In this document: piece after piece, positions 1 to 64,000 of the stretch
How positions within the stretch are numbered: position 1 is the first letter of the stretch
Layout: each line of letters opens with the position of its first letter
Source of the DNA: a virus
IMG/VR virus record: IMGVR_UViG_3300027806_000001
Coordinates: 64,001 to 128,000 of that record
Length of the DNA: 64,000 nucleotides
Direction: 5' to 3' (one strand)
Program-made: the position numbers and the translations under genes
The notes under the pieces: model-generated
Databases searched by the model: none
Told to the model about the DNA's origin: nothing
Seen by the model: the letters and a program-made list of their open reading frames with translations, nothing else

Positions 1-10
1 TACGCAACAG

Positions 11-691
11 TCAGGGGGTCGCCACGACGGTCTTGGAGGTCGCCTGCAGGTACCAGTCCGGGGGCTGCGCGCCCCACTTCCAGGTGGCGAAGGGCTTGCA
101 CTCCACGTAGAACTTCCGGTAGGCCTCCACGGGGTCGATCCCGTGGAACCGCTCCGGCATCCCCATGTAGAACGGCGTCCGCGGCCCCTTCGGGATGTTG
201 GCCGGCGGCTCGCTCAGGTGGGACTTGATCAGCTTGCCGGCCTTGTGCGGCTTGCCGCGGCGCCGGGTGAACTCCACGGCCATCTCGAGGCCGTGCTCCG
301 CCAGCCAGCGGTAGTTCGCGTCCGACGCCCTGGCCCAGACGGTGCAGCCGTGGTTGAGGTGGGTGGTCTTGTACAGGATCTTGTCCAGCGGGTCCGGCAG
401 GACGAACTCGACCTTCCAGCGGCCGGTCTTGGTCAAGGTCTTGACCGGCTGGCCGGCCAGGACCCGGTGGGCCACGGACAGCATCTGCGCCGTCTCGGTG
501 ATCATCTTGTTCACGTGCTCGTCGCAGAGGGACCGGGCGGCCTCCCTGGGATCGTCGTCGACCGCGAAGATGTTGAAGTGCATGAACTCCCGCACTTTGT
601 CGGGATCGATCCACAGGCGGTGGAGCATGTCGCCGATGCAGATGATGGTGGTGTTGCCTGTCCCGCCCAGGAGGATGTCCGTAGGCTTCAC
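11..691 (-). CDS. Pyrimidine-dimer DNA glycosylase / endonuclease V-like (Pyr_excise-type) protein
   Basis: NIFAVDDDPREAARSLCDEHVNKMITETAQMLS, HLNHGCTVWAR and DPVEAYRKFY..K motifs typical of this phage family; true start may be the internal Met before FNIF. Confidence 0.72.
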   Translation of the reverse strand: MKPTDILLGGTGNTTIICIGDMLHRLWIDPDKVREFMHFNIFAVDDDPREAARSLCDEHVNKMITETAQMLSVAHRVLAGQPVKTLTKTGRWKVEFVLPDPLDKILYKTTHLNHGCTVWARASDANYRWLAEHGLEMAVEFTRRRGKPHKAGKLIKSHLSEPPANIPKGPRTPFYMGMPERFHGIDPVEAYRKFYVECKPFATWKWGAQPPDWYLQATSKTVVATP

Positions 692-1098
692 CTCTTCCCC
701 GCTTCCAGGATCGGCAGCCCGGCCTCCGTCGGGATGTAGATGACGGAGTTGTTGCCCTTGTCCAGATTTTCGATCCAGAGCCAGCGCAGGTAGGACTCGT
801 TGTCCTTCAGGCTGTTACCGATGATCTTGTTGGCCTGGGCCACGCCCTCGGCCCGCTTGATCTCGGCCTGCGCCAGGTGGGTGGCGGCGTCCAGCTTGGC
901 CTGAGCCTCGAGCACGGTGATGCGGCGGTTGCCTTCGGCCTGGGCCAGCTGAGCCTGGCCTTCCTTTTCGGCCGACCAAACGCGGTAGATTGGCGCAAAG
1001 AGCAGCCAGCCTCCGACCACCACCACAATGGCCATCAAAACGATGCCTGCCAGAAAGAGAAACGCCACTTCTGTCTTCTTATCATTGCTGTTGTACAT
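688..1098 (-). CDS. Single-TM membrane protein with SPFH/band-7-like coiled C-terminus
   Basis: N-terminal hydrophobic helix, AEIKRAEGVAQANKIIG..L...YLRWLWI and YIPTEAGLPILEA. Confidence 0.55.
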   Translation of the reverse strand: MYNSNDKKTEVAFLFLAGIVLMAIVVVVGGWLLFAPIYRVWSAEKEGQAQLAQAEGNRRITVLEAQAKLDAATHLAQAEIKRAEGVAQANKIIGNSLKDNESYLRWLWIENLDKGNNSVIYIPTEAGLPILEAGKR

Positions 1099-1111
1099 GT
1101 TTTCATTCCTT

Positions 1112-1735
1112 TCAGAGATTCATCAGAATTCCGTCGTGCACCGCGCGGTACCGACGGTCGAGCATCGACGCGTTGACCAGGACGGACTTGCCGCGCTGGT
1201 AGTGTCCCCTGGCCTCGTGGATGTGGCCAAAGACGTGCAGCTTCGGCTGGACCCTGTCCAAGGCCCCTAGGAGCTCATTACAGCCGACCTCTTCGCCCTC
1301 TTGCGTACGGTCCCCCAGACCGAACGGCGGGCCGTGCGTGACCAGGACGTCGATCCCTGAGGGAATCAGATCCCACTTGGCCTTCAGGGCCTCGCCACGC
1401 GGCAGGTTGAACGCCCAGTCGTTGAACCACGGTTGCCAGGGCGAACCCCAGATCCTCAGACCCTCGACCGTCACTTCCTCGTCCTGCAGGTAGTGGATGC
1501 CTGCGTCCTTGAACCACTTCGTTGCCGGGTCGCCGTTTTGAAGGCAGAAGTCGTGGTTGCCGGCGATGACCACCTTGTGCGGATGCGGCAACGACTCCAG
1601 CCAGGCCACGGCCTGGGCCATCTCCGACAGTTTGCCTTCCATGGTCAGGTCCCCTGCATGGATCAGCAGGTCGCCGTCGGGCACGAACGAGCCCTCGCAT
1701 CTGTTGTGCGTATCGGAAATCAGGACCACCCTCAT
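1112..1735 (-). CDS. Calcineurin-like metallophosphoesterase
   Basis: DTHN, HAGD, AGNHD, THGPP, GHIHE motifs in order. Confidence 0.9.
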   Translation of the reverse strand: MRVVLISDTHNRCEGSFVPDGDLLIHAGDLTMEGKLSEMAQAVAWLESLPHPHKVVIAGNHDFCLQNGDPATKWFKDAGIHYLQDEEVTVEGLRIWGSPWQPWFNDWAFNLPRGEALKAKWDLIPSGIDVLVTHGPPFGLGDRTQEGEEVGCNELLGALDRVQPKLHVFGHIHEARGHYQRGKSVLVNASMLDRRYRAVHDGILMNL

Positions 1736-1932
1736 TGCGACATCCCTCCGTAGTTCTTCTTCAAGTCCTCCAGCTGCCGCAGCCTGGCCAGCACGCAGTC
1801 CGTGCAGACCGTCAGCGGCTTTCCAGGTCTGGCTCGGTCAACCGGCAACCTCAGCGGCCACCTGCCGGGGTTGCCGGCAAGTTTGCAGGTCGGATCGCCG
1901 CAGTAGAAGCAGTCTCCGTCTTTGACGTCCAT
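1732..1932 (-). CDS. Small Cys-rich (Zn-binding) protein
   Basis: CFYC..PTC and CTDC; coupled to neighbours by overlapping stop/start. Confidence 0.45.
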   Translation of the reverse strand: MDVKDGDCFYCGDPTCKLAGNPGRWPLRLPVDRARPGKPLTVCTDCVLARLRQLEDLKKNYGGMSQ

Positions 1933-2250
1933 TCAGCTTCCTCCTTGGCCGTTGCCGTAGTCGTCGCCGGTGCCGTAGCCTGTGCCCCTGCCGTCGCCAT
2001 AACCCCTGCCGTTGCCCATGCCGTAGCCCTTGCCCCCACCGCAGCCGTTGCCGTTGCTGCCGCCGTTGCCCATGCCGCCGCCCCAGCCCATGCCGCTGCC
2101 GCTATCACAGCTGCCGCCCCAGCCGTAACCTCTGCCGGTGCCTTCGCCGCCGCCAATGCCATTGCCGCTGCCGTAGCCGCTGCCATCGCCGTCGCCGTAG
2201 CCGCTGCCGTTACCCCTATGGATGTCCCTCGTTTTGTCCTTGTAGCTCAT
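1933..2250 (-). CDS. (Gly-X)n micro-protein, cluster A
   Basis: 105 aa, alternating Gly; ends GNGQGGS with RBS for next gene. Confidence 0.65.
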   Translation of the reverse strand: MSYKDKTRDIHRGNGSGYGDGDGSGYGSGNGIGGGEGTGRGYGWGGSCDSGSGMGWGGGMGNGGSNGNGCGGGKGYGMGNGRGYGDGRGTGYGTGDDYGNGQGGS

Positions 2251-2637
2251 TCAATTTCCTCCTTGGCCGTTGCCGTAGCCCGCGCAGGTGCCGTAGCCTG
2301 TGCCCTTGCCCTTGCCGTCGCCTCTGCCGTGGCCGCCGCCGCAGCCGTCGCCGGAGCCGCTGCCGCCGCCGCAGCCGCCGCCGCTGCCATCCCAGCCGCT
2401 GCCCCAGCCGTAACCTCTGCCGGTGCCATCGCCGCGACCAATGCCGTACTTTAAGTTGCCTACACCGTAGCCCCTGCCGTCGCCGTAGCCGCTGTCCTGA
2501 TTGCTGCCCCAGCCTCCTCCTTTGCCGTTGCCGTCTCCGCGACCGGTGCCATTGCCGCAGCTGCCCCGGCCCTCACCTGTGCCGTTGCCGAATCCGGCGC
2601 CGCTGCCACAGCCGTAGCCACTGCCTTTGTCGCTCAT
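2251..2637 (-). CDS. (Gly-X)n micro-protein, cluster A
   Basis: Start MSDKGSG at 2637 overlaps upstream TGA (ATGA); ends GNGQGGN. Confidence 0.65.
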   Translation of the reverse strand: MSDKGSGYGCGSGAGFGNGTGEGRGSCGNGTGRGDGNGKGGGWGSNQDSGYGDGRGYGVGNLKYGIGRGDGTGRGYGWGSGWDGSGGGCGGGSGSGDGCGGGHGRGDGKGKGTGYGTCAGYGNGQGGN

Positions 2638-2984
2638 TGCATCCTGCCTTTCTTGGCCGTTGCGCAGGCCCGGCACGCCGGTCGGCGCAGTCCCAGCCCC
2701 GCTCCTTCGTACCCGCACTCCGCGCAGACCTTCCTGGACCGTTCGGCGTACGCCCGCAGCAGTCCGGAGACGTCCTCGGGCCGGAACCTGCCGGCCAGGG
2801 CCATCGCCAGGCCGTCGCTGGAGGCGAACACCTGGGTGACCTGGAAATTCTTGCCCAGGATGCCCTTGGTCCGCATCTCGTCCAGCTCGTGCAGCAGGCC
2901 GGACACCAGCGTCGTCCAGCCGGGCGGCACGCGGTACACGGTGTCCCTGTTGATCTCGTAGTCGGGATATCCTCCTCGGGTCAT
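2634..2984 (-). CDS. Hypothetical phage protein with C-terminal Zn ribbon
   Basis: GW..LV..L..EL ... RSRKVCAECG ... CRAC. Confidence 0.55.
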   Translation of the reverse strand: MTRGGYPDYEINRDTVYRVPPGWTTLVSGLLHELDEMRTKGILGKNFQVTQVFASSDGLAMALAGRFRPEDVSGLLRAYAERSRKVCAECGYEGAGLGLRRPACRACATAKKGRMQ

Positions 2985-3168
2985 CGCACCTCCACGCCGA
3001 CGGCGAGCCGCTTGCGCAGCACGAAGTGCTTGATCTCGAGCAGGGTGCGCCGGCTCACCCCTGGGTGCGGATCGGTGTGGCTGAGGACCAGCAGGAGCAT
3101 GTCCTTGTGGTCCTCGAGCTCTCGCTCCAGGGCGGACACCTCGGCCAGGGCCTGCTCGAGCAGCCCTC

Positions 3169-3675
3169 TCAGTATGGCCGCGTCCCCGCGGGGTTGTCCA
3201 GGAGCTGCTCGACGCTCGTCAGGACCGTCTCCATCGCCGTCAGCCAGCCGTGTCCCTCCAGTATCCACCCCGCCCTGTTGAAGAGGGAGGTGCGGCACTC
3301 CGTCCCAAGCCTGCGGATCACCGGCCTGCACCGGTGCTTCAGGTCCGCCTGCGCCGAGTGCTGGCTGATCATGGACAGCCTGTCCAGGGCGGCCAAGGCC
3401 GCGGTCCTCGTCTCCGGCGTGACGCGGGGGGAGGCATGCAGCTTCTCCGCCCGCTCCCTCAGGTCCCGGATCCTGCACGTCGTCCAGTCCATCCTGGTCC
3501 TGGCGACCTTTCTCAGCCCCCGCAACAGCTGCGTCGCCTCCCATACGTCCTCCGGGATGGTCACATGCTCCGTCTGCGTCCCCCGCTCTGGCGACCAGTC
3601 GGTCACCGCCATCGTCGTAAACTCCGGGTCCATGCATGGTTCCTGCCTTTTTCGTTCAAGGTTCAAAGCCTTCAT
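3169..3675 (-). CDS. Hypothetical protein
   Basis: Distal part of long ORF from ATG 3675, which overlaps upstream stop (TGATG). Confidence 0.4.
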   Translation of the reverse strand: MKALNLERKRQEPCMDPEFTTMAVTDWSPERGTQTEHVTIPEDVWEATQLLRGLRKVARTRMDWTTCRIRDLRERAEKLHASPRVTPETRTAALAALDRLSMISQHSAQADLKHRCRPVIRRLGTECRTSLFNRAGWILEGHGWLTAMETVLTSVEQLLDNPAGTRPY

Positions 3676-4298
3676 CACTCCTCCAGGCCCTCGATGATGC
3701 GGTCCAGGAGGGACTCCTTCGAGTAGCCCGAGCGGTTCCTGCCCCAGCGGCGCCGGACGTGGTAGCTGTCCGGAGGGGCCGTCATCCTCTGCCCCATGCG
3801 CTGCGGCGGCAGGAACGTCCTCAGGGCGAAGCCGAGGCCCAGCCTTCGCATGAAGATGCCTGCCGGCACCAGCAGCTCGGGCTGGCCTCCCCGGCCGCGC
3901 CGCGGCGTCAGCCAGTGCGCAGGCAGCAGGGACGCCCAGAGCTCCTCCTCGTTCATCGTGGCCAGGTCCCTGCGGCGCAGGTCCCTCGCGTCCAGCCGGC
4001 ACGCCTCGCACACCGGCGGATCCTCGAACACCAGGTTCCAGCGGCCGCACCTGGCGTTCACCAGCTGCGGTTTGGCAGGAGGGCGCACGGTGGCCGTGCA
4101 GCGGCGCCAGCCCGGCACGGGGTGCAGCTCCCCGGCCGTGGCGAAGAAGCACGGCTCCCGAAGCCTGCGCCCGTCGCGCCGGCAGTCGGCCAGCGCCCTG
4201 ACGTAGGCGTGCAGCGGATCGGGGTCGGCGCAGAACTCTTCCTTCAGCAGCCGGTCGAACGAGCAGACGCGGTTCTCGATCATCTTCATCCAGCTCAT
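3675..4298 (-). CDS. Hypothetical protein
   Basis: 207-aa ORF with RBS (aggaagcaaggc) and coupled stop. Confidence 0.5.
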   Translation of the reverse strand: MSWMKMIENRVCSFDRLLKEEFCADPDPLHAYVRALADCRRDGRRLREPCFFATAGELHPVPGWRRCTATVRPPAKPQLVNARCGRWNLVFEDPPVCEACRLDARDLRRRDLATMNEEELWASLLPAHWLTPRRGRGGQPELLVPAGIFMRRLGLGFALRTFLPPQRMGQRMTAPPDSYHVRRRWGRNRSGYSKESLLDRIIEGLEE

Positions 4299-4476
4299 GC
4301 CTTGCTTCCTTTCTGCCTGGGCGCCTCGGGGTCGAGGTCAGGCACCTCCCTCGGGGACGGCCGTCGAAGCTCACTCTGACTCATGCCCCAGGCGCCCAAG
4401 GGCACCAGTACGGCCTGCACGTACAGCCGGTCTTTTTCGTCGAGGAACTCGACGTGCTCGATCATGACCAAGCGGG

Positions 4477-4833
4477 TCACACCGCCTCCAGGTCGATCAC
4501 GGTCATGCGGTCCTTGACCCGAGTCTCCCGGATCTTCTCCTCCATGCGGTTCAGCACCTCCTGCAGGTCGGCGATCTTGCAGTAGCAGGAGACCGTCCTG
4601 TCGTGGGGCTCGCCGAACGAAACCGACAGCCATGGCTGCGATGCGTGCGCTATCGCCCTCCGCAGCCGGGCGTCGAAGCCGCAGCCCAGGACGACGTGCA
4701 GGTTTTCGAGCTCCGGGCCGTGCCTCACCTGCCACTTGCCGTCCTGCTCGTGCAGGAACAGCGTGCCGCCGGAAGGGACCTCGTCCTTCGACGGCAACCT
4801 CCAGAACACCTTCAGCTTGCTTTTTCCTGCCAT
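4477..4833 (-). CDS. Hypothetical protein
   Basis: 118 aa, RBS aggaaga upstream. Confidence 0.55.
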   Translation of the reverse strand: MAGKSKLKVFWRLPSKDEVPSGGTLFLHEQDGKWQVRHGPELENLHVVLGCGFDARLRRAIAHASQPWLSVSFGEPHDRTVSCYCKIADLQEVLNRMEEKIRETRVKDRMTVIDLEAV

Positions 4834-4947
4834 GTCATCTTCTTCCTTTCCGGATCCTCTTGATCAGCCAGTCGGTGATCTTTCCGGCGATCTCACCCAG
4901 GAGCGCCCCGATGATGATCCCCGAGACGGCGGCCAGCACGTACACGC

Positions 4948-5157
4948 TCATTTCCGACGCTCCAAAATCAGTTTCAGCAAAAAGCCGGTCACGTGCAGCA
5001 AGATCAACGGGGCCACGAGCATGGCCGCAGGCAGCAGCACCAACCACCACGACCAGTCGATTGTTCCTGCCAGCTTCAGCAACAGCAGCGGGAACGCCAG
5101 GAAAAACATGACGAACATGTACGGCGAGCACCCCGGGTTCGAATCGCCGCGGTTCAC
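4948..5157 (-). CDS. Small membrane protein
   Basis: Two hydrophobic segments, LKLAGTIDWSWWLVLLP (common phage motif). Confidence 0.6.
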   Translation of the reverse strand: MNRGDSNPGCSPYMFVMFFLAFPLLLLKLAGTIDWSWWLVLLPAAMLVAPLILLHVTGFLLKLILERRK

Positions 5158-5405
5158 TGCTGCACCTCCTTCCTGTCAAGCTCGGCGACCCCCAGGGCGT
5201 CGAAGGCCGACCGGTTGATCGCCCGCAGCACGCCGCGCAGCTGCTTGACCTGGGCCTCGAGTTCAGCAATGCGGGCCCTCTGCTGAATGACCTGGTTGGT
5301 CAGCGTTTTGATGAAGTCCGTCGCGTCGGCCACTGCTTCGCGATGCCTCTTGTTCTGCTCCTCTATCGTGACGTTCATGTCTTCCATGGGTTTCTCCTGC
5401 TGCAT
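5154..5405 (-). CDS. Small coiled-coil protein
   Basis: Heptad-like QQRARIAELEAQVKQLR. Confidence 0.5.
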   Translation of the reverse strand: MQQEKPMEDMNVTIEEQNKRHREAVADATDFIKTLTNQVIQQRARIAELEAQVKQLRGVLRAINRSAFDALGVAELDRKEVQQ

Positions 5406-5472
5406 GTGTTTTTCTCGAACAACGGCCCGTCGATCGCTCCGCTCTGCCGCTCCTGGACCCGGGCAGGTCCGT

Positions 5473-6069
5473 TCAGGGTCCGCGCGCCAGGCTGCCCAAG
5501 GCGGCGCTCCAAGGATGCAGGGCCTTGCCCACCCTGGGCCACGGATCGGTCCTGTTGTACGCCGGCAACAGCTCCTTGCGCTCGCCGGGGCGCAGGCACA
5601 GCGCCTGGAGGAGGTTGTCCTGCAGCTTCCAGTAGTCGAACAGATGGCGAAGCTGTTCGGCCGGGATCTCGTTGATCATGAAGTCGCGCCTGGCGCGCCG
5701 CTCCAGGGAGGCCCGCCAGTCCGCCGCCCCGACCGCCCCTACGATCACCTCCCTGGAGCAGACCAGGCGCCCGTCCGCCGGTAGCTGCATGCCCGGGAGG
5801 TCGTACTCCCTCATGGCCCGGCTCACCGACTTGGCGTGCAGGTCCAGGCTCTCCTGCACGTCCCCCGAGAGGTTTTGCAGGTACCCTCCGTCCTGCAGGT
5901 TCCTGGTGCGCTGGGCCAGGGCCGCGACCAGGTCCGGCGAGTCGACCAGGTGCGTCACCCTCCACGCCTGGAGCAGGGCCTTGCCCACGTCGCGCCTCAT
6001 TCCTCTCGATGTCGTCGCAGCGTAGCTGTCCGCGACAGCCTCCCCGTACTTGTCTTCCAAAGACGCCAT
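5473..6069 (-). CDS. Hypothetical protein
   Basis: Start MASLEDK after RBS aagggag, downstream of promoter at 6110-6138. Confidence 0.55.
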   Translation of the reverse strand: MASLEDKYGEAVADSYAATTSRGMRRDVGKALLQAWRVTHLVDSPDLVAALAQRTRNLQDGGYLQNLSGDVQESLDLHAKSVSRAMREYDLPGMQLPADGRLVCSREVIVGAVGAADWRASLERRARRDFMINEIPAEQLRHLFDYWKLQDNLLQALCLRPGERKELLPAYNRTDPWPRVGKALHPWSAALGSLARGP

Positions 6070-6109
6070 GCATACTCCCTTCTCGACGGCGGCCGGGAGG
6101 CCGTCGTGT

Positions 6110-6138
6110 ATTCTCACACGAGGCAGGACGCTGTTTAC
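6110..6138 (-). promoter_or_regulatory. TAAAY-N17 promoter (variant GTAAAC ... GAGAAT)
   Basis: Minus strand GTAAAC-17 nt-GAGAAT with CGTGT before the -10. Confidence 0.6.
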
Positions 6139-6488
6139 AGGCCCTTCCACTCGTCCCGGTGCTCGAACACCGGGTCGATTCCGGGCCTCGTGCCCAGGTG
6201 CAGGGCATGCTTCCACCTGGCGTCGAGCGCCACGGTCACCAGGTCCTGCCTGCGCTCGAACATGGCGTAGCACCAGGTGCCGCGGCGCCGCCAGTACCGC
6301 TCCCGCAGGGAGGTCGGATCGTCCCCAAGGGCCGAGTACGTGTGCGTCTTGTGCAGAGGCACTCCGTTGAGCTGCATGAACTCCAGGGCCTGCCTCCAGT
6401 CCCTGAACCGGTACCTGACGAACTGCCCCGGCTGCACGGACGACAGGAGGGTCCAGCCTTCCGGCACCTGCTCAGAGGTCTTCGGCAT
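6135..6488 (-). CDS. Hypothetical protein
   Basis: 117-aa ORF, RBS aggga. Confidence 0.5.
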   Translation of the reverse strand: MPKTSEQVPEGWTLLSSVQPGQFVRYRFRDWRQALEFMQLNGVPLHKTHTYSALGDDPTSLRERYWRRRGTWCYAMFERRQDLVTVALDARWKHALHLGTRPGIDPVFEHRDEWKGL

Positions 6489-6762
6489 CGGAGTCCCTCC
6501 CCTTCTCGGGCAGCTCCCTCAGCAGGCACATTATGCCGATCGCCGACCCTATGCAGATCATGGACGACACCGCCAGGATCACGAACTGAATCTCGCTTAT
6601 CTCGATCACGAACTGAATCTCGCTTATCTCCATTCCTCGCTCCTTTGTCAGAATCCAAGCCACAGCAGGGCCAGGGCCGTCAGCCCGATCATCAGGACCG
6701 CCGCGGCGCCGAAGATCAGCGCGGACAGCGCGGCCTCCCGCCAGGGCCTGGCCTCGAACGGA

Positions 6763-7410
6763 TCACGTCGCATGCCCGGCCTCCCCTCTCGACACGCTCA
6801 GCCGCCACAGCACGTCCCTGGCCATCTCGAGGACCGTCGGCATGGCGTCCCTGGCCTTCGGCGCACCGCACAGCATGCAGGACCTCCACATGGAGTACGC
6901 CTGCATCACGAGCCAGCCTGGAAGCCGGCCGTCCTTCTCCAGGAAGTGCGCGCAGCAGGCGACCGTGCGGACCAGCGACGCCGCCGAGATGGCCTCCGAC
7001 CAGGTCGCGTTGAACGCCAACGCGGCCCCCGGCTCCATCGTCGACCAGACCGACATCTCCCTGTACTGCGCCACGGTGCCGTCCAGGCCGTCGTCGGCCG
7101 TCCGCAGGATCGCCTTGGCCCCCTGGCGGTCCCGCATGCGCTCGTCGTCGGTCATGGGGGTGCGGCGCCACTCGTGCGTCTTCCAGGCCAGGTACGCGTC
7201 CACCTTCCGCAGGGCCTCGACGGACGAATCGTGCACCAGCAGCGGCTCGACCTCCTCGGTCAGCCTGCGCAGGATCCCCATCTGCCTGAGGGCGGCGTTC
7301 TCGTCCCTGTTCCCCGCATCCAGCCGGTCGGCGATCCTGCCCTCGATCTCCAGCACCTCGATCAGCAGTTTGGCCCTCTGCTCCTCCCAATCTGCATCCT
7401 GCCCGGTCAT
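6763..7410 (-). CDS. Hypothetical protein
   Basis: Start MTGQDAD overlaps upstream stop. Confidence 0.5.
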   Translation of the reverse strand: MTGQDADWEEQRAKLLIEVLEIEGRIADRLDAGNRDENAALRQMGILRRLTEEVEPLLVHDSSVEALRKVDAYLAWKTHEWRRTPMTDDERMRDRQGAKAILRTADDGLDGTVAQYREMSVWSTMEPGAALAFNATWSEAISAASLVRTVACCAHFLEKDGRLPGWLVMQAYSMWRSCMLCGAPKARDAMPTVLEMARDVLWRLSVSRGEAGHAT

Positions 7411-7829
7411 CGGACCCCCTTCCTGGCGCTCTTGAGCTTCGCCGCGGCCGCGACGTTTCGTAGGAACCTCGACATGGCCGCAACGCTTCGGGCCAGCACC
7501 TTTGCACTGCTGTTTCCAGACTCCATGGCCAGCGCCGCCTCGTCGAATCCGCGCCTCAGGCATTCTATCAGCAGCCTGTCGTGCTCCCACGACCGCCTGT
7601 CGACCTCCTGGTCCTGCTGATCTACCACGTCACCGAGCGCGTCCGAGGCCGTGTCCAGGCTGTCCGCAAAGTCCCGCACCATGCTTCGCAGCGCCATCGC
7701 CTCGTCCTTAGGTGCCTCCGCCACCTTGTCGAACACCTTGGTCAGCCGGCGCAGCTCGGAATCCAGGTCCCTTGACGCAGGGCGGCGCTTCCCGGGTGCG
7801 GCCTTCTTCTTCGTCTTCTTCTTTGCCAT
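7407..7829 (-). CDS. Hypothetical helical protein with basic N-terminus
   Basis: MAKKKTKKKAAPGKRR then coiled coil. Confidence 0.55.
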   Translation of the reverse strand: MAKKKTKKKAAPGKRRPASRDLDSELRRLTKVFDKVAEAPKDEAMALRSMVRDFADSLDTASDALGDVVDQQDQEVDRRSWEHDRLLIECLRRGFDEAALAMESGNSSAKVLARSVAAMSRFLRNVAAAAKLKSARKGVR

Positions 7830-7838
7830 GTGTCGCTC

Positions 7839-8039
7839 CTAGTTCCCGTCGTCGACGGGACAGTCCAGATATTGGTCCAGCGCGTCCTTGATCTGGAGGT
7901 ACAGCGTGTCGCTCCGGGAGCCGACCGGAGGATCGTCCGGCACCAGCCCCTCGAGGACGAGCACGTTGTAAAGCGCGTTCGTCATGCGGTTCCTAATGGC
8001 GATGCGCTCGCGGTTGTTCAGCTTGATCAGATCCTTCAT
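7839..8039 (-). CDS. Hypothetical protein
   Basis: 66 aa, coupled to upstream Gly-rich ORF. Confidence 0.5.
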   Translation of the reverse strand: MKDLIKLNNRERIAIRNRMTNALYNVLVLEGLVPDDPPVGSRSDTLYLQIKDALDQYLDCPVDDGN

Positions 8040-8287
8040 CCCCTCCCCCTGCCGTCGCCGCTGCCCGTGCCGCCGCCAGTGCCGCAGCCGTAACCGCCGC
8101 CGCAGCCGTCGCCCTTGCCGCCCGCCGTCACGCCGCCGGCGTTGCCGCCGCCCATGCCTCTGCCGTTGCCGTTGCCGCTGCCCTCGCCGCTGCCGTAGCC
8201 GCCGCCGGCGTTGCCGTAGCCGTAGCCCATGCCGTAGCCGTCTCCTCTTCCGCTGGCCGTTCCGCTGCCAGGTTGAATGCCGCTCAT
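8036..8287 (-). CDS. (Gly-X)n micro-protein, cluster B
   Basis: Start MSGIQPGSG at 8287 overlaps upstream TGA. Confidence 0.65.
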   Translation of the reverse strand: MSGIQPGSGTASGRGDGYGMGYGYGNAGGGYGSGEGSGNGNGRGMGGGNAGGVTAGGKGDGCGGGYGCGTGGGTGSGDGRGRG

Positions 8288-8508
8288 GCAGTCACCTCCT
8301 TGGGCTCTTCCTCGTCCTTGTAGATCTCGACCCTGTACTCCGTGCCCGTCTTCGTGACCTTGGTCGCGACGTCGTTCAGCCAGTCCGCATCCTCCTGCGC
8401 CTTGGCCCTGGAGTCGTAGATGCAGGGCTTGCCGACGCCCTCGTTGAGCAGGCCGCGGTCGTCCTTGTCCTTCATCAGGCGGACGCACCATCTGCGCTTG
8501 GCCTTCAT
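8284..8508 (-). CDS. Hypothetical protein between Gly-rich ORFs
   Basis: 74 aa, coupled on both sides. Confidence 0.55.
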   Translation of the reverse strand: MKAKRRWCVRLMKDKDDRGLLNEGVGKPCIYDSRAKAQEDADWLNDVATKVTKTGTEYRVEIYKDEEEPKEVTA

Positions 8509-8873
8509 CAGTCCCCCCTTCCGGCGCCGTTGCCGAAGCCTTGGCCGCAGCTCATGCCCCAGCCCCTGCCACTGCCGTTGCCGTTGCCGCCACCATAGGC
8601 AGTGCCGCAGCCGTAGCCGCCGCCGCCAGAGCCGACGCTGCAGCCATAATCACCGCCGTGGCCGTTTGCGCTGCCGTGGCCGAAGCCGCCGCCCCTGCCG
8701 CTGCCTTTGCCATCGCCCCAGCCGCTGCCATCGCCATAGCCCCTGCCGTTGCCGCTGCCACAGCCACTGCCGTAGCCATAGCCGGTGCCATCGCCCCAGC
8801 CGCTGCCGTAGCCGTTGCCCCTGCCGTCTCCCATGCCGCTGGCTGTTCCGTTGCTCTGTCGGTTGTCGCTCAT
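8508..8873 (-). CDS. (Gly-X)n micro-protein, cluster B
   Basis: 121 aa, RBS aggaggac upstream. Confidence 0.7.
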   Translation of the reverse strand: MSDNRQSNGTASGMGDGRGNGYGSGWGDGTGYGYGSGCGSGNGRGYGDGSGWGDGKGSGRGGGFGHGSANGHGGDYGCSVGSGGGGYGCGTAYGGGNGNGSGRGWGMSCGQGFGNGAGRGD

Positions 8874-8971
8874 TTCAGTCCTCCTGCGCCCTGCAGGCTT
8901 TCACAGCTAAGCGCAATGGAAAGCAGGGGCCCGGGTGCAGGCCCGGGCCCCTGCCTCCTGGCGAGACGATG

Positions 8972-9439
8972 TCAGGCCGCTTCGCGAATGGTCTGCACGG
9001 CCTCGTCGGTGCACGGGATGCACTCGATCACGCCGTGGACGTAGATGTCCACCTCGGCGTCGATCTTGCTGTTCTTGGCATTGACGCCGTGCTTGGCGAC
9101 GCCCGACAGGGCGACGCCCTTCTTGCCCGCGGTGATCTCCCACGACCACAGCCGGCGGCCGTGAAGCAGGTAGTACTCGCCGCCCTGGCGGCCGACCATG
9201 AATCCGAAGTGCACGCCCGACTCACCGGAGCGCACGAGGACCCACCTGCCGGCGAACGGGTGCGGCTGCCAGGCGATGCTGGCGATCTCCGGGGCGATCT
9301 CCGGCTTCGAGGTCAGCGAAACGGCCGGGGCGCACTTGAGGCCCTTGACGGCCTTGGCGACCTCGCCGGGCACGACTTCCTTCACCACGTCGGTGATGGC
9401 GGGGCGGAGGGCGTCGACGATTGGATTGCTGCTGCTCAT
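8972..9439 (-). CDS. DUF6948-like phage protein
   Basis: WVLVRS..SGVHFG, RRLWSW, LSGVA..GV, EC.PCT.EA...I motifs; family name recalled from memory. Confidence 0.65.
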   Translation of the reverse strand: MSSSNPIVDALRPAITDVVKEVVPGEVAKAVKGLKCAPAVSLTSKPEIAPEIASIAWQPHPFAGRWVLVRSGESGVHFGFMVGRQGGEYYLLHGRRLWSWEITAGKKGVALSGVAKHGVNAKNSKIDAEVDIYVHGVIECIPCTDEAVQTIREAA

Positions 9440-9584
9440 GTGTCTGTCCTTTTCTCAACTTAGATTTCAATCGGTCCTTGGCGATGGCCAGGACCCTGGC
9501 TCCGAACATCCGAACATCCGAACCTCGATGCAACATGACAGGACCCGGTCGTCCCGGCGGAAGGGCGAAACGGCGTGTCAGTCT

Positions 9585-9613
9585 ATTATCACACGCCTGT
9601 GCTGCTTGTTTAG
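9585..9613 (-). promoter_or_regulatory. CTAAAC-N17-GATAAT promoter
   Basis: Exact 17-nt spacer, extended -10 TG. Confidence 0.7.
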
Positions 9614-10272
9614 CATCCCCTCCGGCGGAATCCCTCGACGATCACCCACAGCGCATGGGGCGCAAACCCCAGGCACGCCACGAGGATGCCGCCGGCGGGG
9701 TTGTCGAAGTAGGTTATGTAGCCCAGCAGCAGGAACAACGGCGTGAGCAGCAGGGTGATCCCCAGCAGGTCGGACCTCAGCGTAGGCTCGACGACGCACG
9801 CTCGGACCCCGAGGGCCGTCCAGACGAACGGCGCCGCGGCGGCCTTGGGGATGCGGACCCACCACGGCCGCCTGCGCAGTCGATCCAGGTTCCACCGTCC
9901 GTCAAAATGGCCTGCGAACCTGGTCATGCAGCTGACGACGTGATCGCACGTATACCCGTCGCCGCGCTCCCTCTGCGCCTCAACCACCCTGAACAGGTCG
10001 ACTCTTCCCGAGGCGTACCGGCGAAGCAGGTAGTCGCCGGCTCTCGGTCGCGGCTCGCCGTCGTCGCAGCTGTAGACGAAGTGGAAGAAGGTGCCGCAGG
10101 TAAGCCCCGCCCCCAGGTGGCCAGGCCCCAGGCCCTGGACGAACACCTTGCCGGCAGGGGCCTGCACCTTGGCCAGCTCCTCCTGCACCTCCTTGACCAG
10201 CTCCACCAGTTCCTCCGGTCCCTGGGTCAGCCCGATGTACCTCTGCAGCCACTGATGACTGTCCTCGCTCAT
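9610..10272 (-). CDS. Membrane protein (C-terminal TM helices)
   Basis: Coiled N-terminus, 2-3 hydrophobic segments at C-terminus. Confidence 0.5.
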   Translation of the reverse strand: MSEDSHQWLQRYIGLTQGPEELVELVKEVQEELAKVQAPAGKVFVQGLGPGHLGAGLTCGTFFHFVYSCDDGEPRPRAGDYLLRRYASGRVDLFRVVEAQRERGDGYTCDHVVSCMTRFAGHFDGRWNLDRLRRRPWWVRIPKAAAAPFVWTALGVRACVVEPTLRSDLLGITLLLTPLFLLLGYITYFDNPAGGILVACLGFAPHALWVIVEGFRRRGC

Positions 10273-10282
10273 GGTTCCTCCT

Positions 10283-10810
10283 CTATGCCTCGGTCAGGCC
10301 CTTGAGCCTCAGCCAGCCCTTGGTGGGAAACCTCTTGGTGGCGATGTCGATGTACAGCTGCATCGCCTTTTTTCGCTCACCAGGAGGAAAATCCCGCTCC
10401 ATGCCCGCGTCGTCGTTGCCCCAGACCGCCACCCTCCACCCGGCGTCTTCCGTAAGGCACAGAAACATGACGCACACGAATCTCGTGTCAGGGTACCTGG
10501 CGTCGTCCACCAGCTTGAAGTTGCCGTACCAGTCCTCCTGCACTGCCACGAAGGCCTCCAGCTTTAGCCCCGGTATGCCGGCAGGATCGCGGTTCAGGCA
10601 CTGCTGCAGCTTCTCGGAGGTGTCGCACTCAGCGGCAAGTGCGTGAGTCGCCTCGTTCAGGCGTTCTTCGAGGAGGGCGTTCTTGCCCTCCAGCCGGTGC
10701 AGCTCGAGTTGAAGCTCGCCGGCCTGCTTGGCCAGACCCTCGGTCTTCATCTGCTCGAGTTTCTCGAGTTTCTCTTTATCCATCAGTCGGCTCCTCCGGC
10801 TTTTCTTCAC
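10283..10810 (-). CDS. Hypothetical protein, N-terminal coiled coil
   Basis: 175-aa ORF; true start probably MDKEK. Confidence 0.55.
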   Translation of the reverse strand: MKKSRRSRLMDKEKLEKLEQMKTEGLAKQAGELQLELHRLEGKNALLEERLNEATHALAAECDTSEKLQQCLNRDPAGIPGLKLEAFVAVQEDWYGNFKLVDDARYPDTRFVCVMFLCLTEDAGWRVAVWGNDDAGMERDFPPGERKKAMQLYIDIATKRFPTKGWLRLKGLTEA

Positions 10811-11090
10811 CGAACCTCTGCACGGTCTCCGAGTCGATGACCACCGTCGGAGCGCCCGTCAGGACGACCCTCCGGTTGTCCACCGTGTAGACGACCCAGT
10901 TCGGCTCGTCGTTCGTGGGGGCTCGGAGCAGGCTGGCCGGGTACGAGGACCCGGACGCCGACACCACGGTCATAGACCCCCTCACCTCCACCACCTTGGC
11001 CGGGGTACCTATTATGGCAAAAACTATGACCAACCCTATGACGACCAACGATGCCGCTGCAATAACTGGACCTACCCCATCGTCACGCAT
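10776..11090 (-). CDS. Single-TM protein
   Basis: Hydrophobic N-terminal helix. Confidence 0.5.
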   Translation of the reverse strand: MRDDGVGPVIAAASLVVIGLVIVFAIIGTPAKVVEVRGSMTVVSASGSSYPASLLRAPTNDEPNWVVYTVDNRRVVLTGAPTVVIDSETVQRFGEEKPEEPTDG

Positions 11091-11574
11091 CTGGTTTCTC
11101 CTCGTTCATGTTGTCCGGCTTCTCCGGGGTGTGCGGCGGATCCTCGGGATGAGGCATCCACCACCTGGGATTGGACCCGTCGTTTCCCCATCCCAGGTGG
11201 TCCGTAGCCCAGTACGAAGACGCCGGTTCGTATCCGTTCGGGCTGTTCATGCCGGGGTCCTCCACCCAGCAAGCCGAGTAGACGCACTCGTTGACGTCGT
11301 CCCACAGCAGGACGTACGTTCCATCCCTGGGGGCCGTCTCGATCGGCTGCCACGACTTGGCCTGCAGGGCCTCGTCGCGCTGCTTCTCCAACTTCACGAT
11401 GGTTTCGATGAACTCGCCCTGCTGCTTCCCGAGAGCCTCGTTCTCATTGACATGGGCGGCGAGTTCGGCGCGGAGGCGCTTGTTTTCTTCGACCATTCGC
11501 TCGATGTTGGGGTAGTGCCACTTCGTGCCGTTCCACTCCCTCGCAGCAAGTAGTTCGATTGGCATGTCACTCAT
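11083..11574 (-). CDS. DUF551-like phage protein
   Basis: WQPIETAPRDGT.VLLW ... P.WWMP.PE.P. Confidence 0.65.
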   Translation of the reverse strand: MSDMPIELLAAREWNGTKWHYPNIERMVEENKRLRAELAAHVNENEALGKQQGEFIETIVKLEKQRDEALQAKSWQPIETAPRDGTYVLLWDDVNECVYSACWVEDPGMNSPNGYEPASSYWATDHLGWGNDGSNPRWWMPHPEDPPHTPEKPDNMNEEKPDA

Positions 11575-11933
11575 TGCTCCCCCTTCCGCATCGCGGCGAG
11601 CGTTGCATCGGCAACAGCGACAACCTCGGCTGCCATTGCATCTGGCGACATCCATCCCTCCAGACTCGATGCGCCCGTCAGCGCCGCGCGCACAAGCCGC
11701 TCGCGCAGTTTGCGGTCGCGGTCGGCGGGCGGGTTCTTGGGCGGGATGTAGAAGGCGGTCTTCTCAAGTTCCGCAACGCGCTGCTTCAACCCGTTCCGCT
11801 CCGCGACGAGCGCGGTGAGGGAGGCGTGGTAGTTCCCCGCGACATCGCTTGGGAGCGTGTGACAGGAGTAGCGGTCGGCGCATATGCTCAGATACCCGAG
11901 CAGCGCGTCGATGTCCTTGGTGGGGTCGGTCAT
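11571..11933 (-). CDS. Hypothetical, LRERLV...AAMRK paralog
   Basis: Shares N- and C-terminal segments with 12234-12719. Confidence 0.6.
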   Translation of the reverse strand: MTDPTKDIDALLGYLSICADRYSCHTLPSDVAGNYHASLTALVAERNGLKQRVAELEKTAFYIPPKNPPADRDRKLRERLVRAALTGASSLEGWMSPDAMAAEVVAVADATLAAMRKGEQ

Positions 11934-12244
11934 TCGTCCCCCTTCCGTATCGCGGCGTACCTAGAACGCCACCACTCGTCAAACTCCTGATCCGTCATGC
12001 GCTTGCGGTTCCATTCCCGAAGACACGCATGCATGCCGATGCGGGCTTGGATCGCATCCATGATGTATCCGCGTCGGCTGCGCCTTTGGTACTTCGGCGA
12101 TTCCGGCTCGCCAAGTCCGTTGCTCGGCCACTCCCATCGGTTCAGCGTGCACCACCAGACCGCCAGAGTTTGATCGCTCGCAGCCGCAATCGCCTTGCGG
12201 TCGTCGTCGGTGATTGCCGTCGTGCGTTCCGTGTCACTCTCCAT
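11930..12244 (-). CDS. Hypothetical Trp-rich protein
   Basis: Coupled on both sides; ends AAIRKGDE. Confidence 0.5.
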   Translation of the reverse strand: MESDTERTTAITDDDRKAIAAASDQTLAVWWCTLNRWEWPSNGLGEPESPKYQRRSRRGYIMDAIQARIGMHACLREWNRKRMTDQEFDEWWRSRYAAIRKGDE

Positions 12245-12719
12245 TCGCCTCCTCCTTCCGCATCGCGGCGAGCGTTGCGTTGGCTATACCTACGACATGG
12301 TCTGCGATAGCCTCTTGAGACACCCAGCCATCCTGACTGCAAGCGCCCTCAAGCGCCGCGCACACCAGCCGCTCGCGCAGGTTGCTGGCGGCTGGTGGCT
12401 GCGCCTCCAGTTCCGCCACGCGCTTCCGCAGTTCGACCATATCCCACACCCGATCCGCCTCCTCATCCTGATGCGCCTTGCACCGAGACCTGAGTGCGTT
12501 GTTTTCCTCCTGCAGCGCGTTCCGCTCCGCGATGAGATCCTTGATCGTCTCGGAATCGAAGCGCCTGCTGCATTGCGCCTTCAGCGCGTTCCGCTCCGCG
12601 ACGAGCGCGGTGAGGGCGGCGTGGTGTCGCTTCAAATCTGCAGTGTGGATGATCCCGCCAAACCGCTTCGGGTCTAAGGCGCGCAACAGCGCGTCGATGT
12701 CGTTCGTGATATCAGCCAT
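12234..12719 (-). CDS. Hypothetical, LRERLV...AAMRK paralog
   Basis: DIDALL..L, HAALTALVAERNAL, LRERLVCAAL. Confidence 0.6.
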   Translation of the reverse strand: MADITNDIDALLRALDPKRFGGIIHTADLKRHHAALTALVAERNALKAQCSRRFDSETIKDLIAERNALQEENNALRSRCKAHQDEEADRVWDMVELRKRVAELEAQPPAASNLRERLVCAALEGACSQDGWVSQEAIADHVVGIANATLAAMRKEEANGE

Positions 12720-12987
12720 TCGTGTCCTCCTCGATCATCTCGACCACGATCGGGGTGCGAGGCCCGAGCCAGCCGCCCTCGATGTTCACGGAGCAGAACT
12801 CTGAGGCCTGCTCCTCGGTCATGCCGTCACGCTCGACCAGGAGGCGGACGATCCGCCCCCGGTCGTAGACCACCACCGCGGGCTCGCCGCATCGGACCCC
12901 CATGCCGACGACAGCGGCGTCGAGTCCGTCGAACATCACGGCCTCGTCGTCGCGCTCGGCGATCCACTCTCGTGTGCGGTCACTCAT
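12712..12987 (-). CDS. Conserved phage hypothetical protein
   Basis: DGLDAAVVG..VVYD....L....GM..E.A.EF...NIEG.W.G..TP pattern. Confidence 0.65.
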   Translation of the reverse strand: MSDRTREWIAERDDEAVMFDGLDAAVVGMGVRCGEPAVVVYDRGRIVRLLVERDGMTEEQASEFCSVNIEGGWLGPRTPIVVEMIEEDTNG

Positions 12988-13322
12988 GCGCCACCTCTCT
13001 TCCGCATCGCGGCGATGGCGGCATCGGCTGCCTCAACGCCTTTCTCGATGTACGAACTGAGTTCATATCGCTCTGCAGGCACGGTGTCATTCCAGCTTGC
13101 CAGCATCACGGGAAACGCCCCCACGACCAGCCGCTCGAAAAGTTCGCGCCGTTGCTTTTCGAGCACTTTGTTCATCGCTTCGCGCTGAAGCTTGCACTCC
13201 TCCTTGTATTTATCCCGATCCTCGACGAGCCTGCGGATGGCTTTAGCCCATCGGAGATCGGCGGACAGACTGCCGTCCAAGTATTCCAGCGCCGCCTCGA
13301 TGTGGATGTCGTTGTCGCTCAT
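12984..13322 (-). CDS. Hypothetical, AAMRK paralog
   Basis: Start MSDNDIH; ends ADAAIAAMRKRGGA. Confidence 0.55.
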   Translation of the reverse strand: MSDNDIHIEAALEYLDGSLSADLRWAKAIRRLVEDRDKYKEECKLQREAMNKVLEKQRRELFERLVVGAFPVMLASWNDTVPAERYELSSYIEKGVEAADAAIAAMRKRGGA

Positions 13323-13720
13323 TCGTCCTCCTCCGGCGCGGTCACGGCCTTGCCCTCGTCGAACGACATGAGGCGCTCGCCGCAGCAGCCCCACTCGGCC
13401 ACCCACATCGGGGTGGACTCGCTCATGGTGAAGTCCCCGCCCTTGTAGCCCTGCAGGGTCCGGCCCATGACGTCCCTGCACTCCTGCAGGAGCTCCGAGG
13501 CCGGGCGGGTGCCCGCGCCCCGGGAGAACGCCAGGTCCGAGTAGTAGCCCCGGTAGCTGTGCCTGGCGCACAGGTTGTCCACCTGGGCGTCGCCCGGCAT
13601 CTTCTCGAGCACCTCGATCAGCTTGCCGAGGGTCATCTGGGTCCTGGACCTGTCGACGCGGCCCGCCTCGCTCATCGCGTCCACCAGCGCCTGAAGGGGG
13701 CTGATTTTTCCGTTGTTCAT
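13319..13720 (-). CDS. Conserved phage hypothetical protein
   Basis: QMTLGKLIE.L, SYRGYYSDLAF, GYKGGDF.M...TP.W pattern. Confidence 0.65.
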   Translation of the reverse strand: MNNGKISPLQALVDAMSEAGRVDRSRTQMTLGKLIEVLEKMPGDAQVDNLCARHSYRGYYSDLAFSRGAGTRPASELLQECRDVMGRTLQGYKGGDFTMSESTPMWVAEWGCCGERLMSFDEGKAVTAPEEDE

Positions 13721-14214
13721 TCCTTGTTCTCCTTGGCAGGGTCCTTCCCCTGCGATTCGATGAATTCTCCAAACACGTCCTTGTCCTCCGGCCACACCTC
13801 CTCGACCGGCCAGCCCGCCGCCATCCTGGCCTCCTTCAACCGCTCCCGGAGCTCCTCGATCTCTGCGGCATCTCCCTCGCACTTGACCCAGGCTCCCTCC
13901 TGGTAGCCCTGGGCATCCACCGACCGGGACCACTCCCACCGGTACCCCATGCTCTGCAGCTTCTCCACTGCAGCCTCGCCGACGATGTCGCCGCCGTCGG
14001 ACCAGATTGCGATCTCGTCGCCATCCAGGGACCGCCCGTAGACGGCCTTGGGGTTCCTCATGGGGTGGTCCGGATCCGAACCCTCGTCCACGGCCTCCTG
14101 GGCCTTCTCGACGACGCACCTGTAGGTCGCCACCAGCGTGCCGGACGGGGCGGTCCACGCCACCCCGTCGCAGCAGCCTCCGTCCGCACCGTGGGTTTCG
14201 CGCTGCTCGTTCAT
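13717..14214 (-). CDS. Hypothetical protein
   Basis: 165 aa, coupled. Confidence 0.5.
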   Translation of the reverse strand: MNEQRETHGADGGCCDGVAWTAPSGTLVATYRCVVEKAQEAVDEGSDPDHPMRNPKAVYGRSLDGDEIAIWSDGGDIVGEAAVEKLQSMGYRWEWSRSVDAQGYQEGAWVKCEGDAAEIEELRERLKEARMAAGWPVEEVWPEDKDVFGEFIESQGKDPAKENKE

Positions 14215-14900
14215 GCTTCCTCCTTTTCTTCGGGTTCCGACGAGGTGTCGAGCTCGTCGTCATCGGCCAGGGGCACGATCGCCAGGTCCCGCCTGGAGGC
14301 CGCCCAGACGATCCGCAGGCAGGGCTGCTCCTTGCCCTCGCCGTCCTCGAAGGTGCCGTCCTCGAGGTGGGCGCCGAGTCCGTGGGCCAGTTCCCAGATG
14401 ACCTCCGCCAGGGTCTTCTTGGAGAGCTTGCTGAGGATCCGCGGCTTCTCCGCCAGCGGCTCGACCGCGGCCTCCTCCTCCAGCATCCCCACCTTGCTCC
14501 TCAGGATGTTCAGGATGCGCTTGGCCTCCAGGCCGCGCGCCTCGTCGGTCATGCCCTGAGGGAAGGCCAGGTCCCGCCGGCCGAGCATGAGGGCGACGTA
14601 GCCGCGCATGCCCGACTCGCGCACCTGGGCCTCCAGGGAGGCCTTGCTCTCCTCGTCCAGCTCGAGCTCGTGGAGCATGATCGTCCGGGCGACCTGGTCC
14701 TGGACGACCAGCTCGATCACGTGCAGCATGGCCTTGTCCATCTGCTCGAGGGCGGCCTTGTGCCGGGCCGTCAGGATACGGGCCTCGAGCAGGACCTTGT
14801 CCACGTCGAAGAACCTGGTCTCGAAGGGCAGCTTGGCCCGCACCTGCCCGATCTCCGCCCTCAGTCCGTCCATCTCCGTCTTGGGATCCTGTGGCTTCAC
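14211..14900 (-). CDS. Hypothetical protein
   Basis: 229 aa, GTG start overlapping upstream stop. Confidence 0.55.
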   Translation of the reverse strand: MKPQDPKTEMDGLRAEIGQVRAKLPFETRFFDVDKVLLEARILTARHKAALEQMDKAMLHVIELVVQDQVARTIMLHELELDEESKASLEAQVRESGMRGYVALMLGRRDLAFPQGMTDEARGLEAKRILNILRSKVGMLEEEAAVEPLAEKPRILSKLSKKTLAEVIWELAHGLGAHLEDGTFEDGEGKEQPCLRIVWAASRRDLAIVPLADDDELDTSSEPEEKEEA

Positions 14901-15232
14901 TTCTTCCTGCCTTTCTTGTTGGTCTGCTTCCTGGGTGGAAGGATGGTACGCCTCTCAAAACACTCGATCATCTGCCTGACGATCTCGTAGTCCTCCTTCT
15001 TGGTCTTGCCGGGAAGCTCTTCCTCGGGCAGGTCGGCCAGCCAGTTGCGCGCACAAGAGTGAGAACTCTTGGCGATCACGTTCCATTTGTTTGGATCGTC
15101 GATAAGGCTCAGCTTGCTGCCCGTCTCCGGATACCTGAGGTACGTGCCAGACCCTCGGCACCGGAGTAGGTGGTAGAAGTGCACGAAGCTCTTCCTGATC
15201 TTTCCGTCTGACTTCCTGTGTCGCCTGCCCAT
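14897..15232 (-). CDS. Hypothetical protein, KKGRK C-terminus
   Basis: 111 aa. Confidence 0.5.
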   Translation of the reverse strand: MGRRHRKSDGKIRKSFVHFYHLLRCRGSGTYLRYPETGSKLSLIDDPNKWNVIAKSSHSCARNWLADLPEEELPGKTKKEDYEIVRQMIECFERRTILPPRKQTNKKGRKK

Positions 15233-15235
15233 GTG

Positions 15236-15517
15236 CTACTCCTTGCGCTCGAGCGCGTCTTCCATGCGGAACACCTCGCGCCCCTCGGCGTCGAGGTACA
15301 CGGTCCGGGTGACCTCGTAGGTGCGCACCGTCAGGCCCTCCACCGTCAGTCCGTCCAGCAGGACGCCGGACGTCACGGTGTTGTCCCGGACGTACTGCTC
15401 CTGCCGCTCGTCCTCGGCCTTACGGACCAAGACTATGGCGATCATGCCGCCCATGACCGCGATCACCAGGATCAGCACGAGCACCCCCTGCGACCACTCC
15501 TTGAATTCCTTTTTCAC
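15236..15517 (-). CDS. Single-TM protein
   Basis: Hydrophobic residues 11-30. Confidence 0.55.
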   Translation of the reverse strand: MKKEFKEWSQGVLVLILVIAVMGGMIAIVLVRKAEDERQEQYVRDNTVTSGVLLDGLTVEGLTVRTYEVTRTVYLDAEGREVFRMEDALERKE

Positions 15518-15819
15518 TTCTTCCTGCCTTTCTTCTTAGCCTGCTTCTTTTTGGACTTCCGGGGTCTGGGGGCGGTCGCCTTTCCGCCACCCTTGGCGTC
15601 GATGCCTCCAAGGGAGTCCGCGACGATCATCCCCGCGGACTCGACATCGTCCAGAGCCTCATCGATCGCGTCGTGCACCTGCTCGAACTTGTGATTGCCG
15701 AGCTCGGCAGCCTGATCGTCGGTCAGAAGCCGGTCGAACGCCAGGAGGGACGTGGTACCTTTGTGCTCCGCCTTGAGCTGCTTCAGCGCGGAGATGTACT
15801 CGTTGATGGTGAGGATCAC
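15514..15819 (-). CDS. Hypothetical protein, KKGRK C-terminus
   Basis: GTG start overlapping upstream TGA. Confidence 0.5.
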   Translation of the reverse strand: MILTINEYISALKQLKAEHKGTTSLLAFDRLLTDDQAAELGNHKFEQVHDAIDEALDDVESAGMIVADSLGGIDAKGGGKATAPRPRKSKKKQAKKKGRKK

Positions 15820-16148
15820 TGCTTCCTGCCTTTCTTCTTGGTCTGCTTGGCCGCATTCTCGCGGCGGTGGATCTCGCTCCATAGACGTGGGCCGCCCGTC
15901 CAGGTCCTGCCCTGGAGCTCGATGTACGCATCCTCGATCAGGGCGGCCAGCTTGGGCGCGTTGCCGGTGAAGGTCTTGGCGTAGAAGTAGCCGTCCCAGT
16001 CGTAAAGAGTCATGCTGGCCGCGGCAATCCTGCGCTCTAGATCCTTGATGCGTTTCTGCGCCTTGAGCAGCTCCGAGGTCGCACACCCGCACGTCGCAGG
16101 CTTGGCCTTGGAGGATCCCGTCTTACGACTCTTTGCCTGCTTGCTCAT
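15816..16148 (-). CDS. Hypothetical protein, KKGRK C-terminus
   Basis: Start MSKQAK uses the cluster C junction. Confidence 0.55.
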   Translation of the reverse strand: MSKQAKSRKTGSSKAKPATCGCATSELLKAQKRIKDLERRIAAASMTLYDWDGYFYAKTFTGNAPKLAALIEDAYIELQGRTWTGGPRLWSEIHRRENAAKQTKKKGRKQ

Positions 16149-16447
16149 CCTGCCCCCTTTCCGTTGCCATCGCCATAGCCGTAGCCGCTGACGTAGCCAA
16201 AGCCATAGCCACTGCCGTAGCCGCAGCCTCTGCCGCAGCCGTAGCCTGTGCCATCGCTGCTGCCAGATCCAGTGCCACGGCCGTTGCCCCAGCCGTAGCC
16301 ACTGCCGGTGCCGTGGCCACTGCCCCTGCCATCGCCGAACTCGCCGCCGCACTTGCCGAAGCCTACGCCTCTGCCGGAGCCATCGCCCTCGCCGCAGCCA
16401 CTGCCGCTGCCGTCGCCATTGCAGTACTCGATGTTCTGCGTGCTCAT
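16145..16447 (-). CDS. (Gly-X)n micro-protein, cluster C
   Basis: Leader MSTQNIEY; ends GNGKGAG. Confidence 0.7.
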   Translation of the reverse strand: MSTQNIEYCNGDGSGSGCGEGDGSGRGVGFGKCGGEFGDGRGSGHGTGSGYGWGNGRGTGSGSSDGTGYGCGRGCGYGSGYGFGYVSGYGYGDGNGKGAG

Positions 16448-16764
16448 CCTGTCCCCCTTCCGTTGCCATCGCCCTCGCCCCTGCCGTAGCCCCTGCCGTA
16501 GCCTGTGCCGTTGCCCATGCCGCGGCCATAGCCAAAGTCGCCGCCTGCGCCGCCTACTCCGCCACCCACTCCGCTGCCATCGCCCCTGCCGTTACCCCAG
16601 CCTCTGCCGCAGCCGTAGCCTGTGCCATCGCCGTCGCCCCTGCCTTCCGCCCTGCCGCAGCCTGTACCGAGGTATTCGCGGTTGCCATGGCCCCAGCCCC
16701 AGCCGCTGCCGAAGCCTTGGCCGGCAATTGCTCCGCAGCCGTACTCGATCCTCTGCTTGCTCAT
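16444..16764 (-). CDS. (Gly-X)n micro-protein, cluster C
   Basis: Leader MSKQRIEYG. Confidence 0.7.
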   Translation of the reverse strand: MSKQRIEYGCGAIAGQGFGSGWGWGHGNREYLGTGCGRAEGRGDGDGTGYGCGRGWGNGRGDGSGVGGGVGGAGGDFGYGRGMGNGTGYGRGYGRGEGDGNGRGTG

Positions 16765-17162
16765 CCTGCCCCCTTTCTGCGGCCATTGCCCCAGCCGCGG
16801 GCCGTGCCGCAACCGTGACCTCTGCCCATGCCGTCGCCGTAGCCGCTGCCCTGGCCGTCTCCAGCAAAGAAGTACGGGCCGCCGCCGGAGCCCTGACCAT
16901 TGGTGTAGCTGGGGCCGAAGAAGCTTGTAGTGCCGTAGCCTGTGCCGTCGCCGCAGCCCTTGCCGTCGCCGTCTCCATAGCCATCGCCGCGGCCATCGCC
17001 ACCAAAGACAAAGCCATGCGCCGAGCCGTGGCCGTAGCCTGTGCCGTCGCCGCAGCCCTTGCCGCTGCCGCTGCCCCAGCCTGCGCCCCAGCCGTCGCCG
17101 TCCGCGTCGCCGCGGCCTGTGCCGAGGCTATTGCAGTTGCCTAAGTTGCGTTTCTTGCTCAT
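16761..17162 (-). CDS. (Gly-X)n micro-protein, cluster C
   Basis: Leader MSKKRNLG. Confidence 0.7.
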   Translation of the reverse strand: MSKKRNLGNCNSLGTGRGDADGDGWGAGWGSGSGKGCGDGTGYGHGSAHGFVFGGDGRGDGYGDGDGKGCGDGTGYGTTSFFGPSYTNGQGSGGGPYFFAGDGQGSGYGDGMGRGHGCGTARGWGNGRRKGAG

Positions 17163-17497
17163 CCTGCCCCCTCCCCGTTGCCGGCGCCCAGGGTTGCACC
17201 CCCGCCATTGCCAGTGCCGTTGCCGTTGCCCCTGCCGTTGCCCTGGGCTAAGCCGCCGGTCCAGTTCCGGCCATCGCCGTAGCCATAGCCGCCGCCAGTG
17301 CCGTAGCCGCCGCAGTTGCCGCCGCCGTAGCCGCTGCCACTGCCGTCGCCGTCGCCGCCGTAGCCGGTGCCGCGGCCTTGGCCGCGGCCGCAGCCCTCGC
17401 CGCTGCCGCTGCCCCTGCCCCAGCCTGCGCCCCAGCCGCTGCCGTCGCCATGGCCGGAGGCCGTGCCCTTGCCGTACTCGATGTTCTGCGTGCTCAT
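17159..17497 (-). CDS. (Gly-X)n micro-protein, cluster C
   Basis: Leader MSTQNIEYG. Confidence 0.7.
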   Translation of the reverse strand: MSTQNIEYGKGTASGHGDGSGWGAGWGRGSGSGEGCGRGQGRGTGYGGDGDGSGSGYGGGNCGGYGTGGGYGYGDGRNWTGGLAQGNGRGNGNGTGNGGGATLGAGNGEGAG

Positions 17498-17856
17498 CCT
17501 GTTCCCTCCCCGTTGCCGGCGCCCAGGGTTTCACCATGGCCGCTGCCACTGCCCATGCCGTTGCCCTTGCCATCGCCCCTGCCGTCGCCGCCGCCGCAGC
17601 CGCTGCCACTGCCCATGCCGTTGCCCTTGCCATCGCCCCTGCCGTCGCCGCCGCCGCAGCCGTTGCCACGGCCTGAGCCGTCGCCACTGCCGTCGCCGAA
17701 CCCGGCGCTGCCGCCGCCGTAGTTGTTGCCATCTCCCCAGCACCGGCCGTAGCCTTGGCTATCGCCGCAGCCTGAGCCGCTGCCGTAGCCCCCGCCTCTG
17801 CCGCAACCGTGGCCGGAGGCCGTGCCGTAGCCGTACTCGATCCTCTGCTTGCTCAT
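17494..17856 (-). CDS. (Gly-X)n micro-protein, cluster C
   Basis: Leader MSKQRIEYG; internal 60-bp tandem duplication. Confidence 0.7.
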   Translation of the reverse strand: MSKQRIEYGYGTASGHGCGRGGGYGSGSGCGDSQGYGRCWGDGNNYGGGSAGFGDGSGDGSGRGNGCGGGDGRGDGKGNGMGSGSGCGGGDGRGDGKGNGMGSGSGHGETLGAGNGEGTG

Positions 17857-18281
17857 CCTGCCCCCTTTCCGTTGCCGTCGCCCATACCTCTCTGAAACCC
17901 GTGGCCATAGCCGCAGCCCCTGCCGTCGCCCTGGCCCCGGCCCCTGACCTGAGCCGACGGGCTACCGTAGGGAAACAGAAGCCCTCCGCAACCGTGACCT
18001 CTGCCCATGCCGTCGCCGTGACCTTGGCCGTAGTCCGGCTGACTGGACTTGACCGTCCTGACCAGAGGCCCGCAACCGTCGCCAGTTCCGTTGCCGTCGC
18101 CGTGGCCACTGCCCCAGGGGGAGTAGCCTTCGTCGCCGCCGTAGCCGTTGCCACAGCCGGCGGTCGACCTGCTCCTGCCGGTGCTCCAGCCCCGGCCTTT
18201 GCCATCGCCTTGGCCTGCGCCATCGCCAAAGCCGCTGCCGCGGCGTGCAAGCGCCTCGGCTGAAAATTCATCGTTGCTCAT
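17853..18281 (-). CDS. (Gly-X)n micro-protein, cluster C
   Basis: Leader MSNDEFSAEALARR. Confidence 0.65.
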   Translation of the reverse strand: MSNDEFSAEALARRGSGFGDGAGQGDGKGRGWSTGRSRSTAGCGNGYGGDEGYSPWGSGHGDGNGTGDGCGPLVRTVKSSQPDYGQGHGDGMGRGHGCGGLLFPYGSPSAQVRGRGQGDGRGCGYGHGFQRGMGDGNGKGAG

Positions 18282-18625
18282 TTCTTCCCCTTTCCGTTGC
18301 CTCGACCTTGGCCGTTGCCGCTGCCGCAACCATCACCAGAGCCGTTGCCGTTGCCGTCACCGTTAGCGGTTCCGCTGCCGAAACCGAAGCCGCGGCCGTC
18401 GCCCATGCCGCAACAGCAACCACGGCCCATGCCATCGCCGCTGCCGCTGCAATAGCCGGAGCCGCTGCCGTTGCCGCTGCCGATGCCACTGCCGTTGCCA
18501 TAGCCCCAGCCGCTGCCAGTGCCGTTGCCGTAGCCCTCACCTGTGCCGTTGCCGAACCCGGCGCCGCTGCCACTGCCGTAGCCCCTGCCGCTGCCGTCGC
18601 CATAATCGATCCTCTGCGTGCTCAT
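18278..18625 (-). CDS. (Gly-X)n micro-protein, cluster C
   Basis: Leader MSTQRIDYG. Confidence 0.7.
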   Translation of the reverse strand: MSTQRIDYGDGSGRGYGSGSGAGFGNGTGEGYGNGTGSGWGYGNGSGIGSGNGSGSGYCSGSGDGMGRGCCCGMGDGRGFGFGSGTANGDGNGNGSGDGCGSGNGQGRGNGKGKK

Positions 18626-18692
18626 CCTGCCCCCTTTCCGTTGCCGTCGCTGCCACCCTGCGCCGAGCCGTGGCCCATGCCGTTGCCTTGAG

Positions 18693-18827
18693 TCATTCGA
18701 AGTCCTCCGTCTCGTGGGGCTCCAGGATCGGGCACCCTGCGCCGACCCAGGAGTCCATGCATTTGTGGCACCACGGCCACGACTCGTTCTCGTCGTATTC
18801 CCGCTTGCAGTTATCGCACTCGGCCAT
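18693..18827 (-). CDS. 44-aa Zn-ribbon-like micro-protein
   Basis: MAECDNCKR...WCHKC...; RBS aaagggg; below ORF-track cutoff. Confidence 0.5.
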   Translation of the reverse strand: MAECDNCKREYDENESWPWCHKCMDSWVGAGCPILEPHETEDFE

Positions 18828-18889
18828 AAAGCCCCCTTTCAACGGTGCAGGGAGGTCCTCCGCCTGATGGCGCGGAGGACCTCCCTGCT

Positions 18890-18918
18890 ATTCTCACACG
18901 CGCGCCCCCGCTGTTTAG
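18890..18918 (-). promoter_or_regulatory. CTAAAC-N17-GAGAAT promoter followed by a 17-bp hairpin (18846-18888)
   Basis: 17-nt spacer; -35 includes helicase stop codon. Confidence 0.7.
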
Positions 18919-20864
18919 CGGGTGGATTGCGGGGCCCAGACGCCCACGCAGTTCTCCGCGATCCACGTGAACAGCTCGGCCTTGAGGTCGGACTGGCTGC
19001 TCATGAGCCTGCGGAGCTCCTCCCACTGCGCCTGGGCGATCTCGTCGGTGCCGTAGAGGATCGACCCCGAGGCCAGCTCCTCGTCGAGGATCCGGAGCTT
19101 GTCGAAGTCGCCGCGGATGAACGAGACGTCGATGCCCATCTCCCTGAGCCTGGGGCTGATCATGCGCGCGGCCCGGACGGCGTAACCGTCGCGGATGTCC
19201 TCGAGCTTGTACTCCTCGCCCAGGAGCTCCTGGTCGACGCCTTGCTCCTCCAGGACGGACGAGACGATCGCCTGCAGCTGCTCCAGCCGGGTCTGGCCCG
19301 AGGCCGGATCCAGGGGCACGGCCAGCGCCTCGACCAGGGACGCGTGGATCGCCTGATGCACGGCCGGGCCAAGCACCTGGTCGAGCGGCACGGCCTTGCC
19401 CTCCGCCTCCGGCTGCTTGCCCTTGCGGGAGCTCTTGCCGGTGGCCTTGGGGAACGCCGTGACCAGGATGGGATCGGCCATGTCGTTGATCTGCATCAGG
19501 ATCAGCAGGCAGTTCGTCCTGTCGGTCAGGAACTCCCGCTTGTCCAGCTCCTGGCCCTCCACGGGGTCGGGCAGCATGGGCACGTAGTAGTCGACCTTGA
19601 CGCTATTCTTCAAGGATATGTTGTCCGCGGTTACGAACTTGCGGAATGCACGGCCGATCGTCTGCACGGCTAGGGACGAGCTGCCCTCGGGCGACGTGTG
19701 GTGAATGCGGGAGCAGGGGCACCAGTCGGTGCCCTCGCGGCCCAGCATGCACGTGACCACGACGTCGAACTTGGAATCGCCGTCCTCGGGCTTCTTGGGC
19801 TCCTGCAGCAGCAGGGCCTTGTGAGCGTCCTGGGTGGCCCGGGTGACCAGGTCCAGGATCCGGACGCCGGGCCAGGCCGCCCGGATGTCGTCCATGAGGG
19901 CGCGGATCTGGCCGGTCTCGTCCTGGCCCTTGCCGGCCTTGTCCTCGGTGCGCCACTTCTGGCCGATCGACGGAACGATGACCAGGTGCTTCTGGTCCTG
20001 CTCGCTGGCGATCGCCTGGACGACGTCGACCAGCGGGCCCTGCTCGTGCTCGTACTCGAGGAACTGCACCCGGAAGTCCGCGATCTTCAGAGTCTTCCAG
20101 TGGTCGATCCAGTCGCGCCAGTAGGTCGTGAAGCGGCCCTTGATGGAGTCGTCCAGGATCGCCGTCTGGTCGCCGCGGAACGGCGTGGCGGTCGTCAGCT
20201 GCAGCCGGGCCGAGTCCGCGGCCGGACGGCTAAGGACGAAGTTGCAGATCTTGCCCAGCTTGACCGACTCCTCCGTGCCCTCCTTTTCCGTGACGCCGTT
20301 GACGTGGTGCGCCTCGTCGATGCGGATCGTCAGGTTGCGCACCGCCTGGGCGCGCTCCGTGGCGTCCAGCTCCGACCAGAGGCGGGCCAGGGCGGCGTGG
20401 GAGGTGACCGCCGAGACCAGGCCCGAGCCGTCGGACTGGCGGAGGAGCCAGCGCTTCAGGTCGGCCATGATGGTCGGCGAGGAGGTGTTGCAGAAGTCGT
20501 GGCGGATGGCCCAGGTGAGGGTCTCCCACGTGGTGCGGATCTGGACCTCGGCGCCGTCGTCCCACTTGCTGAAGCCGCCGGAGATGTGGCTCTGCGGCAC
20601 GACGATGAGCTGCCGCTGGCGGAACCTCGTGTGCTCGGCCTCGTAGGCCGCGAGGGCGCACTGCAGGGTGGACTTGCCCGCGCCGCAGGGGGCGACGAGG
20701 AAGCTGTGCTCCGCGAGGTGCAGCTTGAGGAAGGCGTCGGGCTGCCAGTCCCGGAGCTCGCGGACGCCGGAGACGGCCTTGGGCTCGAGGACGATGGTGC
20801 TCCAGGTCGGGTTGGTGCCCGAGGTCGAGAGACGTGAGTTGCTGCGTGTCTTGGTCTTGTTCAT
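18915..20864 (-). CDS. Superfamily 2 (DEAH-box) helicase/ATPase
   Basis: APCGAGKS (I), IDEAHH (II), TATP (III), REGTD (V), QTIGRAFR (VI). Confidence 0.9.
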   Translation of the reverse strand: MNKTKTRSNSRLSTSGTNPTWSTIVLEPKAVSGVRELRDWQPDAFLKLHLAEHSFLVAPCGAGKSTLQCALAAYEAEHTRFRQRQLIVVPQSHISGGFSKWDDGAEVQIRTTWETLTWAIRHDFCNTSSPTIMADLKRWLLRQSDGSGLVSAVTSHAALARLWSELDATERAQAVRNLTIRIDEAHHVNGVTEKEGTEESVKLGKICNFVLSRPAADSARLQLTTATPFRGDQTAILDDSIKGRFTTYWRDWIDHWKTLKIADFRVQFLEYEHEQGPLVDVVQAIASEQDQKHLVIVPSIGQKWRTEDKAGKGQDETGQIRALMDDIRAAWPGVRILDLVTRATQDAHKALLLQEPKKPEDGDSKFDVVVTCMLGREGTDWCPCSRIHHTSPEGSSSLAVQTIGRAFRKFVTADNISLKNSVKVDYYVPMLPDPVEGQELDKREFLTDRTNCLLILMQINDMADPILVTAFPKATGKSSRKGKQPEAEGKAVPLDQVLGPAVHQAIHASLVEALAVPLDPASGQTRLEQLQAIVSSVLEEQGVDQELLGEEYKLEDIRDGYAVRAARMISPRLREMGIDVSFIRGDFDKLRILDEELASGSILYGTDEIAQAQWEELRRLMSSQSDLKAELFTWIAENCVGVWAPQSTR

Positions 20865-21736
20865 GGTTTCTTCGCTTTCTTGTTGGTTGTGCGTGAGTTT
20901 CTTAGCTGTGTGGAACGAGTGAACCAGTCCGGCCTCAAGGACCGGAGCTCCTGGTCGAACACCGGGTCGTAACTGTCGGACTTGGAGTTGGTGTAATCGC
21001 AGAGAGGATGGCCCAGCGGGTGCTTTTTCGCATTAGGCCTAGACTCCTCCCTCAGGGCCATGGCCTTGAGCTCGGCCTTGTTTAGTGCGGCAGTGTCCAG
21101 GAACCAATCGGGCCTGAGGGCCCGGATCTCCTGATCGAAGGAAGGGTCGTAGTTGTTGGACTTGGGGTTGGTGTAACGGCAGAGCGCTCCGCCCATCGGA
21201 TGCTTTTTCTGATTAGGCCTAGACTCCTCCCTCAGGGCCATGGCCTTGAGCTCGGCCTTGTTTAGTGCGGCAGTGTCCAGGAACCAATCGGGCCTGAGGG
21301 CCCGGATCTCCTGATCAAAAACCTGGTCGTAGCAAGCCCGAGAGGGGTGAGTGTACTCGCAGAGAGGATGGCCCAGTGGGTGCTTTTTCTTGCCGTTTTT
21401 TGAAGGCCTTGGATCGCCCCGCAGAGCCATGGCCTTGAGTTCGGCCTTTTTGCTTGTTGAGTCCTTGTCGCCCCACCACTGTGGTGCAACCGCCCTCAAC
21501 CTGGCCTCGAACTCAGGTTTATAGCTCGAGCTGCTTGGGTTCTTGTAGTTGTGCAGCGCACTCTTCAGCTGCTGCACCTTGAACCCCGTGGCCTCCGCCA
21601 CGGCCTCCCACAGCTTCCTGCTGTTGCCCTCGCCCCACTGCACCTCCGGCAGCTGCTCCGGGGCGATGCCGAGCTTCCCGCAGATGGCCTCGGTGACGGC
21701 CTTAATCTTCTCCCCTGTCAGGTGCCTGAGGTGCAT
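20861..21736 (-). CDS. Repeat protein, 3 full ~60-aa HA-like repeats
   Basis: KAELKAMALR..RP..KHPLG..L..YT......YD..FDQEIRALRPDWF. Confidence 0.75.
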   Translation of the reverse strand: MHLRHLTGEKIKAVTEAICGKLGIAPEQLPEVQWGEGNSRKLWEAVAEATGFKVQQLKSALHNYKNPSSSSYKPEFEARLRAVAPQWWGDKDSTSKKAELKAMALRGDPRPSKNGKKKHPLGHPLCEYTHPSRACYDQVFDQEIRALRPDWFLDTAALNKAELKAMALREESRPNQKKHPMGGALCRYTNPKSNNYDPSFDQEIRALRPDWFLDTAALNKAELKAMALREESRPNAKKHPLGHPLCDYTNSKSDSYDPVFDQELRSLRPDWFTRSTQLRNSRTTNKKAKKP

Positions 21737-22440
21737 GCCTGCTCCTTCTTCTTCTTGGCGCGTGTTTTCCTGCGCTTGTCGGATCGTGTGAACCAGTCCG
21801 GCCTTAGGGCCCGGATCTCCTGGTAGAACACGGGGTCGTAGGACTTGGAACTGGGGTCGGTGTAGTTGCTGAGCACCCTGCCCAGGGGGTGCTTGTTCTT
21901 GCCTTTGGACACTGGCCTCGGCTCTCCCCTCAGGGCCATGGCCAGGAGCTCGGCCTTCTTAATGTCGGCTTTCTCAGATTGCGAGACAAACCAGTCCGGC
22001 CTCAAGGCCCGGATTTCCTGGTCGAACACCGGGTCGTAGGACCTGGACGAGCGGATGGTGTAGAGGACGAGCGCGTGCCCCAACGGGTGCTTGTCTCCAG
22101 CAGGCCTCGGCTCTCCCCGCAGGGCCATGGCCAGGAGCTCGGCCTTCTTGCCCTCCGGGTCGGCACTGCTCCACCACTGCGGCGCAACCACCTTCCACCT
22201 GGCGGCGAGCGCAGGCCTATAGGAGCAGTGGCTAGGGGTCTTGTAGCTACTCAACGCAGTGCTCAGCTGCTTTTCCGGGAATCCCACGACCTCATGGGCG
22301 ACGCTCCAGACGACCTTGGACCTGTCACGGTTCCAGTCGACCTTCCCTCCCTGGAGATCCTCCACGGTCACCCCCAGCCTGGAGCACATGAGCTCCAGCA
22401 TCCGGCTCTTTATTCCCTCCGTCAGACTGTTCCTAGGCAT
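21718..22440 (-). CDS. Repeat protein, 2 full ~60-aa HA-like repeats
   Basis: Start MPRNSLTEG after RBS aaggagcagg; same repeat. Confidence 0.75.
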   Translation of the reverse strand: MPRNSLTEGIKSRMLELMCSRLGVTVEDLQGGKVDWNRDRSKVVWSVAHEVVGFPEKQLSTALSSYKTPSHCSYRPALAARWKVVAPQWWSSADPEGKKAELLAMALRGEPRPAGDKHPLGHALVLYTIRSSRSYDPVFDQEIRALRPDWFVSQSEKADIKKAELLAMALRGEPRPVSKGKNKHPLGRVLSNYTDPSSKSYDPVFYQEIRALRPDWFTRSDKRRKTRAKKKKEQACTSGT

Positions 22441-23504
22441 GCCTGCTCCTTCTTCTTGGCTGCGCGCGAGTTTTTGAGCTTGTCGGATCGCGTGAACCAC
22501 TGCGGGGCCAGGGCCCGGATCTCCTGATCGAACACAGGGTCGTAGCACTTGGAACCGGAGTTGGTGTAGTTGTAAAGCGCCCTGCCCAGCGGATGCTTGC
22601 CTGCAACAGGCTTGGGCTCACCCCGCAGGGCCATGGCCAGGAGTTCGGCCTTGTTCAGGTTAGCTTTCTCAGATTGCGAGACAAACCAGTCCGGCCTGAG
22701 GGCCCGGATCTCCTGGTCGAACACGGGGTCGTAAGAATCGGACGAGGGGTTGGTGTAGTCGCAGAGCACCGCACCCAGCGGGTGCTTGCCTGCAACAGGC
22801 TTGGGCTCACCCCGCAGGGCCATGGCCTTGATCTCAGCCTTCTTCAGGTCGGCTTTGTCAGATTTTGAGACAAACCAGCTTGGAGCCAGGGCCCGGATCT
22901 CCTGGTCGAACACGGGGTCGTAAGAATCGGACGAGGGGTTGGTGTAGTTCTTGAGCACCGCACCCAGCGGGTGCTTGCCTGCAACAGGCTTGGGCTCACC
23001 CCGCAGGGCCATGGCCTTGAGTTCAAGCTTGTTCTGAGCCGCGGTATCGACGAACCAGTCCGGTCTGGCGGCGCGAATCTCTTTGTCGAACACCGGGTCG
23101 TAGGAGTTGGACGAGAGGTTGGTGTACATGCAGAGCACCGCACCCAGCGGGTGCTTCTTATTTGGCCTCGGCTCGCCCCTCAGGGCCATGGCCAGGAGCT
23201 CGGCCTTCCTACCCTCCGGGTCGGCCGTGCTAAACCACTGCGGCGCAACCACCCTCAACCTGGCCTCGAACTTAGGTCGATATGTGTCCCTGTTGCTCGG
23301 ATTCTTGTAGTTGTGCAGCGCATTCTTCAGCTGCCCCTCCGAGAATCCCACCACCTCATGGGCCACGCTCCACACGGCCTTGGACTTGTCCCGGTTCCAG
23401 TCGACCTTCCCTCCGCGGAGATCCTCCACGGTCACTCCCAGCCTGGAGCACATGAGCTCCAGCATCCGCTGCTTCATGCCCTCCGTCAGGTTGTTCCTGT
23501 TCAT
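22422..23504 (-). CDS. Repeat protein, 4 full ~60-aa HA-like repeats
   Basis: Same repeat; N-terminal domain paralogous to the two downstream genes. Confidence 0.78.
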   Translation of the reverse strand: MNRNNLTEGMKQRMLELMCSRLGVTVEDLRGGKVDWNRDKSKAVWSVAHEVVGFSEGQLKNALHNYKNPSNRDTYRPKFEARLRVVAPQWFSTADPEGRKAELLAMALRGEPRPNKKHPLGAVLCMYTNLSSNSYDPVFDKEIRAARPDWFVDTAAQNKLELKAMALRGEPKPVAGKHPLGAVLKNYTNPSSDSYDPVFDQEIRALAPSWFVSKSDKADLKKAEIKAMALRGEPKPVAGKHPLGAVLCDYTNPSSDSYDPVFDQEIRALRPDWFVSQSEKANLNKAELLAMALRGEPKPVAGKHPLGRALYNYTNSGSKCYDPVFDQEIRALAPQWFTRSDKLKNSRAAKKKEQACLGTV

Positions 23505-24120
23505 TCTTCTTTCCTTTCTTCAGAATGTACGTCGTCATGGTCAGCTTGGACCCTGAGTTCAGATAGGTAAAACACTCGATCGCGCCCCGGAGGCCCCACT
23601 GAGAGCACTCCCGTTCCGAAAGGTGCGAGTCGATGCGGTTCAGCATGTCCAGGGTCTTCCTGCTGCGCGGGTCCCTGGTGATGGCGTTCACGAACACCGG
23701 CACCCCGTCGGGCACCCTCGTCATCGTCGCCCGGACCAGCCGGGCCAGCTCTGGGCTGCCCGAGTGGCACATCGTGTCCAGGTTGACCACCGCCGGCCTG
23801 AACTCCCCGGCCAGCACCGCGGCGTTCAGCACGTCCTCCCAGTCGCCCTCGTGCCAGTGCGCCGAGGGATGGACCCGGAGGTTGGCCCGGACGACCTTGG
23901 CGTTCCGGTCGACCCCGTGGAACTGCTCCGGCTTCAGGAAGCCTGCCCTCGAGAGCTGCCCGAGCTCGGACCTGGGCGACGCGTCCTGGACGCTGCACAG
24001 GGTCCAGTACTGCAGGTCCCGGGGAACCGAGGGTCCGCCCAGGATCCGCCTCGCCCGCTGCACCAGCTCCACCCGGGACAGGACCTTCTGGTCCGCCGAC
24101 TTGCCGCCGAACTCCGTCAT
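23356..24120 (-). CDS. SAM-dependent methyltransferase-like (Rossmann-fold) protein
   Basis: FHGVD, WHEGDW, VVNLD in strand-2/3/4 spacing; Gly-rich motif I not evident. Confidence 0.45.
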   Translation of the reverse strand: MTEFGGKSADQKVLSRVELVQRARRILGGPSVPRDLQYWTLCSVQDASPRSELGQLSRAGFLKPEQFHGVDRNAKVVRANLRVHPSAHWHEGDWEDVLNAAVLAGEFRPAVVNLDTMCHSGSPELARLVRATMTRVPDGVPVFVNAITRDPRSRKTLDMLNRIDSHLSERECSQWGLRGAIECFTYLNSGSKLTMTTYILKKGKKNEQEQPDGGHEAADAGAHVLQAGSDRGGSPRREGRLEPGQVQGRVERGP

Positions 24121-24136
24121 GATGTTCCTCCTGGAA

Positions 24137-24174
24137 CGCCCGTGGTAGGACTCGAACCTGCAACTTGAGGTATA
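24137..24174 (-). pseudogene. Orphan tRNA 3' half (T arm and acceptor strand)
   Basis: gcagg-TTCGAGT-cctac-cacgggc-g; no matching 5' half. Confidence 0.55.
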
Positions 24175-24213
24175 CTAGGTGTGACTCTAAACCTTTAAGT
24201 ATCGGATCTATAC

Positions 24214-24747
24214 ATGCGCCTGTGCCAAAAGTGCAACTCCTGCATACCGAGCCGAGCTCTCGTGAACGGAGTGGTGAAGGGCCTGAACACCAGGAAGTTC
24301 TGCTTATCCTGCTCTCCTTTTGGCGGCCGCAACAATCGCAATCTTTGCATTCCGAAAGACAAAAACGGGCTGCCCGAGAAGAAGACATGCGCCATGTGCG
24401 GCTTCGTCAAGCCCAGTTCTAATTTCTATAAAAGACGAAACAGGTCAACTCTCCTGTCTTACTGCAAAAGTTGCGTGGCGGCGCAGTCCAAGAGCCGCTC
24501 AGTCAAGCTAAAAGCCGATTGTGTCAAACACAAAGGCGGAAAATGCTCTCTGTGCGGATACTCCAAGTGCCTTGCTGCCTTGGAGTTTCATCACATAGAT
24601 CGGAGTAAAAAGCAATTTGGCGTAGGTGGAAAAAGGTCCACGACTTTCGAGAACCTCAAGGAGGAACTGGAAAAGTGCGTTTTGCTGTGCGCCAACTGCC
24701 ACAGGGAGGTGGAATACGGAACTTCTGCAATTCCGGACTCCGTCTAA
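24214..24747 (+). CDS. HNH homing endonuclease with Zn-finger N-terminus
   Basis: CxxC pairs, LEFHHID, CVLLCANCHREV; AT-richer than flanks; one of only two credible plus-strand genes. Confidence 0.88.
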   Translation: MRLCQKCNSCIPSRALVNGVVKGLNTRKFCLSCSPFGGRNNRNLCIPKDKNGLPEKKTCAMCGFVKPSSNFYKRRNRSTLLSYCKSCVAAQSKSRSVKLKADCVKHKGGKCSLCGYSKCLAALEFHHIDRSKKQFGVGGKRSTTFENLKEELEKCVLLCANCHREVEYGTSAIPDSV

Positions 24748-24748
24748 G

Positions 24749-24822
24749 CGTCCGCACCAGGACTTGAACCTGGAACCGCCTCGTTAGGACCGAGATGCGC
24801 TATCCAATTGCGCCATGCGGAC
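24749..24822 (-). tRNA. trnR: tRNA-Arg(CCT), CCA not encoded
   Basis: GTCCGCA/TGCGGAC acceptor, GCGC D stem, TCTCG-GTCCTAA-CGAGG anticodon arm, CCAGG-TTCAAGT-CCTGG T arm. Confidence 0.92.
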
Positions 24823-24859
24823 AACAAGCTTTCATTCTATCCAGCTGAGCTAAGAGGGC
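24823..24859 (-). pseudogene. Orphan tRNA 5' half
   Basis: GCCCTCT-TA-GCTCAGCTGGATAGAAT abutting tRNA-Arg. Confidence 0.5.
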
Positions 24860-24951
24860 AAAACCCCTGGCGGCCCGGATGAAGCCGCCAGAGGCAGAAA
24901 AGAAAAGCGCGCCCGCATGCAACCTTGACGGCTACGCGCGGTGCGCACTTT

Positions 24952-24980
24952 ATTCTAACCTGCGAGGTGGGGTTGTTTAG
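24952..24980 (-). promoter_or_regulatory. CTAAAC-N17-TAGAAT promoter for tRNA locus
   Basis: 17-nt spacer. Confidence 0.7.
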
Positions 24981-25687
24981 CCCTTCTTCTTGTTCTTCTT
25001 TTTGCCCTTGGACTGCGCCCTGGCCAGCTCGGCCGCCTGCACCTTGTCATAGGCGCGGGTTCCGTAGTAGCCCAGCGGAAGTCCGGCGGCGATCAACCCT
25101 CCGGCGATGTCTCCGCCCACGGCGGCAAAGGGCTTGAAGCCGTATTCGCTGGCCTCCTCGGGATCGATCCGACCCTTCATGGCCTCGATGGCCTTGGCCC
25201 GGCCGAGGTCGTGGGATCCGCCCAAAAAGAACAAAGACGAACTGGGCTCGAAGGCCTGCGGCTTCTTGGATCGAGCCTTGTCGAACTTCGCGGCGATGTC
25301 GTGCATCTTGTTGCGACGGATGGCCGACGCGATGAGATGGCCCAGGAACGCGCCGGCGACGCCTCCCCCGATCGCTCCCAGGCCCTGGACGTCGGGATCG
25401 CCGCTTGCCAGGTTGCCTATGCCATAGCCGGCCCCTGCGCCGAGGGCTATTCCCGGCAAGGTCATCAGGGCTCCGCTGGTCAGCGGGTTCTTGACGAAGA
25501 AGCCTGGATCCTCGCCGATGGCCTCGGCCATGGCGGTGGCCCGGCCTGGCCTGGACTCGAAGGCCGTGTTCCAGCCGGCAGGCCCCCAGTAGTCGCTGAA
25601 CAGACCTCCGCCCGAATCCATGTCGAGCAGTTCCTTGGCCTTGAGGGCCTGCTTGTAGCCAGGGAGATGGTGGAAGTAGTATGACAT
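24977..25687 (-). CDS. Putative virion internal protein (YxHH...KxA, Gly zipper)
   Basis: MSYYFHHLPGYKQA; GIALGAGAGYGIG and GGGVAGAFLG segments. Confidence 0.6.
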   Translation of the reverse strand: MSYYFHHLPGYKQALKAKELLDMDSGGGLFSDYWGPAGWNTAFESRPGRATAMAEAIGEDPGFFVKNPLTSGALMTLPGIALGAGAGYGIGNLASGDPDVQGLGAIGGGVAGAFLGHLIASAIRRNKMHDIAAKFDKARSKKPQAFEPSSSLFFLGGSHDLGRAKAIEAMKGRIDPEEASEYGFKPFAAVGGDIAGGLIAAGLPLGYYGTRAYDKVQAAELARAQSKGKKKNKKKG

Positions 25688-25690
25688 GGT

Positions 25691-26182
25691 TTAGCCCTTG
25701 ACCTGAGCCTTGCTCTTCTGCTTCTTCTTACCTATCGAGTCGATGAGCTTGTCCGCGAGGAGGTAGCCGCCGAGGCCGCCTGCGCCTGCACCGAGGAGAC
25801 CTCCTCCGCCCAGCCCAAGGAGGGCGGAGCCGCCGGCGCCTGCCGCTTCGTCCATGTTGTGCCTCATCATGGCATCGGCTTCTTCGGCGGACCGAGCCTG
25901 CGTGGGGTCGACGCCGTCGAATCCATGGGCCTTGACTCCGGTGTACGCGCCAAGGCTTGCGCCCGTCAGGCCGCCCAGGATCATGCCCAGGTCCGCGCCC
26001 ATGCCCTTGCCTGCGCCGCGGAGGATCTCCCTGAAGATCGGCTCGTCGTCGTCCGCCGCGGCTCCGTGGATGAGCGCGCTGACGGTGGTGCCGATGAGGG
26101 CCTGCTTGCTGCGGGTCTGCTCGCCGTAGAGGCGCTCGAGGTTGGCTGCGATCTTGATCATGGGTGTTCCGGGATAGGTCAC
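25691..26182 (-). CDS. Putative virion protein, Gly zipper
   Basis: KIAA, KQA; GLGGGGLLGAGAGGLGGYL. Confidence 0.6.
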   Translation of the reverse strand: MTYPGTPMIKIAANLERLYGEQTRSKQALIGTTVSALIHGAAADDDEPIFREILRGAGKGMGADLGMILGGLTGASLGAYTGVKAHGFDGVDPTQARSAEEADAMMRHNMDEAAGAGGSALLGLGGGGLLGAGAGGLGGYLLADKLIDSIGKKKQKSKAQVKG

Positions 26183-26628
26183 CGCTGGAGCGGCATGTTT
26201 TGAATTCCTCGGGCATCGGCGAGCGACTGAGCGCCCGGCCGGAGGTTGGCTCCAAGGAGCTCAGCCTCGACCAGGCCCCTAGCCGCCTGATTCATCTCGG
26301 GAGTGTTGGGGTTGCGAGGATCATTCATGAGGGTGTCCACCAGGCCGAGCAGCGCCTGGCGCTTCCTGTCGGCTCCGGTCATCTGGCCGTAGGCTGCGCC
26401 GAGGCCGGCGCCCGCCAGGCCTCCGATGCCTCCGCCGACCATGGCGTCGTTGAGCCTGTAGTCGGTTCCGACGATGCCGGTCGCCTGTCGTCCCAGAGGA
26501 AGCAGCGCTGAATTCATGGAGTTGATTTCGTTTGCGGCAGCCTGATTAGCGGCCCGCCCGGCCTGGGCGATCTGATCCTGGATGCCTGCGCGCTTGGTGC
26601 GGGGAAGGGGGTGGGAGTAGTAGGCCAT
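26179..26628 (-). CDS. Putative virion protein (YxH...KxA, Gly zipper)
   Basis: MAYYSHPLPRTKRA; GGGIGGLAGAGLGAAYG. Confidence 0.6.
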   Translation of the reverse strand: MAYYSHPLPRTKRAGIQDQIAQAGRAANQAAANEINSMNSALLPLGRQATGIVGTDYRLNDAMVGGGIGGLAGAGLGAAYGQMTGADRKRQALLGLVDTLMNDPRNPNTPEMNQAARGLVEAELLGANLRPGAQSLADARGIQNMPLQR

Positions 26629-26636
26629 GGGTGTCC

Positions 26637-27269
26637 TCAGCTGAAGCGTTCGTAGCGTCGGATTATATCGGCAAATCGCTTATCGCTCTTTGCGCGGTTC
26701 CTGGCGATGGCATGGCCCGCGAGGCCGCCCAGCAGGGCGCCCAAGGTGCCCGCGCCTCCGGCCTCGAGCACCGGGGTCAGCGTCGGGCCGAACTTGTCGT
26801 GGCCCGCGGCGTAGGCGCCGGCGCCCGTGCCCAGGGCGGCCAGCAGGCCCGAGACGACGGCCCACCTGGTGGAGGTGCCGCTGATGTCGTCCAGCAGCTC
26901 GCGCTCCCTGGGGGTGAAGGACTCCTCGGCCTCCTCGAGGCGTCCCTTTTCCTTGGAGTAGAGATGGGTCTGGCCCATGAGCTTGCCGATGGCCAGGCCG
27001 GCCAGGGCGCCCGGCAGGCCTCCCCCGAGGTAGTACCCGGCTGCCGCGCCCGGCACCGCGTAGGCGCCCTGGTAGAGGGCCGTGTCGCCGAGCTCGAGCA
27101 GGCGCTCCTTGTTCATCAGCGACGGGCCGAAGTACTGCTGCTTCAGGTCCTCGTAGCCCCGCAGCGGGGTCTGTCCGCGATCGGCCTTGCCGACGGTGAC
27201 CCGCTCGACCGCGGTGCCGGGCAGCGAGGCGACGTCCTGGATGTTGCGCAGGTAGGGATCGGCCGGCAT
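26637..27269 (-). CDS. Putative virion protein, three Gly-zipper segments
   Basis: GAAAGYYLGGG, GLLAALGTGAG, GTLGALLGGLAG. Confidence 0.6.
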   Translation of the reverse strand: MPADPYLRNIQDVASLPGTAVERVTVGKADRGQTPLRGYEDLKQQYFGPSLMNKERLLELGDTALYQGAYAVPGAAAGYYLGGGLPGALAGLAIGKLMGQTHLYSKEKGRLEEAEESFTPRERELLDDISGTSTRWAVVSGLLAALGTGAGAYAAGHDKFGPTLTPVLEAGGAGTLGALLGGLAGHAIARNRAKSDKRFADIIRRYERFS

Positions 27270-27272
27270 TCG

Positions 27273-27782
27273 TCACCTCTTCAACTGGCCGTACAACTCG
27301 AACGGATCGACCACGCCGCGCATCGGATTTCGCTCGCTGTTCCACCGGTTGTAGGCATCGACGGCCATGGTCGGCCCCTGGCGCCGCGCGATGGAGGAGG
27401 CGCTGTCCGAGATGCTCTGGCCCAGGTGGCCGGCCTGAGCAGACTGCTTCCCAAGGCCTGACAGCGAGTGGCCGTAGGGCTGGTTGCTCAGGTAGAAGGG
27501 GGCCTGGGAGACAGGCGGAGGAACGGCTGCGGCAGGCAGGTCGGCCGGCGCAGGAGGTCCCACGAAGTCAGGATGGCCGTAGGAGATCACAGGACTGGCG
27601 GCCGGATGACGCAGGGAGTCGCGGGCTGGATTGTACGCGACCGGCTTGTTGAACTTGGTGAGGTTCTTCGCGGCCATGAACGGAGAGCTTCTGGTGGTCC
27701 GGCTGACCGCCTCGAGGAATTTGGCCACGCCGTCGGCCGGGCCTGCCGAGGACTTCACATGGTGGGAGTAGGGTCGGGTCAT
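27273..27782 (-). CDS. Putative virion protein (YxHH...KxxA)
   Basis: MTRPYSHHVKSSA; coupled to RNAP stop. Confidence 0.55.
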   Translation of the reverse strand: MTRPYSHHVKSSAGPADGVAKFLEAVSRTTRSSPFMAAKNLTKFNKPVAYNPARDSLRHPAASPVISYGHPDFVGPPAPADLPAAAVPPPVSQAPFYLSNQPYGHSLSGLGKQSAQAGHLGQSISDSASSIARRQGPTMAVDAYNRWNSERNPMRGVVDPFELYGQLKR

Positions 27783-30700
27783 TCCAGGATCCTGACCGTG
27801 TCGGTCGCCGACACCTCGCCGCGGTTGAACGCCTTGATGGCGTCCTCGCGGGTGCGGAAGGTCTTGGCCACGTTCTTGTCGGCCTTCTGCCGGCTGGCCA
27901 GGTACAGGCCGTAGAGGAACTCGTTCTTGATGAAGGGCTGCGCCTGGAAGGTCGCCGCCGAGAGCAGGTTGCGGCTAGGCAGCATCTTGCGGTAGGCCTC
28001 GTCGACCGCGGCCTGGGTGCTGGGCACGTGCAGGCGCATCTGGTCGCCGTCGAAGTCCGCGTTGAAGCCGACGACGACCGACGGGCTCAGCCTAAGGGTC
28101 GGCCCCGCGGTGAGCACCGGCCTGGCCGCCATGAAGTTGTACTTGTGCAGCACGGGCGCGCGGGTGATCATCACCGGGCGCCGCTGCATCTCGGCCAGCA
28201 GGGCGCGGTTGGCGGTGGGCGTCCTGGACTCCACCTGCTTCATGGCCTCGAGGGGCGACGCCCCGCTGGCCACCAGGGCGCGCACCACGTACGGCCTGAA
28301 GACCGAGTAGGCCATGTCCTCGGGCACGCCCACGTGGTCCATGTCCAGGGACGGATCCGGGGTGATGACCGCGTTGCCGACGCCCTCGACGGTCGAGGAC
28401 AGCACCTTGCGCTGGAACATCGAGAACTTGGGGTTGCTGCCCAGGATGTGCCGGATCAGGCCGTTGACGTTCTTCTGGCGCAGCTTGGCGCTGGCGGGAT
28501 CCGCCAGGCCGACCGTGGCCTTGACCATGTTGTACAGCGCCAGGCGCTCCTTGCCGGACGCCTCCTGGCCGAGCTCGCCCTGCAGGTCCTTCAGGTTGCG
28601 GTTCATGCCGAAGAGCTCCTTGTACAGGTAGTTCATGTCGGCGACCATCTGCATGTTGCCCGTGTCGGTGATGGGCCGGAACCGCGGCGGCAGCACCGGC
28701 ATGTCCTCCCAGAGGAAGTCCGACGGCTTGAGGTTCCGCTTCGTCATGCCCTCGAGGTACGAGAGCCTCGAGATGGCGTTGCTGCGGCGCTGGCCCCTGG
28801 CGGTGGCGATCTCCTTGCGGGCCATCTCGGCCTCGGCCTTGAGGTCCATGCCGCCGAGGCGCTGCTCCAGGCCCGCCATGCCGTCCACGCCCTTGACCTT
28901 CTCGCCTGAGATGACCCGCTCGAGGTCCTTCTTGGTGAAGCCCATGAGCGACCTGACGGCGTCCTCCATGACGGGGTTGACCACCTTGGCCGCCAGGGGG
29001 AAGTGGCCGAACTTCGACTGGTTGGTGCCGAAGATCTTGTCGTCGAAGAAGCCGCCGTCGTAGGCCTTGCCGGTGCGGAAGTCGATGTCCCGCGGATCCT
29101 GGATCTCGCCGCCCGAGAGCTTCTTGACGTCGGAGCCGGTCATGCCATAGATGTTCACGGCGCCGCCCTGGCGCTCGACGTTGACGCCGGCGCCCTTCAG
29201 CTGGGAGACGAACTTGTCCCAGACGAACGGCACGTTGACCGCGGGGACGGGGGTGCCCATCTTGACCGCGCGCCAGTACTCGTCGTTCTTCTGGCCCCGG
29301 ACCAGGCGGGCGTCCTTGATGACGTCGATCGCGCCGTGGGCCAGCAGGGCGTTGATGTCGCTGATGGAGATGCGCTTGGCGCCCTCCTCGCCGCCCTTCA
29401 CGGGGGCCTCCTCGGTGCTGTAGCCTCCGAGGTCGCGGGCCGTGAGCTTCTTCTCCGCCTGGTGGTGCAGGTTCATGAAGTAGCGGTTGCCGGTGAAGAT
29501 GCCCTCGATGTTCCGGCCGAGCCTGGGATCGAACAGCGTCTCGGTGTCGGTCAGGCCGTTCTTCTTCAGCTCGCGCTGGGCCATGTCGATGTAGGACTCG
29601 TCGACGAAGGCCGGCAGCTTGTAGGGCACCCCGGTCTTCACCGCGATCTTGCCCAGGGCGGCCTCGACGGCCTGCACCGGGTTGACGCGGCTGGTGAGCG
29701 CCAGCGGGTTGAAGGCGATCTCGTAGGGGTTGCCGTCCTTGTCCTGCGGCATGTCCTTGTCGTCGACCACGGCCGAGACGACGCCCTTGTCGCCGTACCT
29801 GCCGACGAGCTTGTCGCCGACGCCCATGGGCTTGTAGCTCTTGATGGCCACCTGCCAGCCGCTGCGGGTGCGGGTGACGTCGGTGACGACGCCGGGCTGG
29901 CTGTGGTCCCAGGTCTGCGCCCGGTTGCTGTACGCCGGGCGGGTGCGCTTGACCAGGCCGAAGGTGTCGCCCTGGCGCTCGCCGACGCCCAGGATGACCG
30001 GGTCGCCGGGATTGACCATGGTGCCGACCTTGACGACGCCGGACCCGGCGTCGATGGCCTTGAGCTGCTCCTGGGAGTAGACGCCTGGGAACAGCGAGAC
30101 GAACCGGGAGTAGTCGGCCGAGTAGTCGTCCTTGGAGTCGTAGCCGATGGTGTACATGTGCTCCGAGGACATCTTCTCGGCCGCGGTCTTGGACATCACC
30201 ACGCCGTCCTCGAAGTTGGCGCCGCCGAGCTCCGGGTCGCCCCACACCGTGTAGGCCACGCGCAGGTTCTTGCCCATGGCGAGCCGGCCCTTGTCGTCGG
30301 TGTAGTTCGACTTGGCCAGGAGCTGCCCCGGCTGCACCTGGTCGCCCACCTTGACCATCGCCGTGTTGTGCAGGAACGTGTTGTGAATGACCAGGCCGCA
30401 GTTCACGGCGAAGACGTGGCTGTTGGCCACGGTGAAGTCGTAGACCCGCTCCTCGGCAGGCGCCTCGACGACCTCCTCGACGATGTCCCACATGACGTCG
30501 GACTTCGCCCAGGCCTCGAACGGACCCCTGGCGTTTTGGCGCGACACCTTTCCTGCGGATGCGTCCTTGTAGGCGCGCATCGGAACATCGTGCTCAAACC
30601 CGGCATAGACCAGCTGCCTGCTCTTGGCCGGCAGCGGTATGAACTCGAACACGGAGGTTCGGTAGGAAGAAGACCTCAACGACGAAAGTTTGAGGTTGCG

Positions 30701-33700
30701 GTCGGAATAGAGGAACCACTTGTCCAGCTTGGCCAGATGCGTCGAGATGACCCTGAGGCCGTAGGCATCCGCCCAATTCGGATTAGTGGAACTGAGCTGC
30801 CTGTCGGAAAGAACCGTGGAGAACACCCCGAGGCCGGACAGAAGATCGATGAGAGCGTCACGCATGGCGCGGGAAGTGGTCCATGCTTCCAATTGAACCG
30901 CGCCATTCGAGTCCTCGTGCAGGCATCCGTCGCCTGCGAAATAGCCTGCGACAAGGCCATGCCTGAACGCTTCGGAGCGGTCGAAGGCTCTTTCGGACGG
31001 ACACTTGTGAGCGCTGCCGTGGCCAAATTCAGCCACCAGCCACGACGCCACTTCGGAGGAGGTAAAGCTGACCTTGCCGGCGTCCGCCTTGTTGTCGTGA
31101 GGCTTCAAGCCCAGTTGAACAATCAGTTGCTCGAGTTCAGCCCTGCGAGAAGCATCCTTCACCGCGAGGATGACCATGTTCGGCTGCGAAGGCGGAACAT
31201 GGCCCTCGGCCAGGTAGATGCCGGCCAGAAGACCCCATTCGTGGGAATCGCGTTTATCGACGGAGTCCTTCGGATTGTCCATTGCGCATACCGGCAGTCG
31301 AGTCGTGCCGACCACGCACTCGTCCGGGTACAGGGGCACCAGCTTTCCGTCCTCTCCCATGGTGACCAGGGAGTGGTCCTCGGTGACGACCACGGTCCTG
31401 CCACCGCGGGTGCGCACCTGGACCATCCTGCGGTCGTTGGTCAGCTCGACGAAGGCCGTCACGGGCTCCCACGAGGACCTGCAGGTCTCCGGATCGATCG
31501 AGCGGATGAGGTCTCCTGCCGCGAAGGCGTACTGGTCCGCGCGCACGTGCATCCTGCGGTCACCCCGCAGAATCCACACCTTGGTGGACCCCTTGACGCA
31601 CTTCCTGTTGAACGGGAAGTTGTTGTAGGTCTCGTACCTGCGCTTCGTCTTGCCGTGCTTCACCTCGACGAAGTCCGGGTCGACCGCGGTGACGACGCCG
31701 GGGCCCAGCTCCTTCTCCGCCGTCACGGCCGCCAGGGCCGACTGCAGCTGCTCCTCGTAGGCGCGGCCCTCGGGATCCTCGGAGTCGAGGCCCTGCACCA
31801 GGGGCGACTCGGCGTCCCGCACCGGCAGGGCCTGGGTGAAGTACTTGCTGCCCATCAGCAGGCGGCCGCCCTTGATGCCCGACACGCCGGGCACGAGGTT
31901 CGAGTTCACGTTGAACATCGCGTTGTGCGACGGCAGCTCGAACTGCACCGCCTTGGGGTCGACGTAGGAGATCTCGCCGCCGACCATGGCGCGGACCATG
32001 TCGCCGGTCTTGGCGGCCTTGGCCAGTTCGCCCGGGAAGGCCACGATGGAGTCGGTCACCTGGCGCGCGGGCACGGGCTTGACCTCGCCGGTCCTCGGGT
32101 CGCGCAACCTGGAGTAGAGCTGGCCGTCGGTGCCCTTGATGGCGCCCACGGTGAGGCGGAGGTCGACGCCGACGCTGGAGCTCTCGGGCGTTCGAACGGG
32201 ATCGATGAACCCGAAGTGCGACGGCTGCACCGACCGGCTGTCGATGGGAATGCCGTGGGCGCCCGAGGAGATGCCGCCCTCGCCGGTGCGGATGACGCGC
32301 ATGTTCTGGTCGAGGATCTCCATGGGGTTCACCTCCTCGATCGGAGCGCCAAGGCCGGAGCCCATGAGCACGCCGTTGAGGGCCGGGGTGAACACGCCGT
32401 TCTTCAGCGGCTCGAGGTTGCCGCGGTTGGTCGCCTTGAACAGGGCCGTCCGCAGGATGCCGCCGGCGTCCTTCTCGATGCGCTCCGAGAAGAAGTCCTC
32501 CGGGCCGAGGAACTTCTGGTAGGCCAGGCTGTCGCGGTCGTCCTGGTCCTCGAGGCCCTTCTGAGCGTTGAGGATCTTCTGGCTGGCCCTCAGCAGGGTG
32601 CGGCCCGAGATCTTGCCGAAGTCGTCGTCCGTGAGATCGACCGGGGTCATCGGCCCGATCTCCACCGGGGCGGCCTCCTTGGTCTCCATCAGGGTGTTGA
32701 GGTCGGCCGCGGCCTTGACCCCGACCGACAGGCGGAATCCGCCGCGCGGCTTGGGGTCGAGCAGCAGGCTGCGACGGAGCTGCTCCAGCTCGGGGCACTC
32801 GATCTCGACGCAGTACTCGCCGCTCATCGGCGGCAGCACCTTGACCAGGTCGTAGGTGAAGCGGCGGCCGGAGCCGCAGGTCGCCTCGAAGTCCTTGCGG
32901 AAGACCTTGCGCAGCTTCTTGATCTCGTCCGCCTCGATGACGGTCAGCCTGCCGTCGCCCTTGGCGATGCCGGGAGCCTTGTCCGAGTCCCTGAGGGCGT
33001 AGTACACGCCGTCGATCAGGCCGGATGGAACCGTGATGTAGCCCTCGGAGTCGATGCGCAGGGTGCCGCGGATGGGCACGGAGGCGGCCTTGGCGCGGTA
33101 GCCCAGCGTGCGCCGCGTCACCTCGGGGTCGAGCACCGTGGACTCGAGGGCGGTGCGGATGCCGGAGTAGATCGTGTTCTCGTCGAGGTCCTTGGACGGC
33201 TCGTTGGTCAGGCGCTCGTAGATGCGCCCTGCGTCGTAGGCCGAGCCTTCCTTGCTGGACGCCAGCAGGTCCTTGCCCCACGTCTTTTCAAGTTCATCAT
33301 CGGTGACGCCCAGGGCGCGGAACATGGGGTAGGCCGGGGCGACGGACTGGCCGATCTCCACGACGAACTTGCCGGTGTCCGGCATGAGGGCCATGCGGAA
33401 GCCGCGGCCCTTGCCCGGCAGGGTGTTGAAGTGAGCCTCGTACTCGCCCGACTTCCTGCGGCGGACGAACGGGCCCGGCAGGAGGCGGGACTGGTTGGTC
33501 ACCACGTACTCGCTGCCGTTGGAGATGAAGGTGCCGCGCGGGGTGAGGTACGGCACGCGGGCCAGGGTGACCGGCTTGTCGGTCTGATCGATGACCGCCC
33601 CGGTGGCGTTGTCCTTCATGACCAGGTGCCCGCGCAGCGGGGTGTACAGGCTCTGGCCCTGCATGAGGGCCTTCTGCTGGTCCTTCAGGGTGTACTCGGG

Positions 33701-33883
33701 GGCGCCGGCGTAGTCGACGTCGGCGGCCTCGACCGTGTACCGGGAGTTGGACAGGGGGAACCTTGCGGCGACGGCCTTCCGGACGCCGTCCAGGATGTTC
33801 CGGCGGATCGTGGAGTAGTCGTCGAAGCGCCGCATCTCGGGCTGGGCGGGGGCCAGCAACGAGTTCAGGTCCTGGGGAGGCAT
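27779..33883 (-). CDS. rpoBC: Single-chain DNA-directed RNA polymerase: beta fused to N-terminal half of beta', with intein
   Basis: beta: HFGFIDPVRTPES, NFEDG, GDKLVGRYGDKGVVS, NPLALTSR; beta': GHFPL, PVLPPRFRP, RAPVLHK, FNADFDGDQM. Confidence 0.93.
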   Translation of the reverse strand: MPPQDLNSLLAPAQPEMRRFDDYSTIRRNILDGVRKAVAARFPLSNSRYTVEAADVDYAGAPEYTLKDQQKALMQGQSLYTPLRGHLVMKDNATGAVIDQTDKPVTLARVPYLTPRGTFISNGSEYVVTNQSRLLPGPFVRRRKSGEYEAHFNTLPGKGRGFRMALMPDTGKFVVEIGQSVAPAYPMFRALGVTDDELEKTWGKDLLASSKEGSAYDAGRIYERLTNEPSKDLDENTIYSGIRTALESTVLDPEVTRRTLGYRAKAASVPIRGTLRIDSEGYITVPSGLIDGVYYALRDSDKAPGIAKGDGRLTVIEADEIKKLRKVFRKDFEATCGSGRRFTYDLVKVLPPMSGEYCVEIECPELEQLRRSLLLDPKPRGGFRLSVGVKAAADLNTLMETKEAAPVEIGPMTPVDLTDDDFGKISGRTLLRASQKILNAQKGLEDQDDRDSLAYQKFLGPEDFFSERIEKDAGGILRTALFKATNRGNLEPLKNGVFTPALNGVLMGSGLGAPIEEVNPMEILDQNMRVIRTGEGGISSGAHGIPIDSRSVQPSHFGFIDPVRTPESSSVGVDLRLTVGAIKGTDGQLYSRLRDPRTGEVKPVPARQVTDSIVAFPGELAKAAKTGDMVRAMVGGEISYVDPKAVQFELPSHNAMFNVNSNLVPGVSGIKGGRLLMGSKYFTQALPVRDAESPLVQGLDSEDPEGRAYEEQLQSALAAVTAEKELGPGVVTAVDPDFVEVKHGKTKRRYETYNNFPFNRKCVKGSTKVWILRGDRRMHVRADQYAFAAGDLIRSIDPETCRSSWEPVTAFVELTNDRRMVQVRTRGGRTVVVTEDHSLVTMGEDGKLVPLYPDECVVGTTRLPVCAMDNPKDSVDKRDSHEWGLLAGIYLAEGHVPPSQPNMVILAVKDASRRAELEQLIVQLGLKPHDNKADAGKVSFTSSEVASWLVAEFGHGSAHKCPSERAFDRSEAFRHGLVAGYFAGDGCLHEDSNGAVQLEAWTTSRAMRDALIDLLSGLGVFSTVLSDRQLSSTNPNWADAYGLRVISTHLAKLDKWFLYSDRNLKLSSLRSSSYRTSVFEFIPLPAKSRQLVYAGFEHDVPMRAYKDASAGKVSRQNARGPFEAWAKSDVMWDIVEEVVEAPAEERVYDFTVANSHVFAVNCGLVIHNTFLHNTAMVKVGDQVQPGQLLAKSNYTDDKGRLAMGKNLRVAYTVWGDPELGGANFEDGVVMSKTAAEKMSSEHMYTIGYDSKDDYSADYSRFVSLFPGVYSQEQLKAIDAGSGVVKVGTMVNPGDPVILGVGERQGDTFGLVKRTRPAYSNRAQTWDHSQPGVVTDVTRTRSGWQVAIKSYKPMGVGDKLVGRYGDKGVVSAVVDDKDMPQDKDGNPYEIAFNPLALTSRVNPVQAVEAALGKIAVKTGVPYKLPAFVDESYIDMAQRELKKNGLTDTETLFDPRLGRNIEGIFTGNRYFMNLHHQAEKKLTARDLGGYSTEEAPVKGGEEGAKRISISDINALLAHGAIDVIKDARLVRGQKNDEYWRAVKMGTPVPAVNVPFVWDKFVSQLKGAGVNVERQGGAVNIYGMTGSDVKKLSGGEIQDPRDIDFRTGKAYDGGFFDDKIFGTNQSKFGHFPLAAKVVNPVMEDAVRSLMGFTKKDLERVISGEKVKGVDGMAGLEQRLGGMDLKAEAEMARKEIATARGQRRSNAISRLSYLEGMTKRNLKPSDFLWEDMPVLPPRFRPITDTGNMQMVADMNYLYKELFGMNRNLKDLQGELGQEASGKERLALYNMVKATVGLADPASAKLRQKNVNGLIRHILGSNPKFSMFQRKVLSSTVEGVGNAVITPDPSLDMDHVGVPEDMAYSVFRPYVVRALVASGASPLEAMKQVESRTPTANRALLAEMQRRPVMITRAPVLHKYNFMAARPVLTAGPTLRLSPSVVVGFNADFDGDQMRLHVPSTQAAVDEAYRKMLPSRNLLSAATFQAQPFIKNEFLYGLYLASRQKADKNVAKTFRTREDAIKAFNRGEVSATDTVRILE
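30380..31600 (-). mobile_element. Intein (407 aa) with LAGLIDADG homing endonuclease
   Basis: NRK|CVKGST ... FAVNCGLVIHN|T; block B VTEDHSL; LAGIYLAEG and VAGYFAGDG. Confidence 0.92.
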
Positions 33884-33889
33884 TCCCGG

Positions 33890-33898
33890 ATTATAGCA
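33890..33898 (-). promoter_or_regulatory. Extended -10 (TGcTATAAT), leaderless RNAP transcript
   Basis: TATAAT is 6 nt before the ATG; no RBS. Confidence 0.6.
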
Positions 33899-33912
33899 AA
33901 GTCAGGCAGGGC

Positions 33913-34956
33913 TCAGAGCTTGAACTTGACGTTGCCGTCCTGCTCCTCGAGGTCGATGCCGGAGTGCAGCACCTCCTCGCCGGTCTGGCGCCGAAGCAGC
34001 GCGTTGAGCTCCTTGAGCTTGCGCCGCTCCGGGTCCTCCTTCATGCTCTCGTTCATGAGCTTCCAGCCGACCAGGCCTCCGATGCCCACGGGCAGGCCCA
34101 TGAGCAGGTAGCTGAGGTTGCCGGGGAAGTTCGTCAGGCCGTGGGCTTCCACAGGCGGCCTTTCCTTGATGACCGCGACGCTCGGATCCAGGCCAGGCAC
34201 CGCGCGAACGCCGTCCTCGGCCTGCTTGACCGAATCGGCCAGCTCGTCGAGCGCCGAGGAGATCTTCGAGGTGGGCTCGTTCAGCGCCGCCTCGAACTCG
34301 CGCTTGGCCTTCTTCAGCTCGTCGTCGATGCGCTGCTTGCGCCGCATGTCCACCAGGCGCGTGCCCAGGATGTACGTCGCGACGCCGGGGGCGATGGCCG
34401 CGATGGGCCACGCCGCTCCTGCCAGGACCGGCCCCGTGAGCCATCGGTCGATGGCGCCGTCCTCGGACTGCTTGAGGGAGGATTCGTTCCCCATGTCCTC
34501 CATCTCCTCGCCGGAGAGGCCGGACTGCTCGGACTTCCCCTCGGGCAGCATCTTGTCGGCCTCGGGAGGCTGCTCCTCGACCGACTTGCGGCTGCGTGGG
34601 ATCTGCACGCGCTTGCGGTACTTGTTCTTCCTGATCTCGTCCAGCTCGCTCAGGTCGCGCAGCTCCTTGGCCCCGCCGTAGCCGGCCGAGAGGGCCAGGC
34701 CGCCCAGGGCGCTGGTGCCGGCCAGGGCGGCCAGCACGGCGGCATCCGCCGAGCTGAGGCCCAGGGCGGACTTCTTCTCGGGCAGGCCCTTCCGCGGCGT
34801 GGAGGCGAAGTCGGTCACGTCCTTGCCGGACATGCTCGAGGCGGCCTCGCGGGCCTTGGACGATCCGGTGGCCTTGCCCTCCTGGATCGCCTTGACGAGG
34901 CCGAAGAACCGCTGCTGCTTCTTGCTGGTGGATGGCATCGCGCTGCTCCTGGTCAA
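33913..34956 (-). CDS. Putative virion protein
   Basis: N-terminal PSTSKKQQRFFG...DFAST..KGLP basic module seen in phage head proteins; several hydrophobic Gly/Ala segments. Confidence 0.6.
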   Translation of the reverse strand: MTRSSAMPSTSKKQQRFFGLVKAIQEGKATGSSKAREAASSMSGKDVTDFASTPRKGLPEKKSALGLSSADAAVLAALAGTSALGGLALSAGYGGAKELRDLSELDEIRKNKYRKRVQIPRSRKSVEEQPPEADKMLPEGKSEQSGLSGEEMEDMGNESSLKQSEDGAIDRWLTGPVLAGAAWPIAAIAPGVATYILGTRLVDMRRKQRIDDELKKAKREFEAALNEPTSKISSALDELADSVKQAEDGVRAVPGLDPSVAVIKERPPVEAHGLTNFPGNLSYLLMGLPVGIGGLVGWKLMNESMKEDPERRKLKELNALLRRQTGEEVLHSGIDLEEQDGNVKFKL

Positions 34957-35525
34957 CCGCCTGAATTGTTGTTCTCGAACGGACGCCAGTCCCAGTCAAC
35001 CGGACGGTTGCCTTGCTCGTAGTACGGCTTGGGAGCCTCTCCGCCGAACATGGAGTCCCACGCCGTGCGGTTGATGGCCGCATCGGCCACGGCGCCCTGG
35101 TGGACCAGCTGCTCGACCGTTCCCTTGTGCTCGGGACTCTTGCTGAGCGTCTGTGCGGCGGTGCCGTACTGCTCGGGATTGTCGAAGTACTGCGCCTCGT
35201 CTGCAAGGCGCGAGTTGACGAAGTAGCGGCCGCCGAGGCCAAGACCAAGGCCGGCCAGGGCTCCGATGCCTCCAAGGCCCGACTCGCCGCGGCGACGGCC
35301 GCGCAGGCGGTCCAGGATGGAGCCGACGCCGTAGCCCAGCAGGGCGCCGCCGGCGCCGTAGAGCAGGTTGTTGCCCAGGCCGCTGTCGGCTCCGAACGGA
35401 TTGACGAATCCGTGCAGGTCCCTGGCGTTCCACTGGCCAGGCGCAGCCGCAGCGTAGTAGGGCGTGTCCGCCTGCTTGCTCTCGGTTTCGGCCCGCTTCT
35501 GCATGTGGTGGGAGTAGTAGGCCAT
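34953..35525 (-). CDS. Putative virion protein (YxHH...KxA, Gly zipper)
   Basis: MAYYSHHMQKRA; GAGGALLGYGVG, GGIGALAGLGLGLGG. Confidence 0.6.
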   Translation of the reverse strand: MAYYSHHMQKRAETESKQADTPYYAAAAPGQWNARDLHGFVNPFGADSGLGNNLLYGAGGALLGYGVGSILDRLRGRRRGESGLGGIGALAGLGLGLGGRYFVNSRLADEAQYFDNPEQYGTAAQTLSKSPEHKGTVEQLVHQGAVADAAINRTAWDSMFGGEAPKPYYEQGNRPVDWDWRPFENNNSGG

Positions 35526-35527
35526 GG

Positions 35528-35923
35528 TCAGGATTCCTTGGGGCTGCAGGAAATGCGCATTGTATCAAGGTCGCCCAGGTACTGGGGCAGCTCCTCGGCG
35601 GGGATGGTCAGGTTGACGGCGTACTTGATCCAGGAGATCCAGTTCTCCTTCGCGGGTATGAACTCCGACTCCTCGGTGAACTGGCACCAGCCGCGGCTCT
35701 GCCACTTGACCAGCACGTCGTTCAGCTTGTTGTACTCCTCGAGGTCCTCTTCGTTCCACAGGCGGAACTGCCGGCTGCGGAAGAAGGGAATCTCCTGGGG
35801 CAGCGACTGGGGAGGATCGGTCGGCTTGATGATCGGCCGGACGGATCCCATGAAGGGCGCCCCGTCGCCGAGCTGCGAGAAGCCTCCGAGCATGATGCTG
35901 GCGGGTCCCAGGGGGTCGCTCAC
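35528..35923 (-). CDS. Hypothetical protein
   Basis: 131 aa, coupled. Confidence 0.6.
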   Translation of the reverse strand: MSDPLGPASIMLGGFSQLGDGAPFMGSVRPIIKPTDPPQSLPQEIPFFRSRQFRLWNEEDLEEYNKLNDVLVKWQSRGWCQFTEESEFIPAKENWISWIKYAVNLTIPAEELPQYLGDLDTMRISCSPKES

Positions 35924-36231
35924 TTGGATTCTCCCTTGGCCTTTTCCTTGGCCTTTTCCTTAGCCTTCTCGCCCAGGTCCAAGGCCCTGGCGTTGCCCTC
36001 GGCCGTCCTCTTGGCGATGTCCTCCGGGGTGGTCGGCGCATCGGGCGCCGCGTCCCACTGCTGCTTGGCCTTTGCGGATCCGTAGCCCAAGCCTCCGCCC
36101 AGGCCGGCGCCTCCCAGGCCCATCATGACCGCGGCCAGCTCGTCGTTCGGCTTGACCAGCTTGCCGAGGCCGTAGCCACTGGTGCCGCCGATGCCTGCGC
36201 CGAGCAGGGCCCAGAGCAGTTCCTGGTTCAT
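35920..36231 (-). CDS. Gly-zipper membrane protein
   Basis: GAGIGGTSGYGLG, GLGGAGLGGGLGYG. Confidence 0.6.
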   Translation of the reverse strand: MNQELLWALLGAGIGGTSGYGLGKLVKPNDELAAVMMGLGGAGLGGGLGYGSAKAKQQWDAAPDAPTTPEDIAKRTAEGNARALDLGEKAKEKAKEKAKGESK

Positions 36232-36617
36232 GCCAGTCCCTTTCGAACCTCGTTGGTCGCCTGGCGGTACTTGGCCAGCAGGTGCAGCTTCTTGGCCTCG
36301 TCGGCCTCCGAGAACTCGGGCAGGATCTGGCCCTCGGGATCGACCACGTCGGTGCCCTTGTTGTACATCCAGTTGGCGCCGGCTCCGGCGATGCCGCCGC
36401 CCACGAGGCCCAGCGCGGCCAGGGTCAGCGCCAGGTTGACGGCGCCCTGTCCAGTGTTGACGGCCTTCTCGCCTGCGCCGAACGTCTTGGAGGCCACGTC
36501 GGAGACGGCGTCAAAGAATCCCTGCTTGCACATGAGCAGTTCCGACGGAGTGAATCCCAGCTCGGCCGCCCTGGTGCAGAACCCGACCTTGAACCGCATT
36601 TTCGCTGCTTCGTCCAT
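36228..36617 (-). CDS. Putative virion protein, one TM
   Basis: FKVGFC.RAAELG..P.E...KQG; LAALGLVGGGIAGAG; leaderless after TTGAGC-17-TAGACT. Confidence 0.6.
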   Translation of the reverse strand: MDEAAKMRFKVGFCTRAAELGFTPSELLMCKQGFFDAVSDVASKTFGAGEKAVNTGQGAVNLALTLAALGLVGGGIAGAGANWMYNKGTDVVDPEGQILPEFSEADEAKKLHLLAKYRQATNEVRKGLA

Positions 36618-36648
36618 CGCAGTAGTCTACCTTATGCGGAGCCTAGGC

Positions 36649-37860
36649 TCAAATGCCGAGTTTTCCAAGGTTGATGAGAGTGCCTAGCGCGGCGCCGGTG
36701 CCTTGCATGACGCGCTGCTCGGTCGGGCTGATGTTCATGAAGAGGCCGATGCCCTTGGCGGCCACTGTGCCTGCCAGCGCTCCGGCCCCAGCGCCGACCG
36801 CGGCATGCGCCACGTCCCGCACGGTGAACCACGGCTTGTCCGGCCGGGCCCGGCCCGCGCTGTTCATCAGGCCCAGCGCCTGGGCGTAGGTGATCTGGCC
36901 GTCCTGCCACTGCTCGGCCAGAGTGTCGGCCAGGTGCGCCTTGGAGAGCTGCAGGCTCAGGGGGATGGCGGAGTTGGCCTTGACGGTGTGCTCCGGCTCC
37001 GGGTCGCCCGGCACCACGGCGTTGCGGTTGATCCTGGCTATGGTGGCCCGGGACCTGGCGGCCTGGTCGGCCTGCATCTCCGGGGTGTAGTCCTCGTTCT
37101 TGACGGCGCCCAGCCTCGAGAGATCGGACACCGTGCCAGGGAAGGTGGCCAGCCATGGGGCGCTCATGCCGGCCAGCACGGCCAGCGCGCCCAGCGCCTT
37201 GCCCTTGCGCTGGAACCTCTCGGGGAAGAAGTACTGCAGGGCCGGCACCGCGGCCAGGCCCAGGGCGGACAGTCCCGCCCCGGTCACCACGTTGCCGATG
37301 CGCCTCTGGGCGTCGGCCGAGTACTGGCCCTCTCCGTACCAGGCGCCGGGGGAGTACCCCAGGTACTTCTGCAGGTCGCCCACGGTCGCGCCCTGCTTCA
37401 TGCCCGGCTGAGCCTGGGGCTGCGCCTTGCGAGCCTGGAACTCCCTGGTGGCCTTGAACATGTCGCGCATGGGGTCGGCGGCCGGGGCGGCCGCGGCGTC
37501 GCCCTCGGGCTTGGCCTTCAGAGTGTCGTTGGTCAGCTTGCCCTTGAGCCTGGAGGTGGGCCTGGTCATCTTTGAGACGGTGCCGCCCGGGGTCGGCATG
37601 CCGAAGCCCGCCCCGATCGCGGCGGGAGCCGCGGCCTTGACCCTGGACTCCAGCTCCAGGCCATGCACCACCTCGCGCGGGACGTGGATGCGGAACCCGG
37701 TGGGCTGGTGGGTCAGCCCCACGATGCCGCCCTGCTCGGAGTCGATGTAGAACTCCGCGGGAGCCTGGCGCACCAGCTGGTTGACCAGCGAGTGCTTGGC
37801 GCCGTACTGCCGCACGTCGGAGTAGCCCTTGGCCTGCTTGAGGTCCGAGACGTTCGCCAT
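36649..37860 (-). CDS. Putative multi-module virion protein
   Basis: Start MANVSDLKQA; segments bounded by KQA/KAA/KQG/KAN; Gly-zipper TMs. Confidence 0.65.
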   Translation of the reverse strand: MANVSDLKQAKGYSDVRQYGAKHSLVNQLVRQAPAEFYIDSEQGGIVGLTHQPTGFRIHVPREVVHGLELESRVKAAAPAAIGAGFGMPTPGGTVSKMTRPTSRLKGKLTNDTLKAKPEGDAAAAPAADPMRDMFKATREFQARKAQPQAQPGMKQGATVGDLQKYLGYSPGAWYGEGQYSADAQRRIGNVVTGAGLSALGLAAVPALQYFFPERFQRKGKALGALAVLAGMSAPWLATFPGTVSDLSRLGAVKNEDYTPEMQADQAARSRATIARINRNAVVPGDPEPEHTVKANSAIPLSLQLSKAHLADTLAEQWQDGQITYAQALGLMNSAGRARPDKPWFTVRDVAHAAVGAGAGALAGTVAAKGIGLFMNISPTEQRVMQGTGAALGTLINLGKLGI

Positions 37861-37861
37861 G

Positions 37862-39769
37862 TCAGTTGGTCCTCGTGGCGTAGTTCCCGTAGGGGGACCG
37901 GCCCTGGTCAGGTGGTCCAAGGACGGCCTGCAGCAGGGCGGGATCGTTCAGCAGCATCGTCATCGTGGCCGGATCGACCGCCTGGCTCAGCCTTCTGGAG
38001 GCATCGACGGTAGGCGCAGGGGACTGCAGAGCTTCCTCCCGGCTCCTGTACCAGTTGGCCAGGGTCTGGTAGGCCTGGGGATCGGAAGCGGCCAGCTCGC
38101 CAAGTTCCGCCTGGGTGCGGGAGTTCTCCGGAATCGCTCCGTAGATCGAGTCCCTGAGTTCCGGACTGACCCTCTGCAGCACATCCATGACGGCCTGCGG
38201 CGACTGGCCCAGGCCCACCAGCCTCTGGGTCAGTTCGGAGCCCAGGCCCTGCCGGTTCAAGGCTGCCTGCTCGCGGTCGAACTCGGCCCTGGCCTTGCGC
38301 TGGGAGTAGGTCTCGAGCCCCTTGAACGGAGCCGAGGCCTCCATGGCGCCGGTGGCCAGGCGGACAAATGCGTTGTCCGGAATGTCCTGCTCGAGCTGAG
38401 AGCGGATCACGTCGAGTTCCTTGGTGTCGGGATAGCTGACGTTGCCGTACTGATCCACGGGAACCCCCTGTTCGGTCGCGGATCGCAGCACATTCTCCCG
38501 GAGAGGGGCTTTGGAGAGAAGGGAGGCGGGAATGGTAAAGGCCTGCGCGGTGTTCGGGAGGCCGGTCATGCGCTGGGCCGGACCCACGGCGAGCTCCCTT
38601 GCGACTTCGCCAAAGGACGCGTTCGGATTGTCGCCCAGCAGCTCGCCTGCCGAGGAGAGGCCTGCCTCCGCACCCTGGGCGAAGTTGCCCAACCCCCAGC
38701 CGCGGCCCAGGGATCCTAAGGCGAACTGCGTCAGTTGACCCGGCACCGTCGCCGTCGCCCCGGAGCCGGAGAGGACTGCCGGAGCCATCCTGGAGCCGGA
38801 GATGGACCAGAGGGGATTGAGCGCGCTGCCGAAGGCGTTGAAGACTCCCTTGGCCCCTTGTTCACCGAACCCTGCAACCGTGCGCAAGGCGCCGGGGGAG
38901 AGCTTGGAGGAGAACTGAGGCAAGGCGAACGCCCCCTCGTACAAAGCCTTGGGGACGACCCTGCCTGCGGAGCTGACCGCCTGGCCTGCCCGGGCGACGA
39001 CCGGAGCCACCTTGGCCGGCACCGCGGACATGATTTTGCCTCCGGCGGCGGTGACGAGGTTGCCTGCCCGGGATGCCAAAGAGGGCAGCACCGCCTTGGT
39101 TGCTCCGGCTCTGCCGGCGTTGGCGACAAGGGCGGCGTTTCCCTGCCCGCCGGTGGCTGCCGCGGTCAGGGCGTGGGCTCCTGTAGCAAGTGAGGTGCCT
39201 GCCCAGTTCTGCAAGGAATTACGCGCGAGCACGGGATCCCGCTCCATGGCGTCGTACATCAGGAAGGAGTTGACGCCCGCCTTGCCTGCGTCGGGCAGGT
39301 ATTTGGTGTAGTAGGCGCCCTGATCCTCCAGGCCTTCCTGGACGGCCTGCTGGTTGTCTGTCATGTAGTTGTAGGCGATGCCTGGCCAGCTCATGTTCCA
39401 CGCCGCGCTGGCGTACGGCTGCACGGTGTCCCGCCAGAACTCCCTTGGCCTCGCGTTCCTGACGTAGGCCGGAGGCAGCAGGTCCTCCTCGGTCATCCTG
39501 CGGCCCATGATCGGAACGACCGCCGGCACGGCCTGACGACCAGGCTGATCGTAGATGCCGCCGGCGGCCCGGGAGCTGGACGCGGCGCCGGGCCGCGGCT
39601 CAGGCAGGGACGCCCCCACCGGTTCCGGTTGCCGAGTCCTTGCGTTCGACTGGACGCGGCCTGCCGGCGACATCATGCCCATCAGGTTCTGGTTCTGGAT
39701 GCTCTCCAGGGAGTTGCCGGGACCTGGGCCCTGCGCTGACTTGACGTGATGGTCGTATGGCTTGGGCAT
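37862..39769 (-). CDS. Large Ala/Gly-rich putative virion (ejection) protein
   Basis: MPKPYDHHVKSA; 635 aa. Confidence 0.6.
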   Translation of the reverse strand: MPKPYDHHVKSAQGPGPGNSLESIQNQNLMGMMSPAGRVQSNARTRQPEPVGASLPEPRPGAASSSRAAGGIYDQPGRQAVPAVVPIMGRRMTEEDLLPPAYVRNARPREFWRDTVQPYASAAWNMSWPGIAYNYMTDNQQAVQEGLEDQGAYYTKYLPDAGKAGVNSFLMYDAMERDPVLARNSLQNWAGTSLATGAHALTAAATGGQGNAALVANAGRAGATKAVLPSLASRAGNLVTAAGGKIMSAVPAKVAPVVARAGQAVSSAGRVVPKALYEGAFALPQFSSKLSPGALRTVAGFGEQGAKGVFNAFGSALNPLWSISGSRMAPAVLSGSGATATVPGQLTQFALGSLGRGWGLGNFAQGAEAGLSSAGELLGDNPNASFGEVARELAVGPAQRMTGLPNTAQAFTIPASLLSKAPLRENVLRSATEQGVPVDQYGNVSYPDTKELDVIRSQLEQDIPDNAFVRLATGAMEASAPFKGLETYSQRKARAEFDREQAALNRQGLGSELTQRLVGLGQSPQAVMDVLQRVSPELRDSIYGAIPENSRTQAELGELAASDPQAYQTLANWYRSREEALQSPAPTVDASRRLSQAVDPATMTMLLNDPALLQAVLGPPDQGRSPYGNYATRTN

Positions 39770-39877
39770 GCAGGGTCCTGTTCAGGCGGTCAATCTGGAA
39801 ATTGTACCTGCTGGTCCGCTCGGCTGCATCTTCGCAGGCCAAGGTCGGTCCTCGGCGATTTCCTGTAGAATTCCGGC

Positions 39878-40591
39878 ATGAACACGCGCGTCGACTACAG
39901 CCCCCTTCGCCAACATCTCATGGAGAAGACGGCCTTCCTGGGCGATCTGCTTGGATCAAGCAAGTACGAGCCGCAGATTCTGGAGGACGTACCGTCGATT
40001 GACGACTTCGATCCTATGACCCAGGACTACGAGCAGGCCCTGGACAAATACTGGAAGAGCCTGGGCTACTCGGACGTGCGGCGGCACGACTACGCCCCAT
40101 CAGGAACTCCGTACACCATGAAGGGCCCCGACGGCCGCTACTACGAGGCCGCCATGAACGAGGACCTGGGCAAGTGGGAGCTGACTCCCATGGGCGGTCC
40201 TCAGCACGACATGGCCGAGCACCCCGACGATCTGCCGGATACCTACAACCGCAAGGGTCCGAGCCTGGGCAGGGACAAGAACTCCATGGACTACAGCCTC
40301 CTTCGCCAGCACCTCATGGAGAAGATCGCAGCCTCTCCGGCCTGGACCAGGGCCGAGGGCAAGAACCCCGAGGGCGGCCTCAACGCCAAGGGCCGGGCCA
40401 GCTACAAGGCGCAGACGGGCGGCACCCTGCGTCCGCCGGTCACCAAGGATCGCGCCGACAAGAGCCCCAAGGACGCCAAGCGCCGGGCCAGCTTCTGCGC
40501 TCGAAGCGCAGGCCAGATGAAGATGTGGCCGGAGGCCGCCAAGGATCCGGAGAGTAGGCTCAGGAAGGCCCGCCGGGCCTGGGACTGCTGA
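39878..40591 (+). CDS. Two-module protein; C-terminal DUF6321-like basic domain
   Basis: DYS.LRQHLMEK(T/I)A twice; AW.R.EGKNPEGGLN.KGRASY...RRASFCAR...DP.SRL.KA.R.W.C; leaderless after TAGAAT. Confidence 0.7.
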   Translation: MNTRVDYSPLRQHLMEKTAFLGDLLGSSKYEPQILEDVPSIDDFDPMTQDYEQALDKYWKSLGYSDVRRHDYAPSGTPYTMKGPDGRYYEAAMNEDLGKWELTPMGGPQHDMAEHPDDLPDTYNRKGPSLGRDKNSMDYSLLRQHLMEKIAASPAWTRAEGKNPEGGLNAKGRASYKAQTGGTLRPPVTKDRADKSPKDAKRRASFCARSAGQMKMWPEAAKDPESRLRKARRAWDC

Positions 40592-40600
40592 GCCTCCGAC

Positions 40601-40648
40601 AGCTAAAAGAAAGACCCTCGGTTTTGGCCGGGGGTCTTTCTTTTAGCT
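40601..40648. terminator. Bidirectional intrinsic terminator
   Basis: AGCTAAAAGAAAGACC...GGTCTTTCTTTTAGCT inverted repeat between convergent genes. Confidence 0.85.
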
Positions 40649-40671
40649 GCTCACTCTCACTCATCGCATGC

Positions 40672-40959
40672 TCATTCGGAGACTCCTTTGCCGTCGCCGC
40701 GGCCGCTGCCACCGCCCATGCCGCTGCCGCAGACGCTGCCGTAGCCCCAGCCTCTGCCATTGCCGTCGCCGCGGCCGCTGCCACCGCCCATGCCGCTGCC
40801 GCAGACGCTGCCGTAGCCCCAGCCTGTGCCGCTGCCATCGCCGCCGCCGCTGCCGCCGCTGCTGTGGTCCCAGCCTCTGCCGTCGCCGTTGCCTCTGCCG
40901 TTGCCGCCGCCCTTGCCCCTGCCATCGCCATCACCGTGGCCATTACCTGGGTTGCTCAT
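40672..40959 (-). CDS. (Gly-X)n micro-protein, cluster D
   Basis: Leader MSNPGNG; internal 60-bp duplication. Confidence 0.7.
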   Translation of the reverse strand: MSNPGNGHGDGDGRGKGGGNGRGNGDGRGWDHSSGGSGGGDGSGTGWGYGSVCGSGMGGGSGRGDGNGRGWGYGSVCGSGMGGGSGRGDGKGVSE

Positions 40960-41240
40960 GATGAACCTCCTTCGCCGTTGCCACTGCCGTTGCCATCGCC
41001 GCTGCCGGCGCCGTCGCCGTAGCCCCTGCCGTTGCCGTAACCTTTGCCGTTGCCCCGGCCTTCGCCATCGCCGCCGCCGTTGCCGCTGCCCCAGCCTGTG
41101 CCGTGGCCGCAGCCTGTGCCGCGGCCTATGCCGTAGCCCATGCCGCTGCCCTCGCCGTCACCCGAGCCGCTGCTCCAGCCCTTGCCGTCCCCCATGCCGT
41201 TGCCCTCGCCCTCGCCATGGCCATTACCTGGGTTGCTCAT
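40956..41240 (-). CDS. (Gly-X)n micro-protein, cluster D
   Basis: Leader MSNPGNG. Confidence 0.7.
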   Translation of the reverse strand: MSNPGNGHGEGEGNGMGDGKGWSSGSGDGEGSGMGYGIGRGTGCGHGTGWGSGNGGGDGEGRGNGKGYGNGRGYGDGAGSGDGNGSGNGEGGSS

Positions 41241-41586
41241 TCGAAACCTCCTTCGGCATCCTCGAGTAGATCGGCTCGCGCAGCCTGAGGATGTAGTGGT
41301 CGCCCTCGCTCTGAGGCCCGACCTCCACGTCTATCATGGCCGCCTGCACCAGGTCGCACATCAGGGGGTGCACGTCCCTGAGGCGCAGCCTGAACATACC
41401 GGCCACGTCGCGCAGCTGGACGCCCGCCGGCCCCGCGGCCGACACCAGGGCCATCACGGCCTTCCTGCGGTCCGCCGAGCGCAGCAGCCGCCGGCCGGGG
41501 CCTGCCGCCTTGCGCCGGACCCTGTGCCGCTCGGCAAGCTGCTCGGCAAGCATGCGGAGCCTCGTGTCGATCGCCGGACCGCTCAT
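41224..41586 (-). CDS. Winged-helix DNA-binding protein (putative)
   Basis: V..LV...G..GVQLRDVAGMF.L...DVHPLM..LV.A.MI then beta wing. Confidence 0.5.
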   Translation of the reverse strand: MSGPAIDTRLRMLAEQLAERHRVRRKAAGPGRRLLRSADRRKAVMALVSAAGPAGVQLRDVAGMFRLRLRDVHPLMCDLVQAAMIDVEVGPQSEGDHYILRLREPIYSRMPKEVSNEQPR

Positions 41587-41999
41587 GCCGAGCCTCCTTT
41601 GCCGTTGCCCTTGCCGTTGCCGTAACCTTTGCCGTCGCCCCGGCCTTCGCCATCGCCGCGGCCATCGCCACCAAAGACAAAGCCATGCGCCGAGCCGTGG
41701 CCGTAGCCTTTGCCGTTGCCGTAGCCCCTGCCGCTACCGCTGCCATAGCCGCGGCCGTAACCCCTGCCGTTGCCGCTGCCGTCGCCATCACCGTGGCCCT
41801 CGCCGAAGCCGCTGCCGAGTCCATTGCCTGCGTTGCCATGGCCGCCGCCGTCACCCGTGCCATCGCCCCAGCCGCTGCCGTAGCCATGGCCGTCGCCCAT
41901 GCCGCTGCCGCGGCCGCTGCCTTCACCGCTGCCGCTGCAATAGCCGGAGCCGCTGCCGTTGCCCTCGCCGCTGCCGTTGCCGTTACCTGGGTTGCTCAT
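41583..41999 (-). CDS. (Gly-X)n micro-protein, cluster D
   Basis: Leader MSNPGNG. Confidence 0.7.
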   Translation of the reverse strand: MSNPGNGNGSGEGNGSGSGYCSGSGEGSGRGSGMGDGHGYGSGWGDGTGDGGGHGNAGNGLGSGFGEGHGDGDGSGNGRGYGRGYGSGSGRGYGNGKGYGHGSAHGFVFGGDGRGDGEGRGDGKGYGNGKGNGKGGSA

Positions 42000-42319
42000 T
42001 CGGAACCTCCTTTGCCGTTGCCCACGCCGCTGACGCTGCCGAAGCCGCTGCCGAGTCCATTGCCTGCGTTGCCATGGCCGCTGCCGTAGCCCCCGCCGTC
42101 ACCCGTGCCATCGCCCCAGCCGCTGCCGCTGCCTTTGCCATCGCCCCAGCCGCTGCCATCGCCATAGCCCCTGCCGTTGCCGCTGCCATAGCCCCTGCCG
42201 TTGCCGCTGCCACAGCCACTGCCGTAGCCATAGCCGGTGCCATCGCCCCAGCCGCTGCCGTAGCCGTTGCCCCTGCCACAACCGTGGCCGTTGCCGTTGC
42301 CACTACCTGGGTCGCTCAT
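41996..42319 (-). CDS. (Gly-X)n micro-protein, cluster D
   Basis: Leader MSDPGSG; ends GNGKGGSE. Confidence 0.7.
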   Translation of the reverse strand: MSDPGSGNGNGHGCGRGNGYGSGWGDGTGYGYGSGCGSGNGRGYGSGNGRGYGDGSGWGDGKGSGSGWGDGTGDGGGYGSGHGNAGNGLGSGFGSVSGVGNGKGGSE

Positions 42320-42648
42320 TCGGAACCTCCTTTGCCGTTGCCCCATCCGTAGCCGGTGCCCCATCCGTAGCCGGTGCCCCAGCCGCTGCCATCGCCGCTG
42401 CCGTTACCCCAGCCGGTGCCGTAGCCATAGCCGGTGCCATCGCCCCAGCCGATGCCATGGCCGTAGCCGTCGCCGCTGCCGTCGCCGTTGCCCCAGCCGT
42501 TGCCGCTGCCCGTGCCGCCGCCGTCGTTTTGGCCAAAACCGCCGCCGAAGCCCCTGCCGTCGCCATCGCCCCTGCCGCTGCCGTAGCCGCTGCCGCAGCC
42601 ATGGCCGCGGCCGCTGCCCTCACCCTGGCCGTTACCTGGGTTGCTCAT
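42316..42648 (-). CDS. (Gly-X)n micro-protein, cluster D
   Basis: Leader MSNPGNG; ends GNGKGGSE. Confidence 0.7.
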   Translation of the reverse strand: MSNPGNGQGEGSGRGHGCGSGYGSGRGDGDGRGFGGGFGQNDGGGTGSGNGWGNGDGSGDGYGHGIGWGDGTGYGYGTGWGNGSGDGSGWGTGYGWGTGYGWGNGKGGSE

Positions 42649-42959
42649 TCGGAGCCTCCCTTGCCGTTGCCCATGCCGCCGCCAGTGCCGCAGCCGTAGC
42701 CGCCGCCGTCTCCTCTTCCGCCGCATTTGCCAAAGCCATGGCCGGTGCCGTCACCGAAGCCCTTACCTCTGCCGAAGCCCTTACCGTTGCCCCAGCCGCT
42801 GCCTTTGCCATCGCCCCAGCCGTAGCCGTCAGCGCTGCCCATGCCGCGGCCGCCGCCGTAGCCGCTGCAATAGCCGGAGCCGCTGCCGTCGTTTTGGCCA
42901 AAACCGCCGCCGAAGCCCCTGCCGCTGCCGTTGCCATTGCCACTACCTGGGTCGCTCAT
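42645..42959 (-). CDS. (Gly-X)n micro-protein, cluster D
   Basis: Leader MSDPGSG; ends GNGKGGSE. Confidence 0.7.
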   Translation of the reverse strand: MSDPGSGNGNGSGRGFGGGFGQNDGSGSGYCSGYGGGRGMGSADGYGWGDGKGSGWGNGKGFGRGKGFGDGTGHGFGKCGGRGDGGGYGCGTGGGMGNGKGGSE

Positions 42960-43261
42960 TCGGAGCCTCCTTTGCCGTTGCCACTGCCGTCGCCGATGCC
43001 GTAGCCCTCGCCGAAGCCCTTGCCATTGCAGTAGCCCCAGCCGAAGCCCCAGCCACTGCCATCGCCGTAGCCTCTGCCGAAGCCATCGCCGCCGCCGCTG
43101 CCGCGGCCGTTGCCGAGGCCCTCGCCGTTGCCGCTGCCGCCGCCCATGCCTCTGCCGTTGCCGTTGCCGCTGCCCTCGCCGCTGCCGCTGCCCATGCCTC
43201 CGCCCCTGCCGTTGCCGTCGCCATCACCCTGGCCGCTACCTTGTAAGTAGTTACCCATCAT
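42956..43261 (-). CDS. (Gly-X)n micro-protein, cluster D
   Basis: Leader MMGNYLQG; ends GNGKGGSE. Confidence 0.7.
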   Translation of the reverse strand: MMGNYLQGSGQGDGDGNGRGGGMGSGSGEGSGNGNGRGMGGGSGNGEGLGNGRGSGGGDGFGRGYGDGSGWGFGWGYCNGKGFGEGYGIGDGSGNGKGGSE

Positions 43262-43463
43262 GCCTCCTCATGTGCCGAGCGTTGAGGAAGAGCAGGGCCA
43301 GCACCCAGATAACCGAGGCCAGACAGGCGGCCACCCACACGACGGTGACCCATCCGGGACTGTTGGCGCCGTCAGCCTTGAGGACCAGGTTGGTCAGGAG
43401 CCCACTCCCTGTGAGAACAAGGCACGACCGCGCCCAAATGTATTCGTACTTTCTGGTTTTCAT
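43251..43463 (-). CDS. Small two-TM membrane protein
   Basis: Start MKTRKY; two hydrophobic segments. Confidence 0.5.
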   Translation of the reverse strand: MKTRKYEYIWARSCLVLTGSGLLTNLVLKADGANSPGWVTVVWVAACLASVIWVLALLFLNARHMRRHDG

Positions 43464-44170
43464 GGCTTCTCCTTCACTTTCTCCAGCAGCTGCTGGTACC
43501 TGGCATGCGCCGAGGCAAGGCACGAGTGGTGCTCCGCGCTCAGGAGATGCGACAACTTCGCGTCGAAGCCGCACCTGTACCGGGCGGTTGTCTTGATACG
43601 CTGCGGGTCGCTCCCGTCGCGTGGCGCAGCTCGGACTGCCGACATGGATTCGATCAAGGATCCGCTGACGATCGTCGGCTGGGGTCCGGAGATGGTCATA
43701 CGGAACCCCGTCACCCAGCCGTTCCTGGACCAGACCTCTTCCGTCAGCTCCTCGGGCTTGGCCTCTTCCTCGCCTTCCAGGATCTTCCACCGGTCATGCC
43801 TGGGCTTCAGCAGCCACCAGGTGCTGCCCCAGAGGTAGCAGACCGTGCGCTCCTCCGTGCCTCCGAACGGCAGCTGCAAGGACGTCAGCCGCAGCTGCGG
43901 ATTGACAGACACCGACCACTCCTTCCTGTCGAAGACGATCGCCTGGTCCCCGATGTACCTGAGGGTCAACGTCTTGAAGACTAGCTTGCTGAAGGTGTCG
44001 TGGCAGGTGCCGACGACATCTCCGACCTTGAGCCCCCACTTGCGGGCATGCTCGGCGTCCGACCCGCGGTTGCCTGGCCTTTCGGTGGAAGCAGTTTCGG
44101 GAGCCGCCAGACGGACCGACTCGTAGCCCAGGTTGTGGAAAACCTTCTCAGCGCATTCTTCCGACCTCAT
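43460..44170 (-). CDS. Hypothetical protein (WGLKVGD paralog)
   Basis: ARKWGLKVGDVV shared with 45796-46518. Confidence 0.6.
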   Translation of the reverse strand: MRSEECAEKVFHNLGYESVRLAAPETASTERPGNRGSDAEHARKWGLKVGDVVGTCHDTFSKLVFKTLTLRYIGDQAIVFDRKEWSVSVNPQLRLTSLQLPFGGTEERTVCYLWGSTWWLLKPRHDRWKILEGEEEAKPEELTEEVWSRNGWVTGFRMTISGPQPTIVSGSLIESMSAVRAAPRDGSDPQRIKTTARYRCGFDAKLSHLLSAEHHSCLASAHARYQQLLEKVKEKP

Positions 44171-44571
44171 TGTGCCTCCTGTCCGGCCGTCACGCCGTAG
44201 GTAAAGGTGCTGACCTTCATGTTTTTATTCTCGTCGATCTCGACGCTCCTGACGATCCTGCCCTCGGAATCGAACCGCTCCTCCTTGGAGGACAGCTCGA
44301 CGGCGTCCCTGCCCCACTCAGGGTCGCTGCGAATCAGCACGGCCTTCCTGCAGACCAGCCTTTCATCGCGGTCGTAGACCTCCGTGGTGGTCCACCTGCA
44401 ATGCAGCCCTGGACCCGGGGTCTTGCAGACCACTTCGCAACCGCCCAGGACATTCCAGGTCTCAGTTCGGTTCGCGCCCATGACCAGCCGGACATGCCCG
44501 TTGGGGTAGAGGACGATGCTCTCGCCCGGACGGTACTTGCAGTGCATTGTCCTGATCGCGTTATTGCTCAT
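44167..44571 (-). CDS. Hypothetical beta-rich protein
   Basis: Short beta-hairpin-like repeats. Confidence 0.55.
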   Translation of the reverse strand: MSNNAIRTMHCKYRPGESIVLYPNGHVRLVMGANRTETWNVLGGCEVVCKTPGPGLHCRWTTTEVYDRDERLVCRKAVLIRSDPEWGRDAVELSSKEERFDSEGRIVRSVEIDENKNMKVSTFTYGVTAGQEAQ

Positions 44572-44885
44572 TTGTCCTCCTTGGTTTGCTGTTTCTTAAA
44601 CAGGTGGTTCCAGCCTCTTTCGGCGGCGACACCTTCGGGCGTGTTCACTTCGTGTCCGGTTTCGTACCGCCGCATTGCATCGTCGTAGCAAATATCCTCC
44701 TGAGCCTCGTCGCGCTGCTCGATCGCGGCGGCAAGTTCGGCGCGGAGGTGTTCTACCTCGCGCATTCCCTGCCGCAGCATGTCGCCCTCACGGCTGTTGG
44801 GCCATGCGTAGGTTCCATCCGTCTGCGCATATGCGTGGTGCAGATTCAGGAGGAAAATCGACCCTGTCTGCTTGCCGTTGCTCAT
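44568..44885 (-). CDS. Hypothetical, RDEA...GW.(Y/H)L paralog
   Basis: EQRDEAQEDIC...RGWNHLF...TKEDK. Confidence 0.6.
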   Translation of the reverse strand: MSNGKQTGSIFLLNLHHAYAQTDGTYAWPNSREGDMLRQGMREVEHLRAELAAAIEQRDEAQEDICYDDAMRRYETGHEVNTPEGVAAERGWNHLFKKQQTKEDK

Positions 44886-45190
44886 TCGGAACCTCCCTGG
44901 CCGTTGCCAAAGCCGAAGCGATAGCCATGGCCATAGCCATGGCCAACGCCATTGCCATGGTCGCCACCATAGGCGAGGCCGTAGCCGCAGCCATGGCCGC
45001 TGCCCCAGCCCCTGCCGTTTCCGCTGCCGCGACCAATGCCGTGACCAAAACCGTTGCCCTTGCCCTCGCCGTAACCCTCGGCATTGCCGCCGCCGTAGCC
45101 GCGGCGCCTGCCATCGCCGCTGCCTTGCGCAGTGCCGCCGCCGTAGCCGCTGCCGTCGCCGAAACCGGGGTCATTACTCGGGTTGCTCAT
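44882..45190 (-). CDS. (Gly-X)n micro-protein, cluster E
   Basis: Leader MSNPSND; ends GNGQGGSE. Confidence 0.7.
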   Translation of the reverse strand: MSNPSNDPGFGDGSGYGGGTAQGSGDGRRRGYGGGNAEGYGEGKGNGFGHGIGRGSGNGRGWGSGHGCGYGLAYGGDHGNGVGHGYGHGYRFGFGNGQGGSE

Positions 45191-45498
45191 TAGGAACCTC
45201 CTTTGCCATTGCCCATGCCATTGCCCATGCCGCTGCCATAGCTGCTGCCGCTGCCATCGCCGTTGCCCTCGCCGTATCCATCGCCACTGCTACGGCCACG
45301 GCCGTGGCCGTAGCCCCCGCCGTTGCCGCAGCCGTTGCCTTCACCTTCGCCGTGGCCTCGGCCGTAGCCGCCTCCGCTGACATTACCATGGCCACTACCC
45401 CTGCCATCTCCAAAGCCGCCGCCGTTGCCCCTGCCCATGCCGTTGCCCCTGCCGTCACCACCACCATCGCCCCTACCTGGGTTGCCCGGGTTGCTCAT
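45190..45498 (-). CDS. (Gly-X)n micro-protein, cluster E
   Basis: Leader MSNPGNPG. Confidence 0.7.
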   Translation of the reverse strand: MSNPGNPGRGDGGGDGRGNGMGRGNGGGFGDGRGSGHGNVSGGGYGRGHGEGEGNGCGNGGGYGHGRGRSSGDGYGEGNGDGSGSSYGSGMGNGMGNGKGGS

Positions 45499-45812
45499 TC
45501 GGAACCTCCTTTGCCGTTGCCGTAGCCATTACCCCGGCCATCGCCGTAGCCCCTGCCATCGCCGTGGCCTACGCCTATGCCTGCACCGTAGCCCTGACCG
45601 TAACCGCTGCCATTGCCGCTGCCACTGCCCCAGCCACCGCCATCGCAGCCCCTGACGATGCCATCGCCGCAGCCACTGCCGTTGCCATTGCCCTGGCCAT
45701 CGCCCCGGCCGTAGCCCCTGCCACCGCCCCAGCCGCCACCTGAGCCGCCTGCGCTGCCCTCGCCACAGCCTCGACCGTTGCCATTACCTTGGCCATTACC
45801 TGGGTTGCTCAT
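45495..45812 (-). CDS. (Gly-X)n micro-protein, cluster E
   Basis: Leader MSNPGNG; ends GNGKGGSE. Confidence 0.7.
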   Translation of the reverse strand: MSNPGNGQGNGNGRGCGEGSAGGSGGGWGGGRGYGRGDGQGNGNGSGCGDGIVRGCDGGGWGSGSGNGSGYGQGYGAGIGVGHGDGRGYGDGRGNGYGNGKGGSE

Positions 45813-46518
45813 CTGTCCTCCTGCTGCTTGATCGCTCCACCGTGGTGGTGGTGACGGAGTCCCCTACGGTGATGACCTCCTTGACCATCTTGTCGTCCCG
45901 GTCGAGCCAGGTCTCGATGGTGTTGCCGCTGATCGCGGCGATGGCCAGCTTCTGCGTGCTGAGCAGTTCGCCGGAGGGGGACCAGAGGCGGGTGGTCACC
46001 GTGGTGAGAGAATCCCCGTCCACGTATCTGGAGGTAGTCTTGCAGCTTCCATCCCGGGCGTGGAGATGCGTCGTTCCATTGGAATCCTCGAGCTCGACGT
46101 CGCCGTTCTCACGCAGGGTCACCTTGAGGACGCTCATGCCCCTGGCGTGGATGACGCGGTCCTTGGCCGGCTCCGCCTTCGGCTCCGGGATCCGCTCCAT
46201 GAGGCGCCAGTGCCTGCAGGACAGGGAGTACGACGAGGTCTCGGGACACGTTCTGCAGGCTTTGGAGTCCACGTCGTCGGCAAAGAAGTCGTACATCTGC
46301 TCCTCCCACAGCACGCACCTCAGCCCGATGTGCAGCACCCGCAGGAAGACGATGTTTCCTACGCCTTTGTCGCAGGCGGTGTAGCGCTCGACTCCGGAGA
46401 TCACGTCCCCTACCTTGAGCCCCCATGTCCTCGCGGTTGCTGCCGGAGGCTCCACCATGTCCCCCCGGCCCAGCTCCCGGACCACCCGGTAGCCGTTCAC
46501 TTCCTGGAAATCGCTCAT
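45796..46518 (-). CDS. Hypothetical protein (WGLKVGD paralog)
   Basis: Start MSDFQEV; ARTWGLKVGDVI. Confidence 0.6.
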   Translation of the reverse strand: MSDFQEVNGYRVVRELGRGDMVEPPAATARTWGLKVGDVISGVERYTACDKGVGNIVFLRVLHIGLRCVLWEEQMYDFFADDVDSKACRTCPETSSYSLSCRHWRLMERIPEPKAEPAKDRVIHARGMSVLKVTLRENGDVELEDSNGTTHLHARDGSCKTTSRYVDGDSLTTVTTRLWSPSGELLSTQKLAIAAISGNTIETWLDRDDKMVKEVITVGDSVTTTTVERSSSRRTDEQPR

Positions 46519-47003
46519 CTGTCCTCCTTGGTTTCTTGTTCGTTGTACAGGTAGCCCCAGCCGCAGACTTCCGCGACCGACTCGGGAGTCGTGCACTCCA
46601 CCGTCTTCCCGTCGACTCGGCGGTACACGCCACCCATTCGCGCACACAGCTCGCAAACCCGGATCCGCGCCTCGTCGCGCTCCTTGACCGCGTCCAGGAG
46701 TTCCCTGCGCAGGACCAGGATCTCATCGGCCTGGCTCAGGCGCTCTTCGCCCTTCGGAGTTCCGTCCGGGTAGGCCCACTTGTGCCTTGTGGGGTAGTCG
46801 ACCAAGGAGCTCAGGTAGAGGATCCTGCCCTCTTTGGTCGGCTTCCAGATCCGCCTCCAGGCCCCGGTCTCGCCGTGAGACTGGTGGGAGCACGTGGCTA
46901 TGAAGCTCCAAGTACTGCTTCGGGGGTACTGCTCAAGCAGCCACCTGAGCGCAGGCTTGTCCTCCTCTGAAGAGTTTGACTCTATCTCCTTGATGATGCT
47001 CAT
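46515..47003 (-). CDS. Hypothetical, RDEA...GWGYL paralog
   Basis: ERDEARIRVC...GWGYLYN..ETKEDR. Confidence 0.6.
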   Translation of the reverse strand: MSIIKEIESNSSEEDKPALRWLLEQYPRSSTWSFIATCSHQSHGETGAWRRIWKPTKEGRILYLSSLVDYPTRHKWAYPDGTPKGEERLSQADEILVLRRELLDAVKERDEARIRVCELCARMGGVYRRVDGKTVECTTPESVAEVCGWGYLYNEQETKEDR

Positions 47004-47317
47004 CTGTCCTCCTTGGCTTCTCGCTGGTTGTACAGGTAGCCCCAGCCGCGGATCCTGGCGTGCCTGGCCGCGTCGTCGATGCTGCCGTTGGAGCTCAGCT
47101 CGCAGACCTCGATCCTGGCGTTGTCCCGCTCCTTGATCAGGGATTCCAGGTTGCGCAGGTGCTCCATTGCGACTTCGTGATGCTGCCTGTTCGCGCCCTT
47201 CATTGCGTCCAGCATCTCGGTGCGAGCCCGTTGCTCGCCCCGTACCGCCACGACGATGAAGATGGAGAACACGATCGAAGAGAAGACGATCGCCGCGCTG
47301 ATCATTGATTCAAACAT
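47000..47317 (-). CDS. Single-TM protein, RDNA...GWGYL paralog
   Basis: ERDNARIEVC...GWGYLYN..EAKEDR. Confidence 0.6.
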   Translation of the reverse strand: MFESMISAAIVFSSIVFSIFIVVAVRGEQRARTEMLDAMKGANRQHHEVAMEHLRNLESLIKERDNARIEVCELSSNGSIDDAARHARIRGWGYLYNQREAKEDR

Positions 47318-47735
47318 TCTTTGTCTCCTTGTTCATGAGGTAGTTCCTGATCCGAACCATCTCCTCGCACCGGTAGAACGTGGCCACCCAGATCCTCGTC
47401 TCCCCGTCGTGGGCACTGCTCCGCACGTTGTGGCCGTTCACGGCCATGTAGTCCTCCAGGCCCTTCCTGGTGAGGGAGATCATGACGGTCTCCCACCGGT
47501 CCACGTAGCCGAACTCCTCGATCCCCTCCCGGTCCTCGTCCTCGGGCTCCGGCACCTCCTCGTAGTCGCCGGACAGCATGTCGATCCAGACGGTCTTGCC
47601 GTCGGAGTAGTTGGGGTCGAACCCCCGGTCGCGCACCTTGATCTGCAGGCAGAACATGGGGTCGCGCGTGCCGTGGTCGTTGCTGGCGGCGTCCGCCCTG
47701 AGCCGCTCCGAGATGTCCGAGATGTCGTCAGTCAT
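47310..47735 (-). CDS. Conserved phage hypothetical protein
   Basis: NDHGTRDPMF.LQ; WE.V....TR.G.E.Y...N.HN. Confidence 0.6.
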   Translation of the reverse strand: MTDDISDISERLRADAASNDHGTRDPMFCLQIKVRDRGFDPNYSDGKTVWIDMLSGDYEEVPEPEDEDREGIEEFGYVDRWETVMISLTRKGLEDYMAVNGHNVRSSAHDGETRIWVATFYRCEEMVRIRNYLMNKETKNV

Positions 47736-47756
47736 TTCTTTTTTCCTCTTTTTCTT

Positions 47757-47975
47757 TCAGAACTTCTTGAGGCAGTACGCCACGATGTCGGTCAAGTCGT
47801 GGACCTTTCTTCGCTCCTCCCCTGCGAGGGTGTGCCACTTGTCGCCGTTCAGCTTGGCACAGTGAAGCTCATGCTCGAGCTGTGCCACCTTGGCCTTCAG
47901 ATCCTTGACCTGCTTCTTCAGGGAATCCGCCTCGCCCGGTTCCAGCTTTTCATTCGGCGTGTTGTTGTTGCTCAT
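47757..47975 (-). CDS. Small coiled-coil protein
   Basis: 72 aa heptad pattern. Confidence 0.5.
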   Translation of the reverse strand: MSNNNTPNEKLEPGEADSLKKQVKDLKAKVAQLEHELHCAKLNGDKWHTLAGEERRKVHDLTDIVAYCLKKF

Positions 47976-48301
47976 GGCTCGGTCTCCTGCTGCGGCTTGA
48001 TCATCCCCAGCACCTCGAAGATGTCAACCGCCTTGAATTCGATCGGCGTGCGCCCCGCCGCACCCTCATCCGGGCCATCCTTGGTCAGGGGGTGGCTGCT
48101 GTCCGTTCCGGGATTGAGGTCGATCTCGTATTCGTAGAAATCGACCTCCGACGGGTTGTCGCCCGAGTAGTTGTCGAGAATCCACTGCTTCCGCTCCGCC
48201 CTCTTCTCGGCCGAATCGAATGCCTCGGCTCCGGTCTTGAAGACAGTCCAATCCTCCGATGCACCCGTATCCTCGTCCGCGAACAGAATGTACAACTTCA
48301 T
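47972..48301 (-). CDS. Acidic hypothetical protein
   Basis: 109 aa, coupled. Confidence 0.5.
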   Translation of the reverse strand: MKLYILFADEDTGASEDWTVFKTGAEAFDSAEKRAERKQWILDNYSGDNPSEVDFYEYEIDLNPGTDSSHPLTKDGPDEGAAGRTPIEFKAVDIFEVLGMIKPQQETEP

Positions 48302-48549
48302 GGCTTGGCTCCCTTTCGCTTGGTTTTCTTCCTCTTGGCCGGCAGCAGGTACTCCCAGCCCCGCTGCTTTAGCTCCTGCCTCAGTTCCCGGGCGGACCAG
48401 CGCTCCCGCCAGCAGGCGATCAGCTCCGCCCTGGAGGCATCGCGCTCCTGCTCGATCATGGCGGACACCTCGGCAGGCACCGCCTTGACGTCACCCAGCC
48501 AGCACAGGGCGTGGAACGTGTTCTCGGATGTCCTAGTGGTCCTGGTCAT
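48298..48549 (-). CDS. Hypothetical, GWEYL paralog
   Basis: QERDASR...KQRGWEYLL. Confidence 0.5.
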   Translation of the reverse strand: MTRTTRTSENTFHALCWLGDVKAVPAEVSAMIEQERDASRAELIACWRERWSARELRQELKQRGWEYLLPAKRKKTKRKGAKP

Positions 48550-48928
48550 TCTCCGCCTCCTTGAGTCCGGAGGTCAGCTCCTCGGGCCTGCGCGACAGGG
48601 CGAGCGCCCTGCGCATCAGCTCGCCTGCGCGGGCCGACTGCCCATTGAAGTAGTAGGCGGCGGAGGCATGCCCCTTCCACACCTTCCTCAGCAGGGCATG
48701 CAGGCGGTGCAGCTCGTCCGCGGCCTGCGCATGGGTCCGCGCCCTCTCCAGCAAATCGAGGGTCTCCGTTATATCGACGTGCAGCTTGTCCAGCTCCTTC
48801 AGCACCCCCGTCACCCTGCTGTCCGGCAGGGCGGCATAGGCAGCCTGCTCCTTGAGCGACCGCAGCGGCGGCACGGGCACGCCGTCCACCCACATGTCCG
48901 GGGCCAGCCGCTTCCTCTTCTTAGCCAT
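48533..48928 (-). CDS. Hypothetical helical protein
   Basis: RBS aaaggaga. Confidence 0.55.
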   Translation of the reverse strand: MAKKRKRLAPDMWVDGVPVPPLRSLKEQAAYAALPDSRVTGVLKELDKLHVDITETLDLLERARTHAQAADELHRLHALLRKVWKGHASAAYYFNGQSARAGELMRRALALSRRPEELTSGLKEAENDQDH

Positions 48929-49036
48929 CCGATTCTCCTTTCATTGCTAAAGGACGCGCATGGGCGCACGTCCTGGGCGCAAAAGCCCGGCCGGGGGGTC
49001 GGGTGTACCCCCCGGCCGGGCAAGCGTGTCCCGGGC

Positions 49037-49489
49037 TCAGCCCTGGGACTTGATGGAGACGGACACGATGCGTCCGTTTCCGTTCTTCGTGACCACGAGG
49101 CCCAGCTCGCGGTCCGCGGCGAGGTGCCGCAGGTTCTGGCCGACGCGCTGGCCGCTGGCGCGGAGGCGGCTGGCCAGCTTGACGGCCGTGATGCCGTCCT
49201 CGCCGGCCTCCTTGACCAGGGCGAGGATCTGGTCCTTCAGCGCCTTGCGGCGCTCGAGGAGGACCGGGTAGGACACCCGGCGCTTGCGGCGGACCTTGCG
49301 GGGCTTGGCCTTGGGCGCGGCCTCGAGGTCGGCCTCGGCGACCGAGTTCTTCGAGCGCTTGTCGCCGGCCGGCACCAGGCTGACCTGCAGGTCGAAGCCC
49401 GCCACCTCGGCGAGGCCGCGGGCCTGCTCGACCATTGCGATGATGCCAGCCATGGGGCCGTACACGTTGCTGCTGTTCTTGTTCTTCAT
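49037..49489 (-). CDS. DNA-binding protein, C-terminal winged helix
   Basis: QILALVKEAGEDGITAVKLASRL..SGQRVGQNLRHL. Confidence 0.6.
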   Translation of the reverse strand: MKNKNSSNVYGPMAGIIAMVEQARGLAEVAGFDLQVSLVPAGDKRSKNSVAEADLEAAPKAKPRKVRRKRRVSYPVLLERRKALKDQILALVKEAGEDGITAVKLASRLRASGQRVGQNLRHLAADRELGLVVTKNGNGRIVSVSIKSQG

Positions 49490-49586
49490 ATCTGAACCCT
49501 TTCTTGCCGGACGGTCTCCGGCGGGACACGCTTGCTGACTGACGGCCCGGGGAACACCCCCGGGCCTGCCTGACATCCTGCGCGGG

Positions 49587-50165
49587 CTACACCCGCTCGC
49601 GCCGGATCCGCCTGAGCCTCGCCTTGAGGATCAAGCCCTGTTCCCACGACAGGTGGGGCCATGGCCCCTCCTCGTCGCCCTGTAACGTCCTGGCCGTGGC
49701 CAGGGCCTGCTCAGGGCTCACCGGCGACGCCACGCCGTCGGTGAGCACCCAGCCTCCCGGCCACCACTCGGGGCACGTATTGAGCGCCTCGGGCGGGCAC
49801 ATCTCCCGCAGCTCCTGGGCGTCGTCCCCCTGCGCCAGGCCGATGCGGCCGTGGGCGGGCAGCACGACCTTGACCAGCGGGGTGGCCAGCGCGACACGGA
49901 TGTCCCGCTCCCACATCCAGACATGGCCGGCCGGATGCGGGCCCTCCCCGTGATGGACCACCAGCATCTCGTGGCCCGTGCCCGTCCACGAGAGGAGGTA
50001 CTCGTAGAGGCTCTCCATCGCCAGCACCTGCCGCTGGTCCATGCCGGACGGATCCCGCATGGCGTGGAGCAGATCCGAGATGACCAGCAGGCACTGCTGC
50101 TCGGAGAGCGTCCACGGGCAGATCGTCTGGTACTTGGACCAGATCTCCAAGGCCTTCGCCTTCAT
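49587..50165 (-). CDS. Hypothetical protein
   Basis: 192 aa, coupled. Confidence 0.5.
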   Translation of the reverse strand: MKAKALEIWSKYQTICPWTLSEQQCLLVISDLLHAMRDPSGMDQRQVLAMESLYEYLLSWTGTGHEMLVVHHGEGPHPAGHVWMWERDIRVALATPLVKVVLPAHGRIGLAQGDDAQELREMCPPEALNTCPEWWPGGWVLTDGVASPVSPEQALATARTLQGDEEGPWPHLSWEQGLILKARLRRIRRERV

Positions 50166-50641
50166 GCCCTTTCCTTTCTGGCCTTCGCGGCCTTGAGCAC
50201 CTTGGCCCAGTAGGCCTTGGTGCCCTGCTTGGAGTGGCCCTTTGGACCACCGTTGTGGATTCTGGCCAGGTCCTCCCAGGTGGCGCCCTTGGGGGCGTAC
50301 CTGGTCAGGTAGGCCTTGACGACCTCCCGGGCATACGCCCGGTTGGTCACGGCAGAGTAGCCTTGAGCCTTCAGGTCAGGCCTGCGCTCGACAGCGTCGA
50401 GCCAGTAGACACGCCAGATCTGAAAAGCCCCTAGCGCCTTGCCTCCGTCTCCGACGGCTTGGTCAGGGTTCGACTCTCCTCCGGACTCCACGGCCTGGAG
50501 CGCGTCCAGGAACGTGTCCCAGTCGAGGTCGACCCCTCCTACATCGCGGACATCCTGTCCACGGAGTTCGCCCTTGGCGAATGCCTCGGGCTGGCTGGCC
50601 GCCACGAGGGCGGCCACGATGAGAATGAGAACGGTCTTCAT
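50162..50641 (-). CDS. Secreted lysozyme-like muramidase (i-type/destabilase-like)
   Basis: Signal peptide; AVESGG, GDGG..LGAFQI...YW.DA, ARIHNGGP.G. Confidence 0.75.
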   Translation of the reverse strand: MKTVLILIVAALVAASQPEAFAKGELRGQDVRDVGGVDLDWDTFLDALQAVESGGESNPDQAVGDGGKALGAFQIWRVYWLDAVERRPDLKAQGYSAVTNRAYAREVVKAYLTRYAPKGATWEDLARIHNGGPKGHSKQGTKAYWAKVLKAAKARKERA

Positions 50642-50729
50642 TGAAGTTCCTTCCTCACCCTTCTCTCCTCCGTGCCGGGCTACGCCGCCCGGCAGGTCAT
50701 CCTGGGAATGCTACGGGCATCCCCGTCTT

Positions 50730-50758
50730 ATTGTCACACGGGCACGCCCCGTGTTTAG
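50730..50758 (-). promoter_or_regulatory. CTAAAC-N17-GACAAT promoter
   Basis: 17-nt spacer, CGTGT before the -10. Confidence 0.7.
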
Positions 50759-51177
50759 CACCTGACGTCGTCCTCCGGGGGAGGCTTGGACACCGAGGCC
50801 TGCTGCTTGGCCTCGCGGCTCTTGCGAATCCGATCCGCCGTCGCCTGCTCCTCCTCGGGGGTCATGCCGACGGTGACGAACTTCCGGGCCAGGCCCAGGC
50901 TCATCCCCGAGCTGTCGGCGATCTCCCTGGCCTCCCGCTCGGTCCGCTCCTTCTGCAGCAGGGCCTTGACCCGGACCTCAAGCTCGTCCAGGCGGGCGTC
51001 TATGGCCTCAATCAGCGCCTGCCTGAGGCGATCCTCGGCCTCGTCGCAGGCCTTGTCGAACTCGTAGCCGCTGTAGCCCCAGCAGTATCCACCGTTCTTG
51101 ATGTGCTTGCGCAAGGCCTCATCCCGCTCCTGCTCGCGCTTCAGCGACTCTCGCAGCGCCTTGATCAGGTCCTTCAT
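50755..51177 (-). CDS. Hypothetical helical protein
   Basis: Start MKDLIKAL overlaps upstream stop. Confidence 0.5.
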   Translation of the reverse strand: MKDLIKALRESLKREQERDEALRKHIKNGGYCWGYSGYEFDKACDEAEDRLRQALIEAIDARLDELEVRVKALLQKERTEREAREIADSSGMSLGLARKFVTVGMTPEEEQATADRIRKSREAKQQASVSKPPPEDDVRC

Positions 51178-51440
51178 GGCTTGGCCTGCCCTTCTTCTGC
51201 CGCCCTCAGGGCCAGCATGCGGGAGCTGGCGAACGCGAGCGCCTCGGCGAGATCGCGGTGCTGCTTCAAGTCCGCGATGTCGGACAAGGCCTCCACACCG
51301 GTGTCTACGCCGGGATGCAGGAACGCGACCGACGTTTTCGTCCTGCTCGCCGTGCTGGTCACGTACACGTCCACGAGGGAGGACGTGTGCACGATCCTGA
51401 TGTCCCCTTCCTGGGTCTCTATTGTGGTGAACATGTGCAT
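51174..51440 (-). CDS. Hypothetical protein
   Basis: 88 aa. Confidence 0.5.
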   Translation of the reverse strand: MHMFTTIETQEGDIRIVHTSSLVDVYVTSTASRTKTSVAFLHPGVDTGVEALSDIADLKQHRDLAEALAFASSRMLALRAAEEGQAKP

Positions 51441-51503
51441 TCCTCTCAGTTGTCGTCCCGGCGGGATCCAGGCTACGCCGCCCGTATCCCGCCGCGGTAC
51501 TCG

Positions 51504-52097
51504 TCATGCATCCCGGTCGGGCTGCCTGTCCTTGTCCTGGCCGCCCACGTACCGCAGGAACCCCTCTCGGAGCTCCTGCTCCCCCATGATCACGTCCATG
51601 GTGGCGTCGAAGTCCGACAGGACCTCCGCGAGGTCGCGGCCGACGACCACGTTCCGGAAGTCGTGGTACGCCTGGCCCACCACCTGACCTTCCTTGGAGT
51701 AGAAGAACGACACTCCGGTGATCCGGCTGTTCAGGTGGTTCAGGAACTTGAGGGCCTTGGGGTCCTCCGCGTTCCCCGGCAGCCCGCGCCACATGGCCGA
51801 GACGACGATGCGGTCGAGCCCCTTCGGCACCATCTGGACGTCGAGGATGATCACGGGCTTGAACCTGGGCTCGGCATCGGCCGTCCGGTCGAGGACGAGC
51901 ATGCCATCCTGCTCCGAGAGCCACGTGGTCTCCCAGTCGCTGGAGATCCCCTGCAGGGCCTTCACCAGGAGCCTGCCCCCCTGGGCGTCGTCGGTTCCCG
52001 AGTACACGAAGTCCGCGGACTCCGGCGGGGGCGCGGCCCCGGCCATAAGCGTGCATGCCGCCACGGTCACGATCTTGATGCTGTTCCTCACAAGCAT
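51504..52097 (-). CDS. Exported protein, YbjN/chaperone-like fold (tentative)
   Basis: Signal-like N-terminus; ALKFLNHLNSRI..VSFF...EG.V pattern; RBS ggagg. Confidence 0.45.
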   Translation of the reverse strand: MLVRNSIKIVTVAACTLMAGAAPPPESADFVYSGTDDAQGGRLLVKALQGISSDWETTWLSEQDGMLVLDRTADAEPRFKPVIILDVQMVPKGLDRIVVSAMWRGLPGNAEDPKALKFLNHLNSRITGVSFFYSKEGQVVGQAYHDFRNVVVGRDLAEVLSDFDATMDVIMGEQELREGFLRYVGGQDKDRQPDRDA

Positions 52098-52306
52098 GCT
52101 TGCCTCCATTGCTAAAAACTGCGTGCGGAGGCCCGGGCACGGTGCCCGGGCCTCCCTCCTGTCGAAGCCCTGGCCGCACCGCGAGGCACGGCCAGGGCCA
52201 AGGGGAAAAGATGAAAGCCCCGACCGCCTTGGAGGGCGGCCAGGGCCTGGAGGGGGATAGAAAGGCCCACGGCCCCCACCGGGACCGCAGGCCAGGGATG
52301 TATGGG

Positions 52307-52861
52307 TCATGCCTTGACGTCGATCACGGGATCCTTGAGCCGCTGCTCGTTGATCCACTCGATCAGCTTCCTGGCCAGGATGTCGAATTCGCCGAGCTCG
52401 ATGTCCTCGAACTCCGGGGTACTCAAGGCCGGCCAGTGGCCATAGGTGCGGACTGCCCGCCGGAAGGCCACGGCCTTCACCCCTGCGGCCACGTCGTGGG
52501 CCAGATCCCGCAACGTGTCCTTGCGGTAGGTCTCGGCCTGGGTGGGAGAGTCGCAGCACCTGTCGCCCCTGTCCATGTTCTCGAGATCCACCTTGATCTC
52601 CAAGGCCGCGCCCTGCAGCCCCTTCTTCCAGGCGCCCGGCCAGATCTCCATGGCCGCAGAGGGCTCGGCCGGGGGCGGCCAGGTCATCTCGGGCCTGCGC
52701 TGCTCCAGAGGCAGCGCCTCCTCCTGGGCCAGGAGGGTCAGGACCCAGCTGGCTGCCCGGCGGGCCTCCTGCTCGTCCTCTAGGTAGACGGCCAGGGCCT
52801 GGTTGGCCTGGGCCGGGGTGCGTCGAGTCGACCTGGGGGCCATTGGTTGACGTTCTCTCAT
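52307..52861 (-). CDS. Hypothetical protein
   Basis: RBS aggaagga; first gene downstream of tRNA. Confidence 0.5.
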   Translation of the reverse strand: MRERQPMAPRSTRRTPAQANQALAVYLEDEQEARRAASWVLTLLAQEEALPLEQRRPEMTWPPPAEPSAAMEIWPGAWKKGLQGAALEIKVDLENMDRGDRCCDSPTQAETYRKDTLRDLAHDVAAGVKAVAFRRAVRTYGHWPALSTPEFEDIELGEFDILARKLIEWINEQRLKDPVIDVKA

Positions 52862-53025
52862 CGTTTCCTTCCTTTTCTCCTGGGTTGCGCCAGGTGTTGA
52901 GTGGACCGGGTGGGATTCGAACCCACGCCTTATCGATTCAGGTTTGTGTGACTTTAGTCACTCCCTGGACCATCTCATCGCCTTGGCCTTGAAGGGCTTT
53001 AGGCGTCGGACGCTGACTCCGGTAA

Positions 53026-53643
53026 TTAAGAGGACTTCACCTCTCCGGTGGTCTCTGCACCTTCCGCAGGTGTACCTGCGGCTTGGCTCAGGATTGCCTT
53101 GTGGAGGCGGTAGTGCCGCATCCATTTCCTTACGGCGTTGTCGCTCACGCCGTATTTTCTACCTATGGCAAGAAGGGAGTTTTCAGCAAGATCCTGTGTT
53201 AGATCATGTTTGCTGGGCCTTCTTGATCGGGAGGAGATGGCTTGTTTTCGGCACTGCTCTGAACATGTGGCCTTTTGGGCTCCCTGCAGGGTGGCTTCGC
53301 AGCCTTCACAATATTCAGCCTTTTTCCATTTAGGTTTCCCTGAATTCATCCGATTCGCACCCTCAGCTTTCGCTGAGGGGGCACCGCACGACAGCCAATG
53401 CTCGATCCTGGAATGCTGACCTCTGGTAAGCACCAGCAGGTTAGACAGGCGGTTGTTTGCCTTGTCCCCATCCAGATGATGGGTGACTTCGTCCTCCGTC
53501 AAAGGCCTCTCAAGTGACTGTTCCACCACCAGGATATGCTCGTACACATACCCCTTCCAGTTACTCGAGGTCATTGCAGAAGGATGATCTGGACGGTACA
53601 ACACCCTGTAGCCATTCAAGATTCGAGCTGACTTGTCGCCCAT
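53026..53643 (-). CDS. Intron-encoded HNH endonuclease with C-terminal HTH
   Basis: YVYEH..V.E..L.R.L...E.THH.DG.K.NN..SNL; IGRKYGVSDNAVRKW; RBS aggaga. Confidence 0.88.
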   Translation of the reverse strand: MGDKSARILNGYRVLYRPDHPSAMTSSNWKGYVYEHILVVEQSLERPLTEDEVTHHLDGDKANNRLSNLLVLTRGQHSRIEHWLSCGAPSAKAEGANRMNSGKPKWKKAEYCEGCEATLQGAQKATCSEQCRKQAISSRSRRPSKHDLTQDLAENSLLAIGRKYGVSDNAVRKWMRHYRLHKAILSQAAGTPAEGAETTGEVKSS

Positions 53644-53665
53644 GCTGTGTTCTCCTAAGGGCTGC

Positions 53666-53674
53666 ATTATAGCA
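53666..53674 (-). promoter_or_regulatory. Intron-internal extended -10 (TGcTATAAT) for HNH gene
   Basis: Lies in the loop of GGCTGC/GCAGCC inverted repeat, ~25 nt upstream of ATG. Confidence 0.6.
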
Positions 53675-53744
53675 GCCTCTCATTTGAACCTAGGTCATGG
53701 GTGCAGATGAGTCGACGGCTCTGGACCGCTGAGCTACCAGTCCG

Positions 53745-53780
53745 AAAAAAGAGGCCAGGCGGGTTTGACCCCGCCTGGCC
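53745..53780 (-). terminator. Intrinsic terminator between ncRNA and tRNA
   Basis: GGCCAGGCGGG-GTCAAA-CCCGCCTGGCC-TC-TTTTTT. Confidence 0.8.
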
Positions 53781-53799
53781 CTTGCATGTATCAATTACG

Positions 53800-54307
53800 C
53801 TAGCTCCCCTGGACCCGGACATGCAGCCGGCCAGGATCACTCTACGCGACATGCCACGCGCTTTCCATGGCATGAAGGGGGTCGAGGGGAGAATCCAGCC
53901 TTACCCCCTCTCTGTAGGCCCACCCCGAGGGGGCCTGAGCTGCGCCATGGTAGCTGGGCGTACCATGCGCTGAGGCTGCTCAGCCTGCGCTTGCTCCGCA
54001 ATGAAGGACGGCCGGCGCTTTGCCAACCCTGCCGTCCGCTGGCGCCGGTTTGCACCTGGAGAGTCCCAGGTGCGCTCCCCGGCCGGGGAGCCCGGCATCC
54101 AGCCGCGAGAAGAGCAGGGCGGCCCGGGTGGAGCCGCCCTGCCCGATTGCAGGACTCCCAGGCGACATTCGCCTGGGTGCCATATTAGCTCGCCTGGTCA
54201 TTTGCCAGGCTGGTTTCACGCGGTCGCCGCCCTGCCAGCGCCGCAACCGGAGTCCCTGGGGTGCAGGGGCTCGCGGGTTATCCGTGCGTCCGAATGATCG
54301 GAGCTAG
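53800..54307 (-). ncRNA. Large structured non-coding RNA candidate (~510 nt)
   Basis: Terminal stem CTAGCTCC/GGAGCTAG, second long-range helix GATCATTC/GAGTGATC, about a dozen hairpins, own promoter and terminator, no credible ORF. Confidence 0.72.
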
Positions 54308-54309
54308 TA

Positions 54310-54338
54310 ATACTACCCCGAATGACGTCCTTGTTTAG
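54310..54338 (-). promoter_or_regulatory. CTAAAC-N17-TAGTAT promoter of ncRNA
   Basis: Predicted +1 falls in the 5' strand of the closing stem. Confidence 0.72.
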
Positions 54339-54341
54339 CCG

Positions 54342-54554
54342 TCAGGAAAGGTCGTCCAGGATGTCGTCGGGGTCGTCCTGGACGGGCGGCAGGGGCTCCG
54401 GCCTGCGGCTGCGGCGCCCGGAGTGCTGGCCCTTGGGCCTTTCCATGGCCGAGGACCAGGCGCGCTGCGCCCGCTCGTACTCGTCCGGCCCGATGTAGGC
54501 CGAACTGACGATGTCCACGTAGGAGAATCCCGCTTCCTTCCGGCGCCTGCCCAT
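54342..54554 (-). CDS. Small hypothetical protein
   Basis: RBS ggagg; downstream of promoter 54607-54635. Confidence 0.5.
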   Translation of the reverse strand: MGRRRKEAGFSYVDIVSSAYIGPDEYERAQRAWSSAMERPKGQHSGRRSRRPEPLPPVQDDPDDILDDLS

Positions 54555-54606
54555 GGTCCCTGCCTCCGAGCTTCGGTTGAAGGCTCTGATGAACCTTGAT
54601 TACTTC

Positions 54607-54635
54607 ATTGTAACCGGGTATCCGTCCTTGTTTAG
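54607..54635 (-). promoter_or_regulatory. CTAAAC-N17-TACAAT promoter
   Basis: 17-nt spacer. Confidence 0.7.
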
Positions 54636-55384
54636 CCGCGCTTCGAGCGGCCCTTGCGGCGCCTCGAGGCCTTGCGGACGGAGTGCTTGACGCCGTCCAC
54701 CGCGGCGAACGACTTTCGAATGGCAGCCAGGTCCATGGTCTCGATGTACGGCTCCCCGTCGATGACCACTCCGCAGGCCACGATGGGCTTCTTGAGGTAC
54801 GCCGAGCCGTACTGCATGAACAGATGGTTGCGGTCCACGCCGCAGCCGACGTTCATGCCCCAGACCTTGGCCGTGGGACCTGCCTGGTAGGCGATGCCGC
54901 AGGCGCTGTGGTAGTGCCCGATGACCGTGGGCTGCATGCGCATCTTGGCGGCGTTGAACGCGGGGTGCTGCCCTCCGCAGCCCTCGCCGTGGTAGTAGTA
55001 GACGCCGTCGATCTCGACGTAGTCCTTCCACTTCCAGCTGTCCGTGCCGTACAGCTCGTTGAAGCCCTTGAGGTACAGCGATGGGATGCCGGCCTTGGCG
55101 TTCAGGCGCATGACCCGGCGGTCGTGGTTGCCGATGGTGATCTCCAGGTCGGGGAAGGCCTGGTGCAGGGCCTGCACCTGGGCGCAGGCGTTGCGGTACT
55201 CGTCGACTGCGCCCATGCTGTCGGGGTGCTTCTCGTGGAAGCTGATGCAGTGGTGGTCGACCACGTCCCCGATGTGCACGTTGCGGTCGGTGCGGTACTT
55301 GGACTGGACCCGGGCCAGCTGCCTGATGTAGTGCCTGTGCATGGCCGGCGCGTGGGTATCCCCTAGCACTAGTACTCTGGACAA
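54632..55384 (-). CDS. Phage metallophosphoesterase
   Basis: GDTH, GDVVD, GNHD, YHGE, GHYH. Confidence 0.88.
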   Translation of the reverse strand: MSRVLVLGDTHAPAMHRHYIRQLARVQSKYRTDRNVHIGDVVDHHCISFHEKHPDSMGAVDEYRNACAQVQALHQAFPDLEITIGNHDRRVMRLNAKAGIPSLYLKGFNELYGTDSWKWKDYVEIDGVYYYHGEGCGGQHPAFNAAKMRMQPTVIGHYHSACGIAYQAGPTAKVWGMNVGCGVDRNHLFMQYGSAYLKKPIVACGVVIDGEPYIETMDLAAIRKSFAAVDGVKHSVRKASRRRKGRSKRG

Positions 55385-55640
55385 GTTGCCTCCTGCGCAA
55401 AGCGCAGGTGAAGCCTAGTGCCTTGCCGCGGGATGTCAAGCCCGAAAGCGCGACAGCTAAGAAAAGGGGCGGGCTCGTCGCATTTCACGACGATCCAGGT
55501 CCGTGAGCCCCGACGAGGGGCCGGATGTGGCGCAAGGAGGATACGCCCTGCACCCGCCCCTGCCCCTAGGGGATCGTGCCGCGGCGCCCCCCGGGCCAGG
55601 CGGAAACGTTCCGCCTGGCCCGGGGTGTCACGAAAGGATG

Positions 55641-55877
55641 CTACTGCACCTCGAGGATGCCGATCCGGGACGCCCCGGACTCACCCTCGAGTACTGCGCT
55701 GTCCCACACGTCCAGGGCCTTGGAGGCCTGGGCCGGCACCTGGGTGCCGACGATGTGGGGGTTGGACAGCCGCCCACGGGCGGCCGCCAGCAGGCCGGCG
55801 ACGTCGCCGGCCTGCAGCTCCAGGGACTGGCCGGTGCGGTTGCCGGCCGGGTCGGTCAGATGGAGGACGCCCTTCAT
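55641..55877 (-). CDS. Small hypothetical protein
   Basis: Start MKGVLHL overlaps upstream stop. Confidence 0.5.
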   Translation of the reverse strand: MKGVLHLTDPAGNRTGQSLELQAGDVAGLLAAARGRLSNPHIVGTQVPAQASKALDVWDSAVLEGESGASRIGILEVQ

Positions 55878-56509
55878 GAGACCTCCTCCTCTTCCATGGC
55901 CAGGTCGTGCTGGCCTGCGGACGTCTTCGCGGGGGCCTTCGCCCCCCGAGGCTCCCCCGCGGAGGACTTCTCCTCCTGAGGGATGTAGAGGCGCCCTTCG
56001 GAATCCCGGCGCATAGCCTGGACCACCTGAAACACGTTGTTCAGCCTCTGGCGCTGAGCATCTCGGTCGGCCAGCTCGCCGAGCCGACGGTCCTGGGCGT
56101 CGGCCGCGGCCTGCCGCTGGGCCGGCGTGTTGAGCTGCTCCTTGCGGCCGGCCGGGGTCAGGCACGCGGCGATGAGCCACACGCCTCCCAGCACCGCCGC
56201 GACCGTCATGGCGACGGCCGTGAGGCTCATGCTCGTGATCGAGCTGTTGAAGCTCGATGCGACGGCCTGAGCCCCGGCGGACTCAGCGACGAGGACCGCT
56301 GTCTCGGCGGCCTCGGTGGCGCCCCAGGTGCTGGGCGACCACCAGGACTCCTCGATCTTCGGCATCTCGACCTTGGGCATCGCCGGCTTCGTGTCGGCGA
56401 ACATCGCGAGCGCGATCCACATCGGGATCGCGACGGCTGCGGCCATCGGGATGACCACCAGAAGCGCCCATCCGAGCCCTGACTTTCCGCTGTCCTTGAA
56501 GTTTGCCAT
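55874..56509 (-). CDS. Membrane protein (2 TM)
   Basis: Start MANFKD after RBS aaggaaga. Confidence 0.55.
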   Translation of the reverse strand: MANFKDSGKSGLGWALLVVIPMAAAVAIPMWIALAMFADTKPAMPKVEMPKIEESWWSPSTWGATEAAETAVLVAESAGAQAVASSFNSSITSMSLTAVAMTVAAVLGGVWLIAACLTPAGRKEQLNTPAQRQAAADAQDRRLGELADRDAQRQRLNNVFQVVQAMRRDSEGRLYIPQEEKSSAGEPRGAKAPAKTSAGQHDLAMEEEEVS

Positions 56510-56586
56510 TTGTCTTTTTCTTCCTTTCTTGAAGGCACCCGGGTCCGGCAACGCGCCTTTCCCGGGTGCTATTGACGTGGCATGTA

Positions 56587-56615
56587 ATACTCACACGCAA
56601 ACGCCCGTTGTTTAG
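56587..56615 (-). promoter_or_regulatory. CTAAAC-N17-GAGTAT promoter
   Basis: 17-nt spacer, CGTGT. Confidence 0.7.
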
Positions 56616-56630
56616 CCCGCCCCTTGAGGG

Positions 56631-56667
56631 CTAAAAGAAACCCCCGGCGCCACATGGCGCCGGGGGA
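56631..56667 (-). terminator. Intrinsic terminator
   Basis: CCCCCGGCGCC-ATGT-GGCGCCGGGGG-TTTCTTTTAGC. Confidence 0.8.
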
Positions 56668-56687
56668 TCTCGGTGGGGGAACTCAGC

Positions 56688-57323
56688 TCAGCTGTTCCAC
56701 CACCACTTGATCCGGGCGATGATGCCCGGATTCGACATGCTCTCAATCTCGCGCTCGTCCTCCAGACGAGCGCGGATGACCTCCTCGGTCATCTGGATAT
56801 CGCCGCTGATCGCGGCGAGCACCTGCGCCTCGGCGTATGCCGGGACGTGCAACTGATCCTGGCCGAGGGTGTTCTTGATGAACACCTCTCCTCGGACCTC
56901 GGCCGCCTGCAGGCGTCCAGCCTGCAGGTGATCCGGGGAGGACACAGCCTTCGCCGTGTCCTGGACGATGACCGTGCCCGCCAGGGCACGGTCGGTGATC
57001 ACTTCGCCCCGGTAGACCGGGACAAGGTGATTAAGGGTCTGCCCCGCGGTCGGGGCAGTCTCGAGGGACTTGAGGAGGTCGATGACCTCATTCGCCTTCG
57101 ACTCAGCCGCGGCCTTCTTGGCCGCCGCCACCGCCGCGGCCTTCTTGGCCTTGGCGGTCTCCGCGGCCGTAGCCGCGGGAGTGGCGGCCGGAGCCGCCGG
57201 GGTGGTGGCGGCCGGAGCCGCCGCGGGAGTGGCGGCCGGAGCCGCCGGGGTCGTCGCCGTCGCGGCGCTCCCCATGGCCAGGAAGGCGAGCGCGGCGACG
57301 ACGGTACGGATGAGAGTCTTCAT
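56688..57323 (-). CDS. Secreted protein with Ala/Pro/Thr-rich linker
   Basis: Signal peptide MKTLIRTVVAALAFLAMGSA; (ATPAAAPA) repeats. Confidence 0.65.
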   Translation of the reverse strand: MKTLIRTVVAALAFLAMGSAATATTPAAPAATPAAAPAATTPAAPAATPAATAAETAKAKKAAAVAAAKKAAAESKANEVIDLLKSLETAPTAGQTLNHLVPVYRGEVITDRALAGTVIVQDTAKAVSSPDHLQAGRLQAAEVRGEVFIKNTLGQDQLHVPAYAEAQVLAAISGDIQMTEEVIRARLEDEREIESMSNPGIIARIKWWWNS

Positions 57324-57487
57324 TGTGTTCCTTTCGTGAACAGGGTGCCCCCGAGGTCTAGGCAGCCGGCACCCCGGCTGCCAGGAATAGACCTGCAGGC
57401 AACGTGCCAACAGGTATTCCCGACCTATGTATGGATACCACGGAAAGGCACCCTGTTTAGGGTGGAACCGGTGCGGACCCACATAGA

Positions 57488-57516
57488 ATAATAACACAAA
57501 AAGGGCCCTTATTTAG
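57488..57516 (-). promoter_or_regulatory. CTAAAT-N17-TATTAT promoter
   Basis: 17-nt spacer, TGTGT. Confidence 0.7.
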
Positions 57517-57753
57517 CCCCCTCCGGGACCCCCTCCAAGGGCTAAAAAAGAGGGTTGGCGCCTGCAGCGCCTGCCTATCCCTCTTAGCCATCATCCGGCC
57601 AGGCTCACCCATTTGGTTACCCGGTGGTATTCCGGGCCCGGCTCATGGTGCCGGGGCTGTCATTGTAAGTCCCTGTTTGTTGGATCCCAGTTGGGCCTCT
57701 GGGCAGGAGCAACTGGTAATTGCTCCTATGTATGGATAACGCAAAACAGGCCC

Positions 57754-58437
57754 CTATTTAGCCTCCTCCGGGCTGGTCCGGTTCCTGTGCAGGGGCAGGG
57801 GCCAGGGGCACGGAGGCACGTCCTTGCGGACCAGGAACTCCCGGCGGATGGTCCTCCAGTTCAGGCTCCCGGAGTGCTGGTCGCCTTTCGGGGTCCGGGC
57901 CCTGGAGTACCTGCGGTCCTTGGGCCTGGGGCAGCAGGCGTGGTAGGCGCCCAGGTCGAAGTCCTGCGGCAGCTCCACGGCCACGAGCAGCCCTGCCATG
58001 GGGATGGACCTGGACGACAAGAAGATTCCGGTCGGCATCGGCAGCGGAGCCTGGCGGTCCGAGGCCTTGAAGCACAGATCGTAGGCGGGCAGGTTAGGCG
58101 TCCAGTGCATGGGCAGGCACCGCTTCATGACCGCGTGGACGGCGGCCTTCTTCCGGGCGATGATCTCCTCCTCGCGCTTGAGCCCGCGGCGCCGCCTTCG
58201 CCCGGAAGACGTCACCCAGGGCTGCCATTTCTGCAAGGCCCCCGTCCACTGCCCCAGGTCCGCCCACACGGTGTCCCCGTCGTAGTGCAGCAGCGGGTAA
58301 CCGTGCAGCATCAGCACGGAGCCCCTGTCGCCCACCTCCACGTACATGTTCAGGTTGCGGCTGTCGGCGTAGTCGACCGGGCGCATCCAGCAGAAGCCGC
58401 GGCCCAGGTTCGTGATCTTCTCGTCTAGATCGGTCAC
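57754..58437 (-). CDS. Hypothetical protein
   Basis: GTG start after RBS aaggagg. Confidence 0.55.
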   Translation of the reverse strand: MTDLDEKITNLGRGFCWMRPVDYADSRNLNMYVEVGDRGSVLMLHGYPLLHYDGDTVWADLGQWTGALQKWQPWVTSSGRRRRRGLKREEEIIARKKAAVHAVMKRCLPMHWTPNLPAYDLCFKASDRQAPLPMPTGIFLSSRSIPMAGLLVAVELPQDFDLGAYHACCPRPKDRRYSRARTPKGDQHSGSLNWRTIRREFLVRKDVPPCPWPLPLHRNRTSPEEAK

Positions 58438-58528
58438 TCCGATCCTCCTTGAGGTTGGTTCATGCTACAGCAAGGCCCGGGGTTTTACCCCCGGGCCTTG
58501 CCGAGAAAGGGAAGAGTCCTTGTCGCGG

Positions 58529-60421
58529 TCACTGCGGAGGCGGCACCGGCTGCCTCAGCTGGTCGCGGCCCTGGCCTTCGGCCTGGGCTGTGGCCTGGTC
58601 GAGCATGCTCTTGACGACGGCGTGCATGTTCGGATCCTGGCTCTTGATCTGGTCGAGTATCTGCCTGCGCTGCGGGCTGCCCAGCGGCGCCGTGGCCATG
58701 ATCTCCTGGACCCGGGCGTTGGCGTCCGCGAAGAAGCTGTCGATGTCCCTGGACGGTCCCGCCGCGGTGGGGCCCGCGACGCCGTTCTGAGGCATGGACT
58801 GGGGCGCCGCGGCCGGAGGAGCCCCAGGGCCGCCCATCATGAGGTTCGGCCCGCCGGGCACGCCCTCGCCCGCCATGGCCTGGCCGGGGGCGGCTATGAA
58901 GGCTCCCGGAGGAGCGCCGAGCACCTGCTCGTTCTCCTGGGCCTTCTGCATGCGGTCCATGTAGGCCTTCTCCGCCTTCATCTTGAACTCCTGCTCGGCC
59001 TGGCGCTTCTTGTAGGTGTCCTTCCAGTCCAGGTTGAACAGGTTGAGGACGTCCTGCTCCGCGGCCACGCCCTGCATCATCATCTGGAGCATGATCATGC
59101 GGCGCTCCATGTCGTCGGCGTGCGTCGGGCGGACCAGCCGGGCCTCGCAAGGCAGCCAGCTGAGGATGGCCGAGACGCGGTCGACGATCCAGGAGAGGAC
59201 GTCCTGGATGCCGTGCAGGAAGATGGACTCGCCGGCCTCGAACAGGCGGGCGGCGAAGGGCGCCGTCTGGGCGCTGAGGTTCTTGCGGTAGAGCTCCACC
59301 GGAATGCCGAGGCCGTTCAGGAAGTCCGCCTGGGCGTTCTGGAGCAGCTCGGGGGTGACGAAGTTCTTGCCCTCGCCGCCGAGCAGCTGGTAGTTGACCG
59401 GGGTGGGCAGCCACTGCCAGCCGGTGGGGTCCTTGCGGGCGCGCTCGATCGAGCGGGTCACCTGCTGGCCGAAGCTGCCGATGTTGACGCCCTTCATGAC
59501 GTCGCCGCCCGCACCGACGGACTGGGGGCTGATGAGCCTGATGGGCAGCATGTGGTCGAGGGCGATGCACTCGTTGTTGCGCTTCAGGATCTGCGCCAGG
59601 TAGGCGTCGCGGAAGCCTGCGATGACCGGGGGCAGGCCCCAGGGGCCCAGCTTGATGTCGCTGAGGTTGCCCAGGCTGGTGTGGTGGACCATGCCGGGGC
59701 TGAACTTGAACATCCTGCCCTGGCGGACCGACTGCACGATGCCCCACGGCACCGACTCCAGGTAGGCGCGGTCGGACTTGGAGATGGAGCCGATCTCGGC
59801 CGTGGGTACCTCGTAGTAGTACTCGGGCTGGCCGCCGTAGTCGTGGGCCACGATGCGCATCTGCTTGACGTGCCACCGCTTGAGGTGGACGCGGTTCTCC
59901 TCCCTGGTGGGCATGTCGCTGGGATCCAGGACCTTGACCTCCTGGCCGCACTGGCAGCGGAACCTGAAGCCGTGCTTGAGCTCGAACCTGTAGTCGACCT
60001 GCTCGATAGGGGCCGCAAAGCCGCACTCGGGGCACTGCAGCATGCGCTTGAACGGCGCCAGGACGGAGATGAAGCTGTTGCCGTAGACCTTGACGTCCCT
60101 GCCGATGGAGAACAGGGCCGACTTGAGGGACATCTTCTCGAGCAGGAATTTCTTGTATTCCTGCTGCTTGTCCTCGTCGAGGGAGTCGTTGGCACCGCCG
60201 ATCTCGATGTCGGTGCCGACGAAGTAGGACACGACGTACTCGATGGCCTGGGCGAAGGTCCGGTTGCTGTAGTACATCAGCTCGGCGATCTCGAACGCCT
60301 CGTTGAGGTTGGTCGGCAGGTAGAGGGACGCGTAGTCCAGGAACGGGCTCGGAGCATGCTCGGAGTGCTCCAGCATGCGCTTGCCGCCGCCTCCGGAAGG
60401 GTTCATGGATCCCATCGTCAT
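58529..60421 (-). CDS. Probable portal protein with Zn-ribbon insert
   Basis: PSPFLD, IG.D..VYGNSF, WGLPP...FRD..L..IL....E.IA...LPIRLI; CPEC...CQC insert; low-complexity C-terminal tail. Confidence 0.62.
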   Translation of the reverse strand: MTMGSMNPSGGGGKRMLEHSEHAPSPFLDYASLYLPTNLNEAFEIAELMYYSNRTFAQAIEYVVSYFVGTDIEIGGANDSLDEDKQQEYKKFLLEKMSLKSALFSIGRDVKVYGNSFISVLAPFKRMLQCPECGFAAPIEQVDYRFELKHGFRFRCQCGQEVKVLDPSDMPTREENRVHLKRWHVKQMRIVAHDYGGQPEYYYEVPTAEIGSISKSDRAYLESVPWGIVQSVRQGRMFKFSPGMVHHTSLGNLSDIKLGPWGLPPVIAGFRDAYLAQILKRNNECIALDHMLPIRLISPQSVGAGGDVMKGVNIGSFGQQVTRSIERARKDPTGWQWLPTPVNYQLLGGEGKNFVTPELLQNAQADFLNGLGIPVELYRKNLSAQTAPFAARLFEAGESIFLHGIQDVLSWIVDRVSAILSWLPCEARLVRPTHADDMERRMIMLQMMMQGVAAEQDVLNLFNLDWKDTYKKRQAEQEFKMKAEKAYMDRMQKAQENEQVLGAPPGAFIAAPGQAMAGEGVPGGPNLMMGGPGAPPAAAPQSMPQNGVAGPTAAGPSRDIDSFFADANARVQEIMATAPLGSPQRRQILDQIKSQDPNMHAVVKSMLDQATAQAEGQGRDQLRQPVPPPQ

Positions 60422-60425
60422 CGAA

Positions 60426-60752
60426 TCAGCCCTCGCGGCGCACCCTGGCAAGCAGGTTGGCGCCGAATCCGTTGTTGCCCAGGACCGCCCAGTCGTAGGC
60501 GGTCAGGCCGTCGTGATCCTCTGCCGCGGGATCGAGGTCCCTGGAGGCGATCACATGGAAGGAGATCAGGTAGGTCAGGATGGCGGGGTCGCCGTGGTAG
60601 GCCGCGTGCATGAGCAGGGTGCGACCCTGCTTGTCCCTCAGCGAGAGCAGGCGGGGGAACCTGTTCAGCAGCATGTTGGCGCCGACCAGATCTCCGTCCA
60701 CGAGCGTGCGGACCATCGCCGGGATGGCCTCCTGGATGTTCTTGATGGTCAT
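60426..60752 (-). CDS. Ankyrin-repeat protein (2 repeats)
   Basis: DKQGRTLLMHAAYHGD.AILTYLI; DHDGLTAYDWAV.GN. Confidence 0.85.
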   Translation of the reverse strand: MTIKNIQEAIPAMVRTLVDGDLVGANMLLNRFPRLLSLRDKQGRTLLMHAAYHGDPAILTYLISFHVIASRDLDPAAEDHDGLTAYDWAVLGNNGFGANLLARVRREG

Positions 60753-60937
60753 CGCGCCTCCTGGTCCAGGGCCGCCCTGCGGCAGCCGCACCGGCCGCAG
60801 CAGCCGGCCTTGGGAGGCGGGACCTCCGCAGCGGCCTTGACGGCCTGGTCGGAGTCGGTGACGACTGGCGTCTCCTCGGTCTCCCCCTGCACGACTCCCT
60901 GCTTGATGAAAGGCTCGTTGTTCATGTTTATAATCAA
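60749..60937 (-). CDS. Small protein with Cys-rich C-terminus
   Basis: GCCGRCGCRR; coupled to ankyrin gene. Confidence 0.45.
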   Translation of the reverse strand: MIINMNNEPFIKQGVVQGETEETPVVTDSDQAVKAAAEVPPPKAGCCGRCGCRRAALDQEAR

Positions 60938-60985
60938 CTTTCGTGGAATTTTTGGCGAAGAGGCCGTTTTTCAGGTCAGAATTTT

Positions 60986-61642
60986 TTACGGGCTAAGTTC
61001 TTTTATCACCCGAAGAACAAGCAGGTATCTTGCCTCGGACCTGTCGAACAGCTCCACGTTGAGCATCTCGCATCGTAGCCGTCGTCCGTGCACCAGGCAA
61101 TCGAATTCCGGCACCGACATTCTACCATCTTCCTCCAGCACCGATACGGGGGGCAGCCAGCCCGGACGGCCCGTGGAGAGGTCCAGCTCCAGCTCCAGCA
61201 TCAGCCAGCCCTGGCCGCCGCGGGACGTGCCCTCGGACTGGAAGACCGCCCTGACGCACGGGATGGACAGCTTGGCTCCGTGCCAGTCGATCTGCACCGT
61301 CACGGATGCAGTCCTCGGCTCCACCCGTGCAGGCCGGGCGACCGGAGCCGCCTGGACCTCGGCATCCTCCTCCGCTTCCTCCTGCCCGGACTCCGGATGG
61401 GCTTCCTGCGGCACGGCCGCCGGAGGGGGCAGGACGCCCCCTCCGACGAGCACAGGCCTGAACCCCAGCGGAGCGCGGAAGTTCCTGAACTGGGAGTCCG
61501 GGGGAACCGCGGTGCCGCGCACCTGCGACCATCCGTCGGAGTTGTCGGTGACCTTCACCGGCTGCTTGCCGGAGGAGGCCCGCATCGCGGGCTTCATTCC
61601 AAGTGGTGCTTCCGGCTTAGGTCTCTTCATGGCAGGTATCAC
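60986..61642 (-). CDS. Hypothetical protein
   Basis: Low-complexity N-half, globular C-half. Confidence 0.55.
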   Translation of the reverse strand: MIPAMKRPKPEAPLGMKPAMRASSGKQPVKVTDNSDGWSQVRGTAVPPDSQFRNFRAPLGFRPVLVGGGVLPPPAAVPQEAHPESGQEEAEEDAEVQAAPVARPARVEPRTASVTVQIDWHGAKLSIPCVRAVFQSEGTSRGGQGWLMLELELDLSTGRPGWLPPVSVLEEDGRMSVPEFDCLVHGRRLRCEMLNVELFDRSEARYLLVLRVIKELSP

Positions 61643-63162
61643 TCGTCGTCCGCGGCGGCGCTCGGCGAAAGGTCCGCCTGGCTGAGGGGAGCGAGGATCC
61701 CCTCCTGCGCGATGGCCGTGGACAGCGCCTTCCTGGCCACACTATACCACGACTCCCTGGGCAGGAGCGCCGTGACCAGCGGACCCATTCCGACAGTGAC
61801 GTGCCCGGCCTCCAGCGCCGGATCGTGCTCCTCCAGGGACTTGCCCATCAGGTTCCTGAAGTCCTGTGCGGAGATCAGGCCGCAGGAGTACATGACGACG
61901 CAGGCCACCTTCGGATCGCTGCTGTTGATCTGCTGGGGAGTCAGGCGGCAGTAGAACCTCTCGGTGTTGGAGATCAGGTTGCTCTCGGCCGGCACGAACC
62001 CCTTGAAGTTCCTGCCGTCGAGCTTGGGCCTGACGCCCAGGACCAGGCACATGACCGCCGGAGACTCCTCGGGCCCCGTGGGCGACATGGAGTACCGGCT
62101 GGTGCCCACCCACCGCAGGTCGTTGTTGGACCTGTGCCACTCGCCGTAGCGCGGGTTGGAGGAGTCGATGGTCGCCGCGATGTCCTGGAAGTACGCCTCC
62201 ATGAGCTTGCGCATCTTGTCCATGGTCAGCTGGTCCTGCACCATGGGCAGCCGGCGGCAGACGTCGGCCGCCTTGTTTTCGGAACCGCCGTTGCCTCCGA
62301 ACTTGTCGGAGGGATCCATCAGGGCCATCATGGAGTGGTGTGCCGTGGCGATCGGGCTGCTCTCGCACAGGAACCAGTGGTGGTCCATGGTCCAGGGCCA
62401 CATGGAGCTCTGCGGAGGCTTGCGCCACTTGTGCACCTGGCTCTTGTCGACCTCCGAGGCCGTGCGGATGATGCGGTGCGGCAGGCGGGGCGCCACCCTG
62501 GAGCCGATCAGGCCCTGGGACAGCTGGTTCGACTGGGGGTCGACGACGTACCACGCCCCGTCCGTGTATTCGCCGCCTCCGTAGGGACTCGTCTTCTTGC
62601 TGCCGTAGCCCTCGCGCGGGATCGAGTTGTTCCTGCAGGCATCCAGCACCAGGCGGGCGCGGCCGGACCACGGCATGTTCTTGACGTGGTTCTCCATCCT
62701 GCTGTCCACGAGCAGGAAGGCCGTCACCACGGCCTCGGAGTCCAGCGCCAGCAGCCCCATGGCGAGCGCCTTGACGACGTCGTCAGGACGGCAGCGGAAC
62801 GCCCGGGCTCCTCTGCCCGGCGAATTGAAGGCCGTCGAGCCCGGGTCGAGCTGCCTGAGCAGGTTCTCGCACTGGGACGAGATCTTCAGGCCGGCCTTGG
62901 CGACGGCCGCGGCGTCGGGCAGCGAATGGAAGCCGGAGTGGAACGACGGGGCGCAGGACACGCTCGCATGGAGCAGGCCGACGGTCTTGCCGTCGACCGA
63001 CAGCGGGACGTAGAGCACCTTGTCGAAGATGAACGGAGCGGCGGGGTCCGGCCCGTCGAAGTAGGCCGGGTTCTGGAGCGAAATCCTTCCGGCGACGATG
63101 AACGACCGGCGGAAGGAGTCGAAGGTGATGAACGAGTTGTCGAGGTTGACCCTGGTATTCAT
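61639..63162 (-). CDS. Large hypothetical protein
   Basis: 507 aa, RBS aggaga. Confidence 0.65.
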   Translation of the reverse strand: MNTRVNLDNSFITFDSFRRSFIVAGRISLQNPAYFDGPDPAAPFIFDKVLYVPLSVDGKTVGLLHASVSCAPSFHSGFHSLPDAAAVAKAGLKISSQCENLLRQLDPGSTAFNSPGRGARAFRCRPDDVVKALAMGLLALDSEAVVTAFLLVDSRMENHVKNMPWSGRARLVLDACRNNSIPREGYGSKKTSPYGGGEYTDGAWYVVDPQSNQLSQGLIGSRVAPRLPHRIIRTASEVDKSQVHKWRKPPQSSMWPWTMDHHWFLCESSPIATAHHSMMALMDPSDKFGGNGGSENKAADVCRRLPMVQDQLTMDKMRKLMEAYFQDIAATIDSSNPRYGEWHRSNNDLRWVGTSRYSMSPTGPEESPAVMCLVLGVRPKLDGRNFKGFVPAESNLISNTERFYCRLTPQQINSSDPKVACVVMYSCGLISAQDFRNLMGKSLEEHDPALEAGHVTVGMGPLVTALLPRESWYSVARKALSTAIAQEGILAPLSQADLSPSAAADDE

Positions 63163-63223
63163 TGGTTGTGTCTCCTGTGGGCCCCGGGCCGGGCGGACCC
63201 GGCCCGGGGCTGCATGGCTGTGC

Positions 63224-64000
63224 TCAGCCCTTGACGTGGATGGTGGTGCCGTATGGCGCGATGACCTGGCTGTTGATGACCCAGATGACGTCGAAGTCCG
63301 GCGGCTCGCCGAACTCGCCGTACCCGTCGGTGAAGTAGACCAGCACGTCCGGCCGGTCGTGCCCCATGTCCGAGATGTGGCGCATGACCGGCACGAAGCT
63401 GGTGCCTCCGCCTCCGGTCACCCTGGGGATGTCCTCGTAGGGACCGATCCAGCGGTTTCCGTAGACCTCGGCGTCGCACTCGAGCAGGTACGTGGGCAGG
63501 CCGTAGAGCTTGCGCACGCCGTCGAACTCGGACAGGCCCTTGAGGATGTCCTCCTCGGACATGGATCCCGAGGTGTCGATCGAGAAGCCCACCGACGGAA
63601 CCTTGCCGGCCCTGCGGCTGGGCAGGAGGATGTCCTGCCACAGGTGCCTGCGGGACGGAGGCACGAACGTGGACCTGCCCTTGACCTTGGTGCAGTACTT
63701 GCTGCGCATGCAGTAGGCCAGGGCTTCCTCCCACCTGACCTGAGGCTTGAGCAGCCTGCCGACCGCCCGCTCCATGTGCGCCGGCAGCTTGCCCTGCAGC
63801 TTGGCCCGGGTGGCCGCCTGCGCGGCCGCCTCGGTCCACCCGCCGTTCTCCTTGTTGGGGACCTCCTCGGTCCTCTCCTTGAGGGCCTGGCCTCCGTCGG
63901 GCTGGGGATCGCCGGGCTCGAGGATGTCCTGGCCGATGCCGTCGCGCTCCTGGTCGTCCTGCTCCTGGTCGCCATTTTCGCCTGAACCAGCCTGGGCGCC
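63224..64000 (-). CDS. vWA-like (DUF2201-type) protein, 5' truncated by window edge
   Basis: IDTSGSM MIDAS, ECDAEV, GGGGTSF.PV, YFTDGYG; open frame to window end. Confidence 0.8.
   Translation of the reverse strand, partial: GAQAGSGENGDQEQDDQERDGIGQDILEPGDPQPDGGQALKERTEEVPNKENGGWTEAAAQAATRAKLQGKLPAHMERAVGRLLKPQVRWEEALAYCMRSKYCTKVKGRSTFVPPSRRHLWQDILLPSRRAGKVPSVGFSIDTSGSMSEEDILKGLSEFDGVRKLYGLPTYLLECDAEVYGNRWIGPYEDIPRVTGGGGTSFVPVMRHISDMGHDRPDVLVYFTDGYGEFGEPPDFDVIWVINSQVIAPYGTTIHVKG

Follow-up and report, generated by a model that had tools for sequence, protein, structure and literature searches.

The 21 glycine-rich genes of this uncultured phage are, as far as their sequence and context allow us to read them, the amplified, diverged, and dispersed second gene of a phage two-gene cassette. 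A single DUF6948 (PF22253) gene stands at the head of one cluster, and for this reason we read the arrays as amplified copies of a cassette whose shape is known. What is new is that 21 copies are spread over five places and that the proteins, close to neutral in net charge, draw on chemically varied residues, with much R, K, W, H, and C; the set is the largest and most varied amplification seen of a widespread, unstudied phage module. The original prediction of an expanded, diversifying peptide library therefore stands as regards expansion and diversification but not as regards a free-standing library, since DUF6948 is a constant genomic partner.

The Gly-X gene set

A six-frame scan of the window (the whole 64,000-nt stretch that was analyzed) and of the whole 183,468-bp genome found 21 Gly-rich ORFs and no others, all on the minus strand and none outside the window. 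They fall into clusters A to E (2, 2, 7, 7, and 3 genes), and start mapping gives proteins of 83 to 142 amino acids (aa), so that the set first described was recovered in full. Together they span ~7 kb, or 3.8% of the genome. Array D is broken by one non-GX gene and array B by a 74-aa gene (8284-8508), and a 24-aa mini ORF that heads the Gly-X genes of array C makes a 22nd member. The features are listed below; the mini ORF, the 70-aa ORF, and the hairpins at 8923 and 40600 were read from the sequence.

1933..2250 (-), A1, Gly-X gene, 105 aa; ATG abuts the A2 stop; SD AAGGAGG
2251..2637 (-), A2, Gly-X gene, 128 aa; ATGA overlap with upstream gene 2634-2984
8036..8287 (-), B1, Gly-X gene, 83 aa; SD AAGGAGG; ATGA overlap with the 74-aa gene
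8508..8873 (-), B2, Gly-X gene, 121 aa; canonical partner position
8923..8954 (-), 13-bp GC-rich hairpin, then TTT, between DUF6948 and B2; candidate attenuator
8972..9439 (-), DUF6948 (PF22253) gene, 155 aa; predicted Sm-like barrel plus 60-aa N-terminal extension (Pfam, AF2)
9585..9612 (-), promoter-like site, TAAACA-N16-GATAAT plus TGTG extension; precedes DUF6948 and cluster B
16145..16447 (-), C1, Gly-X gene, 100 aa; ATGA overlap
16444..16764 (-), C2, Gly-X gene, 106 aa; ATGA overlap
16761..17162 (-), C3, Gly-X gene, 133 aa; block common to D3
17159..17497 (-), C4, Gly-X gene, 112 aa; ATGA overlap
17494..17856 (-), C5, Gly-X gene, 120 aa; ATGA overlap
17853..18281 (-), C6, Gly-X gene, 142 aa; most degenerate copy, 34% Gly
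18278..18625 (-), C7, Gly-X gene, 115 aa; ATGA overlap with mini ORF
18622..18696 (-), mini Gly-X ORF, 24 aa; canonical GNGKGAG tail
18693..18827 (-), CxxC...CxxC ORF, 44 aa; first gene of the array-C operon
18890..18917 (-), promoter-like site TAAACA-N15-GTGTGAGAAT, heads array C; then a 16-bp 5' hairpin
40600..40645 (approximate) (-), intrinsic-terminator-like hairpin and T run, just past D1
40672..40959 (-), D1, Gly-X gene, 95 aa
40956..41240 (-), D2, Gly-X gene, 94 aa; 17-nt overlap with gene 41224-41586
41224..41586 (-), non-GX gene within array D, 120 aa; kept in relative G001 (87% aa)
41583..41999 (-), D3, Gly-X gene, 138 aa
41996..42319 (-), D4, Gly-X gene, 107 aa; block common to B2
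42316..42648 (-), D5, Gly-X gene, 110 aa; copy folded with AlphaFold2
42645..42959 (-), D6, Gly-X gene, 104 aa
42956..43261 (-), D7, Gly-X gene, 101 aa; 11-nt overlap with 70-aa ORF
43251..43463 (-), 70-aa ORF, two hydrophobic stretches; ATGA-coupled to gene 43460-44170; absent from G001
44882..45190 (-), E1, Gly-X gene, 102 aa; G001 orthologue 88% identical
45190..45498 (-), E2, Gly-X gene, 102 aa; TAA stop, TAATG junction
45495..45812 (-), E3, Gly-X gene, 105 aa; 17-nt overlap with gene 45796-46518

All 21 ORFs start with ATG and have a purine-rich SD sequence 5 to 10 nt upstream (e.g., AAGGAGG or AAAGGGGG). The ATGA-type chaining claimed for nearly all of them was borne out: 15 genes start within an ATGA overlap, E1 within a 1-nt TAATG overlap, and A1 at an abutting TGA/ATG, while D7, D2, and E3 overlap non-GX genes by 11 or 17 nt and B2 has a free-standing start. 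The genes are probably read as translationally coupled polycistrons.

Glycine makes up 34 to 51% of each protein and, as first noted, occupies roughly every second residue: Gly follows Gly at lag 2 with a probability of 0.83, compared with 0.12 to 0.15 at odd lags. The X positions hold mainly S (15%), D (12%), N (12%), R (10%), and Y (10%), next T (5%), W (5%), K (4%), H (4%), C (4%), E, F, and M, which agrees with the residues originally named. L, I, and V together account for 2.3% of residues, and GYG, GFG, GWG, and GRG triplets are abundant (90 G-R-G triplets). The proteins begin with short conserved heads of 6 to 9 residues (MSNPGNG, MS[TK]Q[NR]IEYG), and no Pfam or PHROG family matches these partner proteins above threshold.

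Selection on the Gly frame and lattice

Across 2,323 codons the Gly frame is free of internal stops, despite a DNA identity between paralogues of only ~70%; stops number 32 and 49 in the other two sense frames and 10, 120, and 9 in the three antisense frames. GC3 also peaks in the Gly frame (0.785 versus 0.634 and 0.703). The 21 ORFs are thus apparently real protein genes, and we infer their translation from these features, in line with the selection for translation that had been proposed from the open frame. If the arrays were instead functionless, slippage-derived DNA that is open by chance, about 2 frames should have survived: when the observed ~30% divergence was simulated by random substitution, 2.4 of the 21 genes on average kept an open frame, and never more than 7 did (300 runs). 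Repeats of this kind do expand and contract easily, and codon adaptation is weak relative to the other phage genes (GC3, 0.785 versus 0.912; AGC used for 72% versus 26% of Ser), although this is expected for fast-turnover repeats as much as for weakly selected genes. However, the SD sequences and ATGA junctions are conserved, the Gly lattice is kept between orthologues, and thousands of DUF6948 clusters retain the cassette. Neutral DNA is strongly disfavored by the frame and lattice statistics, and we consider it extremely improbable.

Comparison with a close relative (G001) shows what varies and what is held. The E1 orthologues are both 102 aa long and differ by 13 nonsynonymous changes, and all 12 residue differences fall at X positions with none on the ~44 lattice Gly codons (P ~0.002, a rough calculation). 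The overall dN/dS for this single pair is 0.79. Selection acts on the Gly frame and the Gly lattice. Copy number changes fast: two arrays have 7 versus 1 and 3 versus 2 Gly-X genes in this phage and G001, respectively, within flanks that are 92 to 96% identical. Different clusters share blocks of sequence, such as 157 nt at 90% identity in B2 and D4 and 188 nt at 82% in C3 and D3. With the ~70% paralogue identity, these observations uphold the description of an expanding, diversifying family.

The nucleic acid itself might be the functional part, with GGC-NNC hexamer arrays acting as G-rich structured RNA or DNA (two-tier quadruplexes, protein sponges, or recombination hot spots) and the ORFs incidental. 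The strict 6-nt periodicity fits such a role, as do the largely open neighboring sense and antisense frames and the tendency, in many phages, for a gene to use almost a single Gly codon (in AT-rich genomes, too, this can be GGC). However, among phages at 34 to 67% GC, lineages differ in whether they encode this protein pattern with GGC, GGT, or GGG, and each unit has its own SD sequence, ATG, and stop in the same register. Zero stops are found in the Gly frame alone, orthologue changes avoid positions 1 and 2 of the Gly codons, and 3-nt (half-unit) phase shifts are tolerated among the genes, all of which makes a nucleic acid function very improbable.

The DUF6948/Gly-X cassette in other phages

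Gly-X ORFs are present in many other phages, as the original prediction stated. Our own sample comprised 40 viral loci with Gly-X ORFs of polar, diversified composition and 75 loci with simple (GV/GA/GL)n tracts; a DUF6948-like gene abuts in 21 of the former but only 2 of the latter, and among the 201 non-GX genes of the phage, DUF6948 is the only one that recurs in those Gly-X loci (12 matches). The reciprocal test gave a Gly-X ORF directly after DUF6948 in all seven DUF6948 representatives with DNA, so that the order DUF6948 then Gly-X is found in 21 loci selected for Gly-X and in 7/7 selected for DUF6948. The link therefore held both ways on independent samples, as judged by gene order.

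In the window, the DUF6948 gene (Pfam E, 8.3e-22; 77.6 bits against a cut-off of 27) is the single match in the whole genome. It is followed directly and on the same strand by B2, which starts 98 nt past its stop and encodes a protein that has a short head, alternates Gly with other residues, and lacks any further domain. This pair would be the canonical copy of the cassette here. Two cultured phages have the same arrangement of a DUF6948 gene and a same-strand, short-headed, strictly alternating Gly-X ORF: Ralstonia phage NK-7 (XCO36016, then XCO36015, labeled “fibroin heavy chain-like protein”) and Pectobacterium phage Koroua (CDS0033, then CDS0032). They differ in having one acidic Gly-(Y/S/D) gene, whereas this phage has 21 (+1) copies in five places that are near neutral and whose X positions include R, K, W, H, C, F, M, and T. 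DUF6948 genes are labeled “hypothetical protein” in the phage, Pfam, and PHROG records examined, and the labels of Gly-X partners there are composition based at most, with matching families of “unknown function.” We found no paper that mentions DUF6948 by name or describes the cassette.

The X positions in other phages are Y (33%), S (24%), D (23%), and N (12%). This acidic composition, a typical but not a defining feature, is absent from the Gly-X proteins of the window; the contrast in net charge (-0.6 versus -10.5 per 100 aa) is partly built in, because the comparison set was selected for Y/S/D/N. Since the composition differs from that of the usual acidic partner, function may have shifted.

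Predicted structure of the Gly-X proteins

The Gly-X proteins are predicted to be intrinsically disordered, near-neutral polyampholytes. The suggested beta-solenoid is not supported, because AlphaFold2 with an alignment of the 21 paralogues gave D5 a pLDDT of 27.3 and no secondary structure, although AlphaFold cannot judge amyloid or gels and such a low-confidence model leaves room for assembly-dependent structure.

Several known Gly-rich proteins resemble the set in part. RTX beta-rolls, collagen, and polyglycine-II are likewise Gly-rich repeats, but with a period of 9 or 3 rather than 2; the RTX beta-roll was rejected, with no GGxGxDxUx nonapeptide in 2,323 residues. Silk fibroin (GAGAGS)n, the likeness behind the GenBank label of the NK-7 partner, also alternates Gly with another residue. 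In the Gly-X proteins, however, X is bulky and polar or charged instead of Ala or Ser, no beta-sheet is predicted, and the chains are short and presumably cytoplasmic. Low-complexity domains of the FUS/hnRNPA type, aromatic-rich kinked segments, keratin-associated Gly/Tyr proteins, and plant glycine-rich proteins are alike in composition (Gly with Tyr, Phe, Trp, Ser, Asn, and Arg) and in predicted disorder, and KRTAP is found on 16% of members of an Atlas look-alike cluster. To our knowledge, none of these four groups has strict period-2 Gly over 25 to 80 residues, and they are not phage proteins and have no homology to Gly-X.

A possible role with an Sm-like partner

The DUF6948 protein models as an Sm-like (RNA-chaperone-shaped) barrel. 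The AF2 model (pLDDT, 85.8) has an N-terminal helix followed by a strongly bent five-stranded barrel, as in the Sm fold. The top seven Foldseek matches are all Sm/LSm proteins (probability, ~1; TM by target, 0.5 to 0.66; E, 5e-3 to 2e-2), with a few NatC-complex chains lower, and all 50 VIA-align rows are Sm/LSm (Z, 6.4 to 7.9; rmsd, 2 to 3 Å over 62 to 74 residues); scores of this middling size (E ~5e-3, Z <8) can reflect a widely occurring arrangement. The protein is 3 to 17% identical in sequence to Sm proteins, no Hfq sequence motifs were found, and Hfq is not among the top structural matches listed. Conserved positions of DUF6948 are G75, G79, an ARRLW-W motif, G118, and A147. Some DUF6948 proteins carry a fused tail that is disordered and either acidic or Gly rich, or have two domains in tandem. 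The tandem arrangement is at most suggestive with regard to a hexameric or heptameric ring.

Our best guess, by analogy, is that the Gly-X chains could act in trans as disordered low-complexity tails for a DUF6948 Sm-like oligomer. Eukaryotic SmD1, SmD3, SmB, and LSm4 have dipeptide-repeat or RGG tails, (Gly-Arg)n in SmD1. Bacterial Hfq has a disordered C-terminal domain, with an acidic tip in E. coli and Gly-rich GGFGGQ repeats in Acinetobacter, and this acidic or Gly-rich extension modulates RNA binding. The Gly-X proteins may play a role like that of the tails of SmD1, SmD3, and LSm4 or the Hfq C-terminal domain. The cassette likewise combines an Sm-type barrel with a Gly-X low-complexity segment, and the fused tails of some DUF6948 proteins parallel the core and extension of Hfq. 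It differs from both in that the tail is a separate polypeptide, and from the SmD1 type in that this is amplified and chemically diverse; the ring, RNA binding, and Arg methylation are known from the Sm side only. The tails might tune nucleic acid binding, or GYG, GFG, GWG, and GRG stickers might let them form a multivalent assembly, ribonucleoprotein or condensate-like; having many diverged copies would offer a range of valences and charges. Physical binding to DUF6948, the involvement of RNA, timing, and phenotype are points that we infer. Taken whole, real disordered proteins amplified from the cassette and serving as such tails, this explanation seems to us to have slightly less than an even chance.

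Only cluster B adjoins DUF6948, and since the other 19 copies lie 6 to 36 kb away, they may act without it. The proteins could then form a self-assembling material (a reversible kinked cross-beta gel or amyloid), or an abundant disordered sink or decoy for host factors (e.g., a protease, chaperone, or defense sensor), diversified by an arms race. Besides the position of these 19 of 21 copies, the free variation at X over fixed Gly, the copy number differences from G001 within matching flanks, and the richness in aromatic and GRG triplets are consistent with independence, and in some loci, such as the four tandem copies of L022, our DUF6948 profile finds no such gene. However, the link is very strong in both directions, and a complete, more distant relative (G002; RNAP 80% identical) lacks DUF6948 and the Gly-X genes together. 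Furthermore, AlphaFold gives no ordered assembly-prone fold, within the limits stated above, and no result implicates any defense or target protein. We regard action independent of DUF6948 as rather unlikely.

The proteins had also been suggested to be substrates for modification. Precursors of ribosomally made, posttranslationally modified peptides (of the microcin B17 kind, cross-linked, or glycosylated) would use the short conserved heads as leaders, and the hypervariable cores do contain Gly, Ser, Cys, and Thr. This reading is unsupported because the complete genome has no match to Radical_SAM (PF04055) or YcaO (PF02624), for which positive controls were detected, and because the one gene of this phage that recurs alongside the Gly-X ORFs of other phages is DUF6948 rather than anything enzyme-like. 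The products are also long for such peptides, their heads are short, and no export or immunity genes were seen; we give this explanation little chance.

Only four sigma-70-like extended -10 promoter motifs were found in the genome, and every Gly-X cluster is downstream of one; this placement suggests an early gene class driven by the host polymerase.

Gly-X gene arrays

The window covers bases 64,001-128,000 of the virus record. A six-frame scan of the window and of the whole genome (183,468 bp; 66% GC, with direct terminal repeats) identifies exactly 21 Gly-rich, minus-strand open reading frames (ORFs). None lies outside the window, and they form five clusters of two (A), two (B), seven (C), seven (D), and three (E) genes. 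Start mapping gives lengths of 83 to 142 amino acids (aa), which confirms that the clusters of the original prediction are real and have the lengths described there. All 21 ORFs have an ATG start and a strong purine-rich Shine-Dalgarno (SD) sequence. Fifteen begin at ATGA overlaps, one at TAATG, one at an abutting TGA-ATG, and three in longer overlaps with non-Gly-X genes, and one is free-standing. A terminator-like hairpin directly follows D1, and C7 is preceded by a mini ORF:

18622-18696, minus strand: 24-aa mini Gly-X ORF

The 21 genes together comprise 2,323 codons and occupy 3.8% of the genome. Gly accounts for 34 to 51% of each protein, and a Gly at position i is followed by Gly at i + 2 in 83% of cases, with 12 to 15% at odd lags; an RTX- or collagen-type periodicity was rejected by this lag analysis. 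Positive and negative charges balance, leaving the proteins close to neutral (net −5 to +2 for each; −0.6 per 100 aa), and the residues at X include R, K, W, H, C, F, M, and T. A comparison set of Gly-X proteins from other phages, which was chosen for Y, S, D, and N, is acidic (−10.5 per 100 aa).

Predicted translation of the Gly-X genes and selection on the Gly lattice

The Gly-X ORFs are predicted to be translated because the SD-ATG-stop layout recurs 21 times, the Gly frame contains no stops, old paralogs are still open, GC3 peaks in the Gly frame, and the Gly codon varies by lineage. Internal stops number 0 in the Gly frame, 32 and 49 in the other sense frames, and 10, 120, and 9 in the antisense frames. 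The paralogs share approximately 70% DNA identity (the best block, between B2 and D4, is 90% identical over 157 nt), and when 30% random substitution was simulated, a mean of 2.4 and a maximum of 7 of the 21 genes stayed open (300 runs). These statistics argue strongly against the arrays being neutral DNA produced by slippage. In G001, a close-relative contig, the Gly-X ORFs are all open.

GC3 peaks in the Gly frame yet is lower than in the other genes of this phage (0.785 versus 0.912). Other phages, at 34 to 67% GC, spell the same protein pattern with GGC, GGT, or GGG according to lineage, and therefore the constant element is the amino acid and not the DNA word. Together with the frame-specific openness, this makes it unlikely that the function lies at the nucleic-acid level.

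The E1 orthologs of the window phage and G001, each 102 aa long, are 88% identical. They differ at 12 residues, every one of them at an X position and none on the Gly lattice; all 13 nonsynonymous changes lie outside the lattice codons, which hold 38% of the nonsynonymous sites (P of approximately 0.002 by a rough calculation). The Gly residues are therefore under purifying selection, with X free or diversifying, a contrast that single-copy cassettes cannot show. Overall dN/dS for this pair is 0.79; the estimate was confined to orthologs, as repeats among paralogs cannot be aligned without bias.

Ser is encoded by AGC in 72% of cases, which is the codon usage to expect if point changes in GGC/NNC units gave rise to these codons. 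The Gly-X genes of other phages use nearly one Gly codon per gene, which could reflect either slippage homogenization or translational preference. That codon is GGC even in genomes of 36 to 42% GC in which X is spelled TAT/GAT (loci L023, L026, L035, L054, L102, and others), and it is GGT or GGG in other lineages (L022, L111; L055, L118). Within the Gly-X genes, AGG and AGA together supply 61% of the Arg codons, versus 30% in the other genes of this phage, and the sole tRNA gene in the window is a tRNA-Arg(CCT) (24748-24822).

An Sm-like partner gene

No Gly-X protein had a match above threshold in Pfam or PHROGs (Pfam gave only a sub-threshold low-complexity match to TrAA12) or a tblastn match among phages, and a word search of 5.8 billion proteins returned 452 candidates, none of which scored. 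These blanks are attributable to composition filters and not to true absence. Scanning with the pattern (GGNNNN)15GG recovers at least 119 viral loci, and 119 loci fetched by this pattern alone served as the sample for the partner test. A DUF6948-like gene abuts 21 of the 40 loci with polar, diversified Gly-X ORFs (several of the 19 others have no upstream sequence) versus only 2 of 75 loci whose tracts are of the simple (GV/GA/GL)n kind. Among the 201 non-Gly-X genes of the phage, only that encoding DUF6948 has recurrent homologs at Gly-X loci. It is present once in the genome, at the head of cluster B:

8972-9439, minus strand: DUF6948 gene (E = 8e-22), 98 nt upstream of B2

The association also holds in the reciprocal direction. 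A profile search finds at least 3,727 DUF6948 clusters at 50% identity; nine were sampled, DNA was available for seven, and in all seven a Gly-X ORF directly follows. Four of these seven metagenome contigs (L159, L160, L161, and L163) stop inside the repeat, 30 to 50 nt past the DUF6948 stop and within the first Gly-X codons. Thus, the cassette of DUF6948 and Gly-X genes is under-assembled and likely under-counted in public data, with its arrays collapsed. In the GenBank records examined, DUF6948 is annotated as a "hypothetical protein" and its Gly-X partner as a "hypothetical protein" or "fibroin-like," and a literature search found no paper naming DUF6948. Cultured carriers of the cassette include Pectobacterium phage Koroua, Iodobacter phage PhiPLPE, and Ralstonia phage NK-7, in which the Gly-X partner is annotated as a "fibroin heavy chain-like protein." Whichever reading of its function holds, the cassette can now be tested in the cultured Ralstonia and Pectobacterium phages. 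Among the instances seen, the window is the extreme case, with the most copies and the greatest chemical diversity.

The gene that follows DUF6948 encodes, in some phages, a Gly-X segment joined to a C-terminal globular domain (L026, L054, L064; L111, L118), and such a segment can therefore serve as the N-terminal arm of another protein. The globular domains are of two unrelated types (approximately 150 and 100 aa), and neither the L064 nor the L118 type has a Pfam, PHROG-function, or PDB-sequence match.

Predicted structures and possible functions

The structural model of DUF6948 (pLDDT of 85.8) is most similar to Sm and LSm proteins. The best seven Foldseek matches are all Sm/LSm (E of 5e-3 to 2e-2; probability of approximately 1), with a few NatC-complex chains lower, and all 50 VIA-align rows are Sm/LSm (Z of 6.4 to 7.9; rmsd of 2 to 3 Å over 62 to 74 residues). 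These matches agree with one another but are middling in strength. D5 folded with an alignment of the 21 paralogs gives a pLDDT of 27 with no secondary structure and is predicted to be disordered. The beta-solenoid or amyloid fold suggested in the original prediction gains no support from this AlphaFold2 model and was dropped as an overreach, although a model of such low confidence is also compatible with structure that forms only on assembly.

The best-supported reading is that the Gly-X proteins act as disordered tails supplied in trans to the Sm-like protein; in that role they would either modulate the binding of nucleic acids or give rise to a multivalent assembly. This reading rests on analogy with SmD1, SmD3, and LSm4, which carry (Gly-Arg)n and RGG tails, and with Hfq, which has a C-terminal domain. 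Both a DUF6948 fused to a tail and tandem DUF6948 proteins exist: two-domain proteins are represented by P0001 and P0002, and fused acidic, disordered tails rich in Gly, Ser, Asp, and Cys by P0137 and P0079. If the Gly-X proteins are tails in trans or condensate formers, the cassette would be a common and simple prokaryotic-virus model for low-complexity-domain biology.

It is also plausible that the Gly-X proteins self-assemble autonomously or act as decoys, since only B2 and B1 sit behind DUF6948 and the remaining 19 copies are far from it. Decoys would represent a new class of phage counter-defense. Modification substrates, as in the original prediction, went too far: a role as RiPP precursors is unlikely and was dropped, as the genome contains no radical-SAM or YcaO gene and no enzyme recurs beside the Gly-X ORFs. 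By weight, we place the autonomous or decoy role first among the alternatives to tails in trans, followed by RiPP precursors, function at the nucleic-acid level, and neutral slippage DNA.

A more elaborate version of the tails-in-trans reading, which we consider improbable, is that phages have a bacterial equivalent of the eukaryotic Sm core and its low-complexity tail, in which the tail, fused in eukaryotes, is encoded by genes of its own. In this version, the Gly-X proteins would act as sticker-and-spacer polymers; with a DUF6948 ring, and probably with RNA, they would form, early in infection, a phage-made membraneless compartment or a granule that handles RNA. The 21 chemically different versions in this phage would serve to tune the selectivity for clients or to evade host countermeasures.

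Array turnover among related phages

The phage encodes a multisubunit RNA polymerase (RNAP), and its closest cultured relatives (Salmonella phage Arash and Vibrio phages D69 and D181) share approximately 31% amino acid identity. An RNAP query matched seven related viral contigs. G001, a 17.5-kb fragment with a 97% identical RNAP, is colinear with window positions 32179-53994, and the flanking DNA is 92 to 96% identical. Its only counterpart of D7 to D3 and a small hydrophobic ORF is a 34-aa mini Gly-X gene whose head and tail are canonical; D2 and D1 are replaced by a single 104-aa gene plus a remnant of 25 aa; and its array E has two genes, compared with three in the window. The copy-number comparison proposed in the original prediction thus finds shorter D and E arrays in G001. 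Its view of an expanded and diversifying family is borne out, although it missed the DUF6948 partner gene. The window shows Gly-X genes leaving their Sm-like partner, multiplying, and changing in array structure between near-identical phages, and it is the clearest evidence for both selection on the Gly lattice and rapid array turnover.

The more distant G002, a complete genome of 174.6 kb, has an 80% identical RNAP and lacks both Gly-X ORFs and a DUF6948 gene. Its GC content of 49%, compared with 66% in the window phage, represents a large compositional shift within one lineage. Two junction-specific DNA patterns had no match in viral contigs or metagenomes, and protein scans seeded with the helicase, a 162-aa neighbor, and the single DUF6948 of the phage gave no further close relatives, the 162-aa seed recovering G001 again and nothing else close.

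Putative promoters and array neighbors

The sigma-70-like, extended −10 motif TAAACA-N15-GTGTGAnAAT, or in longer form (G)CTAAACA-N15-GTGTGAnAATA, occurs at only four sites in 183 kb; for the shorter form, approximately 0.04 are expected from base composition by our own estimate. The motif scan places them as follows:

50730-50757, minus strand: promoter-like motif
18890-18917, minus strand: promoter-like motif
9585-9612, minus strand: promoter-like motif
6108-6137, minus strand: promoter-like motif

Downstream of every site comes a gene run with Gly-X clusters, each of the five clusters is downstream of one of the sites, and every site is followed by a GC-rich hairpin. The four sites may mark a class of early promoters.

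Several neighbors of arrays D and E are as follows:

43251-43463: 70-aa ORF containing two hydrophobic segments, linked by translational coupling to the 236-aa gene on one side and to D7 on the other, and absent from G001
43460-44170: 236-aa gene, upstream of array D
45796-46518: 240-aa gene, upstream of array E and overlapping E3 directly

The 236- and 240-aa proteins are weak paralogs (25% identity; E = 2e-5) with a common WGLKVGD motif, which suggests a duplicated module. Both are evolving fast (78% amino acid identity to G001; dN/dS of 0.8 to 0.95). No significant family was found for these two or for the 120-, 134-, and 116-aa genes that also neighbor the arrays. A small protein with a zinc-ribbon-like CxxC...CxxC motif is encoded directly before array C (18693-18827), and such motifs also occur directly before array A (2634-2984, at the C terminus) and directly after it (1732-1932).

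Follow-up and report, generated by a model that had tools for sequence, protein, structure and literature searches.

A phage RNA polymerase gene joining beta, an intein and the N-terminal half of beta-prime, with the C-terminal half encoded elsewhere

What kind of RNA polymerase (RNAP) is encoded by a phage gene that holds both catalytic barrels in one reading frame and closes soon after the catalytic motif of beta-prime? Multisubunit RNAPs are usually described as requiring an alpha-like assembly platform, and the known phage exceptions, phiKZ and AR9, are too divergent for easy comparison with the cellular enzymes. The gene comes from the complete, terminally repeated 183-kb genome of an uncultured phage; the window referred to below is the whole 64,000-nt stretch of that genome that was analysed. 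Our reading, given with good confidence, is a two-chain phage RNAP of bacterial type, with a large chain predicted to be intein-spliced, a C-half probably docked through a hairpin, no alpha or omega of phage origin, and probably sigma-programmed and borne in the virion.

The fused gene, its intein and the separate C-half

The reading frame in the window divides as follows.

27779..33883, (-) strand: whole open reading frame, 2034 aa plus TGA stop, open for 2034 codons; a precursor made up of beta (N-extein), intein, and beta (C-extein)::beta-prime N-half
31601..33883, (-) strand: beta N-extein, residues 1-761
30380..31600, (-) strand: intein, 407 aa, residues 762-1168 (Pfam PF14890, E 1.2e-10; PF14528, E 4e-9)
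29174..30379, (-) strand: C-extein part of beta, residues 1169-1570, aligned to E. coli beta up to 1338 of 1342
29129..29173, (-) strand: beta/beta-prime junction, ~15 aa (RQGGAVNIYGMTGSD)
27782..29128, (-) strand: beta-prime N-half, residues 1586-2034
28043..28063, (-) strand: NADFDGD catalytic Mg-binding motif, residues 1941-1947, in the beta-prime barrel with Rpb1_2 support

An earlier note on this DNA had placed both catalytic barrels on one polypeptide, and Pfam agrees, with domains of beta (Rpb2_3, 516-579; Rpb2_6, 1167-1490, E 9e-43) and of beta-prime (Rpb1_1, 1691-1769; Rpb1_2, 1900-1965, E 6e-23) on the single 2034-aa chain. The intein-less allele follows the NCBIfam full-length rpoB model from end to end (28-1163 versus 37-1093 of 1096), and alignment of the rpoC model to the fused chain stops at position 533 of 1147. 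The chain ends 87 aa past NADFDGD, against the ~85 aa claimed in the earlier note, and its stop shares bases with the ATG of the following gene (ATGA). Also as claimed there, bridge helix and trigger loop are missing from the chain: Rpb1_4 and Rpb1_5 were not found in its 2034 aa.

In the beta N-extein, E. coli beta 48-220 has its counterpart in residues 33-198, and 498-762 in residues 498-761. Where the rifampicin pocket lies, the chain differs from E. coli by Q513A, D516E, H526Q and S531I (E. coli numbering), which suggests that rifampicin would not inhibit the enzyme. The chain has the beta double-psi barrel and the conserved lysines in it (GDK...GxxGxKG), GDKLVGRYGDKG at 1356-1367 corresponding to E. 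coli 1063-1074. The junction RQGGAVNIYGMTGSD takes the place of 4 residues at the end of beta and 29 at the start of beta-prime, and structure prediction places a beta-hairpin there. The beta-prime N-half spans E. coli beta-prime ~30 to ~554 by alignment; it retains the clamp helices and the barrel, has lost the Zn-binding segment (E. coli 64-96) and has no Cys, and its final residues ...TVRILE match E. coli VRITE. An AlphaFold2 model covering the C-extein (pLDDT 73) was searched with Foldseek, which gave the cyanobacterial gamma subunit 9dvs_D as top PDB match (E 3.8e-27) and no solved fused beta/beta-prime chain among its matches; since the model orients its domains poorly, global TM-scores were low (0.3) and the search is informative for fold assignment only.

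By its motifs, the element within beta is a canonical class-1 intein with a LAGLIDADG homing endonuclease, weakly similar to PI-PkoII and DnaB inteins. The splice residues are intact (Cys1, which is Cys762; block B TEDH at 834-837; C-terminal VIHN at 1165-1168; +1 Thr1169), as are two LAGLIDADG motifs, LAGIYLAEG (886-894) and LVAGYFAGDG (977-986), which retain their acidic catalytic residues. The insertion point of the intein, an NRK/T site invariant in the family, corresponds to the boundary between N762 and T763 of E. coli beta. Alleles P0002-P0005, 95-98% identical, are 1627 aa long (2034 minus 407) and are joined at ...FNRK/TFLHN; since they are shorter by exactly 407 aa, the mature chain should likewise be of 1627 aa. 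The gene would thus be translated as a 2034-aa precursor, from which the intein would excise itself out of the invariant beta motif, leaving a complete beta joined almost without linker to the equivalent of E. coli beta-prime 30-554. The RNAP gene family is an intein hot spot. The intein had been overlooked in the earlier note's reading of the chain.

That note had also predicted a separate gene for the C-terminal part of beta-prime outside the window, and a search of the rest of the genome found it, complete with its own ATG, 36.5 kb from the fused gene.

Genome 53372-55231, (-) strand: beta-prime C-half, 619 aa (PF04998, E 6e-21 to 1.4e-20)

The C-half aligns with E. coli beta-prime 570-939, starting at TTVGR (E. 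coli 570), and contains the bridge-helix and trigger-loop segments, counterparts of GARKGLADTALKTA and GEPGTQLTMRTFHIGG; as a separate chain it would supply bridge helix, trigger loop, jaw and cleft. The fused chain and PF04998 have a single match each in the genome, which therefore encodes one RNAP set only. The break in beta-prime falls at the tip of a surface beta-hairpin (E. coli beta-prime 555-566), and the two chains therefore probably dock by completing the broken hairpin.

Packaging, sigma and assembly

The earlier note had taken the position of the gene among K-x-A proteins as a sign of packaging in the virion, and here the data gave no support: K-x-A occurs 11 times in the RNAP chain against 10.4 expected, its count in 12 neighboring ORFs is also near expectation, and the N-terminal leader that the neighbors have in common (Y-x-H-H...K-x-A) is absent from the RNAP chain. 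Ten flanking ORFs searched with PHROGs and Pfam yielded no structural annotation, their sole matches being a glycine zipper and an N-terminus resembling DUF3008. With K-x-A not enriched, what argues for packaging is solely the proteomics of the homologue, 32% identical, in phage Arash (PMC10585845), which has the same two RNAP genes (below). In purified Arash virions no protein had a higher spectral count than the fused chain, gp206, which surpassed even the major capsid protein; the separate C-half, gp216, and a sigma factor were likewise detected (PMC10585845). The same preparation held ribonucleotide reductases, primase, helicases and many other non-structural enzymes (PMC10585845), so carry-over is possible. 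By homology with Arash, the RNAP is probably an abundant virion component, and its injection may allow early transcription that does not depend on the host.

The strongest competing account keeps the architecture and drops the packaging: the host RNAP would make the enzyme after infection, for middle or late transcription only, as with the non-virion RNAPs of phiKZ-like phages. A motif before the gene fits such transcription by the host polymerase.

33890..33898, (-) strand: extended -10-like motif TGCTATAAT, sigma-70-like, 6 nt upstream of the ATG; putative promoter

Across the genome TGCTATAAT occurs just 4 times, always on the (-) strand, against an estimated chance expectation of ~0.16. 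The K-x-A counts, the missing leader, the many replication enzymes in the Arash virion proteome and the presence of a single RNAP set, in place of separate virion and non-virion enzymes, all point the same way. Against it stands the top spectral count of gp206 in Arash, with gp216 and sigma present too. We consider this account less probable than packaging, at something under one chance in three, and continue with a virion-borne enzyme as the preferred reading.

Promoter recognition is probably by a divergent phage protein of the sigma-70 family. The genome has a weak sigma-70-like candidate, which scores above the Pfam cut-off for Sigma70_r3 (25.9 bits) and under the NCBIfam cut-offs (TIGR02937, E 2.8e-7). 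It had no tblastn match among deposited phages, Arash included, so orthology with the Arash sigma factor gp10, to which it has no detectable BLAST similarity, is not established. A second sigma-like match, at window positions 3636-4379, was dropped for want of Pfam or NCBIfam support.

Models for alpha and omega (PF01000, PF01193, PF01192) had no match in the complete 183-kb genome, while each of the three matched 14/14 control genomes. This absence, and the alignment of beta with cellular beta over its full length, would suit a hybrid enzyme in which the phage catalytic core is assembled on an alpha dimer recruited from the host, perhaps together with host omega. However, the phage chains are only 25-27% identical to the cellular subunits, the covalent tether from beta to beta-prime largely removes the need for an assembly platform, and the phiKZ and AR9 RNAPs function without alpha (PMC7598289). 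We regard the hybrid as rather unlikely; in the two-chain enzyme that we prefer, the tether plausibly substitutes for the alpha-dimer platform.

Conservation of the chain end

At least 120 homologues of the fused chain end 84-99 aa past the catalytic motif, save one with an insertion, and their tail has a conserved D-x-V-x-I. The 120 listed are 43-98% identical and come from independent assemblies, on contigs of up to 225 kb. The layout is not peculiar to this phage: it recurs in cultured phages, whose two genes are annotated plainly as beta and beta-prime, and the metagenomic protein clusters with it number at least 120.

An intein hot spot invites the thought that a split intein rejoins the beta-prime halves after translation, giving one full-length beta/beta-prime chain by protein trans-splicing. 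This is highly improbable: the N-half ends in VRILE and a stop, the C-half starts MEPKLTTVGQ, both directly in beta-prime-homologous sequence, leaving no space for split-intein halves of ~100 aa and ~35 aa, and Arash gp206 and gp216 were detected as separate proteins (PMC10585845). Truncation of a full-length fusion by frameshift, sequencing or assembly error, which the earlier note had itself raised, has a negligible probability: it fails because the 120 listed homologues share the chain end (one with an insertion), and in addition the gene downstream has no beta-prime similarity, an intact gene with an ATG of its own encodes the missing half at a distance of 36.5 kb, and the same two genes occur in three cultured phage lineages. 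No support was found for the truncation reading.

Comparison with known systems

More tentatively, and at somewhat less than even chances, we propose a third kind of phage multisubunit RNAP: a minimal two-polypeptide core in which a tether replaces the alpha platform and the C-half is docked by a hairpin. A relative of sigma-70 would program this core, which would travel in the capsid and enter the cell by injection, so that early transcription would be host-independent and insensitive to rifampicin; the split would have been born in phages. In a literature search, no account turned up of beta fused to a beta-prime N-half and accompanied by a separate C-half; one may still be published. A residue-by-residue alignment of the family with E. 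coli RNAP is possible. The family has lost alpha, omega and the zinc-binding domain of beta-prime, its beta is fused to half of beta-prime and its beta-prime has a new cut, and nature has therefore tested here how short the parts list of a sigma-type RNAP can be. Subunit fusion and fission can also be studied in a dated series of unsplit, three-gene and fused architectures, and the RNAP gene of the family is an unusually rich target for inteins.

The fusions of Helicobacter and Wolbachia (NF007172, NF011417) likewise join the beta C-terminus straight to the beta-prime N-terminus, and NF007172 is the best-scoring model for the fused chain (E 1.8e-91). Those fusions carry the whole of beta-prime (models of 2839-2890 positions), whereas the phage chain does not: it stops at model position 1940 of 2890, the partner gene resuming at 1948, and it scores 307 bits against a cut-off of 5372 for a full-length fusion. 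Helicobacter and Wolbachia retain alpha and omega.

Beta-prime is also broken past the catalytic barrel in cyanobacteria and plastids (gamma/RpoC1 and RpoC2), and the best solved-structure match is cyanobacterial gamma both by sequence (8syi_D, E 1.8e-50) and by fold (9dvs_D, as above). Cyanobacterial gamma, however, continues for 152 aa past NADFDGD and beta is unfused there, while the phage break is ~63 residues nearer the catalytic motif and beta is fused. The RpoC1/RpoC2 boundary is not matched, position 4 of the rpoC2_cyan model falling at residue 25 of the phage C-half. In a tree, cyanobacterial gamma lies within bacteria and the phage split forms are sister to unsplit phage beta-prime of mReC type, which suggests that the phage split is independent of the cyanobacterial one and that it arose within phages, followed either by fusion with beta or by separation from it.

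RNAPs of the phiKZ/AR9 type are also phage-encoded two-barrel enzymes with no alpha or omega and with beta-prime split after the barrel, and one of their forms is packaged in the virion (PMC7598289). They have beta in 2-3 pieces, nothing fused, two paralogous sets and no sigma, and are far more divergent in sequence from cellular RNAP; the present phage has one set, an intact fused beta and a sigma-like gene.

The mReC phages (Weinheimer and Aylward 2020, PMC7481178) are tailed, with genomes of 100-300 kb and RNAPs that can be aligned with cellular RNAP, and short beta-prime proteins of this type (966-994 aa; E 1e-51 to 1e-59) are the nearest unsplit relatives. On mReC contigs a gene for beta, of 1011-1377 aa, stands next to a separate one for an unsplit beta-prime of 903-1005 aa (PMC7481178, supplementary data 2), an architecture that rules them out as the same family. 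In that paper "fused" and "fusion" refer to the crAssphage RNAP only, not to mReC, and "split" does not occur.

The earlier note's proposal of a distinct phage RNAP architecture holds beyond this genome, since fused beta::beta-prime N-half and separate C-half recur in Arash (gp206, 1525 aa; gp216, 606 aa; OQ632216.1; PMC10585845) and in Vibrio phages D69, D181 and D148, with genomes of similar size (about 180 kb). The Arash paper labels the two genes beta and beta-prime, with no mention of fusion or split (PMC10585845). Arash differs in having no intein, and the genes are 4.8 kb apart in Arash and 1 kb in D69, versus 36.5 kb in the present phage. The fused chain of Arash is a homologue over the full length (query 8-2032; 32% identity, intein aside) with the same C-terminal end, and its beta-prime C gene matches at 100% coverage and 26% identity. 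With cultured members on Salmonella (Arash) and Vibrio (D69), the family is directly testable.

Fused chain and separate C-terminal half

The fused RNA polymerase (RNAP) chain is encoded by one ORF of 2034 codons, intein included, at window 27779-33883 (-), with four beta and beta-prime Pfam domains recognized along it.

Pfam domains of the fused chain, by residue
516-579: Rpb2_3, beta
1167-1490: Rpb2_6, beta (E 9e-43)
1691-1769: Rpb1_1, beta-prime
1900-1965: Rpb1_2, beta-prime (E 6e-23)

The earlier note had read this ORF as beta and beta-prime in a single polypeptide that ends soon after NADFDGD, and this was accurate: the motif occupies residues 1941-1947 and the C-terminus (...TVRILE) lies 87 residues further on. 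The beta part is complete, covering positions 37-1093 of 1096 in the NCBIfam rpoB model, and residues 48-220, 498-893 and 1063-1338 of the 1342 in E. coli beta have aligned counterparts in the mature chain, from which the E. coli lineage-specific insertions are missing. The junction is effectively without a linker; about 15 residues, with a hairpin there in the AF2 model, precede beta-prime sequence, which starts from the equivalent of E. coli residue 30. The phage has lost the beta-prime zinc-binding segment (E. coli 64-96), and neither beta-prime piece contains a cysteine. In the rifampicin pocket the phage has A, E, Q and I where E. coli has Q513, D516, H526 and S531, which are rifampicin-resistance sites; these substitutions predict that the phage enzyme would be insensitive to the drug.

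A frameshift or assembly error truncating a full-length fusion had been named in the earlier note as the case against this reading. Residues 1300-2034 were searched against 5.8 billion protein clusters, yielding 1045 matches at E <= 1e-20. The best 120 of these 1045 (43-98% identity, on contigs up to 225 kb) all run across the beta/beta-prime junction and terminate 84-99 aa past DFDGD with a conserved D-x-V-x-I tail; one apparent exception among the 120 has an insertion of about 350 aa and ends in the same tail. The downstream gene overlaps the fused-gene stop (ATGA) and has no beta-prime similarity. The conserved homologue ends and this unrelated downstream gene rule out a truncation artefact; the fused and split feature is real and conserved.

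The source record, of which the window spans bases 64001-128000, is 183,468 bp long; it carries direct terminal repeats and its rating is complete. Rpb1_5 matches at one location in it (E 1.4e-20), a 619-aa ORF at genome 53372-55231 (-), 36.5 kb away from the fused gene, so the separate beta-prime C gene postulated outside the window is present. The partner begins MEPKLTTVGQ; its alignment to bacterial beta-prime starts at TTVGR (E. coli 570), takes in the bridge-helix and trigger-loop segments, and continues past them. The last N-half residue corresponds to about E. coli E554 (VRILE vs VRITE) and the first of the partner to about K567-K570, so that all the break takes away is a beta-hairpin tip (E. 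coli 555-566). Each chain keeps one strand of this hairpin, a layout suggesting that the two dock by strand complementation. No split-intein halves lie beside the break, excluding trans-splicing at the sequence level.

Each RNAP part is single-copy in the genome. Alpha and omega models find no match there; the same models match 14 of 14 control genomes. A 250-aa ORF at genome 13358-14107 (-) is a probable phage sigma factor: it matches Sigma70_r3 just over the Pfam cut-off and, at E 1e-6 to 1e-8, models of the sigma-70 superfamily, under their cut-offs; BLAST against deposited phages gives no match to it. The architecture is a beta::beta-prime N-half chain plus a beta-prime C-half, without alpha or omega, and the enzyme is probably functional.

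Intein and other insertions

The earlier note overlooked a 407-aa insertion at fused-chain residues 762-1168, which matches intein splicing and LAGLIDADG endonuclease domains (Pfam). Its first residue is Cys and its last two are His-Asn, with Thr next in the chain; between them lie a TxxH block (TEDH, residues 834-837) and two LAGLIDADG motifs that include acidic residues. The match to the solved inteins PI-PkoII and DnaB is weak, yet within expected blocks. Four metagenomic alleles, 95-98% identical and each exactly 1627 aa, read ...FNRK/TFLHN... across the site and thereby locate both ends of the intein with single-residue precision. Among 33 aligned family members NRK/T shows little or no variation, and the site corresponds to E. 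coli beta N762/T763.

Across the family the fused chain is an intein hot spot, with insertions of 300-410 aa at at least seven distinct sites, several of them shared by unrelated members; some proteins have two or three insertions.

Insertions in metagenomic homologues of the fused chain (numbering of P0002, an intein-less 1627-aa allele)
Sites: 761/762, 567/568, ~540-547, 992/993, 953, ~680, ~1612
Proteins with insertions: P0024, P0038, P0047, P0049, P0056, P0057, P0072-P0074, P0079, P0099, P0100, P0105, P0112, P0118

Two further homologues, P0037 (1981 aa) and P0044 (2103 aa), have GNAT acetyltransferase Pfam domains inside the fused chain, and on the insertion map an extra N-terminal segment of about 100 aa. 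In two Vibrio phages, D181 and D148, the stretch that corresponds by homology to the fused gene (OZ196140.1 144146-149573) is 0.9 kb longer than that of Vibrio phage D69 and is annotated as four hypothetical proteins and a homing endonuclease; a mobile element, an intron or else a free-standing endonuclease gene, thus appears to interrupt the gene.

Gene neighborhood and possible virion packaging

Packaging of the RNAP had been proposed from its position among K-x-A proteins. That argument fails in that form, because K-x-A is not enriched in the fused chain (11 vs 10.4 expected) or in the flanking ORFs. Several otherwise unrelated neighbor ORFs do share an N-terminal leader, M..(Y/P)Y.HH...K.A, with variants MxYY(S/F)H(H/P)...K(R/Q)A or M..PY(S/D)HHVKS(A/S); the RNAP chain is without it.

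Leader-bearing ORFs (window coordinates)
24980-25687 (-)
26182-26628 (-)
27276-27782 (-)
34956-35525 (-)
37865-39769 (-)

A homologue of the portal protein gp204 of Salmonella phage Arash lies at window 58991-60421 (-) (tblastn E 7e-55); relative to the RNAP gene, the portal gene is upstream by two genes in Arash and here by about 25 kb, both genes being on the same strand. The consensus extended -10 TGCTATAAT occurs at window 33890-33898 (-), 6 nt ahead of the RNAP ATG, so that an RNAP mRNA started from it would be almost leaderless. The 183-kb, 66% G+C genome has four copies, all on the minus strand, with an estimated ~0.16 expected by chance.

Other copies of TGCTATAAT (genome coordinates)
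117674 (-)
39223 (-)
27076 (-)

Arash gp206 (1525 aa) matches fused-chain residues 8-2032 except the intein, at 32% identity, and gp216 (606 aa) matches over the whole partner protein; the two genes are annotated as beta and beta-prime (PMC10585845). What support there is for RNAP packaging in virions is indirect and comes from published Arash proteomics: gp206 gave the most spectra of any protein in purified virions (3516), and gp216 (1210 spectra) and the sigma factor gp10 were detected too, as were ribonucleotide reductases, primase and helicases in the same preparation (PMC10585845).

Related layouts and known architectures

The earlier note had inferred a distinct phage RNAP architecture. 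No description of a beta::beta-prime N-half with a separate C-half was found in the literature searched; the architecture is not unique, however, for it is already in deposited cultured phages, unremarked: in Arash, and in D69, D181 and D148, where the same gene pair is 1 kb apart.

A search limited to shorter proteins recovered two related layouts. In the first, N-halves of 575-595 aa stand alone and end in the same tail, of 87-92 aa. One contig (L009:4915-19651) encodes a 1684-aa beta, then after a 31-nt gap a separate 584-aa N-half, and 3 kb beyond it a 1621-aa protein with the C-half domain, its beta and C-half-containing protein both much larger than their counterparts here; on another (L010) the N-half is encoded away from any beta. 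In the second, the phage beta-prime is unsplit, at 966-994 aa (L011). In a quick IQ-TREE analysis of the N-half region (47 sequences, a limited sample, with short search and midpoint rooting), all phage forms group together (support 100), unsplit phage forms are sister to all split forms (99), cyanobacterial gamma is nested within bacteria, and at least two changes are needed between fused and unfused states. By this topology the split in phages seems to have arisen independently of that in cyanobacteria and, more tentatively as to the order of events, may be older than, or separable from, the beta fusion.

Models of the full-length Helicobacter and Wolbachia fusions give the best scores for the phage chain, yet far under cut-offs; along the 2890-position model the phage chain stops at 1940 and the partner resumes at 1948. 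Phages of the phiKZ type split beta too and have two sets of enzymes, without sigma (PMC7598289), and mReC phages encode beta and an unsplit beta-prime as separate genes (PMC7481178 supplement). Cyanobacterial gamma is the best solved match to the phage chain, both by sequence and by fold, but its tail past NADFDGD is 152 aa, as against 87 aa in the phage.

Follow-up and report, generated by a model that had tools for sequence, protein, structure and literature searches.

Genomic setting

The window analysed here comprises 64,000 nucleotides, namely bases 64001-128000 of an IMG/VR virus record that is 183,468 bp long, carries direct terminal repeats and has a G+C content of about 66%; its source is an uncultured, high-GC freshwater phage. 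A non-coding RNA gene of ~520-560 nt lies on the minus strand at 53745-54307, terminator included. All neighbouring genes are on the same strand. In the direction of transcription, the order is a metallophosphoesterase gene (54632-55384, minus; Pfam Metallophos, phrog_221), an ORF for a 70-aa protein (54342-54554, minus) directly upstream of the RNA, the RNA itself, a tRNA, and genes without assigned function. The 70-aa protein, arginine-rich at its N-terminus (MGRRRKE...) and acidic in its tail, gives no match in Pfam or PHROG. It is kept directly upstream of the locus in all relatives, also in those that do not have the RNA, and is, speculatively, a candidate RNA-binding or antitermination factor.

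Related loci, referred to below by L numbers, were gathered via the phosphoesterase (6 viral and 80 metagenomic) and via exact searches with variants of the 70-aa protein (~30 more); homologues of the RNA were recognised among them by blastn and nhmmer. Full-length homologues are found in L137, L141, L136, L135, L131/L132, L143-L145, L127-L130, L102-L104, L105 and L146, and fragments in L011, L138-L140 and L142. L011 and L015, the two closest matches in the initial searches, are truncated where their contigs end. The set amounts to 11 distinct sequences (the window and ten others) from related metagenomic phage contigs, with 68-97% identity, and the RNA is present in a single copy per genome. 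A clade of uncultured high-GC freshwater phages is the carrier of an uncatalogued family of predicted large, structured RNAs.

Transcription signals and the adjoining tRNA

A reading of the sequence alone had proposed that the RNA starts from a minus-strand promoter, CTAAAC-17-TAGTAT. This element (GCTAAAC-N17-TAGTAT; 54310..54339, minus) turns out to be a recurrent phage motif; searched for as GCTAAAC-N16-19-TAnnAT, it has three copies in the window, where 0.00 are expected, and the genome as a whole has four. All of them lie on the minus strand; one stands ahead of the RNA, and the others ahead of the 70-aa ORF, the leader of a tRNA-Arg and one further unit. A variant is found upstream of a lysozyme-like gene. 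A sigma-70 scan called no promoter at the position of the RNA promoter. Among relatives, the spacer sequence drifts between two conserved hexamers, which is the pattern expected from a real promoter.

The tRNA-Arg(CCT) unit (window 24822-24981, minus) has its own copy, GCTAAAC-N17-TAGAAT, ~130 nt upstream. Sequence reminiscent of the 5' half of a tRNA is found at window ~24835-24859. The leader of this unit harbours two elements that each consist of a hairpin and a U-tract. One of these elements repeats exactly, in the L102-type spelling and followed by a U-tract, the 21-nt tip of a 14-bp hairpin in the RNA (see below). The shared tip, the same promoter and the U-tract suggest that tRNA precursors may have in common a hairpin for protein binding or processing.

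The claimed terminator was found by the consensus scan as a 12-bp stem with a U-tract (53745..53781, minus). Its stem covaries among relatives, and the terminators of L131 and L143 differ though the RNAs are 97% identical. Only one base (53744) separates the U-tract from the tRNA that had also been proposed, here recognised as tRNA-Met(CAT) (52902..53743, minus). This tRNA is split: its exons, 53743-53707 and 52938-52902, flank a 768-nt group I intron (53706-52939, minus) that is inserted after the anticodon, matches Rfam Intron_gpI at 52946-53407 with 55.9 bits, and contains an HNH ORF (53026-53667, minus; HNH_3 match). In relatives, the two halves, which match window 53750-53707 and 52938-52864, are contiguous in an intact 74-nt tRNA-Met(CAT); the window tRNA therefore consists of two exons around an intron. 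This interruption is also why ARAGORN called no tRNA at the site. The tRNA is intact in most relatives; the group I intron is also present in L011, and the intron of L105 is much shorter (~280 nt) and has no ORF. Three loci (L127:3860-4230, L102:5350-5640, L105:4700-4915) carry a second conserved hairpin-rich stretch of ~215-370 nt with its own terminator, located between the terminator of the RNA and the tRNA; the window has no such stretch.

Immediately behind tRNA-Met comes the ribosome-binding site of the next gene, and no promoter is visible. Because the U-tract ends one base before the tRNA and the next gene is without a visible promoter, the RNA would be the first product of a promoter-RNA-tRNA-gene operon, and the one-base gap implies that the tRNA and downstream genes would depend on read-through.

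This arrangement, which leaves no room for a promoter between terminator and tRNA, invites a reading in cis: the RNA might be a leader or attenuator that sets read-through past the terminator into tRNA-Met and the downstream genes, either by binding a phage factor (perhaps the 70-aa protein) or a metabolite, or by working as a processive antitermination RNA. Such a role would also fit the hairpin tip that the RNA shares with the tRNA-Arg leader, where a U-tract follows as well. The RNA is, however, far larger than known attenuators or antitermination RNAs, with ~520 nt and 23 helices, and riboswitch and T-box models gave no match at E<=10. A cis leader is thus conceivable but doubtful, and the 3' end of the RNA, discussed below, speaks on both sides of the matter.

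Fold strength and coding potential

The minus strand of 53800-54307 (508 nt) has a minimum free energy of -291.9 kcal/mol, compared with -244 for shuffled sequences (z -6.37); for the RNA plus terminator, z reaches -9.16. The plus strand of the region folds less strongly (z -5.4). In a scan of the genome with 704 windows of 500 nt, the RNA locus ranks third, and fold strength is comparable in two nearby regions within window 55500-57500. One stretch, window 55385-55873 (minus; z -7.2), contains a 17-bp terminator and more long hairpins, and part of it may still be coding. Another is window 56500-57500 (minus); both take top ranks in the scan, with structure on a par with that of the RNA.

Variable columns in the alignment of the RNA are spread evenly over the three codon phases (76/78/73, p 0.92), as opposed to 56/34/122 (p 1e-13) for the phosphoesterase gene of the same loci, which served as control. 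Gap runs are 1, 2 or 4 nt long in most cases, and no reading frame stays open through the RNA in any homologue. The description of the locus as a highly structured non-coding RNA with no credible ORF is upheld by these data together with the strand-specific fold, and a conserved ORF in homologues, which would have spoken for a protein-coding gene, was not found.

The strong folding of other intergenic regions, and of the reverse strand, would also be compatible with a hairpin-rich spacer that has no RNA function, its structure acting at the DNA level or arising by chance in a GC-rich genome. The comparative analysis of the RNA argues against this.

Consensus structure and core domains

For an alignment of the 11 sequences (A6), RNAalifold gives 130 pairs; one doubtful 2-bp long-range helix was dropped, and 128 pairs in 23 helices were counted. 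Standard pairs make up 96.4% of cells; sliding the 3' partners by 1-3 columns lowers this to 35-47%. Covariation is present, with both-side changes in 29 pairs (2-7 when slid) and a covariation score of 0.201 (0.03-0.05 when slid); on four of five measures, the observed values were reached by 0 of 500 shuffles. The strand can also be assigned: G.U pairs are invariant at A6 columns 37:57, 142:172 and 153:161, many of the one-sided changes are C-G to U-G, and covariance model R1 gives the minus strand 173.5 bits and the plus strand 30.6, which together fix the RNA strand as minus. The locus thus has the general marks of a structured non-coding RNA, namely covariation above controls, no coding signature and a defined strand. 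Compensatory changes in so many pairs, long-range helices, invariant G.U pairs that work on the minus strand only, and single strands that are 100% conserved make a functionless spacer extremely improbable.

The core has two domains. Domain I (54105..54268, minus; A6 columns 14-180) begins with hairpin H1 (loop CACCC), followed by H2 and a multi-stem junction. The junction is closed by a 6-bp long-range helix, GCG.GAA/UUC.CGC, and encloses three short hairpins and the 14-bp hairpin. The H2 helix is identical in 11/11 sequences and GGGAGUCCUG is an invariant single strand within the junction; both are retained even between lineages whose overall identity is only 68%. Compensatory changes are seen at A6 columns 14:28, 65:176, 75:88, 97:101 and 144:170, and in six pairs of 106-128. 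Domain II (53952..54103, minus; A6 columns 182-346) consists of a GCUGG/CCAGC junction with two hairpins, a GGACGG/CCGUCC hairpin and two more hairpins, with compensatory changes at A6 columns 184:247, 191:241, 197:210, 260:276, 313:345 and 335:340. It is followed by a variable region (53877..53951, minus; A6 columns 347-426), which is poorly aligned, has 4- and 6-nt indels, and differs in sequence and fold among sub-lineages.

The five internal hairpins named in the sequence-only reading are all part of the consensus fold. At least one both-side pair is seen for four of them: CCCAGGCG/CGCCTGGG (six), GCAGGGCGGC, CATGCCA, and the neighbours of GCACCTGG. Hairpin GGACGGC/GCCGTCC never varies, and GCACCTGG/CCAGGTGC itself varies on one side only. 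A tertiary pairing of GGGAGUCC with the 3' flank of H1 or with an ACUC loop was considered and rejected, as it is not conserved in A6 by eye. As predicted from the alignments, the RNA is modular, with a ~320-nt conserved core, a variable insert and a ~95-nt 3' module.

The 5' end and the AAA_33 gene

In the window, L137, L141, L136, L135 and L146, the core is preceded by a leader of ~38 nt (54269..54307, minus). It forms a local hairpin, UCCGA-UCAU-UCGGA, which covaries in L146 (CUCCG/CGGAG), and it contains both 5' strands of two helices that had been proposed to close the transcript, an 8-bp end-to-end stem (CTAGCTCC/GGAGCTAG) and an adjacent long-range helix (GATCATTC/GAGTGATC). Each of the two is perfect in the window sequence only. 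In L137, L136 and L135, which are 90-97% identical, CATGCTCC stands opposite GAAGCTAG, so that 3/8 positions of the end-to-end stem are mismatched; the second helix is interrupted by an A.A mismatch in L141, L136, L135 and L011. Five relatives are without the 5' strands altogether, L146 keeps the leader without the whole 3' partner region, and no compensated change occurs in either helix among relatives. The closing helices were therefore rejected on comparative grounds, and pairing of the two ends, as a predicted family architecture, is wrong. Since the leader is not always present and the closing helices are not conserved, the conserved RNA begins at H1, at about 54268.

The 5' side is further complicated by an ATPase/kinase-like gene (Pfam AAA_33, phrog_2071) that lies between promoter and RNA in five relatives. 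Where it is inserted (L102-L105, L127-L132, L143-L145) the leader is absent, and in the five relatives the RNA starts 5-8 nt past the AAA_33 stop codon. The claim that the RNA has a promoter of its own thus stands for window-type genomes only; in the five relatives, the same promoter drives the AAA_33 gene first. The position of this gene shifts among close relatives (L102:4287-4850, L131:2238-2744, L146:147-572): some have it between the small ORF and the RNA, others ahead of the phosphoesterase. The genome of the window lacks it. Together, AAA_33 and the metallophosphoesterase recall the kinase and phosphoesterase parts of RNA-repair enzymes.

The short distance to the AAA_33 stop codon would fit a second role in cis, that of a 3' UTR, processing or stability element for the upstream mRNA and the tRNA precursor, with no function as free RNA. 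Against this, the RNA is retained in window-type genomes and in L146, where no gene precedes it in the transcript, and the invariance of its loop and junction sequences would be unusual for a stabiliser.

The 3' module and its likely pseudoknot

The 3' module (~95 nt; 53783..53874, minus) has an 8-bp hairpin with a conserved 9-nt loop and a CCUGG/CCAGG hairpin. The loop of the latter carries GCAUG, which could pair with CAUGC ~22 nt downstream. In alignment A10 (nine sequences, including L029), 92.6% of cells are paired with the pseudoknot included, compared with 19-41% when slid, and six pairs change on both sides. Pair 60:90, which flanks the invariant core of the pseudoknot, is C-G, U-G or U-A, and the module of L007 has GGCAUGG with CCAUGCC. 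The GCAUG/CAUGC pseudoknot is thus likely.

Core and module do not always occur together. The module alone is found after a lysozyme-like (Destabilase) gene in L029 (82 bits with model R2) and L007 (46 bits), and in L007 it adjoins the tRNA with no terminator; L146 has the core without the module. In the window phage genome, the module is single-copy and the lysozyme-like gene is located at 50198-50695, 3 kb downstream of the RNA. The place of the module behind a lysozyme-like ORF would agree with a UTR element; that core and module are separable counts against it.

For a cis leader, it is relevant that the pseudoknot strand of the module ends 1-2 nt before the terminator stem, and that CCUGGCC in the module is, by eye, complementary to one terminator strand in the window, L131, L143 and L029. 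However, L131 and L143 have identical modules and different terminators, with the complementarity on opposite terminator strands, so no consistent antiterminator results and the model was rejected; terminators are interchangeable between near-identical RNAs. In addition, L146 keeps core and terminator without the module, and L007 has the module without a terminator.

Origin of the RNA from a decayed gene was considered for both of the genes found upstream of it in relatives and was rejected. A tblastn comparison of the L007/L029 lysozyme-like proteins with the RNA region gave only chance-level matches (best E 0.07), and AAA_33 gave no significant match anywhere in the window phage genome (best E 0.02). 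The AAA_33 protein matches an 18-residue stretch in the RNA region (E 0.03), which comes from the part of the called ORF that reads into the RNA.

Distribution of the family and the site upstream of tRNA-Met

A blastn search of 50,697 GenBank phages found no homologue. Pattern scans of IMG/VR with three RNA motifs returned only known relatives or chance matches inside coding genes, and a pattern scan of species-representative genomes gave 19 matches, all due to chance and in coding sequence; four of the 19 lie in a conserved-looking open stretch in Bacteroidales MAGs. The family is narrowly distributed.

Neither nhmmer nor covariance model R1 found the core in the lower-GC relatives (L002, L005, L016-L043), which have 460-775 nt of non-coding DNA at the equivalent site. 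In L002, this DNA folds at chance level (z -1.4). The AT-rich L005 has a 710-nt ORF-poor stretch (L005:6950-7660, plus) with repeated terminator-like hairpins and z -11.8, its sequence being unrelated to the window RNA. In L019, a Pistol self-cleaving ribozyme (L019:1603-1678, plus; 53.6 bits, gathering score 34.5) is located in the non-coding DNA that separates the small ORF from tRNA-Met; sequence similar to it is also seen in L005 near 7010-7060. Given these differing elements at the same spot, the site upstream of tRNA-Met is a hot spot for various RNA elements.

The Pistol ribozyme indicates that transcripts are processed at the equivalent position in relatives, which is a further point in favour of a UTR, processing or stability element. 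Weighed against the evidence from genomes with no gene upstream, this reading is decidedly unlikely.

Comparison with RNA family models

At the gathering score, an Rfam cmscan of the whole window gave nothing on the RNA; with permissive filters, positions 52500-54800 gave 14 matches at E<=10, none of them to ROOL or GOLLD. The RNA of L102 and other relatives is without an Rfam match, too. By these scans, the RNA is thus no detectable ROOL, GOLLD, RNase P, tmRNA or intron, and the earlier suggestion of a distant member of ROOL or GOLLD finds no support in the covariance-model scan at E<=10. Its other exclusions are borne out. No RNase P model matched at E<=10, in keeping with the lack of the RNase P motif; GGGAGUCCUG loosely recalls a strand of RNase P P4, with no complementary partner conserved. 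ARAGORN found no tmRNA in the window and Rfam gave no match, and intron models matched only the intron that splits the tRNA, a separate element (52946-53407).

These scans also bear on whether the RNA could be an unrecognised ribozyme, self-cleaving or acting on the tRNA, or a degenerate mobile intron. It is large and multi-domain with invariant junction nucleotides, a group I intron lies next to it, and the equivalent position in relatives is occupied by a Pistol ribozyme. No ribozyme or intron model matched at E<=10, however, exon-like flanks and a homing ORF are absent, and there is a single copy per genome, which leaves this explanation very unlikely.

A survey of IMG/VR predicted 8,495 candidate structured RNAs (PMC10690425). 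It names no large tRNA-adjacent RNA and does not mention ROOL or GOLLD. As it drew on the same viral collection, parts of the present RNA could be among its unnamed candidates.

Proposed role

The favoured reading, held with about even confidence, is that of a stable, trans-acting RNA that would be derived from a tRNA operon transcript. Transcription would start at the recurrent-type phage promoter, and the RNA would fold into ~23 helices that make up the two-domain core, variable insert and pseudoknotted 3' module, ending at the strong intrinsic terminator. The 3' end may be formed by termination, or by an RNase P cut of the read-through precursor at the 5' end of the tRNA; either route would leave the same stable, hairpin-capped RNA. 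Once released, the RNA would act in trans as a folded particle, be it as a protein-binding scaffold or decoy, or as an RNA-only assembly like ROOL and GOLLD.

A trans role is favoured on three grounds: the RNA is complex, it has invariant single strands and an invariant H2, and its core does not depend on what lies upstream. By the same token, the RNA is probably not a cis signal: its size, invariant single strands and invariant H2 exceed the needs of a leader or terminator, and the core keeps its place and sequence under either a promoter or AAA_33 upstream. Several observations count against the trans reading. The RNA always adjoins a tRNA, which would also fit a cis role; in five relatives it is without its own promoter and looks like a 3' UTR of AAA_33; other intergenic stretches of the genome are about equally structured; and the family is narrow.

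A more specific version has a new class of RNA transcribed as the 5' body of a tRNA precursor, released by termination or RNase P and then either forming an RNA-only multimer or capturing a host factor, as an independent analogue of ROOL and GOLLD. Here the multimer would assemble via the palindromic loops GCAUGC and CGGCCG, which could in principle mediate self-association. This version is rather unlikely.

Large ornate RNAs without a known job are, to our knowledge, rare, and all examples (ROOL, GOLLD, OLE, raiA) came from comparative genomics. Each well-supported new family is a further way into the question of why such RNAs are kept by phages next to their tRNAs. The present one offers natural experiments, with members that have or lack the 3' module, that have a promoter or a kinase gene upstream, and that end in different terminators, as well as a clean architecture, the 3' end of the RNA being possibly set by the tRNA-processing machinery. 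Immediate impact is limited by the narrow distribution and by having no cultured host.

Comparison with known systems

Bacteriophage T4 provides a precedent for stable non-tRNA RNAs encoded beside phage tRNAs. Its 'species 1' and 'species 2' are stable RNAs of ~140 nt in the tRNA cluster that share a precursor with tRNAs and are freed by tRNA-processing enzymes. The window RNA differs from these: it is ~4x larger and has, besides two conserved domains, a pseudoknotted module. By analogy only, it may also be compared with MALAT1/mascRNA, where a large RNA lies upstream of a tRNA-like element and has its 3' end set by an RNase P cut and shielded by a structured element. The likeness is that of a large RNA directly upstream of a tRNA, and in L007 the module adjoins the tRNA without a terminator; unlike MALAT1, the window RNA usually ends in a bacterial intrinsic terminator hairpin and has no triple-helix element.

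The closest comparison is with ROOL and GOLLD, large ornate phage and prophage RNAs that form RNA-only multimeric cages (bioRxiv 10.1101/2024.12.08.627333). In common with these, the window RNA is in the 0.5-0.8 kb size class, has many helices, is phage-encoded and tRNA-adjacent, and has no known associated protein. Its context also resembles that of ROOL (phage, next to a tRNA, ~0.6 kb), with ~520-560 nt in a 183-kb phage. It differs in matching neither of their Rfam models at E<=10, with no shared motifs seen; in coming from one phage clade only; and in probably being co-transcribed with its tRNA, whereas ROOL and GOLLD are merely nearby. The notion of a new class of large phage RNA is supported by 11 sequences, covariation, no coding signal and no Rfam match at E<=10, and, judged by comparative sequence analysis, the family is real, well supported and new, and of the same kind as the large ornate phage RNAs.
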